A DNA stretch of 64,000 bases from Macrostomum lignano (GCA_002269645.1 NIVC01003150.1:52377-116376); one strand, 5' to 3'. Positions 1 to 64,000 are shown, counted from the first letter of the stretch. Numbers and translations are program-made. The notes: generated from the sequence alone by a model not told the origin.

Positions 1-445
1 TCTGACTGGCCGTTTTAAACCGTAGCTAATAATAAGACTGCTAAATAATAAATGTTTACATTTTACTATCCTTATCTGGTGCACTCAAGGATGCGTACAT
101 AGTGTTATACTCTAGCCGAAACTATAATCATATTTTGCACCTATAATCATTCATCTGCAAAAGCCAAATTTATCTTTTTGATTTTTGAGTTCTTTTGAGT
201 CTTTGAGTCTGTTTTGAGTTTTGAGTCTTTGAGTTAGTCCAATTTGAAGCTATATAATACAATAGATCAAATTGATACAATGGACGGTGGGGACAGTGGG
301 GCCATGGCCTCCACTTTTTAAAATGCGGGGAGGCCAGTAATGGTATCTGGCCCCTTCACATTTTAAAGGTAAAATGTAGACTTGTTTATTTTTGGTTTTT
401 GCTGCTTTAAATGAATGCATTTTGCAGAAGGGCGACAAAACATAG

Positions 446-1775
446 CGCCTGCAGCGCCAAAATAAGTGCCTACAGCGCTAAAATGAGTGCCTGCAGCGCC
501 AAAATAAGTGTTGCAGCGCTAAAATGAGTGCCTGTGGCGCTAAAATGAGTGCCTGCGGCGCTAAAATGAGTGCCTGCGGCGCTAAAATGAGTGCCTGTGG
601 CGCTAAAATGAGTGCCTGTGGCGCCAAAATGAGTTCCTGCAGCGCTAAAATGAGTGCCTGTGGCGCTAAAATGAGTGCCTGCAGCGCTAAAAATGAGTGC
701 CTGCAGTGCTAAAAATGAGTGCCTGTAGCGCTAAAAATGAGTGCCTGCAGCGCTAAAAATGAGTGCCTGTGGCGCTAAAATGAGTGCCTGTAGCGCTAAA
801 AATGAGTGCCTGCAGCGCTAAAAATGAGTGCATGTGGCGCTAAAATGAGTGCCTGCGGCGCTAAAATGAGTGCCTGCGGCGCTAAAATGAGTGCCTGTGG
901 CGCTAAAATGAGTGCCTGTGGCGCTAAAATGAGTGCCTGCAGCGCCAAAATAAGTGTTGCAGCGCTAAAATGAGTGCCTGTGGCGCTAAAATGAGTGCCT
1001 GCGGCGCTAAAATGAGTGCCTGCGGCGCTAAAATGAGTGCCTGTGGCGCTAAAATGAGTGCCTGTGGCGCCAAAATGAGTGCCTGCAGCGCTAAAATGAG
1101 TGCCTGTGGCGCTAAAATGAGTGCCTGCAGCGCTAAAATGAGTGCCTGCAGTGCTAAAAATGAGTGCCTGTAGCGCTAAAAATGAGTGCCTGCGGCGCTA
1201 AAATGAGTGCATGTGGCTCTAAAATGAGTGCCTGCGGCGCTAAAATGAGTGCCTGTGGCGCTAAAATGAGTGCCTGTGGCGCTAAAATGAGTGCCTGCGG
1301 CGCTAAAATGAGTGCCTGTGGCGCTAAAATGAGTGCCTGCGGCGCTAAAATGAGTGCCTGTGGCGCTAAAATGAGTGCCTGTGGCGCTAAAATGAGTGCC
1401 TGCAGCGCCAAAATAAGTGTTGCAGCGCTAAAATGAGTGCCTGTGGCGCTAAAATGAGTGCCTGCGGCGCTAAAATGAGTGCCTGTGGCGCTAAAATGAG
1501 TGCCTGTAGCGCTAAAAATGAGTGCCTGCAGCGCTAAAAATGAGTGCATGTGGCGCTAAAATGAGTGCCTGCGGCGCTAAAATGAGTGCCTGTGGCGCTA
1601 AAATGAGTGCCTGCGGCGCTAAAATGAGTGCCTGTGGCGCTAAAATGAGTGCCTGCGGCGCTAAAATGAGTGCCTGTGGCGCTAAAATGAGTGCCTGTGG
1701 CGCTAAAATGAGTGCCTGTGGCGCTAAAATGAGTGCCTGTGGCGCTAAAATGAGTGCCTGCGGCGCTAAAATGAA
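446..1775 (+). repeat. 21-bp minisatellite (AAAATGAGTGCCTGYGGCGCT)n
   Basis: About 60 near-identical tandem units; explains the MSACGAK / APQALIL ORFs. Confidence 0.97.
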
Positions 1776-1845
1776 TGCTGACAAGACGGATTCTAAAAAT
1801 AATCGGTACATGATAATGTGCATTTTCCATATATGAAAATCTTAC

Positions 1846-1955
1846 TCGATGGAGGCGTGCGCGCGCGGCGCCCCCTGTGCGTCCCCCCCCCTAAATCCGC
1901 CACTGAACCTGCCTCCCCCCCACTTTTTGAAACGTTCCTACGCCTATGGAAAGCC
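1846..1955. mobile_element. MITE-like terminal sequences
   Basis: CCCCCCCCTAAATCCGCCACTG and CCCCCCCACTTTTTGAAACGTTCCTACGCCTATG resemble G/C-tract ends of non-autonomous DNA transposons; partner ends not identified. Confidence 0.35.
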
Positions 1956-2345
1956 AGATGTGTTTTCCTAAAAAAATAGTAGTAACACGGAGGCATGATA
2001 AAAATTGCACCTACAAAGTGCTTAATTTATTGCGTGCCCGCTTTTACCTTTGCAGCCAGCTGTAACAAAAGTAGTCTCCATCGTGCGCTCTTGGTGTAAT
2101 GGTGTTCGATCGGCAGCTGTTTTTTTAAAGGCACGACAATGGCTAATGGCCAAGAACATAAATTTATAGCTTTATTGCTCTTAGGGAAATTCGACTAAAC
2201 AGGCTTAAATTTTTAATATGGTCCCTGTTGTTTACAGTCCATTCCTTTTACTAGATAATGCCATTTTCACGTGCCCTCCTGTCTCCGGGCCTTTAATTGG
2301 TAATGGAAGTAGATAGAGAATTTTACCTGAACTTTATGGGGGGGT

Positions 2346-3066
2346 TTCACAAACTCGAAATTTCACAACGTCGAAAGCACCTTCTTTCACAAGGTCGAAA
2401 TTTCACAAGGTCGAAATTTCATAACATCGAAAACTCAAATAGCAGCCACTTTCACAAGGTCGAAACTTCACAAGGTCGAAATTTCACAACATCGAAAACT
2501 TTAGCAAAAGACTTCATAAGGTCGAAAATTCACAAGGTCGAAATTTCACAACATCGAAAACTCGAAAAGCAGCCACTTTCATAAGGTAGAAATTTCACAA
2601 GGTCGAAACTTCACAACATCGAAAACTTTAGCAAGAGACTTCATAAGGTCGAAAATTCACAAGGTCGAAATTTCACAACATCGAAAACTCGAAAAGCAGC
2701 CACTTTCATAAGGTAGAAATTTCACAAGGTCGAAATTTCACAACATCGAAAACTTTAGCAAGAGACTTCATAAGGTCGAAATTTCATAAGGTCGAAATTT
2801 CACAACGTAGAAAACTACTGTATGGTTCTTGATAGATAAAATTTTCGACTTTGTGAAATTTCGAGCTTATGAAGTTTCGACCTTGTGAAAGTGGCTGCAC
2901 TTGAGTTTTCAATGTTATGAAATTTCGACCTTGTGAAATTTCGACCTTATGAAATCTCTTGCTAGATTTTTCGATGTTGTGAAATTTCGACCTTGTGAAG
3001 TTTCGACCTTGTGAAAGTGGCTGCTATTTGAGTTTTCGATGTTGTGAAATTTCGACCTTGTGAAAG
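2346..3066. mobile_element. Foldback-like element built from inverted tandem arrays
   Basis: About 2346-2812 repeats TTTCACAAGGTCGAAA, with a 127-bp higher-order period (AGCAGCC at 2441, 2568, 2695). About 2843-3066 repeats the reverse complement TTTCGACCTTGTGAAA. Spacer about 30 bp. Confidence 0.7.
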
Positions 3067-3134
3067 CACCCCAACTTTATGAGCGAGAGCCTGCATGGTT
3101 AGCAAATTAGCAAATTGTATGTTGTTGCTCCCAG

Positions 3135-6100
3135 AAAACTTGGGGAGAAGTGGCCGAGACTGCTCCAACCCGAACTCAACCCGAAACCTGCAGGCTACAA
3201 AGTCGAGGGCCTGTTTCGCAAAACGGGTCACTGCGCCCGTCAGAAAGCGCTTCATCAACAGCTGACCGCAGGCGCAACGGCGGCAGCCCCCCCGCTGCGG
3301 TGCTCCACCGCCCGCACCCAGCCCGATGTCGGAATTCCCGACAGCACGACCGTGCACGACGCAGCCAACGTGCTCAAAATGTTGCTCCGCGGCGGCGACG
3401 GTCAGGCGAGCATTTTAAATCAAAGACTGGTGGATGTACTTTTGGCGATTGAAGGTACGCATTCGAAACATATTAATCTAGATTTTCACTGAGAATATGA
3501 GATTAATCTGATTCATTAAGATTAGTGAGATTATGGGGGCCCAATTTAGGCCAAGCAAATGCTATATAAAGAGGGCAACGTCTCCAAACGTTACCTATAG
3601 TCTCCTGAGAGAAAATGGGGGTTGGGAGGCCACAAGCTTCACACAGTCGGAAAGACTTAACTTGCCAGGAGTCTCGCCATTCTGTAGATTTTGACTATAT
3701 CCTCCGCCCCCGACTGCGACCCCAGCCTATACAGCCTTCCCTTCTTACGTAATCAATCAATTCGCAGAGCTAACCAGCGCCGAGTCGCTCTGCGGCCGCA
3801 CAGATTCCGAGCAGCAGCTGGCCCTCTGTAGGCAGCATCGCGCTCTTCGCCTGTTCCAACTGCTGCTGCCGGAGACCAACGCGTCGGCTTTGTTGTCCGT
3901 CTTGCACCTGCTGAGCCTGGTGGCCTCCTGCCCGGAGACTCGGATGAGCGTCGGCAGTCTGGGCACGGTCTTCGGACCAGTGCTGCTCGGCGGCGGCGTC
4001 GGACAGGTGGGCTTGGACTCATGTGGGTTGGGTTTCAGCGAATTTTAATTGGTGTCAGTGACGTCTAATTTGGGTGTCAGCGACATCTAATTTGAGTGTC
4101 AGCGACATCTAATTTGGGTGTCAGCGACGTCTAATTTGGGTGTCAGCGACGTCTAATTTGGGTGTCAGCAACGTCTAATTTGGGTGTCAGCAACGTCTAA
4201 TTTGGGTGTCAGCAACGTCTAATTTGGGTGTCAGCGACGTCTAATTTGGGTGTCAGCGACGTCTAATTTGGGTGTCAGCAACGTCTAATTTGGGTGTCAG
4301 CGACGTCTAACTTTAGCTGTCAGCAATTCTATTTGGGTGTCAGGGGTGCCAAAAACATTCCTTCTTGAACATGTCAATTGTTACTTACACAATTTTTACT
4401 TAAATTTAATAGGATCAAGCGGGGTTTCATTCTCTGCGGAAGGTTGAGCACCTGAACAGGGCTGTCTCACTGCTCATCTCAAATTGCTCGCTGCTTAGCC
4501 AGGTAAGCTATAGGGTGATTTCATTTTGGGAAGTTAAAGCCGCTGCTGTTAACGAAGCTTTATGTCCTTCGTCAGTTTATACTAATCAGGGATTTATGAA
4601 ATTGATGGCTGCAAAACCAACGAGTTATATAACGAGCTACTTGCCAAAACTAGCGCCTCCGGTGCTGGCGCCTCCGGTGCTGGCGCCTCCGGTGCTGGCG
4701 CCTCCGGTGCTGGCGCCTCCGGTGCTGGCGCCTCCGGTGCTTGCGCCTCCGGTGCTGGCGCCTCCGGTGCTGGCGCCTCCGGTGCTGGCGCCTCCGGTGC
4801 TGGCGCCTCCGGTGCTGGCGCCTCCGGTGCTGGCGCCTCCGGTGCTGGCGCCTCCGGTGCTGGCGCCTCCGGTGCTGGCGCCTCCGGTGCTGGCGCCTCC
4901 GGTGCTGGCGCCTCCGGTGCTGGCGCCTCCGGTGCTGGCGCCTCCGGTGCTGGCGCCTCCGGTGCTGGCGCCTCCGGTGCTGGCGCCTCCGGTGCTGGCG
5001 CCTCCGGTGCTGGCGCCTCCAATGGCTCACATATCAGCGAGTTGCGAAATGCCAAGCATATAGCTATTGAATTGTGCACCATGCTCGCAATGCAGGTGCC
5101 CCGCACCTTCGCGGAGGAGGTGGCTGGCCAATGGTCGGCTCTGCTGCTGCTAGTGCCGGATTCAGCTGGGTCTCCGATCCGATTTACTCGTCCGGCCGAG
5201 CCGGCGGTGGCTGCGGCTGTCAAAGCCGGCGACGATCCAACCGCCGAACTGTGCGCCCACATCCGCCGGATGCCGGAGTCGCGACGGAAGCGCCAGCTGG
5301 AGAAGCGGCTGGCTGAGCAGGAGAAGCTGACCGGATTGTCGCTGGGGCGGCAGAAGCAGCGCCAGGAGCCGCATCGCTCTCTGCAGAAGAGGCTGCGTTT
5401 GAGAAGCTGCACTCGACTTGTCACTCCTGCTGCTGACGCCGCCTGCCAGGGGACAGCGGAGGAGGATAGTGTAAGTGACAGTGTCAGAAGATCGGGTGAG
5501 TGACAGTGCCAGAAGACAGAGTGACAGTGCCAGAAGACAGAGTGACAGTGTCAGAAGATGGAGTGACAGTGTCAGAAGACAGAGTGACAGTGTCAGAAGA
5601 CAGAGTGACAGTGTCAGAAGACAGAGTGACAGTGTCAGAAGACAGAGTGACAGTGTCAGAAGACAGAGTGACAGTGTCAGAAGACAGAGTGACAGTGCCA
5701 GAAGACAGAGTGACAGTGCCAGAAGACAGAGTGAGAGTGCCAGAAGATGGAGTGACAGTGTCAGAAGACAGAGTGACAGTGTCAGAAGATGGAGTGACAG
5801 TGTCAGAAGACAGAGTGACAGTGTCAGAAGACAGAGTGACAGTGTCAGAAGACAGAGTGACAGTGTCAGAAGACAGAGTGACAGTGCCAGAAGACAGAGT
5901 GACAGTGCCAGAAGACAGAGTGACAGTGTCAGAAGATGGAGTGACAGTGTCAGAAGACAGAGTGACAGTGTCAGAAGACAGAGTGACAGTGTCACAAGAC
6001 AGAGTGACAGTGTCACAAGACGGAGTGACAGTGTCAGAAACTGGGGCACTGCCAAACCCGTATAAGCATTATAATTGGCCATCGCTGGTCCCCTGGATGC

Positions 6101-6314
6101 CCTTCAGCTGCAGATTCGCCAGCCGCAGTCCCGACGGCTGTGCCGCAGCGACAGCGGCTCCAATACCCGACCCAGCGGCGCTTATCGGTCGCTAAGCAAC
6201 AGTTTCGGTAGCGGCGCCGATTCGAAAAGTTGTAGCTCGCGATCCGGCGGCGCCGTTGCTAATGACAGCAAAATTGCGGCGGCGAAATTGCCTTTCCGAC
6301 AAACAGCACTTTGA
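3135..6314 (+). CDS. ARHGAP19: RhoGAP-domain protein, ARHGAP19-like (5' end not found)
   Basis: Exons 3135-3454, 3768-4006, 4413-4502, 5096-5470, 6108-6314, all AG/GT with matching phases. RhoGAP motifs VEGLFRKTG, HDAANVLKMLLR and LLLPETN..RMSVGSLGTVFGP. TAELCAHIRRMPESRRKRQL resembles the ARHGAP19 C-terminal motif. Confidence 0.85.
4052..4330 (+). repeat. 22-bp intronic minisatellite (GGGTGTCAGCGACGTCTAATTT)n
   Basis: About 12 tandem units in a RhoGAP intron. Confidence 0.95.
4652..5020 (+). repeat. 15-bp intronic minisatellite (GCGCCTCCGGTGCTG)n
   Basis: About 24 almost perfect units between exons 4413-4502 and 5096-5470. Confidence 0.97.
5475..6040 (+). repeat. 21-bp intronic minisatellite (GTGACAGTGTCAGAAGACAGA)n
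   Basis: About 27 units, starting 4 nt after the GTAAGT donor at 5471. Confidence 0.96.
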
Positions 6315-6673
6315 TGATAAACTAGCTACGACAGCCGTTTCCACTGCGTGTATAAGTTTATATTGTTTTGTAGCAATCTCGTTTACTTCTGCTTTTAAAT
6401 GCCTGTAAATATGCTAAGTTACATATGTAGATAATGCGGAAAAATATTTAAGTTTTTATAGTGTTAGCGACAATATGAAATTTGATTCAACAATTAAGTA
6501 TGCGTAAATATTGATGTTATATTTTGCACCGTTATTTGGGAACAATAATATAATAATAATTGGTTACAAAAATATAATTTTTATTAATAAAGTTAACGAT
6601 TTGTAAACTAACTAATTTAGCTAGCAAAATTAGTTCTCATCCCTGTATGCTTCCTTCGTTGGAGCCTGAATAA

Positions 6674-6803
6674 TCTGTCTGTCTGTCTGTCTGCCTGTCT
6701 GTCTGTCTGTCTGCCTGTCTGCCTGCCTGTCTGTCTGTCTGTCTGTCTGCCTGTCTGCCTGCCTGTCTGCCTGTCTGTCTGTCTGTCTGTCTGTCAGTCA
6801 TAG

Positions 6804-6890
<87 letters not shown>
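6674..6890 (+). repeat. (TCTG)n microsatellite
   Basis: Direct reading. Confidence 0.97.
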
Positions 6891-8165
6891 ATATCTGTCG
6901 CTCAGACAGATAGGCACACTGCTCTGTCCAGAAGGGTGGAAGGTTTTTTGCATGCACAAATTCAGATTCTGTGCCAAATTCTCACGATGTGAAATTCCAT
7001 GCTTGTGAAAGCGCTCCGCCCCAATGCAAGAGATGAGTTGTCCGCAATGTCTGGCAACCTTCTCGCGATTCTCTTTGCTCCCCTTCTCTCGTGTCCAGTT
7101 CTCATGATTCCTATATATTTGGCCTCGATTCTATTACGAGTCGACCAAGTCAACAAACAACTATTCCTAAATTATTAATTATGTCGCATGCGAACTTCTT
7201 GCCTTGAATATTGCCTTCCCGTCTCAGTCTTTGTTTCTACTATATCCTAAGTCTTTGTTTCTATGCATACAAAGACTTGGAAATCGGTACGCTCGTATTG
7301 AATCCTTGGCGGAACAGCTGACAGGACAGGACAGGACCACATTAGAAGCGCTTTCTATAAGTTACTCGAGATAAGACTGATGATTACTTACCTAGTCTAC
7401 AGAGCATAAGGGAGTAGTATCTGAGAAAATGGATAATTTGTTTGAGTTCCCACCGTTAAGCGTCGAATAAGTCAGTCTATTTAGCAGCCCACTGTGGCGC
7501 TGCCAAGCTACAGAACAGACTGCTCAACTATAGCTATGTTTGACTTCATTTCATAACCTTTACAGTTTATGGCAGATTTTGGCAATCGTCCAAGTTTTAA
7601 TTTTCCCATTTAACTGGCTATTAACGAGCTAAAATATTATTTATACGCTTCTATTCGAAATAATTCTTGCTAAATTAGCAAGCTAAAGCTATAAACTATA
7701 ACGAGTATGACTCACTGTCTCAAGCCTCTCTTGTTCTGAGCTAATACCAAGGAGTCCTATTGGCTAATATATATAGAACAGGATAAACAGTTTGTCGAGT
7801 TTGGGAAAACAGCGTTTGGGAAGGGGGGTAACCGAATTATTTTGGACATCAGACATGACAAAAGTTCCGTTTTTAGACTGGGTGGTCTTCAAAAACAACT
7901 TGTATACTCTTAAGTTATATGAATCAGTTTTGCATTTGAAGGGCTTCTATATATGTGCCAGTCTGCTTGCTTATTATTTAAATATGCTGTGTCCGTTGTA
8001 TGTAAAGTTCTCTTCCTGCTATATATATCGGAAATTAATAACACTGTTTTTGTGCTTCGATTGTAAATTGAATAAAGAATATAATCCGCAGTGCAGTCAG
8101 GGGCGTCACCGCCAAGGATGGGAAATGCTTTGTGCGACCCGTTAATCAACCATTTTTGTCTCCGA

Positions 8166-8715
8166 GCGCCAAAATATAGCACCGGGGCCAAAATGAGTGC
8201 CTGCGGCGCCAAAATGAGTGTCTGCGGCGCTAAAATGAGTGCCTGCGGCGCTAAAATGAGTGCATGCGGCGCCAAAATATAGCACCGGGGCCAAAATGAG
8301 TGCCTGCGGCGCCAAAATGAGTGTCTGCGGCGCTAAAATGAGTGCCTGCGGCGCTAAAATGAGTGCCTGCGGCGCTAAAATGAGTGCCTGCGGCGCTAAA
8401 ATGAGTGCCTGCGGCGCCAAAATGAGTGCCTGCGGCGCCAAAATGAGTGCATGCGGCGCTAAAATGAGTGCCTGCTGCGCCAAAATGAGTGCCTGCGGTG
8501 CTAAAATGAGTGCCTGCGGCGCTAAAATGAGTGCCTGCTGCGCCAAAATGAGTGCATGCGGCGCCAAAATGAGTGCATGCGGCGCCAAAATGAGTGTCTG
8601 CGGCGCAAAAATGAGTGTCTGCTGCGCCAAAATGAGTGCCTGCGGCGCCAAAATGAGTGTCTGCTGCGCCAAAATGAGTGTCTGCTGCGCCATAATGAGT
8701 GCCTGCAGCTCAAAA
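8166..8715 (+). repeat. Second array of the 21-bp AAAATGAGTGCCTGCGGCGC(C/T) minisatellite
   Basis: Same unit as 446-1775, with a similar downstream flank (GCTGACAA..GATTC..AAAATAAT). Confidence 0.96.
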
Positions 8716-9499
8716 ATGATTGCTGACAACACTGATTCCCAAAATAATGAAGGAATTTAATTGTCATTAAAAATTCTTGGCTTTATTGCCCCTATAGTCA
8801 TAATATCCATCGCATGACGACGCCTCTGGTTCCAGTTGTGCAATTGGTTTTAACCCAGCAATTCACTGGCTATAGCTATATATTAGTGTGTAATTAGGAC
8901 GAACACATTCCGTCAGATGCAAGTGTGATTGAGGAGATGAGTAGTGCATGATTTTGGTGCAGAGAACTGAAAAAAAAGCCCTATATCTACATCGCCCTAA
9001 ATCCTTTAAATCTGAACTGAAGGAAATTAGGTGGAATAAAATAAAGCTTCTTAATCTCTCGTTGCTAGGTTCCGCTTGCATGATTTCCTCAAGATTTGAT
9101 CTCCTCACTTTCTACTACTAAAGCTGATAATTGGTTGGTTTTTATTTGCAGCTTTACAAAACCACGGCAGCTATCTCACCCCACGTCAGCAACAATTAGG
9201 ATTAGAGCCTTATACCCTGTAGTTGCACAATCTTCGCGCCTTGATTTTAGCTTCGTATGCTTCGGTCTTAAGCCTCTTGCCATCTGTATGTGCGCCAGTC
9301 ATCAAAGGGAATGCTTTCAAATCAATTTTAAATAGAAAGCTAGGAGTGGCTTCAGTCAGAATTTTCCAGCAAATCGCCCATGCAATGGCCTTCCACCCTC
9401 CTCTGAGTCAGCAAGGGCCACTCTATATTTTCAAAAGCTCCTTTGGAATTCATGCACAATTTCCTTGTAGTACTACTGTTAAGACTAAGGAGCAAAACG

Positions 9500-10460
9500 A
9501 AAATAGAAATACAACAAACGCACATATTACCTAAACAGTGCACGAGGGTAAGATGCTCTTCCAGGAAGGTCTGCACCTCGGTGAGAATACCTCGGTTTTC
9601 CAAGCTGAAATTTGCGCCATTGAGCAGTGCGCCCAGCACCTGCTCCAGGTGAACATTAATAACTTCAATATTAACTTTTACACTGATAGCCAAGCCACTA
9701 TTAAGGCCTTAACCACCGAGAATATCTCCGCTGCTACAGTATCTTAATGCCACCGCAGTGTGCAATCTCTCTCAGTCCTTAACAGGATTAGAATTATCTG
9801 GACACCCGGTCACAGCAACATCCTGGGCAACGAACTCGCGGACTCTCTCGCCAAGAAGGGCAGCAACCCAGACGGCAATTAACCACCGTCTGATGAGGCT
9901 ACCCACTCCCAGGTCACAAGTCACCCACCATATCAACAGATGGCTCCACCAGCAACACCAGCTTCACTGGAACAGCTGCACCGACTACAGGCAGACCCGC
10001 TCTGCTATGCCTAATCTGAACAGGAAAGTATCTGATTATCTGATCTCGCTTAACAGAACCGACCTCAGGGAGATGTGCATGGTCCTGCCATGCATGGCTT
10101 CTTCCAGAGACATATATCTCGCTGCAAACCGGTTGCCCTCCCACCTGTCCTTTTTCATAGGAGGAGACCGCGGAGCATCACGTCACCTTCTGCCCCTTAC
10201 TTCAACAAGGGCGCAGCATAAATACCTCGGCCACCCCCAGCGGATGCATGGACGAGCTGACCACACCCCGGACAATATCCGTGACCTTCGCGCCTCGTCC
10301 GGGACTCCGGCCGGATGAGGGTCGCCGATGCCTCCACTGCGAACCTGCCGACTACTGGCGGGGACTGGGCGCACCCCCAGGGTTCATCCTTGTTGTGCTC
10401 TTACCTTGGGGTTGCGATAGGGGCTCCCCGTCAGTAGTAAGTACATGTAAGTACCCAAAC
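9500..10460 (+). mobile_element. 3' fragment of an RNase H-bearing non-LTR retrotransposon (I/R1-like), pseudogenised
   Basis: RNase H motifs [22 protein letters not shown] and [23 protein letters not shown] across an in-frame stop, followed by a degenerate Cys/His-rich region and a short TAAGTA tail. Confidence 0.8.
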
Positions 10461-10894
10461 AGTGTGTCAAAGATGATAACAATACGAAAATTGTTATAAA
10501 AATAAACCAAAGTAATCTAAAAATTAAAATTGCGCTAATTGTCTGCGTGAAATGAAGTTTAAAATTTTGTTAAGCCTTGCCATTTTTCAAACAACTTTTT
10601 AAATTTATGATAATGTTTTCTAAGATAGTACGTCGTATATTGCCAGCCAGCAATCTTTAAATTCGTGATTCGATATTTGATATTAACTGATATACCTGAT
10701 ATACTTATTTTAATCACTTACTGGATGAATTGCTCTCCATGAATTTCATACAGTATCTGTTTTATAATTCCTCATTTAAATACTTTTCGTTTCGTAGCCG
10801 TTAAAGATCGTTTGAAGATTCGTAGAAAAGTGTTAAGCCGCTCTTTCAAATTACTATACTTTTACAAAAAATCGGGTAGTGTAGCTCGCTTGGC

Positions 10895-11005
10895 GGCAAT
10901 CCTGAAGAATCCCGCGTTTAATTATTTTACGGAATTATTTCGCCCTCTATTCAAGGGTGGTGGGGGGTGGGGTTTAAATTAAACGCGGGAATCTTCAGGA
11001 TAACC
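10895..11005. mobile_element. 111-bp MITE with 29-bp TIRs and 8-bp TSD (Merlin-like)
   Basis: Left TIR GGCAATCCTGAAGAATCCCGCGTTTAATT; right TIR, reverse-complemented, GGTTATCCTGAAGATTCCCGCGTTTAATT. Flanked by CGCTTGGC at 10887-10894 and 11006-11013. Confidence 0.75.
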
Positions 11006-13522
11006 CGCTTGGCTAGTAAAAGGAAAATGAATCCGAATTCTTTCCGCCCCGGACTTCACTCTGCCGTACGGACTAACTCATGTGTTCTCCAATATCGATT
11101 TGTTCAATAATTTTTCTAATTTTTCTTGTTTACCTACAACCAACTCCACATATTTATTCGCAAAACCTGTTCAATTTCGTTGTTGAAAAAATAAACCTGA
11201 AGATGCACCTAGGAGTGCAAAACGCGTTGTTACTTACACAATGTTGATTTTCAGATTCATTTTCCTTTTACAAAAAAGTTCTGATCATACTTTAAATGTA
11301 ACCCTCCAGCAGGCTCCAGCTGGCCTCTTCAGTCCTCTTGAATAATTATTTAATACATTGAATTATACTGGCCAACCAACCATGCATTTTGCCTGAGCCA
11401 AAATGACTACTATGTATATTAAGATTAAAGATTTTAGTTTAGTTCAAATTAGCCGTCATTGACAAGCATTAATTGTTCCATATTGTTTAACCTAGTCTAG
11501 ATAATTCACATTTACTCTATATATTTTTTATCATGAGCTGTCAGGCATTCTACTTAGTTAGAGTGTATGATAAACTAATAATCTATCTAGACGTAGCCAG
11601 TTAGTTACCTTAACTGTAGCTAGGACCCTGGGGTATTCACGCTTTTCGGTGCCTGTGCTTTTCAGTGCCCGGCATTGCCGCATTTTGGTTGCCCCAGCTT
11701 GCTTTTTGATGACCTAATTATACATTAGAATTAGACACAAAAATATAGAAATTGAGCCCTAATTTAGCAGTAAGTGCTTTGTCTTTATAGTACTTATTTA
11801 CTTTAAAAAACTAAGGTATTACTCATCTTATTTAGCTAAAAATGGAAATCGAAAATGGTTTTTCAGGAATTTTCGATTAGGGATTCGATTTAATTTTATG
11901 TTGCTAGCCATGTCTCAGCTGCATCAAAATTTTAAACCAATGCCTAAATGCGCTTGTAATAAAATTGTATAGATTATGGTTGCATAGTTATGCCCTAAAA
12001 GATTTCAGCTCATTAAATAATATTGGCTTCATTTCCTAGGCAGTTTTATGTGTGACAGTGTAATTCATAATTTCGTAGAAGCATCTATCATATTTCTTTA
12101 TCTCACTTGCATACCATACTGTACTACTACTGTATTCTTTCATTTATTTTAACAATATTCCAAACGTATTAATATTGCGTTTCTGTTACTATTAGCTCAT
12201 AAATGCCTTATTTTTTGTAGCCTTGTATGTATTTATTCTATACTGCTTTTATAAGGAAAATCAAACATTTTGTAAGTTTTTATTCATAGCCTAGAAAATA
12301 ATAGAAAATCCACTATGTGGTTAAAGACAAGAAAAAGCTGTCCAATATGTAATACTAAAGCCAACCAATCCTACTTTAGAAGTTTATGGCAGGGTATAAA
12401 TCTCTTTAATCTATTTTAACTTCCTATAATATTGTACCTTGAACAACAGCTGCAGCACCCATATATGAATGCAGTACAACAAAATCACATTTAAATGTAT
12501 TTGAAAATAATGTAATAAAAATGTGTGAAATATGCATTATATTTTAAATGAAAAAAATTGTGTTAAAATGCAATATGCATAAAAAATTATTTATTATTTT
12601 AGCATTTTGGGCTCCTAGGATAGTCTTGAATATATACTAGCTCATATGTATATCAATAAACAAGGTTATATTTAGAAAAGGAACTAGACCTTTGTGTGCC
12701 ACACATAGAAGCCTAATATTTTTTATTGTAAAACTATTAGCAAAAATGTTTTGCATATGGCTATATATGTAAGCTCAAAAGATTAAGTGGTCCAATTAAA
12801 GACTACTATATACAAGAAAAATTATGTAAGCCAAAATAGTTCAACATCTTAGTAATTGACTTGCCAATATTAGCTCTATTAGATATAAGAATTATGCACT
12901 CCTGTAAGTGTAGGCCTAACTATTTATATCCATATAATGTAAATCAAAAGTTGTCTAAAAGTAGTCTAGAAGTGGTAAGTTGTATGTAGCCAGTAAAGGA
13001 CCAAAAAGTATTGCTTGTAGCCACTTCCAACTAGGTATTTTATTTTTTTTTCCTTATAATTATACTTTGCAACTGGCCATTGTCATGCCTACTTATAGTT
13101 ATAATTTATAGTCTATGTTTTTGCCTAAAAACCTCAATATCCATAACTGTATCCATAGCTATATTTAAACTTTTTTATATCTGGAGCTAGATAAGTAATC
13201 TAACTCATGGCTGTGGGCTAGATTAAGAGGTAAGGAAAAAGATCAAAGAAAAAAAGAAATGGGCAATGAAAGGATAGACAAAATGAAAGTAGAGATGAGA
13301 GAGAAGAGACATGGATATTAAGTGGGCCAGATTGCAACTATGAAGTTTCAAAGGACCCAAAGGGCTAAATAGAGAGGCTTTGCAGGGCACATGTGGCCCA
13401 TAGGCTTATTTAACAAATCATTTCACAGCTACTGTGCTAAGGAAATATAGATTTATTTTGCCAAACTCTAAAGGGAATTTCTAATTAATTAGTGATTTTT
13501 AGTCAAACGTTTTGTTTTTCAG

Positions 13523-15746
13523 GCTAGTCAGCAAAGCCTTGAAAATGGCGGCAGCGGCAGCGGCAGCGGCAGCAGCAGCCGAGCCAGCAGCGGCGCAGGC
13601 GGCAGGCTCCGCGCCAGCTCCAGGCCTCCCATGCTGCCGGTGCCTCCGGCCCTGTCACAGCAGCCGCTGCCTGTGCCCCTGGGTAATGACCAGCCGCTGA
13701 GCGACCTCACCACTATCCGACACAATGGCGCCGATATCGAGCTAAAGGCGACAGAATTGCAGACTGTGCGAGTGTTGGGCAAAGGTCGATTCGGTGTGGT
13801 CGATCAGGTAGGTCTGTTGAAACATCTTCAGCTGGTTCAACTCTTTTGAACTATTTCGACCCCTTCTAAAATCCCTCTGATGGTAGCCGGAGTCCCATTT
13901 TGAATCCCTCTATAATCCCTCTACAATTGTCGTTTCAGTCCAATCTTAATTCCCTTTACAGTGGCCGTTTCAGTCCAATCTTAATTCCCTCTGCAGTGGC
14001 CGTTTCAGTCTAATCTTAATTCCCTCTACAATGACCGCTCCAGCCCAATCTTAATTCCCTTTAAAAAATGACCGTTTCAGTCCAATTTTAATTGACTCTA
14101 CAGTGGCTGTTTCAGTCCAATCTTAATTGACTCTACAATCCCTCTACAATGGTCGTTTCAGTCCAATCTTAATTCCCTTAACAGTTTCAGTCCAATCTTA
14201 ATTCCCTTTACAATGGTCATTTCAGTTTACAGTCAAGTCCCTCTGGAGTCCCATTTGGAGTCCCTCTAATTCATGTCACCGATTCTTAGGACCAGAAATG
14301 CAAAAGCAAAGTCTCCAAGAGTCAAAGCAATTAACAACAAATCCAGGTGCGGCACCCGGGAACGAAATGCCACTTTGCGCTGAAGTATCTCCGACGGTCC
14401 AGCGACGCCCGCGAGCACGAGCTGCAGCTTCGCGAAATCAACGTACTCCGCCGGGCCGTTGAGTGCCCGTTCGCCGTGTACTTTTATGGAGCCATGTTTC
14501 ACGAGGGCGATATTCTGATTCTGATGGAGCTGATGGACGCCTCTCTCAGGCAGCTGTACCTCACCGCTTACAGTCCGGTAGTTGATCTGCCTTTCTCAGA
14601 CTCTGTACTGCGCTACGTGGCCTATTCTGTGCTGCGAGCGTTGAGTTACATGCGGAGTATCGATGTGATGCACAGGTTTGTCTGCTCTTGTTCCAGTTGT
14701 TTAGTCCTGATGCTTAGAGTGAAGATTGTTTGTCCTTTGCATTTACTGTAGTCGGATTTTGATTTTTGAAGCATAATTCACATTGAGATTTTGAAAGATT
14801 TATATGAAAATTGGGTGAGATTTTGAAAGATTCACATTAAGTAGGGTGAGATTTTGAAAGATTTAAAATAAAATAAGTTGAGATTTGAAGGATCTACAAT
14901 AAACTAGGGTGAGATTTTAAAAGATTACCAATAAAATAGGGTGAGATTTTGAAAAATCAACAATAAAATAGGGTGAGATTTGAAGGATCTACAATAAAAA
15001 GGTGAGAGTTTGAAAGATTTGCAATCAAATAGGTCAAGATTTTGAAATTTTCGTTATCATCACAGGGAGATTTTGCTGACCCGAGAATGTTCATCCCATT
15101 ATCCTTATTCTCTTCCCCGCCGTCGCAATCGCGCAGAGACGTGAAGCCCAGCAACATGCTGGCCAGCCGGTCAGGCCAGGTGAAAATGTGCGACTTCGGC
15201 ATCGCCGGCTTCCTCGACAACAGCATCGCCAAGTCGAACGTCGGCTGCGAGTTGTACCTGGCGCCCGAACGGATCCTGCCGCCAGCCCAGCAGAAGGAAA
15301 CGCAGTCCTCCAGAGCCGAAGGCGGCGACGGCCCCGACGCCTCCTCGCTGCACCGACCCGAAGGCTTCACCTCGGCGGCCGACGTCTGGTCTCTGGGCGT
15401 CAGCCTGGTCGAGCTGGCCACCGGCAGCTACCCCTACGGCCCCGTCATCGGCCCGTTTGAGCTCAACCGCCGTATAGTTGACGACCCGCCGCCAGCCCTG
15501 CCGGCTGAGTCTGTCGCCAGGTTCGACGCCCAGCTGCCCGGCTTCCTGTCGCGCTGTCTGGAGAAGAATCACGAGCAGCGGTGGCGGTTCAACCGGCTGC
15601 TCAGCCATGCCTATCTGGCTGGCATCGACTCAGATCCGGCTAGAGAGGCCGGCCTGCGAAATGAGACTGCCGGATTTGTCTGCGACGTGCTGGACAGCGC
15701 CAGCGGCGACTCCGATGCCAAACGGCTGCATCCGTCCGAGGTTTGA
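13523..15746 (+). CDS. MAP2K6: Dual-specificity MAP kinase kinase, MKK3/6-like
   Basis: Exons 13523-13807, 14347-14675, 15137-15746 with consistent phases. Motifs GKGRFGVV, FALK, HR|DVKPSN, DFG, activation loop DNSIAKS, LAPERI and DVWSLG. Start codon ambiguous. Confidence 0.88.
13925..14230 (+). repeat. About 35-bp intronic minisatellite (CAGTGGCCGTTTCAGTCCAATCTTAATTCCCTCTA)
   Basis: About 8 degenerate units in MKK intron 1. Confidence 0.9.
14780..15045 (+). repeat. Degenerate intronic repeat (GGGTGAGATTTTGAAAGATT core)
   Basis: About 8 units in MKK intron 2. Confidence 0.8.
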
Positions 15747-16074
15747 GCTCGAAGCGCATTTAATTTTTGTTTGCGTAGGCGAGCAGTTCTACTAACAAGT
15801 GGCGCAAGGGGATTTTTTCAAGTTACGAAGGTTTGCTTGTCTGTATGTTGCTAATAAACTACAATTGCTCATAATTCTGGATCAGTTGCACTTTATATGA
15901 TTCTTTTTGCAAGGTTGTTACAAAATTAAACATGTTGATGTGAAGGTTAAAGCCTTAGCAAGGTAAAAAATACACCAATTAACTGTTTTTTCCAATGGTC
16001 CTAAAAATTTTTTTGTTTTATTTTTCATAGAAATATCGATACAAAGATGAAAGTCACAAAATTCGAAGGGGAGA

Positions 16075-18600
16075 GATGAGACACAGGAGGGGGAGGAGAA
16101 ATGAGGCACGGGAAGGGAAAATGAGACACAGGAGGAGAGATGAGACACAGGAGGGAGAGATGAGACATGGGAAGGAGATATGAAACACGGAAAGGGGAGA
16201 TGAGACATGGCAAGGAGGATATGAGACACGGGAGGGAGAGATGAGACATGTGAAGGGGGATACGAGACACGGGAGGGAAGGAGAGATGATACACGACAGG
16301 GAGGGAAAAGATGAGACACGACAGGGAGGGAAAAGATGAGACACGACAGGGAGGGGAGAGATGAGACACGACAGGGAGAGATGAGACACGGGAAGGGAGA
16401 GATGAGACACGGAAGGGAGAGATGAGACATGGGAAGGGAGAGATGAGACACGGAAAGGGAGAGATGAGACACGGGAAGGGAGAGATGAGACACGGGAAGG
16501 GAGAGATGAGACACGGGAAGGGAGAGATGAGACATGGGAAGGGAGAGATGAGACACGGGAAGGGAGAGATGAGACACGGGAAGGGAAAATGAGACACAGG
16601 AGGAGAGATGAGACACAGGAGGGAGAGATGAGACATGGGAAGGAGATATGAAACACGGAAAGGGGAGATGAGACATGGCAAGGAGGATATGAGACACGGG
16701 AGGGAGAGATGAGACATGTGAAGGGGGATACGAGACACGGGAGGGAAGGAGAGATGATACACGACAGGGAGGGAAAAGATGAGACACGACAGGGAGGGAA
16801 AAGATGAGACACGACAGGGAGGGGAGAGATGAGACACGACAGGGAGAGATGAGACACGGGAAGGGAGAGATGAGACACGGGAAGGGAGAGATGAGACATG
16901 GGAAGGGAGAGATGAGACACGGAAAGGGAGAGATGAGACACGGGAAGGGAGAGATGAGACACGGGAAGGGAGAGATGAGACACGGGAAGGGAGAGATGAG
17001 ACACGGGAAGGGAGAGATGAGACACGGGAAGGGAGAGATGAGACACGGGAAGGGAGAGATGAGACACGGGAAGGGAGAGATGAGACACGGGAAGGGAGAG
17101 ATGAGACACGGGAAGGGAGAGATGAGACACGGGAAGGGAGAGATGAGACACGGGAAGGGAGAGATGAGACATGGGAAGGGAGAGATGAGACACGGGAAGG
17201 GAGAGATGAGACACGGGAAGGGAGAGATGAGACACGGGAAGGGAGAGATGAGACACAGCAGGGAGGGGAAAGATGAGACACAGCAGGGAGGGGAGAGATG
17301 AGACACGGGAAGGGAGAGATGAGACACGGGAAGGGAGAGATGAGACACGGGAAGGGAGAGATGAGACACGGGAAGGAGAGAGATGAGACACGGGAAGGGA
17401 GAGATGAGACATGGGAAGGGAGAGATGAGACACGGGAAGGGAGAGATGAGACACGGGAAGGGAGAGATGAGACACGGGAAGGGAGAGATGAGACACGGGA
17501 AGGGAGAGATGAGACACGGGAAGGGAGAGATGAGACACGGGAAGGGAGAGATGAGACACGGGAAGGGAGAGATGAGACACGGGAAGGGAGAGATGAGACA
17601 CGGGAAGGGAGAGATGAGACACGGGAAGGGAGAGATGAGACACGGGAAGGGAGAGATGAGACACGGGAAGGGAGAGATGAGACATGGGAAGGGAGAGATG
17701 AGACACGGGAAGGGAGAGATGAGACACGGGAAGGGAGAGATGAGACACGGGAAGGGAGAGATAAGACACGTGAAGGGAGAGATGAGACACAGCAGGGAGG
17801 GGAGAGATGAGACACAGCAGGGAGGGGAGAGATGAGACACGGGAAGGGAGAGATGAGACACGGGAAGGGAGAGATGAGACACGGGAAGGGAGAGATGAGA
17901 CACGGGAAGGGAGAGATGAGACACGGGAAGGGAGAGATGAGACACGGGAAGGGAGAGATGAGACATGGGAAGGGAGAGATGAGACACGGGAAGGGAGAGA
18001 TGAGACACGGGAAGGGAGAGATGAGACACGGGAAGGGAGAGATGAGACACAGCAGGGAGGGGAAAGATGAGACACAGCAGGGAGGGGAGAGATGAGACAC
18101 GGGAAGGGAGAGATGAGACACGGGAAGGGAGAGATGAGACACGGGAAGGGAGAGATGAGACACGGGAAGGGAGAGATGAGACACGGGAAGGGAGAGATGA
18201 GACATGGGAAGGGAGAGATGAGACACGGGAAGGGAGAGATGAGACACGGGAAGGGAGAGATGAGACACGGGAAGGGAGAGATGAGACACGGGAAGGGAGA
18301 GATGAGACACGGGAAGGGAGAGATGAGACACGGGAAGGGAGAGATGAGACACGGGAAGGGAGAGATGAGACACGGGAAGGGAGAGATGAGACACGGAAGG
18401 GAGAGATGAGACACGGGAAGGGAGAGATGAGACACGGGAAGGGAGAGATGAGACACGGGAAGGGAGAGATGAGACATGGGAAGGGAGAGATAAGACACGT
18501 GAAGGGAGAGATGAGACACAGCAGGGAGGGGAAAGATGAGACACAGCAGGGAGGGGAGAGATGAGACACAGGAAGGGAGAGATTAGACATGGAAAGGAAT
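16075..18600 (+). repeat. 2.5-kb purine-rich 21-bp satellite (GGGAAGGGAGAGATGAGACAC)n
   Basis: More than 100 units, with an internal duplication of about 468 bp (16141 vs 16609). Confidence 0.97.
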
Positions 18601-19419
18601 AGATGATACACGGGAATAAAAACTGTCTCCTTAGAGACTAAATTTTACCTTTTGTTCATTTTGAATTGAATCCTATTTTGCGTAGTACGAGCTAATTAGA
18701 TAGTGTATATATTTATCCAGGCATTCGGTGTTGTAAATGTTGATCTCAGAATGCAAATATTTTAATAGTTAACTGCTGATTGTACAAACAAAGAGTCTAG
18801 TAATGAATTAATTACTTTCAAGGTTGCTAGATCATTTCTTGGAATTTTTGAAGGCTCGAGTATTTCTAGGTAGGGTATTCAGGTCCGAGAGAATAATATT
18901 TCTGCTGGCTATTTTTTGCTGAAAAGGATTTGAGCCTTCAAATATTTTCTAACAAACAAAGTAGTAGATCTTGCTTTTTGTCATATTTTAAGCAGATTTT
19001 CGCTTATATATTTTCCAGCTCGCAGTCAATCAGATTCAGGTTCTCATTTTTACCTTGTCACTGTCACAGCCAGATCGAAATGATAATGAATCAGGTTACT
19101 GTTGCTCACAATTACCAGCGCTTTGTGTTGTACATTTTTATTGTAATCTGTGCTAAATTTCTAAATTTCTTACCTGCGTGAATTAAGTTTGTTATTTTTT
19201 TCACTTTTACCCTCTTAGCGCATATTGGTTTAGTTTACCTGTATTTAATATGTAAATTTTTAATAATGTCCGAAATCTTCTGCATTCCAATTTTTTTCTG
19301 ACGGCTAGATGAGTGCCAGAGAATCACGACTTTGATGAGAAAAATAGGCTTTTTATAACTATTCCCAGTTCCCAGATGTTTCTATCTGTGAACTGACAGA
19401 TTGCGCAACCCTCCCTGAG

Positions 19420-19790
19420 GCTTCATAGCTTCCAATTATCCAACTCTCCCTGAAGCTTCATGGACTCCAATTATCCAACTCTCCCTGAAGCTTCATGGAC
19501 TCCAATTATCCAACTCTCCCTGAAGCTTCATGGACTCAATTATCCAACCATCCCTGAAGCTTCATAGATTTAAATTATCCAACCCTCCCTGAAGCTTCAT
19601 GGACTTCAATTATCCAACCCTCTTGAAGCTTCATGGACTCCAAATTATCCAACCATCCCTGAAGCTTCATGGACTCCAAATTATCCAACCATCCCTCAAG
19701 CTTCATAGATTCCAATTATCCAACCACCCTGAAGCCTCATGGACTCCAGATCTCCAACCGCCCTGAAGCTTAGGACTCCAGTCATGCCCG
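19420..19790 (+). repeat. 35-36-bp minisatellite (CCAATTATCCAACTCTCCCTGAAGCTTCATGGACT)n
   Basis: About 10 units. Confidence 0.93.
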
Positions 19791-20918
19791 GCTTCATTGA
19801 TATTATTCTGGGTAGCCATCCGTATGCATAACCTTAGTTTGTCTAAAAACCGTCAGGATTTTGTGTTCAAGTCGCATCGCCGCTAGTTTTGTAGCCTTAT
19901 GGCTTATGCCATTTCATCCGAAACTGAGCTCACAGAGCGGCGGTTTTTTGACTTTTTTCTATTTGAAAATACTTTGCCTACTATGAACTACTGTGTAGTA
20001 GTAGAGAATAAGGCATTTTTAGTATAGTAGATCCACGTAACCAATATGTTTAGTAACGAATGCCTGGCATGACATGCAATTATTCCCCGGTTGTTATTAG
20101 ACTGCAATCAGTATAAACAAATTAATTAAATAAATATGATTATAGTTCATAGTTGACTAACAAACACTGAGAATGCCGGCTAGTACAATCGAAATAGCAA
20201 ATTTGCTGCAGAGTTTTCTGGCATTTTTTAACTGGATGAAATCCGTCTTTTTCGACTCTTATTCACTTATTATCGCAGTCTATGGCTCAGGCTGGGGATT
20301 GGAGTACAACTTTTTGTACTGCTTTTTGTAGCCCATTTGTTATGTTTAAATTAAAAGATAAAAGATATGTTTTTCAAAGTATGGAGATTTTGTCTATGGT
20401 TGCAAAGATGGCGCAGCAGCGTTTAATTTGGTCCAACAAATATCAATTTGGTCCAGTGGCTCTAGTCTATAGTTTCATTCCAGGATTTTAACTTAGACAT
20501 GACTGTCACAAGCAGTGAGGATGAAAGCAATACTTAATTTGCAAATTGCAACTGCTGCGGAGAAGCAAGATCAACCCCAGAATCGTAGACCCTATGCTAG
20601 GCTGTTTAACGAACGCCATTCGCAAGGCTTGTGATCGAAGTACTCTACGGAGGTGAACACCCAAAGGACATTGCAAGGTTGCAAGGCGCCGGTATTCCAG
20701 CGGTACGCAACAGCCCGCGGACTGTTGCGAGAAAGCAAGTTTGTCGAATGGCTCGATCAGTCAATCACGGATATTTAAGCCATAGACAGAGCTGCATTAC
20801 TTCGGCAAACGTATCTTGCATTAAAATCAATGCACGCAAGCCCAACTAGGCTGTAAAAAGCTCTACTATTTTGCGCAGATCATGTGCAAGTTGTTGAGAA
20901 ATGGCTCGATCGGGTACC

Positions 20919-21214
20919 TCTCATTTCGCCGAAATTAATTTCATAACCATCTGGACATTAGACCATAGACAACTACACTAATTTCAATTTCAAGCCACCA
21001 GAAACGATTTCAATCGGCATTTTTGTATTTCACAACCTCCTACCATATATATATACCACTAGCTAGACTTTTTACCATGGACTATGCAGTAGGAAGAATT
21101 CTTAATTTTAACTTTATTTTTCAAGCCATAGACATCTAAATCACACTTGCATTAGTGTAGTTGTCTATGGTCTAATGTCCAAATGGTTATGAAATTAATT
21201 TCGGCGAAACGAGA
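20919..21214. repeat. 64-bp inverted repeat in a CCATAGAC-motif-rich region
   Basis: Arms 20919-20982 and 21151-21214 are reverse complements with 2 mismatches. Confidence 0.85.
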
Positions 21215-21918
21215 ATCGACAAAGCCATAGACAAAAGCTGCATTACTTTGGCAAACGTATCTTATCTTATTTTGCTGAACCATAGACAATCTGTGTTCAT
21301 GATTGAGCATGTCTATGGCCAAAACACCATCTATGGCCAAGACCTGTAAAGATTCTTACCGCTAACGAGTGCTTTTTGCCATAGACACACGAGTGAGCGT
21401 TTACGAATGTCAATTTGATTCTATTTAATTATATGACGTTCAACCATAGACACAAGTTTAAAAAATGGTTAATGCGCGTAATTGCTACCTATAATGTCCA
21501 TATTGATAAATCTGAGGGCTAAAACCCACTTATGCAAGATAAACTAAAAAAGACTGGTACAGAAAGACCAACTAGAAGATTTTCAATTTTCTTTACAGCA
21601 AATTATCAGCCCAGACTTTATTATTATTAGCTAAGTTGATATCGTCGTACAGCGTAATGCACACTGCATTAATTATTCAAATTCATACCGATATAGTTAA
21701 TAATAATGGCACAGGCTAGAGCGATATAGGTAACCCTCAATACAGTAGTATATAAGGATTCGTCTGTCGCACAGCAAATGCAGATCGCTACTTAAACGCA
21801 AAATAATTTATGCACTACTCAAAGTAGACGAAAAATAACTATAGCAAAATTTTCCAAGGTTCTACAAAGGGGCAAACAAATTAAAATTGTCCATCCGCTA
21901 GCTGGCGATAAACTAAAC

Positions 21919-24900
21919 TCAGCCAGCCGCCGTGATTCGAACTTCGCTAGCTCCATCGCTGCCCGAATCCTCCTGTCGGTCGGCCGCCGGGGCCGAAGGG
22001 TCCGGACCGATCTTCTGGTACAGTTGCACTAATAGCCGCTTTATCTCGGAGCGCTTGTTGTCAATCTCTTCGTGTTGGAACCAGTCTCGCATCTGGTTCT
22101 CAAAATAGTGCATAGTGAACTGTTGGATAGGCTTGCGGAATAGCATCTCTGCGTAGTGCAGCATGTACGGCCCGCAGTCCACCGCGTTCGGCTGCTGCGG
22201 CACCACCGGACTGTAGCCGCGGATCGAGTCCTTGTTGAACTGCCGCTTGCCGTCCCGGGCGGCGCGCTTCATGTCCCACTCGACCTGCAGGTAGCTGCGG
22301 GATAGGGCGGGCGTCTGGTTGTTGGATGGGATCTAGCTAGGGGATGTGGGATATGGGATCTGGCTAGGGGATGTGGGATATGGGATCTGGCTAGGGGATA
22401 TGGGATATGGGATCTGGCTAGGGGATGTGGGATATGGAATCTGGCTAGGGGATGTGGGATATGGGATCTGGCTAGGGGATGTGGGATATAGGATCTGGCT
22501 AGGGGATGTGGGATATGGGATCTGGCTAGGGGATGTGGGATATGGGATCTGGCTAGGGGATGTGGGATATGGGATCTGGCTAGGGGATGTGGGATATGGG
22601 ATCTGGCTAGGGGATGTGGGATATGGGATCTGGCTAGGGGATGTGGGATATGGGATCTGGCTAGGGGATGTGGGATATGGGATCTGGCTAGGGGATGTGG
22701 GATATGGGATCTGGCTAGGGGATGTGGGATATGGGATCTGGCTAGGGGATATGGGATCTGGCTAGAGGATGTGGGATATGGGATCTGGCTAGGGGATGTG
22801 GGATATGGGATCTGGCTAGGGGATGTGGGATATGGGATCTGGCTAGGGGATATGGGATCTGGCTAGAGGATGTGGGATATGGGATCTGGCTAGGGGGTGT
22901 GGGATATAGGATCTGGCTAGGGGATATGGGATCTGGCTAGAGGATGTGGGATATGGGATCTGGCTAGGGGATATGGGATCTGGCTAGAGGATGTAGGATA
23001 TGGGATCTGGCTAGGGGATATGGGATCTGGCTAGAGGATGTGGGATATGGGATCTGGCTAGGGGATGTGGGATATGGGATCTGGCTAGGGGATGTGGGAT
23101 ATGGGATCTGGCTATGAGATATTGGATCTGGCTAGGGGATGTGGGATATGGGATCTGGCTATGAGATATTGGATCTGGCTATGAGATATTGGATCTGGCT
23201 AGAGGATGTGGGATATAGGATCTGGCGAGGGGATATGGGATCTGGCTAGAGGATGTTGGATATGAGATCTGGTGAGGGGATATGGGATCTGGCTAGAGGA
23301 TGTGGGATATGGGATCTGGCTAGGGGATGTGGGATATGGGATCTGGCTATGAGATATTGGATCTGGCTAGGGGATGTGGGATATGGGATCTGGCTATGAG
23401 ATATTGGATCTGGCTATGAGATATTGGATCTGGCTAGAGGATGTGGGATATAGGATCTGGCGAGGGGATATGGGATCTGGCTAGAGGATGTTGGATATGA
23501 GATCTGGTGAGGGGATATGGGATCTGGCTAGAGGATGTGGGATCTGGCTAGAGGATGCTGGATATGGGATCTGGCTAGATACAGGACAGATACAGGAGGA
23601 ATAAGATTGGATCTGACAGGTACAGGGATGCGCAGAGAACTCACTCTCGCAGCGCAGTGACATTAGGCGTCCTTGCCGCAGTGCCGGACAGACTGTCGAA
23701 TACCAGGATGCATGGCAGTCGGAGGGTGCCGTCCTCGGCTCGAGTCCCAACTAGTTCGGCGGCCGCCTCCTGCGCCGCGGCCCTGTCATCGACGTTTTGA
23801 TTGCGCCGCCTGCCGAGCCGAGGGCTGAGCATGGTTGAGTAGTCCACAGTGCCGACCAGCTCTGAGCGAGAAGAAAATGGAGTTGGACACCTGATTTCTT
23901 AGAAAATAGCTTTCCGAGATAGGTTTTATTTTTTAAAAGTAGCGAATAGCTTTAATTAAATTAAGGAGCTTCTGGACCTTCAACAGGTGGCACCAGGTAA
24001 CTACGAGCACCATAATGCGACTATATCCGTAAAATTAACGATAGTTCAAAATCAAGCAAAAATCTAACCAGGAAAGCAGATAACCGCGAGGAACCAGTGA
24101 CAGCTCTCGTTAATTGGCACCAGGATGAAATCTTTGTCAAACAGGTCGACCCGTCGAGTCCATTTGGCTACTGAGGCGTGTCGCCGAACAGCCAGAGGCT
24201 GGCCGGTCATGAAGCCGGGCTCCACCCGCCTGGTCAGGCGCTTATAAAAGAAACAATTGAAGACGTGGGTCCTACTGCGCTGCTCCGGCGTCAATAGGCA
24301 GTGCTGCATGTACTTTAGATAGAAATCAACAATGACATCGTTGAAGTATTCGCCAGGCCGTAGGCAGGCGGCGTCCTCGTTAGTGACGGTGATGCCGTCG
24401 GCTGCTTCCCGCGGCCTGTAGGTGAACTTGCCGATGAGCGACCGGCCGGCTCTGCCACCGCCAGCGGCCGGCTCCTGCGGCTGGCATTGGCGACTCTGGC
24501 GTCGACTACGCCGCCGACAAGCCGACTGTTTTGGTTTCTGTTTACCGGCGACGCCGCCTTCAACAATAACAACATCGTCTGCGTCGCTATCATCGGCAAC
24601 TTCCAGAGCCGGCACCCGGTGGCCTTGCAGGTAGACTCGTTGGACAATGGACAGAGATGCCGAGTCTTGGGTGGCGTCGGAACTGTCCGCCAGTCTAGGC
24701 CGTTTTGTGCTCGGCTCTGAGCAACTGCTCGGGCCAGCCGCCTCGTCCAATCTCTGCTGTCGCTCTGCCTGGCGGCGCGGGCTGAACGCCGAGCGCAGTC
24801 CGTCGAATGCGGCAACAAACAGCGACTTGGACTCGGAGGTTCGGCTGCGAGTTGAAAACGACGGCATCGCCGATTGGTGGACACGCATGACGGCGCCGGC

Positions 24901-24999
24901 GCTGCTGCTGTTAGGTGATGATGCCTGAGACTGCTGCTCCTGTCCTTGCTGCTCCGGCGTCTGTGCTGAGCCTGACCAACTGAATATGCGGCTAAACAT
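21919..24999 (-). CDS. SENP7: SUMO-specific protease, SENP6/7 (Ulp2-like, peptidase C48)
   Basis: Exons 24999-24069, 23861-23645, 22294-21919, phases consistent, about 507 aa from ATG 24999; the true start may be upstream. Motifs LRPGEYFNDVIVDFYLKY, HWFLAVICFPG (His), CILVFDSL (Asp) and PQQPNAVDCG (Cys). Confidence 0.9.
22325..23580 (+). repeat. 27-bp intronic minisatellite (GGGATCTGGCTAGGGGATGTGGGATAT)n
   Basis: About 45 units filling SENP intron 2. Confidence 0.97.
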
Positions 25000-26418
25000 G
25001 CATGGCAATGCGGTGTTAATTATTGTCATTGGCAACTTTAACTACCATTTTGGATGTACTTCTAGTACTGGTAATATTGGCCACTTAATCACTGAGACTT
25101 TAAAGATGATTGGAGCTCCTGATTTAATGGAGGGGGTGTGAGGGGAACTCTCAAGTCCCTGAGGTTGGGGACTCAAGCATGCACATTGTGTAGATTGGGT
25201 GGTGGGAGGGTTTATTTAAGATGAATGTTTCCATTCCAATTCAAGGGGAGCTCTTAGGTTTCTAGGGTCAAAGACTCAAGCAACTGAGTTTTTCATGCCA
25301 CATGTACATTATGGTTGGGATAATAGGGGGGGGGGCTAATTGACTATAGATAAGGATATAAGAAATCTTTACTTATAGTAGAATTCTACAAATTATTTGA
25401 AATCATGTCTAAAACTGAGGGCCTATTAGATGCAAAAATGTACTTTAGTTATACAAAAATAGTACAAACACAAATGATTTTCCTAAATGGGAACCTTTTT
25501 AGGAAAGGTTACAAATGATAATTCAACCATGTTGAACATGAATCTACAGTCATTTTTTGTAGATTTTTCAGCAAAAAATACCTATTCCAATGTACCATGG
25601 CCCTATTTTGTGCCTAGATGTCTTTTTAATATCTAGAATTTTTTTATTATTAGTAGATCATTAAAATGTTATTTTAAGTTCAGGTTAGACTAAGAAAGCA
25701 ATAATAAAACTAATATAGGCTCAAAGGCTATATAGTGAAAGGCTTGCACATTCTTTAAGAAAGACTGACTTGTCTTTGACTTTGGAGACATAAAATGTTG
25801 ATAATCTACATTGATTTTATTGAATCAAGAATTACAATCCATTTTAATGTATTAAATTGACTTACTTACTAGGCCTGTTTGCCAAAAAGCTTGCTTATAA
25901 ATTTCCTAAGAAAGCTACACGCTTGGCTATTCATCTGGTATAAGCAGAGTAAACTAATTTTTTTAAATTATTTGCAAATTTTATGGCTAAAATTAATGTT
26001 TTAATAACTTTTTAACTAGGTTTAACTTTAAATATTCTTAAAATATAATATCGTATAGTATAGACTATAGCATTCCTATTTGCTAAAAATGTATTTGTAT
26101 TGTAGTAAATAGCCATTATTGCAAGCAGCATTTGGCATTGATTGGCCCCTAGCAATGCAAGTATGATATGGCATGTTAGCAGTCTAGCACAGTTTAGACC
26201 TTGACTGTAATAGAGAGTTATATCAATAATCTTCTTCAATTATTCAATCATATCCAAAAATATATATCAAGCTAAAGGTAGACTATATCAAGTAATAAAA
26301 TTTGTGAAGACTAAATGATAATACACTACATTAAATTTAAAGCCAAGTCTAAAAACTTCTAGAATATCCTTCCTATTGTTTAATAAAATTAGGCCTTAAA
26401 GTCAAGACAAAAAAGTAT

Positions 26419-28723
26419 ATAGAAAGCTTAATATCAACATTTGAATATGATTGCAATTTCTAACAACTTCAACGCGTTTTGCACGCCATGGTGCATCGTC
26501 AGGATTTTATTAGAACGATTTGAGAAATTGAGATTGAAAGCAATTGATTAAATATTGGTTTTTGCAACGTACACAGGTAAGGAGGGTAAGATTGAAAACA
26601 ATTGATTACAACTTGGCTTTAACAACATACAAAGGTATAGTAGGCAGGAGAGAGAATTATAGATTGAGATTGAAAATTAAACCAAATGTACACAATTCTT
26701 GTCCAGTGGTCAAAAGGCAGAATCAGGGGCGGTAGCTTAAGTAATTGAACGTCAAGCTAAGTGTACACAGCATGCACGACTGTGTCACTCACTGTTCAGA
26801 AAACGTGGAGAATGTGACCTGCACCACTATGTTGTAATTGGGTGTTGAGATTTGGGGTCTGAGCTTTTATGTGCAGGGCCTCGAGAATTCTAAGTTTGGA
26901 GTCAGTATGGCTTTGGTCAATGATTTTAAAGTGTTCTTCTGGTTTTCAGTCATTGCAGTTAGTGCATTCAAGGAGGTGAGTTTGCATAGCAGATGGTTTG
27001 AGCCAGTGTTCCCTGATCCTTGTGTGTAGGTGTCTTTTGGTTTTCCCCACGTAGGAGACGCTCTGGTCCACAGAGCAGTTAAATTGGTAGACAACACCTG
27101 CACGCAGAGTACAAGGAACACGCGACTTTAATCTGCTAACAAAGTTCCCAATCTTGTTCGTATGGAAGACGACCTGGATGTTACGATTGAAAGAGGCAAA
27201 GAATAACCTACGCATTCTGTTTTTAAAGGCTAGAGATGGAGGTCCGAGGAAGGGGAGATGCAGAATGGGTTCAAATTCTTTAGTGGTAACAGATTGCTCA
27301 GGTTTTTGTTTGGTGATTTTGTCCAAGATGAACTTGTTGATGATTTTTTGGACCAGACAAATGGGGTAGTCATTTTGATGGAACAGTCTGGTGAGGAACT
27401 GCACCTCCCAGTCAAAGTTGATCCAGGTGTTACAGGTAGTGAAAGCTCTATAGAGCAAACACCTCACGAGCCCAGTTTTCCATTGTCTGGGGCAAGTGGC
27501 TTGGAAGTTGAGAATGAGATTGGTAAAGCTTTTCTTACAGAAGACTTTTGTGGAGAGGGTTTCCTTACTGTAGTCAATGTCAATGTCCAGGAAGGGGAGT
27601 CTTTGGTCAACAGCATGTTCAACCGTGAATTTTATGTTCTTATGAGTGGAGTTGAGAGCGTGGAGGAACTGATCAGTTTTTTGCTCCTGATCAAAGATGG
27701 CAAACGTATCATCAACGTAGCACCTATAGAATTTGGGGGCACAGTTGAGACATCCAGTTTTCGGTTTCCCAGTGGGCCAAGCAGACGTTTGCCAGAGTGG
27801 GGGCCAAGGGGCTTCCCATGGCACAGCCATCAACTTGCCTATAGTATTTATTGTCAAACATAAAGATTCCAGAGATAGCAAAGCCCAGGAGTTTTCTAAA
27901 GGATGACTTGGCCATGGTGGGAGGGTTCGTGTTGTACACCAACTCAGTGGCATAGTCAATGGCCAGATCAAGGGAGATGTTGGTGAAGAGAGAAACATCA
28001 AAACTACATAGAGAGTCGGATCTGTTGAGCATAGGGTTGAACTTTTGAAGGTCATTGAGGAAGTCTTTATTGGATTTGGACATGAAATTGGAAGGAATGC
28101 AGGGCTTGATAAGAGAATCCAGGTACTTGGCAACTTTGTATTCGGCGGTGTTGACCATGGAGACAATTGGTCTAAGGGGATTGTCAGGTTTGTGGACTTT
28201 ACAAACCCCGTAGAGTTGTCCCGGTTGACTGCCACTAGGTAAGATGCGCTGATAGATGTTTGGTTCGATGTGTTGTTTGATATGGTTGCAGAGGAAATTT
28301 TGAAGAGATTGTTTGGCTTTGAGGATAGGATGCGACATGGTGACAGTGTCATGAGTGCCCAGGCACTGGAATTTGGTTTGGTCTTGGATGATACTGTGGA
28401 GTTTGTTGTTATAGTCATCGGTATTGAGAATGGCCACGCCATATCCTTTGTTGTAACTAACAATTTTAATTTTGTCAGATTTGCTTAACTGTTTGAGAGT
28501 ACAGTGTTGGAGTTGATTTTTCTTATTGGCAAGGCAGTTGGTGGCTTTGATAACAAAGTTTTCAAATTCAGCAATGATTTTTCTCCTAAAAGTATCTTGG
28601 ACTGATATAGTATTACTTATCCTGACGATGCACCATGGCGTGCGAAACGCATTGAAGTTGTTAGAAATTGCAAAGTTGTTAGAAATTGCAATCATATTCA
28701 AATGTTGATATTAAGCTTTCTAT
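26419..28723 (-). mobile_element. Penelope-like retroelement (RT + GIY-YIG), disrupted, with inverted terminal repeats
   Basis: RT motifs KVHKPDNPLRPIVS, SFDVSLFTN, GCAMGSPLAP, YVDDTF and LPFLD, with a frameshift near 27750. GIY-YIG motifs GVVYQFNC..YVGKTKRHLHTRIREH, then a TGA at 26946 and KLRILEALHIK..PNLNTQ to a stop at 26796. Inverted repeats at 26419-26505 and 28619-28723. Confidence 0.92.
28619..28660 (+). ncRNA. Minimal hammerhead-ribozyme core in the Penelope terminal repeat (second copy on the - strand at about 26468-26505)
   Basis: CUGACGA-U-GCAC/CAUGGC/GUGC stem II-GAAAC-GC(G/A)UU; stem I pairing is weak. Confidence 0.55.
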
Positions 28724-29189
28724 TTATTCTTCTCGCCAAGCGAGCGACTCTACCAGCAAAAAAGTATATAATTACAAAAATGATTATATAGCTAACATTG
28801 GTCAAATAAGCTTATTACTATTTAGCTAGCACTCTTGCCCTAATTGCTAGTCAAAAGTTTATCATCACCAAGCTTAATATATAAATTTTAGCATAAGTAA
28901 ATTATTAGAGCTAGAATTCTACTATAACCAATTTTTTCACATATCTACATCTATAGCCATATCTTGAAATTTTTCCCATAGCCTATCTGTATCCATATCC
29001 ATAGCTAGTAAGCTCTGTACTATTGTAACTACTATTCTTTAACCCCGATAGACACTGGAGAAGTAGCTGAATGCTGCATTTGCAATTATGCTATATGTGG
29101 CCTTTGAAGTGCATAGCAATTTAGACAATAAGATGGGCAATGACTGATTGGCTAGCAGAGGCCCTTTGCCCTGAGCTGCTACATAAAGT

Positions 29190-29703
29190 GCTGCTGCTCA
29201 AGCTGCAGGGATAGTGCAGGCAAGGCCAAGGTGCTGCTGCTCAAGCTGCAGGGATAGTGCAGGCAAGGTCAAGGTGCTGCTGCTCAAGCTGCAGGGATAG
29301 TGCAGGCAAGGCCAAGGTGCTGCTGCTCAAGCTGCAGGGATAGTGCAAGCAAGGCCAAGGTGCTACTGCTCAAGCTGCAGGGATAGTGCAGGCAAGGCCA
29401 AGGTGCTGCTGCTCAAGCTGCAGGGATAGTGCAAGCAAGGCCAAGGTGCTGCTGCTCAAGCTGCAGGGATAGTGCAGGCAAGGCCAAGGTGCTACTGCTC
29501 AAGCTGCAGGGATAGTGCAGGCAAGGCCAAGGTGCTGCTGCTCAAGCTGCAGGGATAGTGCAGGCAAGGCCAAGGTGCTGCTGCTCAAGCTGCAGGGATA
29601 GTGCAGGCAAGGCCAAGGTGCTGCTGCTCAAGCTGCAGGGATAGTGCAGGCAAGGCCAAGGTGCTGCTGCTCAAGCTGCAGGGATAGTGCAGGCAAGGCC
29701 AAG
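29190..29703 (+). repeat. 43-bp minisatellite (AAGGTGCTGCTGCTCAAGCTGCAGGGATAGTGCAGGCAAGGCC)n
   Basis: About 12 units. Confidence 0.96.
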
Positions 29704-30608
29704 GACAAATAGTAAGATTCTCTTTTTTGTTCCTTTTCTTTTCTCTCTTTCCCTTTTCCCCTCTCTTCTCTCCCCTCTTTTATTTTCCCTTTTCTTTTCT
29801 TTTTCTTTCTCTCTTCTCTCCTCTTTCCTGACATCTTTTATTGCATTTAAGTTACTAAAGTAACAAAATCTCCAATTCTTACCATTCAAGATCTTCTATG
29901 AGGGCAATAGCCTACACATCAATTGGTTTCTAAGAAGTCTCCTTTGCAATCTAGCCTTCTTTGATAATGGCAAATGCTAGATGGCTTCTTTATTAGTTTC
30001 ATTCATTCTAATATAAGCCCCTACCATCCTAACCACAATGTGCATATGGTGTAAAAATTGAGTCTTTGAACCCAAGGACTTTAGAGCTAGCTACCTTTGT
30101 ATTGAAAGTGAAAACATGTCTTAACTTTACCTTCCCTCCCATTTCAACACTAGAGTGCATATAGTGTCTTTGTTGCTTGAGTCCCTGATTTTAGAAACTT
30201 AAGACTCAAGAGCACCCTATATTAATGTAGGGAGCTACATTAATATATTAAATTAATGTTGAATGTTATATTTAATGCTATATGTTATATTATAATTAAT
30301 GTTATATTAAATTAATACTAAATTTCATATCAAATTTAGTCCTACAATCCCAATACCATCTTAGTCCCCAACCCTAAGGACTTAGGAGCTTCTTTTAAAA
30401 ATGATTTATCTTAACTTTAGCCTTACTATCCAACCTCAATGTGCATATAGAGTCAAAAATCTATCCCTATTATATATTATAAGTCCCCAACCCCAGACTT
30501 AAGAGCTTTAGCTAGATTTTACATTGGAAAATGAAAACTCTTATACTTTTGGGCAATGAATCTATTGCCCAACTACAACATGCATATGGCATCAAAACTT
30601 TTTGTTGC

Positions 30609-30862
30609 TGTCGTGTCGTGGCTGGCTAGCCAAACTTGAGCCGCAAATGGGCGAGAGGTTGTTATTTATTGTAGTTGGCATTGCACATAGATGTACATGC
30701 AGATACGAGTAAAGCATCAGCTAATAGATTAGACGGTTAGGCATAAGCGTACATTGACAGACAGAGCAGGCGGGGAGAGAGCAAGCAGTCCTAAACTCAG
30801 CGCCAATAACAATTGGGGTGCAGCCCCACACTGCGCACTTCAAGTCAAGTCACGATACAACA
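30609..30862 (-). repeat. Gypsy 3' LTR
   Basis: Identical by eye to 34739-34992. Confidence 0.96.
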
Positions 30863-30870
30863 TCCCCTCA

Positions 30871-32762
30871 TCACCAACGAGGAGACAGTCGGTCTGGGGC
30901 GACCCCTTTGGTCGACCTGCAGCTTCGTCGGGGCTCCGGTGTAGCTTCAGCGGCCTGCTGCGGTGGTGCCGCTGCGTCTGGCCGCTGGCTATCAGGTTCC
31001 GGGTTCCGGCCGCCTTCGTCAGGGTTCCGGCCGCCTTCGTCAGGGTTCCGGTCGCCGTCGTCAGGGCTCCGGCCGGCATCGTCAGGGTCCCGGCCGCTGT
31101 CGTCAGTGTTGTCCGTAACTTCCGCCCGGCTTGGACTCGGACGCAAGCGCAGCTGATCCCGGTGTGCCAGCACAGGCCTGTCATCCTTGTCCCGGGTGAC
31201 CACGGCCGTGTTGTGGCCGGCCTGTACCACAAAGCGGACGGTCTCAGCCGGCCCCCCGGTCGCGACCGGTAGACGAGCGGCGCATCGGTGTCGAATTGGA
31301 GGGTCAGCGGACTTCGCAGCTGTCGCCCCATAAGCGCAGATGGACTGCCACGCCCGTCGCCCCGCGGAGTGGCCCGGTAGTTAAGCAGCAGCTTGGCGAG
31401 GTACGCGTCGAACCGGCCCTGGTGCACGGCGAAGGCCCGCAGCCCCTTCTTGACGGTCTGGACCATGCGCTCGGCGCACCCGTTTGACTGCGGATGATAC
31501 GGCGGCGAGTGCATCGGCGAGCAGCCGATCTTCTTGAGCCACTCGTGCAGCTGCTGGTCACGGAACTCCGGAGCATTGTCCGCCACCAAGGTATGCGGCA
31601 CACCCAGGCGGGAGAAAATCAGGCGGAGTACCTTGATGACCGTCGTCGCGCTCTTGTCGGCAACAGGCACCGCTTCCGGCCAGCCGGAGAAGGCGTCCAC
31701 CACAATGAGCAGCAGGCCGAAGCCGGGAACGTGAGCATGGTCCATGTGCACACGTCTCCAGGGACCATCTTCAGCCGGCCAGGTGTGGCACGTTCTGGCA
31801 GGCATTGGACGGATCTCCGCGCATCGCTGGCATTGCTTGACGAAGTTTTCGACGTCCTCGCAGTGACCCGGCCACCAGGCTTCCAGCTTGAGTCGATTTC
31901 TTGTCGCTAGGGCACCGCAGTGCGAGTCGCCGTGAGCCGCTCGCAGCACGTCTTGCCGCAGCCGGCTAGGCGGGACCACCAGGTCTCTCAGGCAGACGAC
32001 GCCATTCTCCACTGAGAGCTGCTGGCGGACGGCTTTATACGGTCGCTCCGCTGCCGAGCAGTTGTTCCACGCATTGCTGCGGATCCTGCGCTTGACGCTG
32101 GCGAGTACCGGGTCATTGTCAGTGGCGTCTCTGATCTGCTCCAGCTTGAGCACCTCCGTCTCTGTCCAGTGAACGAAGCTTTCCTGGCAGTCGTCTCCAT
32201 CGCCTTCCTCCTTGAATTCAATTCGAGACAGCGCGTCGACATGCGGGATGCAGCTGCCCTTGATGTACGAGATTTCGTAGTCGAAGGCCGACAGCTGCAA
32301 CGCCCAGCGCATGATCCTAGCCGATGTGACCTTTGGAAGCTCCCGAGACGGACTAAAAATGAACTCCAATGGTTGATGATCGCACTGGAGCACAAACTTG
32401 CTGCCGAGAAGAAAGTGTCTGGCTCTCTGAGTAGCCCACACCACAGCCAGGGCCTCCCGCTCGATATTCGAGTAATTTCTCTCAGCCGGTGTCAGCCGTC
32501 TTGACAGGTACATCACTGGGTGCTCGTCCTGAGAGAGGATTGCTGCTATGGCCTTTTCGCTGGCGTCAGTAGTCAGAGTTGTGCGCTTTCTTGCATCGAA
32601 GATTCGGACCACTGGGGAAGCTGCAAGCGCCTGCTTGAGCTCGTCAAACGCTTTCTGCTGCCGAGGTCCCCAATGGAACGCGACTTTCTTGCTCCGCAGC
32701 TCGGTCAGCGGCTCGGTCTTCTCCGAGTAGGACTTGATGTAGCGCGAGTAGTACACCGTCAT
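30871..32762 (-). CDS. Gypsy RT connection - RNase H - integrase
   Basis: TDAS, YSNIEREALA, HHCC zinc finger, VDAFSGW, DNAPEF and SNGCAERMVQT; the C-terminus shifts frame at about 31255. Confidence 0.92.
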
Positions 32763-34738
32763 TCCAGAAACGATTCGAGTTCCTTTTTGCTCGCCGGGGT
32801 GCTCACGCCGAGGATTTTCTCCACCAGCTTCCGATCAGGGCGCACGCCGTCAGCCGCGATGCGGTAGCCAAGGAAACTGATTTCCGTGCTGCGGAAAACG
32901 CACTTTTTTTCGTTGATTGACATGCCGGCATCAGAAAGCGCTCTCAGCAGGTCCCGGACTTTGCTGTCCAATTCGTCCGCTGTGGTGGCGCCAACGCACA
33001 TGTCGTCTTGGTAGATCACCAGGTTGCTGACCGCACCGCCGACCGTTGCCTCCATGGCAGCCTGGAACTGCGCACTGGCCGTCTTCACCCCGTATGGCAT
33101 GCGCGTCCATCTGAGCAGGCCTAGGGGCGTGTTGATGGTGAGTATTTCTCTGGAGGCCTCGTCTAGCTCAATCTGGTTGTAGGCATTTGTTAAGTCTACA
33201 ATTGCGAAGTGCTTCATACCTGCCAGGGCACTGAAGGCTTGCTCGATGTTGGGCAGTGGGTAGGCGTCAGAGCAGATCTTCGGGTTCACCCCGACCTTGT
33301 AGTCGGAGCAGATTCTCAGGTCTCCGTCGGCCTTGCGCACCACCACAATGGGCGACGCCCAACTGCTGCCGCCTGGCGGCACGGGCTCGAGGATCCCGGC
33401 GTCGATCATCGTCCGCAGCTTAGCCACCACCAGCGGCTTGAGATGAATCGGGAGCGGCCGGGCATCGAAGAAGCTGGGCTGAGCGTTCTCCCTGAGCAGG
33501 ACCCGAGCACGGAAACCTTTGAGCTTGCCTAGCGGTTTGCTGCTGCGCTCCACTTGATTGACAGTCGCTGTGTCCAGCTTGAAGTCCAGCACGTCTGTTC
33601 CGATGAGGCCGTGCTCCTTTGTGCATTCGGTGACCGTCACGTCCGCACAGGCGATTTGTCTCCCGACTTCGATGAGCGCCGTGAAGCATCCTCTAGTTCT
33701 GATGACCGTTCCGTCAAATTGTCGCAGTCTCAGCTTGGACTTTCGTAGCTTGGGCTCACCGAGGCTCCTCCAGAAGTTTATCGGAATGATGCTCGCACCG
33801 GATCCAGAGTCGAGCTGCATTTTGAACGGCTTGCCTTCAATGAGCACAGTTTTTATGCTGCCGCTTCCGCTCTCGTTGCCGACGATGGTGTAGATGCCTG
33901 CCTGCTCACACTCACTCGTGTCGATTTCATGGGCAGGTGCAACCGACTTGGACTTGGCGCTGCTCCTGCAGACTGCAGCAAAGTGGTTCCTGCGGTGGCA
34001 CTTGTTACAGGTCTTCCCGAATGCAGGGCATTTGCCTGGCTGGTGCTGCAGACCACACGACCTGCACTGAGCACCGCTATTGCGGTTCCTGTCGATGCTG
34101 GCAACTGGTGTCGAACTCTCAGCCGTCTCGGAGCTTCTGCTAGGCTCTCGGGCTTCAGCAGATCGGTCGCTTGAGCTGTAGCTCTGGATGAGCTCTAACT
34201 GCTGGATGTACTGCAGACACGTGTCCAGAGTCACTGGATTCTCAGAGCTCTGAATGTGCTCAAGTGTTTTAGTCCGCTGGCTGTGGTCGCACAAGCCGCT
34301 GATCAGCAGTGTTTGGATCAAGTCATCCTCGGCTGACTGTTTGCAGTCTTTTTCGTTGAGCTTGTCAAACTCACAGTGCTTTGCCGCGTCTCTCAAGCGC
34401 TCCGCGAACTGCTGGGCCGACTCTGTTGACAGCTGCCGCTGGGACATGAACCTTGTGCGCTCTGCAATCACCAGTTTCTTTTTGGGCTGGAGTCGCCCGA
34501 TGATCATTTTCTTGATGTCCTTGAAGGTCATATCCTCAATGTTTTTCGGCTTTGCCATGATAGAGACGGATCGGACTGCATTGATTCCTGCTCGAGCAAG
34601 GAAGAGGTCTGTCACCTGCTTCTCTTCGTTTGTATCTCGCAGTTTTTTGTGCCTGCACAGTGCTTCAAAACTTTGCAGCCAGGCCTCAGCCATGGCTGGA
34701 TCATTGAGAGGTAATTCACTGGCTGCTTGCGACGCCAT
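32759..34738 (-). CDS. Gypsy gag - protease - RT (N-terminal part)
   Basis: CCHC knuckles, MQLDSGSGASII, WASPIVVV, DLTNAYNQI and YQDD; breaks at a 1-bp deletion near 32764. Confidence 0.92.
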   Translation of the reverse strand: MASQAASELPLNDPAMAEAWLQSFEALCRHKKLRDTNEEKQVTDLFLARAGINAVRSVSIMAKPKNIEDMTFKDIKKMIIGRLQPKKKLVIAERTRFMSQRQLSTESAQQFAERLRDAAKHCEFDKLNEKDCKQSAEDDLIQTLLISGLCDHSQRTKTLEHIQSSENPVTLDTCLQYIQQLELIQSYSSSDRSAEAREPSRSSETAESSTPVASIDRNRNSGAQCRSCGLQHQPGKCPAFGKTCNKCHRRNHFAAVCRSSAKSKSVAPAHEIDTSECEQAGIYTIVGNESGSGSIKTVLIEGKPFKMQLDSGSGASIIPINFWRSLGEPKLRKSKLRLRQFDGTVIRTRGCFTALIEVGRQIACADVTVTECTKEHGLIGTDVLDFKLDTATVNQVERSSKPLGKLKGFRARVLLRENAQPSFFDARPLPIHLKPLVVAKLRTMIDAGILEPVPPGGSSWASPIVVVRKADGDLRICSDYKVGVNPKICSDAYPLPNIEQAFSALAGMKHFAIVDLTNAYNQIELDEASREILTINTPLGLLRWTRMPYGVKTASAQFQAAMEATVGGAVSNLVIYQDDMCVGATTADELDSKVRDLLRALSDAGMSINEKKCVFRSTEISFLGYRIAADGVRPDRKLVEKILGVSTPASKKELESFLE

Positions 34739-34992
34739 TGTCGTGTCGTGGCTGGCTAGCCAAACTTGAGCCGCAAATGGGCGAGAGGTTGTTATTTATT
34801 GTAGTTGGCATTGCACATAGATGTACATGCAGATACGAGTAAAGCATCAGCTAATAGATTAGACGGTTAGGCATAAGCGTACATTGACAGACAGAGCAGG
34901 CGGGGAGAGAGCAAGCAGTCCTAAACTCAGCGCCAATAACAATTGGGGTGCAGCCCCACACTGCGCACTTCAAGTCAAGTCACGATACAACA
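34739..34992 (-). repeat. Gypsy 5' LTR
   Basis: Identical by eye to 30609-30862; PBS immediately adjacent. Confidence 0.96.
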
Positions 34993-35509
34993 GTTGCTTA
35001 AGTTTCCAAATCTTTAGGGGCCTATAAAGACTTATAAGCTCTTTTAAAGTGATAGGCCTAACATCTATCAAATTAACAACTCTCCAATGGTTGTAAATCA
35101 TGTTTCAATTGAGTAATATTGCTAGGCCTAGATATAATAACTAGATATGGGAAATATATTTCCACAACCATATCCATATTTATATACTTTGCCTTTGCCA
35201 AAAAACCATATCTATAACTTTTCATAGCTATATCCAATGCTACAATGGAACTCTAGTTAGAGCTGAAAGTAGGTCTATTAAGCAGATAATAAGTCTAGCC
35301 CTGATTAATTAATTTTTAGAATATTTTAAAATTATTAAAAAATATATAGATCTAGCCTAGGCCTAATCTAGGATATAATATGGTATAGGCCCTATCTAAA
35401 GTTGTTAGAAGCAAGGGTATTACCATAGATTTTATAATGTAAGCCTAGGCATTCATTTTTGTATTGTATACATTTATCTTAGTATAAGTATTGCAAATTG
35501 TAAACACTT

Positions 35510-35800
35510 ATTTTAACATTGCAGTTGTTCATTTCAATGCTATTAACATTAATTTTAGTGCTATAGATACTCATTTTGGCACTGCAAGCCCTTACTATGA
35601 TGCTATAAGCACTTATTTTAGTGTTATAGACCTAGGCCTAGTCACTTATTATGGCACTATAAATGTTCATTTTGGTATCATTAAGTACTCTTTTAGTTTT
35701 GGGTATCATAATAAGCACTCATTATAGACATAGTATTGCAAGCACTCATTTTATTTAATACTAGAAGCAAAGCATTTATTTTGGCATTGCAAATATTCAT
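35510..35800 (-). repeat. Decayed copy of the 21-bp AAAATGAGTGCC.. minisatellite
   Basis: ATTTTAGTGCTATAGATACTC and ATTTTGGCATTGCAAATATTC align to the reverse complement of the intact unit by transitions only. Confidence 0.75.
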
Positions 35801-38414
35801 TTTGGCCCAGGCGCAGATCCAGAAAATTTTTGAAGGGAGGGGGCCAAGCTATACCAAGCACTATAAGCTAGGGCCTAACCTCATATTGGAAAATAGACCT
35901 GGCATAGTAGCAAGCCAAAAAAGTAGGCCTATGATCAAAATTTCTTTGGCTGCAGCTGAGGGGGCCCCTTGGCGCGCCCCCTCCCCCTGTTAAGTTTGAT
36001 TTTTTATATAAAAAAACCATAAGGCACAATATTAATATATGGATTTTGTAACCCTAAAGCAATTATTGATTTCAATAATAGGTCACTAGAGTATAGGAGT
36101 ATAGCAGCCATTTTGTCTGCTGCATTTTTGTTGACCAGCAGCAGATAAAAAGACTAAAATAGGTAAAATGTAGCTACATTTTCTATGAAGCTTATTTTTC
36201 CTGATGAATTTGGGCCAATTGCCAGCAATGTTGTTACTCCAGCAATTTTAATTGCTGAATAATAGGCCTAATTTTTATTTCTAATTTTATATACGATTTT
36301 AACATTTTTATTGCTCAATTTTCATGAATGACACTCTACTCTATGACGTCTATGTTAGTGCAGCCTTATTATAAAAAATGGCCCTCCAACTACTACAATT
36401 GTGGCTACTGCCTTCAAAGCTTGAACGAGATAAAATCATTCATTCAGATCTTTGACTACCTAGGATATTTGCTTGATAAAGACCCATAAAGTCCATTAAG
36501 TGCAACTGAGGTGGGGCGGAAAATGAAAATAAACTCGGATCTTAAACTCGGCTTGATGTTAGCTGGAATACCAAATGTGCGGCGGTGTAATTTTGAATTG
36601 CCGCCGACGTTGAGTTCACATGAATTTAATCCGGATAATCGCGCAGACGAATCTCAACGAAATTTCTCCTGATACTCCGGCTGCCGGGGTCCTCAATTCC
36701 CAGGGGAGGGTAGTTTCGGTCGTAGACGAGCGATCTTCGTTAGGCGCGAACGTCCAGAGCGGGTCCTTAGACACCGAAATTAATGTACCTCGAATGCTTG
36801 ACTGATTACTTTCAGTAGAGTAGCGCTGCCACCACCGTAGTTGATTTTGATTAGAGGTCGGTCGGGAGGGAAAGGAAAAAGGAGCAAAACAAAAAACAAG
36901 AAAACAAAAACCGAAAAAACTTAAGGGGGGAACAGGCGCAAGGAGGGCGGGGTTAAATACCCGAAACACGGAGCAAAAGGTGGTCAAAGAAGACCAGGAA
37001 TGGGACGGGGCGAGGACACCAAGGTCCAGAACATGGCGAGAGAAAAATTCCGCAGAAAAGCACAGGAAGAACAAAAAGAACCAGAAAAAGAGCATACAAA
37101 AACCAGAAAATGTGGCGGTTAAACCAGCTGAAAAAGGGGCTAAAATACTACGTCATAGCTTGCGCCAGGGGGTGGACAGGTAGGATCATAAATTGGAGCG
37201 CAGTAAATTAGAACGTCCATAGAATGTTCTTGTAAAAAGATTCAAATTAACCGATCAAAGTGGTAGTGCCGACTACCACACAACCAACATGAAGACGAAG
37301 TATATATGAAATTTTAGCTTAAAATGCATCCAGTAAAACAAATACCCTTAACATACGAGCCAGGCCATGCCAGTTGCACATATCTATTAGCAGGGATACA
37401 TGTAGCTCTAGCATCGCGAAACAATTGTTGAAATCATGCAATGTTAGAAATCTAAAATATCTCTTAATGCGTATTATTTTATTTTTATTTACCATTATTC
37501 ATTATTCACCCAATTTATGCCACTGCATGACCCGAGCAATGTTTCTGGCCAGTTACGAGCGTGCAATTGGGGGTGCAGTCGAATTTGTGACAGCGACCTG
37601 CAATATGTTAATCTGCCAAATTATTGCCTACATAGTCACAAGTCAGTAAAGATCGAAACAAGGACTTTATAGTCGTCGTTGCTTTACATGTGGTTCTCCT
37701 TGGATCGAAAACGAGTGGCGGATCGAGGACATAAGTATATACAAGTATGTTTTGTCTGCGTTTGCTGGGTTCGCTCGATCAGCAGTCCAAAATGTGCTGT
37801 CTTGTCCGATCCGAAGTGCGAAAAAGTTGGACATTAAATCCATACACGCCCCATGATCATTTTTACGCCGCGAGTACCGGTGAGTTGTACATGCATGTAC
37901 TGCCATTGCTGGTGCTCGTGCGGATCGAGCTTGATGCATGCATGCGGCCCTTAACTGTACCATATCGAGGACAGGTGCGCACTGAGAGCTTCGTCGACTG
38001 CCTGCTGGCTGACATTGTCGCGCCCAGGTACGCATAGCGGCCTAATTAGGATTGCGCCAGGGCACTGAGAGGGCCGTATTCAATTAATTGTGACTGTCTC
38101 CAGTTATAACATGTAGTGATTTAGATGTACATCATGTAGTTGCCGAACTGATTCCAGAGTCCTACTCAATACACATTATGTAAATTTACATGTAGCTCTG
38201 AACATGTCCTCTTAACTCATCTTTTAAACAAAAAAATAGCCACGGAATTCAATAAGTGAAGCTGGTAGGGTAACAATTAACTGATATTTTCCATAGAGTG
38301 CTTAATTGTATAAATAAACTCCCTAAAATTTAGTTTAGACCATGGGTAACTAAACTTATTTAGACTTGATTCCCACAATCAAGCCGATTCTAATATCGAA
38401 TTATCAACGCGAAA

Positions 38415-41400
38415 ATGGATTTGACAGAATTTACGGACGAAATCAACAGCATCCTAGCGGAGCCCCAGTCCCTAACAGTGCGCCAGGGCATGCAGTTTGC
38501 CAGCAGGCTGCACAACTTGCTGCTGCCGCGCCCAGCCGCTCATCACAAAGTCGCTCCTCTGTGGAGCGGCGCCGACTCAAACGACTCATCAGTGCCAGCC
38601 GACGCTCAGAGCCCGCAGCTTCAATTCATGAAACAGTTTGAGCGCGTGCTCAAGCTAGGCATCGACGAAATGCGCAGAAGACTCCTGGACGCAATGAGCT
38701 GCAGTGCAAAGCAGCTGGACTCCGCATTGTCTAATGAGACAGCTGCTCAATGTTGGCAGCTGCTGATTGAGCACTTTCTGGAGCCTATGAATCGGTTGAA
38801 TACGTTTTCTCGGGTAATTAGAGCCTGCCTGAGTCCCATGAGACAGTGGCTGAGCGACAGCGTGCTGATCGGGCACCGCAGCCTCTGTCTTGCCGATTTA
38901 ATTCGCCAAGTCTGCTTGGAAAATTTTCTCAAGCACGTAGCCAGGCAGGTGGCTGTTTCCATTTTCCACGAGATTCACGCCGCGGGCCGCAGTTGGGAGA
39001 CCAGCGAACTGCAGCCGGTGCACCAGTTCGTGAGCCTGCTGCAAGAGTACGAAAGATTCCAGATGTACCTGGCCACCGATGGGCATCGAATCTGCCCGTA
39101 CGATCGGTGGCAGGGCGGCAGCTCTACCGAGGATGCAGACGCCGCCGCCGACTCTCCTGAGCAGTTCACCGTGGCCAGAGTGCTGGTCAAGCCGTACCTG
39201 CACTGCCTGGAGCAGTTCTACCAGCCAAAGCTGCATCCGTTCGACTCCAACTTGGTTGCTCGCAGCGTCAGCGACTGGCTGATGACTGAGGAGCTGCTAG
39301 CCGTCAGCTTCAACGTTCACGGCTTCCGCGATGCTGTAGTCAGCTGCCTGCTGCAGGAGACGGTGAAGGCGCACCTGGCTGAGCTTGGCGAGACGGTGAA
39401 GCAGCTGCTGATTGACAGCGACAGTCACGGGCTCAGCTTGTTCTTCAGCGTCATGATCATGGTTGACGGCGGGCAGGAGCACCTTCTGGAGGTCATCAGG
39501 CGATTCGTTAAAGACAAAATGCTCCAAGTTTTTGACGGAATTAGAGAGGAATTCAGATCGTTGGATCCTAATTCGGCTAAGGTGCGCTCAAGTCCATTGT
39601 TGAGTAGCCGCTTTGACTTTTGAGATTCTGTTGAGATTGGTGTGATACTAACGATTCTCGGGTATCGGGTAGGATTCTCAGGTGAATTTTTAGGGAGAGA
39701 TTCTCAGGTAGACATCTGTGATGAGATTCTCAGGTAGATATTTTGAGGTGAGATTCTCGGGTAGATTTTGGGTAGAGATTCTCAGGTAGATATTTGAGAT
39801 GAGATTTTTAGGGTGAGATTTCAGGTTTAGTTATATAGATTCTCAGGTAGATATTAAGGTGAGATTCTCATGCAGATATTTGGGGTGAGATTATCAGGTA
39901 GATATTTGGGTTGAGATTCTCAGGTAGATATTTGAGATGAGATTTCTCGCGAAAGTTCTCTGTAATGACCTCATTGCGCTGTCTCACTCGCCCTTCTCAA
40001 CTCAGGCCACCTCAATGTACATCGAGGCCTGCGTCTCGCAGCTGCGCCACTGCAAATCGATCATCGAGGCGACCATCGAGCTGCAGCAGCCGTCTCTCAG
40101 CAGGAGTCTCCTGTTGGGCACGGTGAGACTGAGAGCCGCGCATGACTGCCAGATGATTGAGCAGACTGGGCGCTTGGCGGACCTTTAAACTTTGAACTTG
40201 GCGGAATAAATTTAATCAAAATTGCAATCAAGTTTAGTCCCGATGAGATGAAATGAAATGCGCGTTGAGCTAAAAAACGAGACCAGATAAGATAACAATG
40301 AAAAAAGATAAGATCACACTTAGGATAAAATGACGCGACCCCCAGACCAAAAGCCTGGGGGACTGCTCCACGGGACATAAGAGTGAGATAAGAAAATAAA
40401 ATAAAATACGATAATAGATAAGGCAAAGATAATTGGCTGAGATGAGCCAAGAAAGAAAAATCGAAATATTGAAACCTTGTACTAAAACTGCTCTAAAGAA
40501 GACAAATGTATTTCAATATTCCCCCTCGCAGGTCCGAGCCGGCATCGCGGACGTGTTGAACTCTGGCGGCGTCGGCCCGCTCTCGTCGGTGGGCAGCGGC
40601 TACCCGGCGGCGGCGCTGGCGCACCATTTCCACAGGCAGATGCGCGCCGTGCGAGCGCTGGACGCCGCGACAGTGGAGGCGCTGGGAGACTTGGTGCGCC
40701 TGCTGGGCCAGTCTGGGTGCTCGGTTAGGTGCGGGGTTTCCGCTAGTGTGGGGTTCCGCTGGTGCGAGGTTTCCGCTAGTGTGGGATTCCGCTAGTGTGG
40801 GGTTTCTGCTAGTGTGGGGTTTCTGCTAGTGTGGGGTTTCTGCTAGTGTGGGGTTTCTGCTAGTGTGGGGTTTCTGCTAGTGTGGGGTTTCTGCTAGTGT
40901 GGGGTTTCTGCTAGTGTGGGGTTTCTGCTAGTGTGGGGTTTCTGCTAGTGTGGGGTTTCTGCTAGTGTGGGGTTTCTGCTAGTGTGGGGTTTCTGCTAGT
41001 GTGGGGTTTCTGCTAGTGTGGGGTTTCTGCTAGTGTGGGGTTTCTGCTAGTGTGGGGTTTCTGCTAGTGGGGTTTCTGCTAGTGTGGGGTTTCTGCTAGT
41101 GTGGGGTTTCTGCTAGTGTGGGGTTTCTGCTAGTGTGGGGTTTCTGCTAGTGTGGGGTTTCTGCTAGTGTGGGATTCCGCTGGTGTGGGGTTTCCGCTAG
41201 TGTGGGGTTTCTGCTAGTGTGGGGTTTCTGCTAGTGTGGGATTCCGCTGGTGTGGGGTTTCTGCTAGTGTGGGGTTTCTGCTAGTGTGGGCTTTCTGCTA
41301 GTGTGGGATTCCGCTGGTATGGGAGTCTGCGAGTGTGGTGTTTCAGCTGGGGTGGGGTTTCATTTTTTCTGTGTGGGTGCAGGATGTGTGGGTTTGTCGT

Positions 41401-44400
41401 TTGTGTAAGTTTAGAATTTCTCTTCGTTTTGGGTGTTGCTAAATAAAGTGACAGGCACAGGTGCAACCATTGCGTGGTCAGATGACGCTCTACAGCCTGC
41501 TAGAGGACAAGGAATCGTTCATGCTGCGCTATCACTCGCTTCTGCGCGAGCGCCTGCTCTCGGAGGCCTCCGAACAGCTGAGCCTCGAGGCGGAGACCTT
41601 CGCCCTCGACAGCTTCACCCAGCTGAGCGGCTGGAAGGCTCTCTACGAGGTGAAAAGTGTGCTCAAAGATTTCCGCGAATCAGAGAGTTTCAATGCGGAG
41701 CTGCGCGAACGGACGGATTATCGCGACCTGCAGCGACGGCTGTTCGGCGGCCAGGTGCCCGTCCGGTTCACCTTCGCCCGCGGCTACTTCTGGCGGATCT
41801 CCGCCGAGTCTGCGCGCCTGCCGCGCCAGGTGACCAGCTGGGGCTGGGATGGAGGGAGATGGGAGAGGAAGCGAAGGAGATATAGAGAGAGAGGGAGGGG
41901 GAGAGAGAGAGGGAGAGAGTGAGGAGAGAAGAGAGTGAGAAGGGAGAGAGTCAGAGGGGAGAGAGTCAGAGGGGAGAGAGTCAGAGGAAAGAGAGTCAGA
42001 GGGGAGAGAGTGAGCGAGAGAGGGAGTGTGGGGAAGATCCCTGCCAAATCCATCATAACTTCTATGTGAGTTAGGCGTTTTCATGCAGCAGCACTATAAA
42101 ATTCAAAAAGATTTTGGAGTCCTTTAAGGCCTATCTATAGCTGTTTGCTAATGTGATTTATAAGCCTTTAAATGTAAAGAAACTAAGCCAGGCCTGTGTC
42201 GATAACCGATATGTATCGAAATTAATTTTGACGATGGTGAGTGAAATGTAGAAGCAAGGCTTGCACGCACGGATAGGAACCAGACATCCGCATCCCCTGC
42301 AGCTGGCTCCCGTAGCCGAAGCGGCTGTCCGAGAGTACGAGTCGCGGCACAGCGGGCGCAGGGTGAGCCTGGTGCACTCGTTCGGCTCCGGCCTGCTGGC
42401 ATTCTGGCCGCGCCAACGCGCCGCACCGATTCACCTGCGCTGCTCTGCCGCGGTGCTGCTGCTGCTGCTGCACTGCGACGAAGCTGAATCGGACCGGGGC
42501 GTGACGGAGACCCAGCTGCAGCTGAGCACCGGGATGAAGCAGACGGAGCTGGCGTTCTACCTGCACCATCTGAGCCGCGCCGGGGTGCTGCTCGAAAATT
42601 CTGACAGCAGCGAAGTGCAGCAGTCTGAGATCGAGGACGAGGACCGTGGCGGTGGAAGTCGGAGACGGTCTCGTTGTTACGCTGTCAATGACGGCTTTGA
42701 CAGGTGAGCGGAGTTGAAGCTTAGTCGGTCGGTTCCAAATATTCATTTGGGGCTTGATGCGTGAACGAAAATTGACCGGGTGGGTTGTCACAGGGTGTAC
42801 ACATGCCTGACGATTAGAAAGTGTCAGGACCGCTGTACACCTGTGTGAGCGAGTGCATGAGCCCGTGCCTGCGTACAGTATTGACACACGCTTGCATGTG
42901 TTCAGGAGTCAGCGGACTGGTTGTGAGGGAGCTGCAGGGAGTGGTGTACAGTTGATCCCACCCGCTCCGCAGTGACGCAAAGCAGGTGAACCTGATGATC
43001 CTGCAGCAGCAGCAGGCCCAGAAGCAGCGCAGACGCCTTGAGAAGCTGGACCAACGGATGAAAGAGAAGAAAGTCCAGTGCGCCATCGTAACAGTGATGA
43101 AGCAGCGGCGTCAGCTGACTAAAAAAGATCTTTTCCAATTAGTGCAGGAACAGCTGCAGCAGTTCACACTGCAGACTGCCTTTTTTGCGGTGAGTTGCTG
43201 GGGTCCTTAATCCAAAAAGCTTGAATCTGTGTGGCATTTATCCAATTTAACCTTATATAGCTGCTTTTGTTTAAGATCTTTGTTCTAAATTTAATGGTCT
43301 TTGTGGGGCCTAGTCAATCCAATTTACATATAGATCTGTGTGCAGCCAAGTCAATCCAATTCAGGTCTTTGTGCAGCCTAGTCAATCCAATTCAGGTCTT
43401 TGTGCAGCCAAGTTAATCCAACTCAGGTCTTTGTTCAGTCTAGTCAATCAAATTCAGGTCTTTATGCAGCCTAGTCAATCCAATCCAGGTCTTTGTGCAG
43501 CCTAGTCAATCCAATCCAGGTCTTTGTGCAGCCAAATTAATCCAACTCAGGTCTTTGTTCAGTCTAGTCAATCCAATTCAGGTCTTGTGCAGCCTATAAA
43601 TCAATCCAATTCAGGTCTTTGTGCAGCCTAGTCAATCCAATTCAGGTCTTGTGCAGCCTAAGTCAATCCAATTCAGGTCTTTGTACAGCCTAGTCAATCC
43701 AATTCAGGTCTTTGTACAGCCTAGTCAATCCAATTCAGGTCTTTGTACAGCCTAGTCAATCCAATTCAGGTCTTGTGCAGCCTAAGTCAATCCAATTCAG
43801 GTCTTTGTACAGCCTAGTCAATCCAATTCAGGTCTTTGTACAGCCTAGTCAATCCAATTCAGGTCTTTGTACAGCCTAGTCAATCCAATTCAGGTCTTTG
43901 TACAGCCTAGTCAATCCAATTCAGGTCTTTGTACAGCCTAAGTCAATCCAATTCAGGTCTTTGTACAGCCTAGTCAATCCAATTCAGGTTTTTGTACAGC
44001 CTAAGTCAATCCAATTCAGGTCTTTGTACAGCCTAGTCAATCCAATTCAGGTCTTTGTACAGCCTAGTCAATCCAATTCAGGTCTTTGCACAGCCTAGTC
44101 AATCCAATTCAGGTCTTGTGCAGCCTTAGTCAATCCAATTCAGGTCTTGTGCAGCCTAAGTCAATCCAATTCAGGTCTTTGTACAGCCTAGTCAATCCAA
44201 TTCAGGTCTTTGTACAGCCTAGTCAATCCAATTCAGGTCTTTGTACAGCCTAGTCAATCCAATTCAGGTCTTTGTGCAGCCTAGTCAATCCAATTCAGGT
44301 CTTTGTACAGCCTAGTCAATCCAATTCAGGTCTTGTGCAGCCTAAGTCAATCCAATTCAGGTCTTGTGCAGCCTAAGTCAATCCAATTCAGGTCTTGTGC

Positions 44401-44684
44401 AGCCTAAGTCAATCCAATTCAGGTCTTGTGCAGCCTAAGTCAATCCAATTCAGGTCTTGTGCAGCCTAAGTCAATCCAATCCAATGTGCGTCGCTAGTCC
44501 AATTAGTGTTAATTATTTCGATGCTACAACATAAACAACGGTACACAAATTCCTAATCAATACACCCCACACTTCCTCGCAGGACCAGCTCGCCTATCTG
44601 GTTGCCGGGGGCTACGTGAAATTCGCCGAAGATGATGCCGCCGAAAAGACTGACGACAGCAGCATCATCGAGTACATTCCGTAA
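38415..44684 (+). CDS. Divergent cullin-family protein (about 837 aa)
   Basis: Exons 38415-39581, 40006-40122, 40532-40693, 41482-41829, 42303-42703, 42973-43189, 44583-44684; total 2514 nt, in frame. Cullin-homology motifs LLEDKESF..RERLL and YESRHSGRRVSL. Winged-helix motif VQCAIVTVMKQRRQ; C-terminal LAYLVAGGYV..EYIP. Confidence 0.85.
39625..39945 (+). repeat. Degenerate intronic repeat (GAGATTCTCAGGTAGATATTT core)
   Basis: Cullin intron 1. Confidence 0.85.
40735..41330 (+). repeat. 17-bp intronic minisatellite (CTGCTAGTGTGGGGTTT)n
   Basis: About 34 units, cullin intron 3. Confidence 0.96.
41850..42030 (+). repeat. GA-rich low-complexity tract
   Basis: Cullin intron 4. Confidence 0.85.
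43305..44485 (+). repeat. 31-bp intronic minisatellite (CAGCCTAGTCAATCCAATTCAGGTCTTTGTA)n
   Basis: About 38 units, cullin intron 6. Confidence 0.97.
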
Positions 44685-44904
44685 CAAGGCGGAGTGAGCA
44701 ACTTGCATAGCTATCATTTATTTCAAAGTTTTTAAAAAACCGTAAGAAACCGTAAGAACATGGCTACTTTTTGAACGAGCGTACTTTATAGTTCTCTTAA
44801 TTTCTAGAGCAATATACGCGATTAAACAGATTCTTCCTACACTTTTCGGAAGTAGTTCCGTACTTTATTTGAATAATAGAGATGATAATGCTAGCCACAG
44901 CTTC

Positions 44905-45225
44905 AAGGTGATGGCAGATGATGCAACTGCTGATGATGACTAGGTGATGGCAGATGATGCAACTGCTGATGATGACCAGGTGATGGCAGATGATGCAACT
45001 GCTGATGATGACAGGTGATTGCAGATGATGCAACTGCTGATAATGACCAGGTGATTGCAGATGATGCAACTGCTGATAATGACCAGATGATTGCAGATGA
45101 TGCAACTGCTGATGATGACAGGTGATTGCAGATGATGCAACTGCTGATGATGACAGGTGATTGCAGATGATGCAACTGCTAATGATGACAGGTGATTGCA
45201 GATGATGCAACTGCTAATGATGGCA
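44905..45225 (+). repeat. 35-36-bp minisatellite (GGTGATTGCAGATGATGCAACTGCTGATGATGACA)n
   Basis: About 9 units downstream of the cullin. Confidence 0.93.
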
Positions 45226-47374
45226 TCAGCTTCAAGTGATGGCTGGCGCAAGGCATCAAGAGTTCCCCAAAGAAGCAAGTCGATAGAAAGGCCACCAATA
45301 ACAAATATCTGCGTAGTTTTACAGGATGCTGCCGAGAAAAACAAAAAAGTTATAACAGCAGAGAATGCTATATGCTAGATTTATATATTTATGAATATGA
45401 ATATGTATGCTAGTTTGCGGTTCATATAACGTGGGAGAAGCTGTTTTCAAATTTAATTGCAAATTAGAATTAGTAATAGTGATGAAGATGAGAGCAAAAC
45501 TGTACCCAGTGTTACGGGCCAACTTTGCATAGCTTTAGTGAAATATAATAACCACTCAGGTGCAACCGAAATTGATAATGTATAGAGCAGGTTAAATAAA
45601 AAAAGTTAGAAGCAGAGGCCAAACAGGTGAGAGGGGCGCAAAAGATGGGAGATTAGCTAAGCTAGGCGACAGCTGGGATTATTTAGCCAGTTAAAAAAAG
45701 GCGATTAAAGACAGACTAACTAGATTGCAATCATACTACTTATTAATTTCATTATCAGTAGTAGCAAGCGCAATATGGCTCGCGGTTACAACAATCAAGC
45801 GCGCACACCTATTTTTTATAATACTAAAAAGCGATTAATAAATAAAAAGTGCTGCATCATTGAGACAGGTGAGAACGGAACCAAAATGGCGGACTAATTG
45901 GAAATAAATTAGACCAAGAGTACAGACAGACAACATACAAAGGCTTGCTTCTCAAAGATTGTAAGTCTGCATAATCGGCTATAGTTTTACTGCAAATTTT
46001 TATATAACGATAATAATAATGATAATATATAGTTATAGTAATTATATTATTAAATAATAAAAGCTGCAGACACATGGGGGACTGCCACGATATCTATATC
46101 GCTGATTAACATTATTATTAACAATTAAATTAACAAGCAAACGGTTAATATAATATATATGATATAATATATGAAACAGAATTATTTACACAGTTGCAGT
46201 GAGACACACAAAAAGGTGCAAAAACTAGTGGAGGACGCGTCGAAGCGTTAAGTACGAGTTTTTACGCAAGTCAATATATAATGATGGAGAACCTTATGCA
46301 CAGCTGAGTGAAATTATAAATATATAAACATACTAAACTGGTCATTGCTCGCGAGGCAAAGTTGCGAAAACAGGCATGCATTTCATCGGCTGGGGAAGAG
46401 GCTAAAAAAGCCCTAGCTGGCGTTTGCTCTACAAAAACCGTTGAATAAATAAAATTAGGCGACAAAAAATTGTTCATACTACTACTACTATTAACGACAA
46501 GTAGTATAATAAAGGCAGGTGAATATACATGCAGTTTAGATTAGAAAAAAACAATTAAAACCGATATCGTATATTTTTACATGTACTAAAAATGTTTATA
46601 CAAAATAAATTAGTAAAACGCGACGGCTGTGCAAAGACGCGCAAGTGGCTACTGACAGTAATATCGAGTAGAAAAAAGCCCTATTAGTACAGGTGAGCTA
46701 GTTCCAGACTTTCTTTTTTTATAAAAAGCAGCATTGATCCCCAAAACGCTCAATCAGGGATTTTACAGGGGCCACGATTTAAAACTAATCAATTTGCAAT
46801 TCTGCATGCGCTTAAAAAGTTTTTTCTTACATAAAAAACGTACACTTGAATCCAGAAATTGATACATGCGATTTCAAAGCAATTTATATGTGTATAAACA
46901 GGATAAACACACAGATAGAGGGGGGGGGTTCATCACAAAGGATTATCATAAACGGGAGGCCAATAGAGATGACTGAGCTACAGAATAAAATTAATTAATA
47001 ATTAAGCAGCATTAGAAGCTATATAAAGGCGAGCGGACATAGAGAAAAATACTACTGAGTTTAGCTAGGCAGCAGTAGTATCGCTAGTGACACGCAAACA
47101 CACAAATCATATATGCTGGACTCCAAAGCATAAATACTGGATATGATAATTATCATAACATCCGCGTGACAATAATCACTCTCAGCTGCATTAATTGGAA
47201 CTCTCGGGCCAGTTGATAAACCTTTTTTGAGCTTTTTTCCTACCTGCAGATTTATCAGGTTCGGGCGCTCTCTATCCGATATCACGTGACCAGCTGACAC
47301 TTCTCAAGATCACGCGCTTAATTACGCAACAGCTGAAGTTTCATAAAGTTGAATTACCTTGTCTGTACACTGCA

Positions 47375-49493
47375 TCAGAACGGGTAGCGGTGGTTCAGCG
47401 GCATGGTGGGCAGCATCGGATTCCTATACGGGTCCGAGGTGAGCGGCGGCCTCAACTGGCCGCCGGCAGCAGCCGCCGCGCCGTAGACATTAGCAGCGGC
47501 GGCGGCAGGATTATAGAAACCGGACGGCGGCATGAAAGCGGCGGCTGCGGCGGCGGCCGCGGTGCCGGGATGAGCAGCAGCGGGTCCGGCCGCGCCAGGC
47601 TTGGGCGGCTGGACGAACGGGGCAGTCGGGTAGCTGCCAATGGCGCCCGGGTCCCTGGCGCCGTACAGGCTGGAGTTGTACGGCAGCGACTGGTGCAGCG
47701 GGTTGTACAGGTCCGTTGAGGCTCGGTAGGCGTCGCCGAACGACCGGTAGGGATCGGGCTTGGCCGCTGGGGGCGGGGGGAGGCAATTGGCATCAGAAAT
47801 AGCATTTCCATGCTAATCCTATGGGTGTCACTCTGGTTGTGGGATCATTGTGTGTGGGAGTTCGATTCTCAGTGCGTGGGATTTCGATTCTCAAAGTGTA
47901 TGATTTCGATTCTCAGTGTGTGGGATTTTGATTTTCAGTGTGTGGGATTTCGATTCTCAGTGTGTGGGATAACGATTCTCAGAGTGTGAGATTTGTGTGG
48001 GATCATGACTCAGGGTGGGGTAATTGTGTGGGACCATGACTCCGAGTATGGGAATTGTGTGGGATCATGACTCAGAGTGTGAGATTAGTGTGGGATCATG
48101 ACTCCAAGTGTGGGAATTGTGTGGGATCATGACTTAAGGTGTGTGATTTGTGTGGGATCATGACTTAAGGTGTGTGATTTGTGTGGGATCATGACTCAGA
48201 GTGTGGGATTAGTGTGGGATCATGACTCAGAGAGCGGGAGCCGCCTTACCAGAATCCGAGGACAGCTGGTTGCGCAGATACTCGAACGCAGCCGTCGGAT
48301 TGGCAGTCGAGGTTGCCGCCGAGGCAGCGCCGGCGCCGGTGCCGTACGCATCCCACGGAGTTGCCAGGCCCAGCGACGTCTGGCCAGCGGCGGCAGCGGC
48401 GGCGGCAGCAGCGGCTGCGGCTGCAGCAGCCGACGAGGTGGCCGACGAAGCCGTCGACGAAGCGACGGTGGCCGATGGTCCGGCGGCCGGCTGTAGGCCG
48501 GGTGCGACAGTTGACGAGGTGGACACGGCGGAGGCGGGGTCGGCGGATGAAACCCCAGCCTGCTGCTGGCGTACTGCGCGTACGGGCCGGCGGCGTCCAT
48601 GTACTTGGAGCCGAGAGCGGACAGGGAGCGCAGGTGATCAGGGTGCACGGGAAAGCTCGGCCTATTAAACTGATTGTTAAACATCTGGCCGTAGGCGCCA
48701 GCTGAATAATAGGACGCCAATAGGGACGAAGACGAGCCCAGAGCGCCCAGGCCGGCAATGGAGCCCAGCGCCTTGGCCTGATCTGCTGCAGCCGCGGCCG
48801 CAGCTGCCGCCGCAGCTTTGGCTTGCTGCTCCTGCTGCGGTTGCTGCTGCTGCTGCTGCACCTGTTGAGCCTGTTGCTGGGAGGCTGCTTTACTATGCCG
48901 TCCGCCAACCCGCTCCTTGTCCTGAATACTCTGTATATCTTCGAGCACCTCGTCTAGGAAGTCTTTGCCGGCGTCCGATTGACCGGCAACGCTGGGCGGA
49001 TCTCGGGTGACGCTGCTGATGAGGTCCGGAATCTGGTGCCGGTGCTTGGCCGGGGTGCCGCCAGCGGAGTCGGACGGCTGCCGTTTCATCGCCTGCTGCG
49101 AAGTGGACGGGCCGCCACCGCTGCGTCGCTTGACGGCGGCCTCCGAAGCTACCACGGACGAGGCCGGGGTGACAATGTCGGTGATGGAGTGGCCGACCTT
49201 GGCGCTAGCGGCCTGCTGCTGCTTGTCCTCTAAGAAGTCGATAAGATTTGAGTCCTGCTCCAGATTGCTAATTATGCCGTCAATCTGCGAGTCGATCTGC
49301 TTAGGCGCCGCCGGCACACCGTGGGGCGGGCCACCGCCTCCCCGACTTGCCGATTGCTGATGCGCCTGAAGCTGCTGCTGCTGCTGCGGCGGCTGCTGCT
49401 GGCCGGCAATGGGCGGAATGTACGGCGCGTCGTTGCTGCTATCTAAATCGCTGAAGCCGTACAGGCAATTCTCGTCTTGCTGAGCTTGAGAAG

Positions 49494-49552
<59 letters not shown>

Positions 49553-52500
49553 GGCGGCGGTGGCGGCGGAGGCGGCTGCTGCTGATGGGGCGCAGTCTGG
49601 TAAGGATGAAGCTGAGGCGGCAGCTGGTTGTCTTTACCGGACGAGCCTCCGCCGCCAACAGCAGCGTCGGAATCGTCCGAGTCCGAGGCGGACTGGCTGT
49701 CGTTAAAGGTGTCCGGAACTGGCCGGTTGGCTAGAGCGTGGAGCAGCGGCGGCAGCGGGTGCTGCGGATGCATCTGGCGGTGGTGGCGCAGCAGACAGAG
49801 GCGCAGCCGGCAGCGATAGTCGCAGAGTTGGCAGGCAAGCGGCCGAAGCCCCGTGTGCTTGCAGGTGTGGGCCCCCATGGCTGACGCGCTGCTGTACATC
49901 TTACCGCAGCCGGGCCACGGACAGACCATCCGGCTGCCGTGCATCTCGGCGATGTGACGTCGAAGCTGCGAACGGCGACTAAATACTTGAGAACAGTTGC
50001 GCACTGGGCAATCATTCGATAGCCTATGTTGCTGCTGTTGTTGCTGCTGCTGTTGTTGCTGCTGCTGCTGCGGTGGTGGAGGCGGCGGCTGCTGATGCAG
50101 TGGAGTCTGCGGGTACAGCTGCGGCGGCTGCTGCTGCTGAGCCTGGAGATGGTGCTGTGGCAGCTGCTTAGCGTGAGCCTGTGGTATGTTAGGGTGCTGA
50201 GGCATGGGCGTCTTACTCGCCACCTGGACTTGCATGCCACGCTGCTGCTGCTGCTGCTGCTGCTGTTGTTGATGAAAAGCCGCAGCCTGCTGCTGACGGC
50301 GCTGCTGCTCCCCCTGCTGTCGTTCAAGTGCGGCAGCGGCGGCCTGCTGAGGATGGATGGACTTCACGTGCGATCGGAGAGACGATTTGCTGGCGTAGCT
50401 TTTGCTGCAGTGCTTGCACATGAATTTGTGAGCTGGCTGAGCTGCCACCTGCTGCTGCGGCTGTTGCAGCTGCTGCTGCTGCTGCAAGTGCTGGAACTGC
50501 GGATGTTGCGACTGATGCAGCTGCTGATGATGCTGCGGGTGATGCTGCTGCTGCATCAGCTGCTGGTGGTGCTGGTGATGATGCGCAGCCGGCGGAGCGC
50601 CGCTAGCAGCTGCGGCGGCTGCGGCGGCCATGTGCGGCGCGGCGAAGAACTGCGGCGCGTACATCATCTGGGCGGCGGCGGCAGCGTGATGCGGCTGCAT
50701 AGCGGCTGGGAACCCAACTGCGGCCGCGGCGGCGGCGGCGGCAGCTGCCCCAGGCTGTCGGAAATGTTGATGAGCAGCGGCCGCCAGCTCGTGCGGCTGT
50801 AAGTGAGATTGAGACTGCTGCTGCGACTGCTGCTGTTGCGGCTGCTGATGGTGATGATGCTGTTGGTGATGGTGCTGCAGGTGCTGCTGCTGCTGCTGTA
50901 CGGCCGCTGGACCGCCGGCTGCCATGCCGGGCACCTGCGGTTGCTGCGGCGGCGGCTGCGGCGGCATGGGCTTGCGCGGAGGCACCCTGGGCGCGTGATA
51001 TGCCTCGTATTGTTCCACGTCGATGCTCTCGGCGTTAGCCAGAATGTCGTCCAGGCCTGTCATAGCAGTGCCAAGCGATTTCCAATCCTTCGGGAGCGAC
51101 GATTGCGGCGTCTTCTGCTGTTCTTCGGCCAATTCTGCCGGCTTCTCGGCCTGGGCCTGGTCGGGCTCGGCAGTGTCCGAGTCGCGCGGCTCGGCCTCGC
51201 CTAGCGACACGCCGCTCGTGTCCAACAAACTGACGCCGGTGTCGGCAGTCGGGACGGCGTTCGCCGAACTGGCACCTTCGCCATCGTCGCCGCGAGCCTG
51301 CTCGATTGCCGAAGTGTCGACGGCGGTAGAATCCTCGGCTGCTAAAGATTCGCTCAAGTTAGGCGCAGCGGAGTCTTCAGTCTCTACTATTGGCTTTTTT
51401 GCGTCATTGCCATCTATGCCAGATTCAGTAGTTTCAGCTGCCGCCGTTTTTTCATCAGTGGCAGCAGTAGTTGATTCTAATGCGGAATCCGGAACAGCAT
51501 CGGCAGCAGACGGCTTCGTATTGAGCTTTTCTCCATCATTCAGAGCGGGCGCATCGTCTTCTGTAGCAGTCTCGGGCATTAAGGTCTCGTCTTGAACAGT
51601 AGGCTGCTTTTCTGGCAATTTCTCTGACTGGAATTCCGGACCGCGCTCGATGGAAGGCTCAGTCTCCATAGTAGCAGGCTGAGCTGCTGCAGCTGGGGCA
51701 ACCGTTGGCGGTGCTAAATCTTCTTTTTCCAACTCAGCAGACTGCTTAATTGATTCAATAGACTGTTCAACCGACTCAGCAGGTTGCTCTGTCGACTCAG
51801 TGGACTGCTCAATCGACTCAACAGACTGTTCGACTAAATCAGCATTAGCAGGCTGCTCAATTGACTCAGCTGACTGCTCAACTGACTCAGCTGACTGCTC
51901 GATTGACTCAGCTGACTGCTCAATGGACTCAGCTGGCATCTCAACCGACTCAGCTGACTGCTCAACCGACTCAGATGGCATCTCAACCGACTCAGCTGAC
52001 TGCTCAACCGACTCAGATGGCATCTCAACCGACTCAGCTGACTGCTTGATCGACTCAGCTGACTGCTCAACCGACTTAGCTAATTGCTCAATCGACTCAG
52101 CTGACTGCTCAACCGACTCAGTTGGCACCTCGACTGACTCAGCTGGCATCTCAACCGACTCAGCTGGCATCTCAACCGACTCAGCTGACTGCTCAACTGA
52201 CGCAACTGGCATCTCGATTTTCGCGGCTGACTGCTCAACTGACTCAGCAGTAGGCTCAGCCGATTCAGTACTCTGCTCAACTGTGTTTGACTCAGCAGGC
52301 TGCTCAGGCGGCCCAGAAGAATCGAATTCCTCTCCTAATTCAGCACCAGACGCTTGCTGCTCCATTTGAAACACCTCCGATGCAACTTGAGGCTCTGGCC
52401 GATCAGGCATAGATGATTCAGCAATGTTATTTTGACCTCCGCCAAAGTCTGCCACTTCCTGAGCTCTATCAGCTTTGACAGGCTCCATCTGTGCTTCAGT

Positions 52501-52701
52501 ATTAGGCAATTGTTCTTTCAGAATGCTTGTGTCTGTTGGAGCAGTCAGACTGGAGTCCAAAAGTTCTCTAGCAGCAGCAGGGGCTGCATTATCTCTGATG
52601 GGTGGCGCACTGTCACAGTTGGAATTTTGGTCATTAGAGATGGCATCAGCTGGTGGAGGCGTCGGTGACTGAGCATCAGCCATGCAACGGCAGCCATGCA
52701 T
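47375..52701 (-). CDS. Large low-complexity C2H2 zinc-finger protein (probable transcription factor)
   Basis: Exon 52701-48250 (apparent 1-bp deletion at 48553-48556), then exon 47766-47375. Four fingers: CKHC..HVKSIH, CPVRNC..HIAEMH, CPWPGC..HTCKH and CQLC..HHRQMH, with linker TGLRP. Poly-Q/A/H tracts. Confidence 0.82.
47830..48230 (+). repeat. Intronic GTGTGGGATCATGACT-type minisatellite
   Basis: Fills the zinc-finger gene intron. Confidence 0.9.
51740..52300 (-). repeat. Coding 21-bp repeat encoding AESVEQS-type heptads
   Basis: In-frame repeat inside the 1493-codon ORF. Confidence 0.8.
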
Positions 52702-53668
52702 TAATTCAATTAGTAGAAGTAATTAAACTTTTAACTTGATATTGCTTATTTGAATTTTTAAATCAGTTTCTATGTACCATTGTGCTATTCTCTAAAACCT
52801 ATAGATAAGAAGTTGTAAATGATGCCTTCTAACTAAAATGCAATTAAAGCATCATTTTTCAATAAAATACCTGTCAATGTTAACTTAATATTTTCAGATA
52901 ACTTTGCCTGAAAATATTTTGTTTATCAGTATCCATTTTAAAAATTAAATGCTTCCTAGAAAGTGACAGGACAATTTAAACATATTTTAGTAGCAGAATT
53001 AAAAAGTTAAATTTTATCAATAATTTTTTCTATGTTTTCATAAAAATTATTCTATAAACTAAAAAGTTTTTAAATAGAAAAATAGTAAAAACCAAAATGT
53101 AAGACCAAATAATATATTTCCACTTTTAATCTTTTTAACAATTGAAAATCTATTTGTAACTTAGATATCAGTCAAAACAATATGTTCAAATAGCTCAATT
53201 AGATAATAAAAAAATACAATACAGAAATATCAAGTTTAAATTCAAGCTTTTAAATCTTAAGTCCATTATACTAAAATAAATTTTTTATATAGAGCTCTCT
53301 AACTCATATTTTACAGTTTAGATATATACGCTTGTATATTTATGTGGGGAAAATTGTTCCTGTCTTTGAAATATCATTATTAAAATATTCATTGAAAAAT
53401 TACTTTGTTTAGATATCAGATAGAAAAAATTATATTCTAGCTTTACTAATACTTATATTAATGGCAAATATCTATATTAAAATTATATTTTATTTACTTA
53501 TTCAAGCTCTTGAAATTATTTATGGTAAATTATAACTATAACTAGGCCCTAAATTACAATTTATATGAGACTTTTAGGTCTGTATTATACAAAAAACAGT
53601 ATACTAAAATAATTAATTAATAAGAGATTGGTATCATATTGGGATACAACTTATAACAACCAACTTTA

Positions 53669-54525
53669 CAATGTTTATCCCCAAAGTAAGTTTCCCTCAT
53701 ATATAACTTAGCACTGAAGATGCTCAGCTAAGTGCCATGTATATTGTTGCTTTTTTGTCTATGGCCTAACCCCAAATAGGTTGTTAAGTCCTAGCATGTT
53801 TTTGAGTTGCATGCCTGCAACTCAAGCATACAACCCTTTGCAACCATGGCCACATTGAGCTCATTCTCTTGCTACAACTGTGCTATCTAGAAAATTGATA
53901 TCAGAGATTCACCAAAAACTTGTAAGATTCCTAGGAGAAGCTACACTATTTATTCAAATGGTCAAGAAGTAGGTGTGGGAAATTTGAGAAGGATGGGACT
54001 GCACAGAAGACAAAAGCATTCTGGATAACCAAAGTGAATGCTAAGTATTATTGATGGGTGCTTCAAGAGAAACTGCAACCAGTGATAAGGAAAAAGCAAC
54101 TAGGCCTTCCGGAGAAAGGTATCATCTTCCATTACTACAACACCCCAATGCATTAGGCCAGATAGGTTGAAGAGCTGCTCAACTCCTAGAACTGAGAAAT
54201 TCTCTACCACTTATACTACTTGCCTGATTTGGTTCTAGCAGACTTTAATCTGTTCCCAAAGATAAAAGAGAGCCTTTGTGGCTAGCAGTTTTGGATCTGA
54301 GGAGCAGATGAACAATAGCACTTCATCAGCTTTCCAACATCTGGGAATCGCCAGCTGCAAGCCTGATTTTGAAGTGTAGGTGCATTGCTAGGAAAAGTGC
54401 ATTGAGCTTGGTGGCCAATTTATAGAATGACAAATACTTGAAGTTGTGGCTAGACAAATTTTATATTTTTTAAACTTTGCTTACTATTAGCAGCTGACTG
54501 AAACTTACTTTTGGGATATACCTTA
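53669..54525 (+). mobile_element. Internally deleted, heavily mutated mariner transposon
   Basis: TIRs of about 25 bp (53669-53693 and 54501-54525) flanked by TA. HTH relic IHQKLVRFLGEATLFIQMVKK*VWE. Catalytic relic from 54034: VNAKYY..KKQLGLPEKGIIFHYYNTPMH..*N*EILYHLYYLPDLVLADFNLFPKIKESLCG (cf. HHDNAxxH and YSPDLAPSD). Confidence 0.88.
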
Positions 54526-55471
54526 TAGTCTTCTACTTGTTGAATATATAATTATAGATTTAAAATAGTTTATAAAAATATTTTAATTAATCTTTTAATA
54601 TTAATAATTTACAATTTAACAATTATTATTTTAAAACAAAAATTAAAACAGCTTGATTTACTCAAATATAATAAGTGATTTTTATAAATAGAAATATAGA
54701 AATATTTCCTAATGTTTATACATAAAAAGTTAAATGATCTCATTTTGCTTATATATTTTTATAACCATGGCAATATATATACTTGACAAGGTTCTTATGT
54801 CTTATAACCTAATACTATTAAACACTAGCTAACTTAGTTGATTTAGCCTATATAATTATAAATTATAGACAATAATAGTATCCTAAAAAATAATAAATCA
54901 TAGAATAAATGATCTTTTATATATTTATTTACTTTTTTTAGTCAAGGTATAAAACAGTTTTTTTTAAAACTAGTTTATTTATCACATGGCTAATATAATT
55001 TTATAAGTTGTATATCAATATTGGCAGCATTTTTCTGTTATCTTTTTTGTCCTTTTTTAGGAATAGTTTTTGTAGTTTTCATTTTCGTAGTCGTATTCAT
55101 ATAATAGTAAAAATAATTTTCTTCTTATCCATATGGCATATTAACAAGACAGCTATCTTTACTTGCTAAAGATACTGTAAAAATAGTTTACAATTTGTTA
55201 CATACAATTTAGCTGCAATAAAATAGTACAACCTTGCTTTATCATTTGTCTTTCTAAGAACTATTCTTTTTATATTATTTTTACTTTATTTTTGAACTGT
55301 TAAACTATATGTAAGTTGGAAGAAGGGAAAGTGCCAGGTCAGCCAAGACTGGGCCTGAAACCAACGACTGCCAGGCTTTAGCTGGGTTGGGCAGAACTTG
55401 GCCGGCAGGCACAGCCGCAACTTCACCAGGTAAGCTAGTGGGTCAAGCCATGCTCATAGTAGGTCAGGCCA

Positions 55472-55815
55472 GGGCTGTAGCCTAGCGGTAGTGCAGCTGC
55501 ACTGGTGTGCCAGTGACCTAGGCTCGATTCCAAGTGCAGTCACATTAATTTGGGGCTGAATTGGAATCTCAGCTTGGCTCTGCTTGTGTAATTAATAGCC
55601 TTAAAAGCCAACCTCCTCAGGCGCAGTGAAGTTTACATGCCTAACAATAACGATAGTATAAAGTTAGCCACTATATATTCCTATGTGTGTGTGCCTGCAT
55701 ATGTTTTCTTACACTTGTATGCCTGCTCAGGGGAGTCAGCAGAATGGGCAGTAATGCCTCTTGCCAGTTGTGTGCCAGGGTGCACACAACTCCCTACCTC
55801 TAATAAAATTAAATA
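55472..55815 (+). mobile_element. tRNA-derived SINE-like element
   Basis: A-box-like TAGCCTAGCGG and B-box-like GGCTCGATTCC in a head of about 70 bp with a degenerate acceptor stem; ends in an AT/A-rich tail. Confidence 0.5.
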
Positions 55816-58056
55816 AAGTTGAAAGAAATACATTTATGATTGAATAAATTATCATTAAAACAGAATAATCTAGAACTGATTCAAGTCTATAGATCAATAG
55901 CTTTTTAGTATCTTCAAGTTCCCTTATAAAAACTATAAACTATTTAGATTATACATGCTAACACCTGTCCAACTTATCTAAACTGGATGGATAAAATGGC
56001 TACTAGCCAAGGCAAGTTGCAAAATAAAAAATGCAAAAAAAAAAATTGGGAGAAAAAAAGAAGAGTAGGCTTAAAACAAGTTATTCCTATGATATTAGGC
56101 CTATGCATGAGGATAATCATTACCATTATGGCATTAATATATATATATATATTTCAAATATTTATTGTTATGATTCAACTAGATCATAATTAATAGATAA
56201 GATATTTTAGACATATAATATTTAAAATTAAAATAGAAATTTTTATATATACCCAGGTTTTTGCTAACAATAGGCCCTAGGCCTAGGTCTAAAAAATAAA
56301 ATACAAAATTGCATCTAAGCCTTAACCCAGTCATATTTGAGGATAGGCCTATAAATTTATATTAAATTTATATTATAAATATAAATATAATAGACCCTGT
56401 AAATTTGAAGTCAAAATGTTATAAATCCTAGTTCCTAGCTAGTCTAAAACATTTTTAGACTCTAACAAATATGTAGTCATAGACCATATGATTTATCTTG
56501 AAGAAAGAAACTTTTAGGCCTAAAAAGAAATAATGCTAGGCCCTGGTCCCCTATCATATTATATAAATATTGTAAACCATATATAGACTACTTATTTGGT
56601 AGTACTAGTATTCTATGCCATGTAGGAATCTTTAAAGCCTACCTAGGGCCTAGTCTAATAATTAGGCAATAACTCTACATAACGTAGGCCGAGAAATTTA
56701 TTTACCAATTACTGAAATACATTGAGATACTAACATTGATACTATGTTCCCCAGTCTATCAGTGCACAATGTGTTAAATGGATTCAATCTTCAATGTGCA
56801 GTGTGCAAGCGTACAAGTTAAAAGAATTCTTGGGACAACTATTAGGTCTAGACCGTCTAGGCCTATGGCACAAAACATAAGCAGGTCTAGCGGGTAGCGG
56901 CTACTGGCTAGCGGCCTTGGCTTAATAGGTGAACACTAAGTTGACCGCATACCTTTTAATTTTGTTATCATCACTGATAGTATGCCCTAGTCATAGTGCA
57001 ATAGGTCGAGTATCTGCGTACAAATTGTATGCGAATAGGCCTAGCGCTAGATTGTCTATTAACAAGACTTGTTTAGAAATTTAATCAAGCAATAAAGTCT
57101 TTTCGCGCGAATTTAAAATGTCATATCATGTTAAAAAGTATTTTTTTACTTATTTAAAACTTACAGTTAAAAAACATTAACATAAAAATATAATTATCAA
57201 ACATAATATAACCTACTAAAAAGAAATAAAACAAAATAATCTTTGTTAAACATACTACTTTCAAGCCGTTGTATTTTCAAGGAGTTAAAATTCGAGGAGT
57301 TGAATTAAAAAACTCTTCGTAATTTGTTCAACTGCATATTATTTGATTAAAAGTAAATGCACACGATGGTACTGCAAGCAGTTATGCTTCGAAAATTTCG
57401 AGTGAGTATTAGTGATTCAAGAAAATTAAAATGGTAAATTAAATGCTCACGAAAAAAAACAAGAAAGCTCTGGAATTAAGGGTCAGTGTTTTTAAAACAT
57501 TGGCATGAATGCAGTTATTTTATATAAAAAAACAACACTAATTAGTTTCTACTTACTTTCTGAATTGCTCCGTGTAATTCTGATAGGCTTACAACACTCA
57601 TAAACAAAATTACAGCAGTTTGAACTTTCAAGTTTCGTCGTAACGAAACGAATTCGAATACTTAATTACAAGGATTACTGAATATAGCTATATACAGTGG
57701 TCCTTGACTAATTGTCCAGAAGAGGGTTTTTTCTTGTTGCCGAAACAATTTTACCGGAAGTCTTGTCACTGAAACGGCTGTAAAAATCCTATAAGTTGTT
57801 GGCTTTGTTTAAAGAAATTAATCGCAAACAATAAATCACAATGGTAAATTTTTAAGTCCTTTCTTCCAGCTGGTTTTTGTTGATCTTGAAATCTTCTCTC
57901 GATTTGAATAATTTGTTCAGTTGTTTTATTTTTATCCCTTGACTTAAAGAAGTCCTTTGATAAGTTAAATGCAGCTAGGCTTTAGCCTCAGAGAAGTATA
58001 TAAATTAGGAATCAGAGGGGCCGGAGGCCCCTTGCGCGCATGCGTTCGCAGAACAG

Positions 58057-58970
58057 CTAGGCGAGAGGGGCAGGCAGCATGCAGCAGCCTGAGGGGTCAG
58101 CACAAGCCTGCAAGTCAGCGATGACGCAGTCGGTCAGAGTGGCAGTGCGGGCCTGGTCGCGGCGCAATTGCTCGGTCGGCCGGTGCAGCATGGCCAGGGC
58201 CAGAGGGACGGGTGCACCGCGGCTCAGGGTCCGTAGAAGTTGCCCAGCAGCATCTGACGGAGTTCCAGCGCGGGCTATCGGAGCATTGGTCGGCAGGCGC
58301 TCCGGGTAGTGCACGCCTAGCACGTAGCGCAGCAACGATCGGTAGAACGCGTCCAGGACTCGCTCTCGCGTCTCGGTCATCGGCTCTACGGCCGCGCGGA
58401 ATTGGCGCACCTTCAGGTCGTCTCTGGCAGCTGAATTATTGAAGACGTTCCTGAGGAGGTGCGCGGCGCGCTAGGCCTGGTTCAATTCCTCCTGTCGGAG
58501 ACAATGACATCGGGGTTCATCACCCAGTGCGCCGAGCTGAGGTACCGGGAGTCCTCGCACACCGCGATGCGGGCTCCATTGGGCAGTAGGAGAGATGGGG
58601 CGGTATTCGTGCCCACGTGCAGCGCCTCCGTCTTGTGAGCATTTACCTGGAGCCCAACCCTCGTCGCAGAGCTTTGTGAGAGCGCGCTGGGCGGCAGAAC
58701 AGCGGGATTTCGTCAGCATACGCGAGAGCGGGAAGCGAAACAGCAGGATGTCTGAAGCTTCGGCGTGGGACCAGCAACTAGCTGTCATCCTCGCGGAGGG
58801 ACCGACGAAGCACGTAGTCCACAACCACGAGGAAGAGCAGAGGAGCCAGCGGGTCGCCCTGAAGGACACCCGAGCTGGTGCCAAACTCTTCTGTGGGGCC
58901 ATCGCTCGACATGACAAAAGCCCTGGAGTCGCGGGTCGAAGTCCATCACCGCGCTCACCAGCGCAGCAAA
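58057..58970 (-). mobile_element. 5'-truncated RTE-like LINE, reverse transcriptase fragment (pseudogene)
   Basis: GVLQGDPLAPLLFLVVVDYVLR and LAYADEI with an internal stop; C-terminal LDAFYRSLLRYVLGVHYP..TDCVIADL. Confidence 0.82.
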
Positions 58971-59756
58971 AGTAGCATAACTAATTGGTACATAAAGCTG
59001 TTTCTAATTACATGTTCATTCATGTTTGTTCTGACATGCATTTATACCTGCTATTTTTTAATCATAATTTATAATCTCGGCTACAATAAAATGTATTACT
59101 ATATACGAGTAGTAATTATGAACTACAATTTACATGATATTTGATGTAAAATTATATTCCAGATCAATTCCATGTAGATCGAGGTCCCGACTGCGGTATT
59201 ACTGCAGGACGGACCTCTCCAGTATACTACCGCTGATCTTTACCTGAAACGTGATACTGTATTATAAGTGCTTGAATACTCCTTGCTTGATAAGAGTCAG
59301 GCGAGTCACATACGTAATCTCTTAAAGATTTCGGCACGGATTAGGCAGCAATTTTGAAGTAGCGATCCTCATTGATTAAGTAGGCAGTGCTGAAATTCGA
59401 TATTTTTAGGTTTCCCAGTCAATTTTTTAACGTCATGCTCAGCTATTTTCAAGTGGTCTCAGGGTAACCCGCGGGAACCTCTGTAAAAAGTAATCGAATG
59501 AAAGAAATGGAATAAATTATTGTTCGTAGATTAGACGATATGCAAATTAAAGCAATTAAAAAATTACTGTAAAAAATGCGAAATTGTTAAAAGATTAAAA
59601 TAAAAAAGCCTGGAATAGAGGTTGTTGCACAGAAGCAATTACGCTACGTGTTCGATCATACAAAGTCTGCTGAATCAATTTTTTTTTCGACTCAGATCTA
59701 CACCGGCTGTCGAAATCTTTGTGAATGCATGCTCTCTCTTCTCTCTGCTTTATATC

Positions 59757-60390
59757 AGATCAATATCAGATATCAGATACAATATCAGATCATGACGTCA
59801 CACAATGTCAGATCATGACGTCACGTCACACAATATCAGATCATGACGTCACACAATATCAGATCATGACGTCACACAATATTAGATCATGACGTCACGC
59901 AATATCAGATCATAACGTCACACAATATCAGATCATGACGTCACACAATATCAGATCATGACGTCGCACAATATCAGATCATGACGTCACACAATATCAG
60001 ATCATGACGTCACACAATATCAGATCATGACGTCACACAATATCAGATCATGACGTCACGCAATATCAGATCATGACGTCACACAATATCAGATCATGAC
60101 GTCACACAATATCAGATCATGACGTCACACAATATCAGATCATAACGTCACACAATATCAGATCATAACGTCACACAATATCAGATCATAACGTCACGCA
60201 ATATCAGATCATGACGTCACACAATATCAGATCATGACGTCACACAATATCAGATCATGACGTCACACAATATCAGATCATAACGTCACACAATATCAGA
60301 TCAGACGTCACACTATATCAGATCATGGTGCCGCACAATGTCAGATCATGACGTCACACAATGTCAGAGCATGGCGTCACACAATATCAG
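59757..60390 (+). repeat. 23-bp minisatellite (ATATCAGATCATGACGTCACACA)n
   Basis: About 26 units, most containing TGACGTCA. Confidence 0.96.
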
Positions 60391-60819
60391 TGACGGTGCA
60401 GTGTTGAAGTGTAAAATCAGCTATTATGATATTTCAATTGTCACATTCAGTAAAAAAATTATTAATTATTCAGAGCGCGCATCTCGTTTCGCATCTGCAG
60501 TCGCATCATCCAAATAAAAGAGGCTGCGGAGGCTCCGTTCCATTTTATAAAAGTGGAAATCAATTCAGTCGGGAAAAATGAGAATTTAATGGAATCCCGT
60601 ATCAGTTTTGCATCTCAATAAGGGATTAAATTTTAATGCATTTGCTAGAATTTTAAACTGAAAGTAGCCCCCTATTGAATGTTGAATTTTTTCTGGATTT
60701 ATTCAACCAAGTCCTTGAATATTTAAGTAAGGATGATTTTTTATAATTATCTTCTTTATGACATAATTGCTAATGAGTGCGGCGCAGCGGCCACTTCTGT
60801 TGAATAATTAATTGAGAAG

Positions 60820-62190
60820 GAGACAGAGATGAGATGGTGGGAGAGGAGACAGAGATGAGATGGTGGGAGAGGAGACAGAGATGAGATGGTGGGAGAGGAG
60901 ACAGAGATGAGATGGTGGGAGAGGAGACAGAGATGAGATGGTGGGAGAGGAGACAGAGATGAGATGGTGGGAGAGGAGACAGAGATGAGATGGTGGGAGA
61001 GGAGACAGAGATGAGATGGTGGGAGAGGAGACAGAGATGAGATGGTGGAGAGGAGACAGAGATGAGATGGTGGGAGAGGAGACAGAGATGAGATGGTGGG
61101 AGAGGAGACAGAGATGAGATGGTGGAGAGGAGACAGAGATGAGATGGTGGGAGAGGAGACAGAGATGCGAGGGTGGGAGAGGAGACAGAGATGAGATGGT
61201 GGAGAGAGACAGAGATGAGAGGTGGGAGAGGAGACAGAGATGAGATGGTGGGAGAGGAGACAGAGATGAGATGGTGGGAGAGGAGACAGAGATGAGATGG
61301 TGGGAGAGGAGACAGAGATGAGATGGTGGGAGAGGAGACAGAGATGAGATGGTGGGAGAAGACAGAGATGAGATGGTGGGAGAGGAGACAGAGATGCGAG
61401 GGTGGAGAGGAGACAGAGATGAGATGGTGGGAGAGGAGACAGAGATGCGAGGGTGGGAGAGGAGACAGAGATGAGATGGTAGAGAGGAGACAGAGATGAG
61501 AGGGTGGGAGAGGAGACAGAGATGCGAGGGTGGGAGAGGAGACAGAGATGCAATGGTGGTAGAGGAGACAGAGATGAGAGGGTAGAGAGGAGACAGAGAT
61601 GAGATGGTGGGAGAGGAGACAGAGATGAGAGGTAGAAAGGAGACAGAGATGAGATGGTGGGAGAGGAGACAGAGATGCGAGGGTGGGAGAGGAGACAGAG
61701 ATGAGAGGGTAGAGAGGAGACAGAGATGAGAGGGAGAGAGGAGACAGAGATGAGAGGGAGAGAGGAGACAGAAATGAGAGGGAGAGAGGAGACAGAGATG
61801 AGAGGGTGAGGAGACAGAGATGAGAGGGTGTGAGGAGACAGAGATGATGAGGGGTGTGAGGAGACAGATATGAGAGGGTGTGAGGAGACAGAGATGAGAG
61901 GGTGGGAGGAGACAGAGATGAGAGGTGTGAGGAGACAGAGATGAGAGGGTGTGAGGAGACAGATATGAGAGGGTGTGAGGAGAAAGTGATGAGAGGGTGG
62001 GAGGAGACAGAGATGAGAGGGTGTGAGGAGAAAGTGATGAGAGGGTGGGAGGAGACAGAGATGAGAGGGTGGGAGGAGACAGAGATGAGAGGGTGTGAGG
62101 AGACAGAGATGTGAGCGGAGAGAGGAGACAGGTGAGAGGCCGAAGAGACATGTGAGAGGGGGACAGAGGAGACAGGTGAGAGAGGGAGAT
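60820..62190 (+). repeat. 26-bp purine-rich satellite (GGGAGAGGAGACAGAGATGAGATGGT)n
   Basis: About 50 units, degrading rightwards. Confidence 0.96.
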
Positions 62191-62646
62191 ATGAGAATGC
62201 GTGACTGAGCCGCGGTGAGATACAGAGGCCAGACACGAGAGTCTGAAGTAGATGACGTATTCCGCCATCAAATGCGGCCAGCAGAGAATTGTCTGGCACT
62301 CCCACAGCCAATCAAAGAGCGGCATCCAGTCTCGCACCGGCAACTTCCCAGGGGACTTTCATTCCACTTCCAGTTAAAATTGAAGTCAAACTAGACTTGA
62401 AGATTTTCACGCTTCTTCGACTTCCGCCACCCTTCCAGAAGCAATCTCAGCTCTCCACTCGGGTTCTCAAGGCAAGTGCCAAAGGATTCATTTGCATACG
62501 ATTTGCACTGCACACTCGCGTTCTACGGCTTACTGTGCATTGTGTCTGCTCGGCACAGCGAATTTAGAAAATGACTGAAAATGCCCCTGGCCTCGTTTAA
62601 CCTTTGCTTTGATCGGTTAATCAGTTTATCATGCGTTTTTTGTCCA

Positions 62647-63450
<804 letters not shown>

Positions 63451-63664
63451 GACAGTCGGTTGGGTATCAATATGCCCTTTTCTATGATTTTTCTGTGATT
63501 ATTGTTTATCTGTTTACAAAACTGGAACGAAATAATTTCAGAGAATTATGGAGTGATTTTTTAAATGACGCTACAAGTAACCCTGGGTGCGGTGTTTGCC
63601 AACGGAATTGATTGATTAACGGCTCTGAGAGAGACTAGTTGAAATTAGAATATTTATTATTTTA

Positions 63665-64000
63665 AAATTGGAGCCATTAATCGAAGGGATGGAGCGAGAG
63701 GAGGAGAGAGAGAGGGGAGCGGCTGGGAATAGGAGTGGGAGAGGGAGAGGGAGAGAGTGGGAGAGGGGAAAGAGAGAAGAGGGGAGAGGGTGAGAGAGGA
63801 AAGAGGGGGAGAATGGGAGAGGGGGAGAGAGAGGGGAGAAAGGGAGAGGGGGAGAGAGAGGGGAGAAAGGGAGAGGGGAGAGAGGGGAGAAAGGGAGAGG
63901 GGGAGAGAGAGGGAGAAAGGGAGAGGGGGAGAGAGAGGGGAGAAAGAGAGGGGAGAGAGAGGGAGAAAGGGAGAGGGGGAGAGAGAGGGGAGAAAGGGAG
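63665..64000 (+). repeat. GA-rich tandem repeat, runs off the window
   Basis: GGGAGAAAGGGAGAGGGGGAGAGA-type units. Confidence 0.93.

What the first reader, a model, noticed from the sequence alone, without database searches (positions are those of the whole stretch)
11300..56700. Domain-restricted C:G>T:A hypermutation of old repeats, including CpA: RIP-like or non-CpG-methylation signature in an animal
Seen: AT-rich islands at about 11.3-13.5, 25.0-26.4, 28.7-30.6, 35.0-36.3 and 52.7-56.7 kb have almost no CG and many TA, CTAG and TAGGCCTA motifs. They abut CpG-rich exons and young repeats. Three independent old repeats inside them differ from related or inferred ancestral copies almost only by C>T/G>A, at CpA as well as CpG (detailed separately). 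Established: fungal RIP converts CpA to TpA in repeats, while animal 5mC decay is mainly at CpG; DNMT3 enzymes have some CpA activity. Inference: a germline methyltransferase or deaminase erodes these domains. Such a system is not a standard feature of animal genomes.
Basis: partly seen in the sequence, partly recalled or inferred. Interest (0 to 1): 0.88.

Follow-up and report, generated by a model that had tools for sequence, protein, structure and literature searches.

The report
Methylation-type C-to-T erosion islands in flatworm
In this Macrostomum lignano (flatworm) window, old intergenic DNA has been worn AT-rich by C-to-T changes aimed at CpG and, more weakly, CpA; this looks like the mutational footprint of patchy germline DNA methylation by the animal's own DNMT1/DNMT3 enzymes, not a fungal RIP-like defence.

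Summary
The window is Macrostomum lignano. AT-rich, nearly CpG-free islands lie at about 11.5-13.4, 25.3-26.4, 28.8-30.6, 35.0-36.4 and 52.7-56.7 kb. Three transposon relics inside them (hAT-like MITE, mariner, tRNA-SINE) differ from their family consensus mostly by C>T/G>A.

Pooled over 17 decayed copies, C>T per site is CpG 0.40, CpA 0.13, CpT 0.06 and CpC 0.05. T>C and transversions are each about 0.02.

The effect depends on location, not age. MITE copies with equal T>C and transversion load differ 6.7-fold at CpG and 4.2-fold at CpA, and CpG loss tracks flank CpG depletion. It is also ongoing: between the window and its 1%-diverged paralogue, only CpG (8.9% vs 0.93%) and CpA (2.7% vs 1.05%) differences are raised in CpG-poor stretches.

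It is not RIP-like:
- CpG dominates.
- Young multicopy repeats are untouched, while unique DNA is eroded.
- There are no strand-coordinated runs.
- RIP indices are negative.
- No RID-like or AID/APOBEC gene was found.

The genome encodes DNMT1, DNMT2 and DNMT3. The best reading is mosaic germline methylation with a DNMT3-type non-CG (TACAG-like) side activity. That is a variant of a known kind, inferred from sequence and not shown by methylation data.

The parts
11518..13361 (.). Eroded AT-rich island 1 (core with CpG o/e<0.35 at 12351-13111). It lies just 5' of MAP2K exon 1 and is mostly unique DNA.
   Evidence: GC 0.28 and CpG o/e 0.15 at 12-13 kb. Segmentation. Apart from the MITE relic, and a short stretch just 3' of it (about 12.05-12.29 kb: one 88% hit and several 45-bp hits), only paralogous copies match in the genome. 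MAP2K exon 1 is at 13523-13843.
11632..12050 (+). Truncated relic of a hAT-like MITE. The full element is about 840 bp with TIRs starting GGTATCCACGC and an 8-bp TSD.
   Evidence: More than 40 genomic copies at 74-82% identity. Alignment. Spectrum versus consensus: CpG 10/36, CpA 7/42, T>C 10/252.
25336..26415 (.). Eroded island 2, unique old DNA with no recognisable repeat.
   Evidence: GC 0.33 and CpG o/e 0.08. Only paralogues match in the genome.
26416..28760 (-). Penelope-like retroelement (RT plus GIY-YIG) flanked by inverted terminal repeats (26416-26620 and 28619-28760). CpG level is intermediate.
   Evidence: Pfam RVT_1 and GIY-YIG matches, both weak (below the gathering cut-offs). Terminal repeats are 98-99% identical to many genomic copies and inverted relative to each other. 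CpG o/e is 0.36-0.51.
28761..30608 (.). Eroded island 3, interrupted by a 43-bp tandem array (29188-29704) whose unit lacks CpG.
   Evidence: No dispersed repeats found.
30609..34992 (-). Very young Ty3/Gypsy LTR retrotransposon inserted into the island. LTRs are at 30609-30862 and 34739-34992, and the TSD is GTTGC. CpG o/e is 0.69-1.04.
   Evidence: Pfam protease, RT, RNase H and integrase. LTRs are 254/254 identical. TG...CA ends and the TSD were read. The site is empty in paralogue C1713.
34993..36420 (.). Eroded island 4 (core 35243-36101), unique DNA carrying six TAGGCCTA sites.
   Evidence: GC 0.34, CpG o/e 0.11 and TpA o/e 1.21. Motif positions. No dispersed repeats.
52722..56705 (.). 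Eroded island 5 (cores 52852-55024 and 55180-56506), immediately upstream of the 5' end of the minus-strand ZnF ORF.
   Evidence: GC 0.26-0.37 and CpG o/e 0.06-0.32. Segmentation. Repeat content.
53667..54523 (+). Mariner relic with an internal deletion of about 450 bp. Family consensus has GC 0.52 and CpG o/e about 0.9; this copy has GC 0.36 and CpG o/e 0.06.
   Evidence: One genomic copy keeps an intact 355-aa transposase ORF.
55472..55809 (+). Relic of a tRNA-derived SINE.
   Evidence: CpG 17/40, CpA 9/51, T>C 1/141.
56972..57862 (.). Contrast stretch: AT-rich (GC 0.30) but CpG-normal (o/e 1.1). It shows that AT-richness and CpG loss are separable.
13523..15743 (+). MAP2K gene, three exons (13523-13843, 14344-14628, 15039-15743). 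A flank that is not CpG-eroded.
   Evidence: tblastn of the M. lignano MAP2K protein P0003. CpG o/e is 0.6-1.06.
48220..52722 (-). 1500-codon polyQ / C2H2 zinc-finger ORF, GC 0.55-0.65, CpG o/e 0.77-1.0. A CpG-normal flank of island 5.

Best explanation
The islands are old intergenic DNA: unique sequence plus dead transposon copies. In the heritable cell lineage of M. lignano this DNA sits in a methylated compartment. Exons, young transposons and most tandem arrays sit in an unmethylated one.

Proposed mechanism:
1. DNMT3 lays down 5mC and DNMT1 maintains it at CpG.
2. 5mC deaminates to T, so CpG is lost about 10 times faster than other sites.
3. A weaker, asymmetric non-CG activity of DNMT3 type adds CpA>TpA changes, favouring Y-[A/C]-C-A-G and avoiding a 5' G.
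4. Loss of CpG and CpA, with ordinary T>C and transversion rates, drives GC down to about 0.26-0.35. It raises TpA and leaves the surviving C mostly in GpC.

Shown here: the context-specific, location-dependent, ongoing C>T excess, and the presence of DNMT1, DNMT2 and DNMT3 genes.

Inferred: that 5mC is the intermediate, that CpA changes come from non-CG methylation, and what directs methylation to these stretches.
For: Organism and enzymes:
- PF00145 finds three C5-methyltransferase genes, each in three paralogues. Their best solved relatives are DNMT1 (E 2e-64), DNMT2 (3e-26) and DNMT3A/B (8e-21).
- Reviews state that M. lignano keeps DNMT1 and DNMT3 and has low 5mC.

Spectrum over 17 decayed copies of 3 families:
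- CpG 0.395, CpA 0.127, CpT 0.059, CpC 0.054.
- T>C 0.017 and transversions 0.021.

Location, not age:
- Nine decayed and eight non-decayed independent MITE loci have equal T>C (0.0168 vs 0.0168) and transversions (0.016 vs 0.014).
- They differ at CpG (0.381 vs 0.057) and at CpA (0.107 vs 0.026, p=1e-10).
- CpG loss correlates with flank CpG o/e (rho -0.58, p=0.0015), and the transversion load does not track flank CpG o/e (rho -0.09).
- Mariner copy L055 has a broken ORF, transversions 0.020 per site and a CpG-rich flank, and lost 4% of its CpG. L053 has transversions 0.021 and an AT-rich flank, and lost 49%.

Ongoing and specific, from window vs paralogue C1713:
- YpG differences are 8.9% in CpG-poor stretches against 0.93% in CpG-normal ones (p=4e-20).
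- YpA differences are 2.7% against 1.05% (p=1e-5).
- YpT, YpC and transversions are unchanged.

Context:
- CAG is hit at 0.20 and CTG at 0.07, so the effect is asymmetric.
- A 5' G protects (GCA 0.07 vs HCA 0.18).
- At CpA, position -2 T/C gives 0.16-0.18 against A/G 0.07-0.08.
- This matches the high GpC o/e in the islands.
Against: - No methylation data could be consulted; the primary bisulfite paper is not held.
- Non-CG methylation strong enough to leave an evolutionary footprint has, to my knowledge, not been reported in animals.
- A methylated intergenic compartment beside unmethylated gene bodies is atypical for invertebrates.
- In the small three-way polarised set, the CpG excess in CpG-poor stretches was only 2.7-fold, and all substitution classes rose somewhat.
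- With GC-only classification, remaining island CpGs showed no excess (3/111).
- The sample is one window plus about 50 loci. Many copies are paralogous duplicates, and the two-way comparison is unpolarised.
- The resemblance to the DNMT3B TACAG motif is recalled from memory, not tested.
Confidence: 0.6

Rival explanations
1. CpG loss comes from regional methylation, but the CpA (and weak CpT/CpC) excess is not methylation. Instead, unmethylated C deaminates faster or is repaired less well in these domains, because of heterochromatin with poor base-excision repair or easier melting of AT-rich DNA.
For: In decayed MITE copies CpT and CpC are also mildly raised, 2-3 fold (p=0.08 and 0.03). A 5' G, the strongest stacking partner, protects. 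In the three-way set all C contexts rise in CpG-poor stretches.
Against: In the recent paralogue comparison only YpG and YpA are raised. YpT, equally weak in pairing, is not (1.41% vs 1.17%, p=0.45), nor is YpC. CpA exceeds CpT about twofold overall. The CAG preference and the -2 pyrimidine effect look like enzyme specificity rather than melting. T>C and transversions are unchanged, so there is no general repair or mutation-rate difference.
Confidence: 0.2
2. Age only. A uniform AT-biased, CpG-hypermutable mutation process acts everywhere, and the islands are simply the oldest DNA.
For: The islands are old: relic transversion load is 2-2.5% against 0.3% between paralogues. Young insertions such as the Gypsy element with identical LTRs sit inside them. 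Total paralogue divergence is the same in and out of islands, 1.01% vs 1.07%.
Against: Copies of equal T>C and transversion age differ 6.7-fold at CpG and 4.2-fold at CpA. CpG-normal stretches show no CpG hypermutability at all over the same period (0.93% against about 1.1% for other contexts). CpG loss follows flank state; it is only weakly related to transversions (rho 0.34, p=0.085), and transversions do not follow flank state.
Confidence: 0.04
3. RIP-like defence. A duplication-sensing machinery deaminates C in repeated DNA in the germline, as in fungi.
For: C>T-dominated decay of transposon copies that includes CpA>TpA, plus AT-rich islands with raised TpA.
Against: - CpG is hit far more than CpA.
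- (CpA+TpG)/(ApC+GpT) is 1.2-1.5 in islands and the composite index is negative.
- Young multicopy repeats are intact: mariner copies within about 1% of consensus with CpG o/e 0.82-0.96, identical LTRs, and CpG-bearing tandem arrays.
- Unique DNA is equally eroded.
- No strand-coordinated runs (z=0.6 and 1.3).
- Only DNMT1-, DNMT2- and DNMT3-type methyltransferases were found.
- The process is slow and continuous rather than burst-like.
Confidence: 0.02
4. An AID/APOBEC-type DNA deaminase edits these domains or the elements within them.
For: The strong C>T excess over T>C.
Against: No APOBEC_N, NAD1 or NAD2 match in the genome. The same search method does find six ordinary deaminase-fold genes, each in three copies. 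C>T and G>A are equal on the top strand and show no runs. Specificity is set mainly by the 3' base (G > A), not by the 5' TC, CC or WRC contexts recalled for AID/APOBEC enzymes. A DNA transposon, a MITE, a SINE and unique DNA are all affected.
Confidence: 0.04
5. GC-biased gene conversion or selection holds GC up outside the islands, and the islands merely show the raw mutation bias.
For: The equilibrium GC implied by recent substitutions is 0.24 in islands and 0.54 outside, matching the observed composition.
Against: Gene conversion would shift all strong-to-weak changes alike and raise weak-to-strong changes. Instead CpT, CpC and T>C rates are the same in both compartments, and only CpG and CpA differ.
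Confidence: 0.05

Closest known systems
Mosaic germline CpG methylation footprints in invertebrates (bimodal CpG o/e; methylated repeats in cnidarians, PMC8857917; stick insect, PMC2747282)
   Same: DNMT1 and DNMT3 are present. There are two compartments, one CpG-depleted through 5mC deamination and one with CpG o/e near 1. The stick-insect study also reports methylated repeats with some CpA and CpT methylation.
   Different: Here the depleted compartment is AT-rich intergenic DNA, while exons and gene flanks are CpG-normal. That is the reverse of the usual gene-body pattern. A CpA>TpA footprint accompanies the CpG loss. Young transposons appear unmethylated.
DNMT3-dependent non-CG methylation of mammals (mCA in oocytes, embryonic stem cells and neurons)
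   Same: The order CA > CT and CC, the asymmetry (CAG hit, CTG not), and a preferred extended context of pyrimidine at -2, non-G at -1 and G at +2. This resembles the TACAG motif I recall for DNMT3B.
   Different: Mammalian mCA is not known to leave a clear evolutionary footprint. Here it is inferred only from substitutions, and no methylome was examined.
Fungal repeat-induced point mutation (RIP)
   Same: C:G>T:A decay of transposon copies, AT-rich islands next to GC-normal genes, and raised TpA.
   Different: The process is CpG-led and not triggered by duplication. Unique DNA is affected. There is no RID-like enzyme, no strand-coordinated runs, and RIP indices are negative. The process is slow and continuing.
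AID/APOBEC editing of retroelements in vertebrates
   Same: Excess C>T/G>A in mobile-element copies.
   Different: No enzyme gene was found, there is no strand bias or clustering, specificity is set by the 3' base, and DNA transposons and unique DNA are affected alike.
Deamination/melting model of isochores (Fryxell and Zuckerkandl; context-dependent mCpG decay, PMC5054122)
   Same: CpG decay is stronger in GC-poor surroundings, giving a self-reinforcing drift to AT.
   Different: The scale here is 1-4 kb with sharp borders. The contrast is about 10-fold, far above the roughly twofold effect I recall for mammals. CpT is not raised, which melting would predict.

Membership tests
Fungal RIP | Triggered by sequence duplication: all sufficiently long, similar copies are mutated, and unique DNA is spared. 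| tested here: not met
   Mariner copies within about 1% of their consensus keep CpG o/e 0.82-0.96. Gypsy LTRs are 100% identical. Tandem arrays with CpG in every unit persist. Unique island DNA is eroded.
Fungal RIP | A dinucleotide preference led by CpA, with RIP indices TpA/ApT high and (CpA+TpG)/(ApC+GpT) below about 1.03. | tested here: not met
   CpG 0.395 against CpA 0.127. The second index is 1.17-1.54 in islands, so the composite index is negative.
Fungal RIP | A RID/Masc1-type cytosine methyltransferase homologue. | tested here: not met
   PF00145 hits fall into three genes whose best solved relatives are DNMT1, DNMT2 and DNMT3. A very divergent gene could be missed by the exon-wise search.
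Fungal RIP | Strand-coordinated runs of C>T or G>A. | tested here: not met
   Runs tests give z=0.64 and z=1.32, with equal counts on both strands.
Mosaic DNMT1/DNMT3 CpG methylation footprint | DNMT1 and DNMT3 genes present in the genome. | tested here: met
   The literature agrees.
Mosaic DNMT1/DNMT3 CpG methylation footprint | CpG transitions strongly elevated over other sites in the depleted compartment only. | tested here: met
   8.9% vs 0.93% between paralogues, with transversions equal. 0.381 vs 0.057 in MITE copies of equal age.
Mosaic DNMT1/DNMT3 CpG methylation footprint | 5mC actually present on the depleted compartment in the heritable cell lineage. | not testable with these tools
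   No methylome data are available here. Secondary sources say only that 5mC is low overall. That would fit a methylated compartment that has already lost most of its CpGs.
DNMT3-type non-CG methylation | Context order CA > CT >= CC, and asymmetry (not a symmetric CHG pattern). | tested here: met
   Excess over non-decayed copies is CpA +0.081, CpT +0.018 and CpC +0.024. CAG 0.20 against CTG 0.07.
DNMT3-type non-CG methylation | Direct detection of mCA. | not testable with these tools
   Needs all-context methylation calling.
AID/APOBEC editing | An AID/APOBEC-family deaminase gene. | tested here: not met
   No match to PF08210, PF18778 or PF18782. The positive control PF00383 finds 18 places. 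None of the three searches had a control genome known to carry the family: NAD1 matched in none of the 14 bacterial/archaeal controls, and APOBEC_N and NAD2 matched only below the cut-off. Absence is therefore not proven.
AID/APOBEC editing | A motif set by the 5' neighbour, plus strand bias or clustering. | tested here: not met
   The 3' base dominates, the 5' effect is only avoidance of G, and there is no strand bias or runs.
GC-biased gene conversion / isochore-type fixation bias | All S>W changes are depressed and W>S raised in the GC-rich compartment, whatever the context. | tested here: not met
   CpT, CpC and T>C rates are equal in the two compartments.

The most novel reading that the evidence does not exclude
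In the neoblast/germ lineage of M. lignano, DNMT3 deposits enough non-CG (TACAG-like CpA) methylation, alongside CpG methylation, on intergenic domains to shape base composition over evolutionary time. The same effect could instead arise if the methyltransferase itself promotes deamination. To my knowledge this would be the first animal genome with a heritable mutational footprint of non-CpG methylation. It would come with an inverted mosaic: intergenic DNA methylated, gene bodies and young transposons not.
Probability: 0.35. Interest if true: 0.7.

Novelty: new variant of a known kind. Interest (0 to 1): 0.5.

Why it matters
Flatworm methylomes are essentially undescribed. [quoted passage not shown]

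The sequence itself predicts where methylation sits in M. lignano: old intergenic DNA, not gene bodies or young transposons. It also predicts a non-CG component with a defined motif. Both predictions can be tested directly in a species with routine RNAi and transgenesis.

If confirmed, this would show that non-CpG methylation can mould an animal's genome composition. It would also give a sequence-only way to map past methylation in species without methylome data. If the islands turn out to be unmethylated, an unexplained CpG- and CpA-specific mutational process would remain to be found.

Tried and rejected
- Three-way polarisation (window, C1713, C1708) with islands defined by GC alone gave a muddled result: CpG 3/111. 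GC<0.37 also captures AT-rich stretches with normal CpG. Re-classifying by local CpG o/e resolved this in the two-way comparison. The three-way set stays small and noisy.
- My first alignment of the window MITE copy ran past the homologous 420 bp and gave a meaningless 37% divergence. I restricted it to the homologous part.
Genome-wide dinucleotide maps could therefore not be made, and only short copies were fetched.
- The primary M. lignano genome/bisulfite paper is not held.
- Rejected explanations: RIP (indices), APOBEC/NAD families, strand-run test, age-only decay, gene conversion.
- Rfam found nothing in the window.
- A literature search for TAGGCCTA found nothing relevant.
- Islands 2-4 contain no detectable dispersed repeats, so no fourth family could be added.


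Full report
**What the window is.** A MAP-kinase-kinase exon (15033-15743) is 94% identical to Macrostomum lignano proteins. The window's assembly has 764.4 Mb in 5269 contigs, so the animal is the free-living flatworm M. lignano. The locus exists in three paralogous copies. Contigs C1713 and C1708 are collinear with the window and differ by about 1% in substitutions. About 26% of the window is tandem repeats.

Recognisable genes and elements are:
- the MAP2K gene, with exons at 13523-13843, 14344-14628 and 15039-15743;
- a 1500-codon polyQ/zinc-finger ORF on the minus strand at 48220-52722;
- a Ulp1-protease ORF at 24.1-25.0 kb;
- a Penelope-like element at 26.4-28.8 kb;
- a Ty3/Gypsy element at 30609-34992.

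Per-kb statistics show GC 0.26-0.37 and CpG o/e 0.06-0.32 at 12-13, 25-26, 35-36 and 53-57 kb. TpA o/e there is near 1.0-1.2 and GpC o/e is 1.5-2.0. Neighbouring exons and young repeats have CpG o/e 0.8-1.1.

AT-richness and CpG loss are separable. The stretches at 46-47 and 57-58 kb are AT-rich with CpG o/e of 1.1-1.2.

CTAG is twofold enriched in the islands, and TAGGCCTA is the most over-represented 8-mer.

**What the islands contain.** Genome searches show that most island DNA is unique apart from the paralogues. Three dead mobile elements are embedded in it:
- a truncated hAT-like MITE at 11632-12050;
- a mariner with an internal deletion at 53667-54523;
- a tRNA-derived SINE at 55472-55809.

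The Gypsy element that splits one island has 254/254 identical LTRs, a GTTGC target duplication and an empty site in the paralogue. Young repeats abut islands simply because they insert into old DNA.

**Substitution spectra.** I fetched other genomic copies of the three families, built consensuses and polarised the changes.

The mariner relic has 145 changes over 845 sites, of which 115 are C>T or G>A and 9 are T>C. Its ts/tv is 5.9. Its per-site C>T rates are CpG 0.56, CpA 0.25, CpT 0.12 and CpC 0.11. The SINE and MITE relics behave alike.

Over 17 decayed copies (4279 C sites) the rates are CpG 0.395, CpA 0.127, CpT 0.059 and CpC 0.054. T>C is 0.017 and transversions are 0.021.

Further features of the spectrum:
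- Both strands are hit equally, and the order of C>T and G>A along the elements shows no runs.
- Two mariner relics at different loci were mutated largely independently.
- A 5' G protects (GCG 0.23 vs HCG 0.46; GCA 0.07 vs HCA 0.18), which explains the high GpC of the islands.
- At CpA the favoured context is pyrimidine at -2, A or C at -1 and G at +2.
- CAG is hit (0.20) but CTG is not (0.07).

**Location, not age.** For the MITE family I compared nine decayed and eight non-decayed loci, taking one copy per paralogue group.
- T>C is identical in the two groups (0.0168).
- Transversions are the same (0.016 vs 0.014).
- C>T differs at CpG (0.381 vs 0.057), CpA (0.107 vs 0.026, p=1e-10), CpT (0.036 vs 0.018) and CpC (0.035 vs 0.011).

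Grouping was by CpG loss, so the CpG contrast is by construction. The other contexts are independent tests.

CpG loss correlates with CpG depletion of the 3 kb of flanks (rho -0.58, p=0.0015). It is only weakly related to the transversion load, and that load does not follow flank state (rho -0.09).

A mariner copy with a broken ORF and a transversion load of 0.020 lies in a CpG-rich flank and lost 4% of its CpGs. Another copy with the same transversion load in an AT-rich flank lost 49%.

**The process is still running and is specific.** I compared the window with paralogue C1713. Stretches with local CpG o/e below 0.7 differ from CpG-normal stretches as follows:
- YpG: 8.9% vs 0.93% (p=4e-20).
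- YpA: 2.7% vs 1.05% (p=1e-5).
- YpT: 1.41% vs 1.17% (no difference).
- YpC: 0.97% vs 1.05% (no difference).
- Transversions: 0.28% vs 0.35% (no difference).

In CpG-normal DNA, CpG is no more mutable than any other C. That argues this DNA is not methylated in the heritable lineage.

The three-way polarised set is small and noisier. It does show C>T exceeding T>C only in the CpG-poor class.

**Enzymes.** The genome has three cytosine-5 methyltransferase genes, each in three paralogues. Their best solved relatives are DNMT1, DNMT2 and DNMT3A/B. Reviews state that M. lignano, unlike planarians and parasitic flatworms, retains DNMT1 and DNMT3 and has low overall 5mC. Low global 5mC would fit a methylated compartment that has already lost nearly all its CpGs.

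No RID-like gene was seen, and no APOBEC_N, NAD1 or NAD2 match was found. The same method finds six ordinary deaminase-fold genes.

**Interpretation.** The pattern has these elements:
- CpG transitions raised about tenfold in one compartment only;
- a smaller, asymmetric CpA component with an enzyme-like extended motif;
- no change in T>C, transversions or (recently) CpT and CpC;
- equal strands;
- continuity over time.

This fits deamination of 5mC laid down by a DNMT1/DNMT3 system on particular stretches, with a DNMT3-type non-CG side activity.

Each rival meets contrary evidence (details in the rival list):
- Age-only decay is contradicted by the equal-age contrasts.
- Gene conversion is contradicted by the unchanged CpT, CpC and T>C rates.
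- Melting-driven deamination is disfavoured by the recent CpT result.
- APOBEC-type editing does not fit the lack of strand bias or the 3'-base specificity, and no such gene was found.
- RIP fails every defining feature I could test.

The methylation step itself, and especially CpA methylation, is inferred and not shown.

**Comparison and novelty.** CpG erosion of methylated compartments is classical in animals. Methylated repeats, with a little CpA/CpT methylation, have been reported in invertebrates.

What is unusual here:
- the eroded compartment is intergenic, while exons are CpG-normal;
- young transposons seem exempt;
- CpA is co-eroded strongly enough to help make the DNA AT-rich.

I class it as a new variant of a known kind, of moderate interest. 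It rests on one window and about 50 loci.

**Unexplained.** TAGGCCTA, often as CTAGGCCTAG and sometimes tandem, is scattered in unrelated flanks of AT-rich DNA:
- 13 sites in this window, 12 of them in two clusters;
- 64 in 91 kb of other loci;
- 4782 genome-wide for the 10-mer, against 279 for a reversed control.

It is native to a young MITE, and GGCC itself is 2.6-fold over expectation. It is therefore not merely an end product of CAG>TAG.

Noticed in passing
window 12911, 35053-36263 (6 sites), 56096-57036 (6 sites); loci L004-L030; genome-wide: The palindrome TAGGCCTA (often CTAGGCCTAG, sometimes tandem as TAGGCCTAGGCCTA) is about 45-fold over-represented in AT-rich DNA, each time in a different flank. 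The 10-mer occurs 4782 times in the genome against 279 for a reversed control. C>T decay variants (GGTCTA, TAGACC) are also enriched. Its origin is unknown; a transposon footprint, a hexamer microsatellite or a binding site are possibilities.
   Followed up: partly
window 30609-34992 (-): A Ty3/Gypsy LTR retrotransposon with 254/254 identical LTRs, TG...CA ends and a GTTGC target duplication. Its gag-protease-RT and RNaseH-integrase regions are read from two overlapping open frames (32759-34795 and 30840-32834), so pol is not one continuous ORF. It is absent from the paralogous site on C1713, so it inserted after the duplication.
   Followed up: yes
window 26416-28760 (-): A Penelope-like element (reverse transcriptase plus GIY-YIG nuclease ORFs; both Pfam matches weak) bounded by terminal repeats that are inverted relative to each other. 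The 26416-26620 terminus is 98-99% identical to dozens of genomic copies.
   Followed up: partly
whole window vs G000 contigs C1713, C1708, C2803, C3608: The locus is present in three diverged paralogous copies (substitutions about 1%, many indels), consistent with the polyploid history I recall for this species. In addition, 52.7-57.9 kb has 100%-identical copies on two other contigs, which looks like assembly redundancy. DNMT and deaminase genes also each come in threes.
   Followed up: partly
window-wide, e.g. 447-1778, 16069-18616, 22326-23578, 40729-41361, 43296-44480, 60818-62131: An extreme density of minisatellites with 15-47-bp units: 16.6 kb of 64 kb is tandem repeat. Several arrays have strong G/C and A/T strand skew.
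   Followed up: no
window 48220-52722 (-), especially 51732-52248: A 1500-codon open frame with long polyQ/polyA/polyP tracts, a weak (below cut-off) Pfam C2H2 zinc-finger match, and a 21-bp coding tandem repeat giving about 24 copies of a SAESVEQ-like heptad. No start codon or exon structure was worked out.
   Followed up: no
window 24064-25041 (-): An ORF with a Ulp1 (C48) protease domain in a GC-rich, CpG-normal stretch bordering island 2. It may belong to a transposon.
   Followed up: no
G000 C1298:297185-299097 and paralogues on C283 and C1567: On C1298 and C1567 two deaminase-fold (PF00383) ORFs lie within about 2 kb on opposite strands (about 12 kb apart on C283). The second ORF carries an in-frame stop in two of the three paralogues. 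They were not classified.
   Followed up: no
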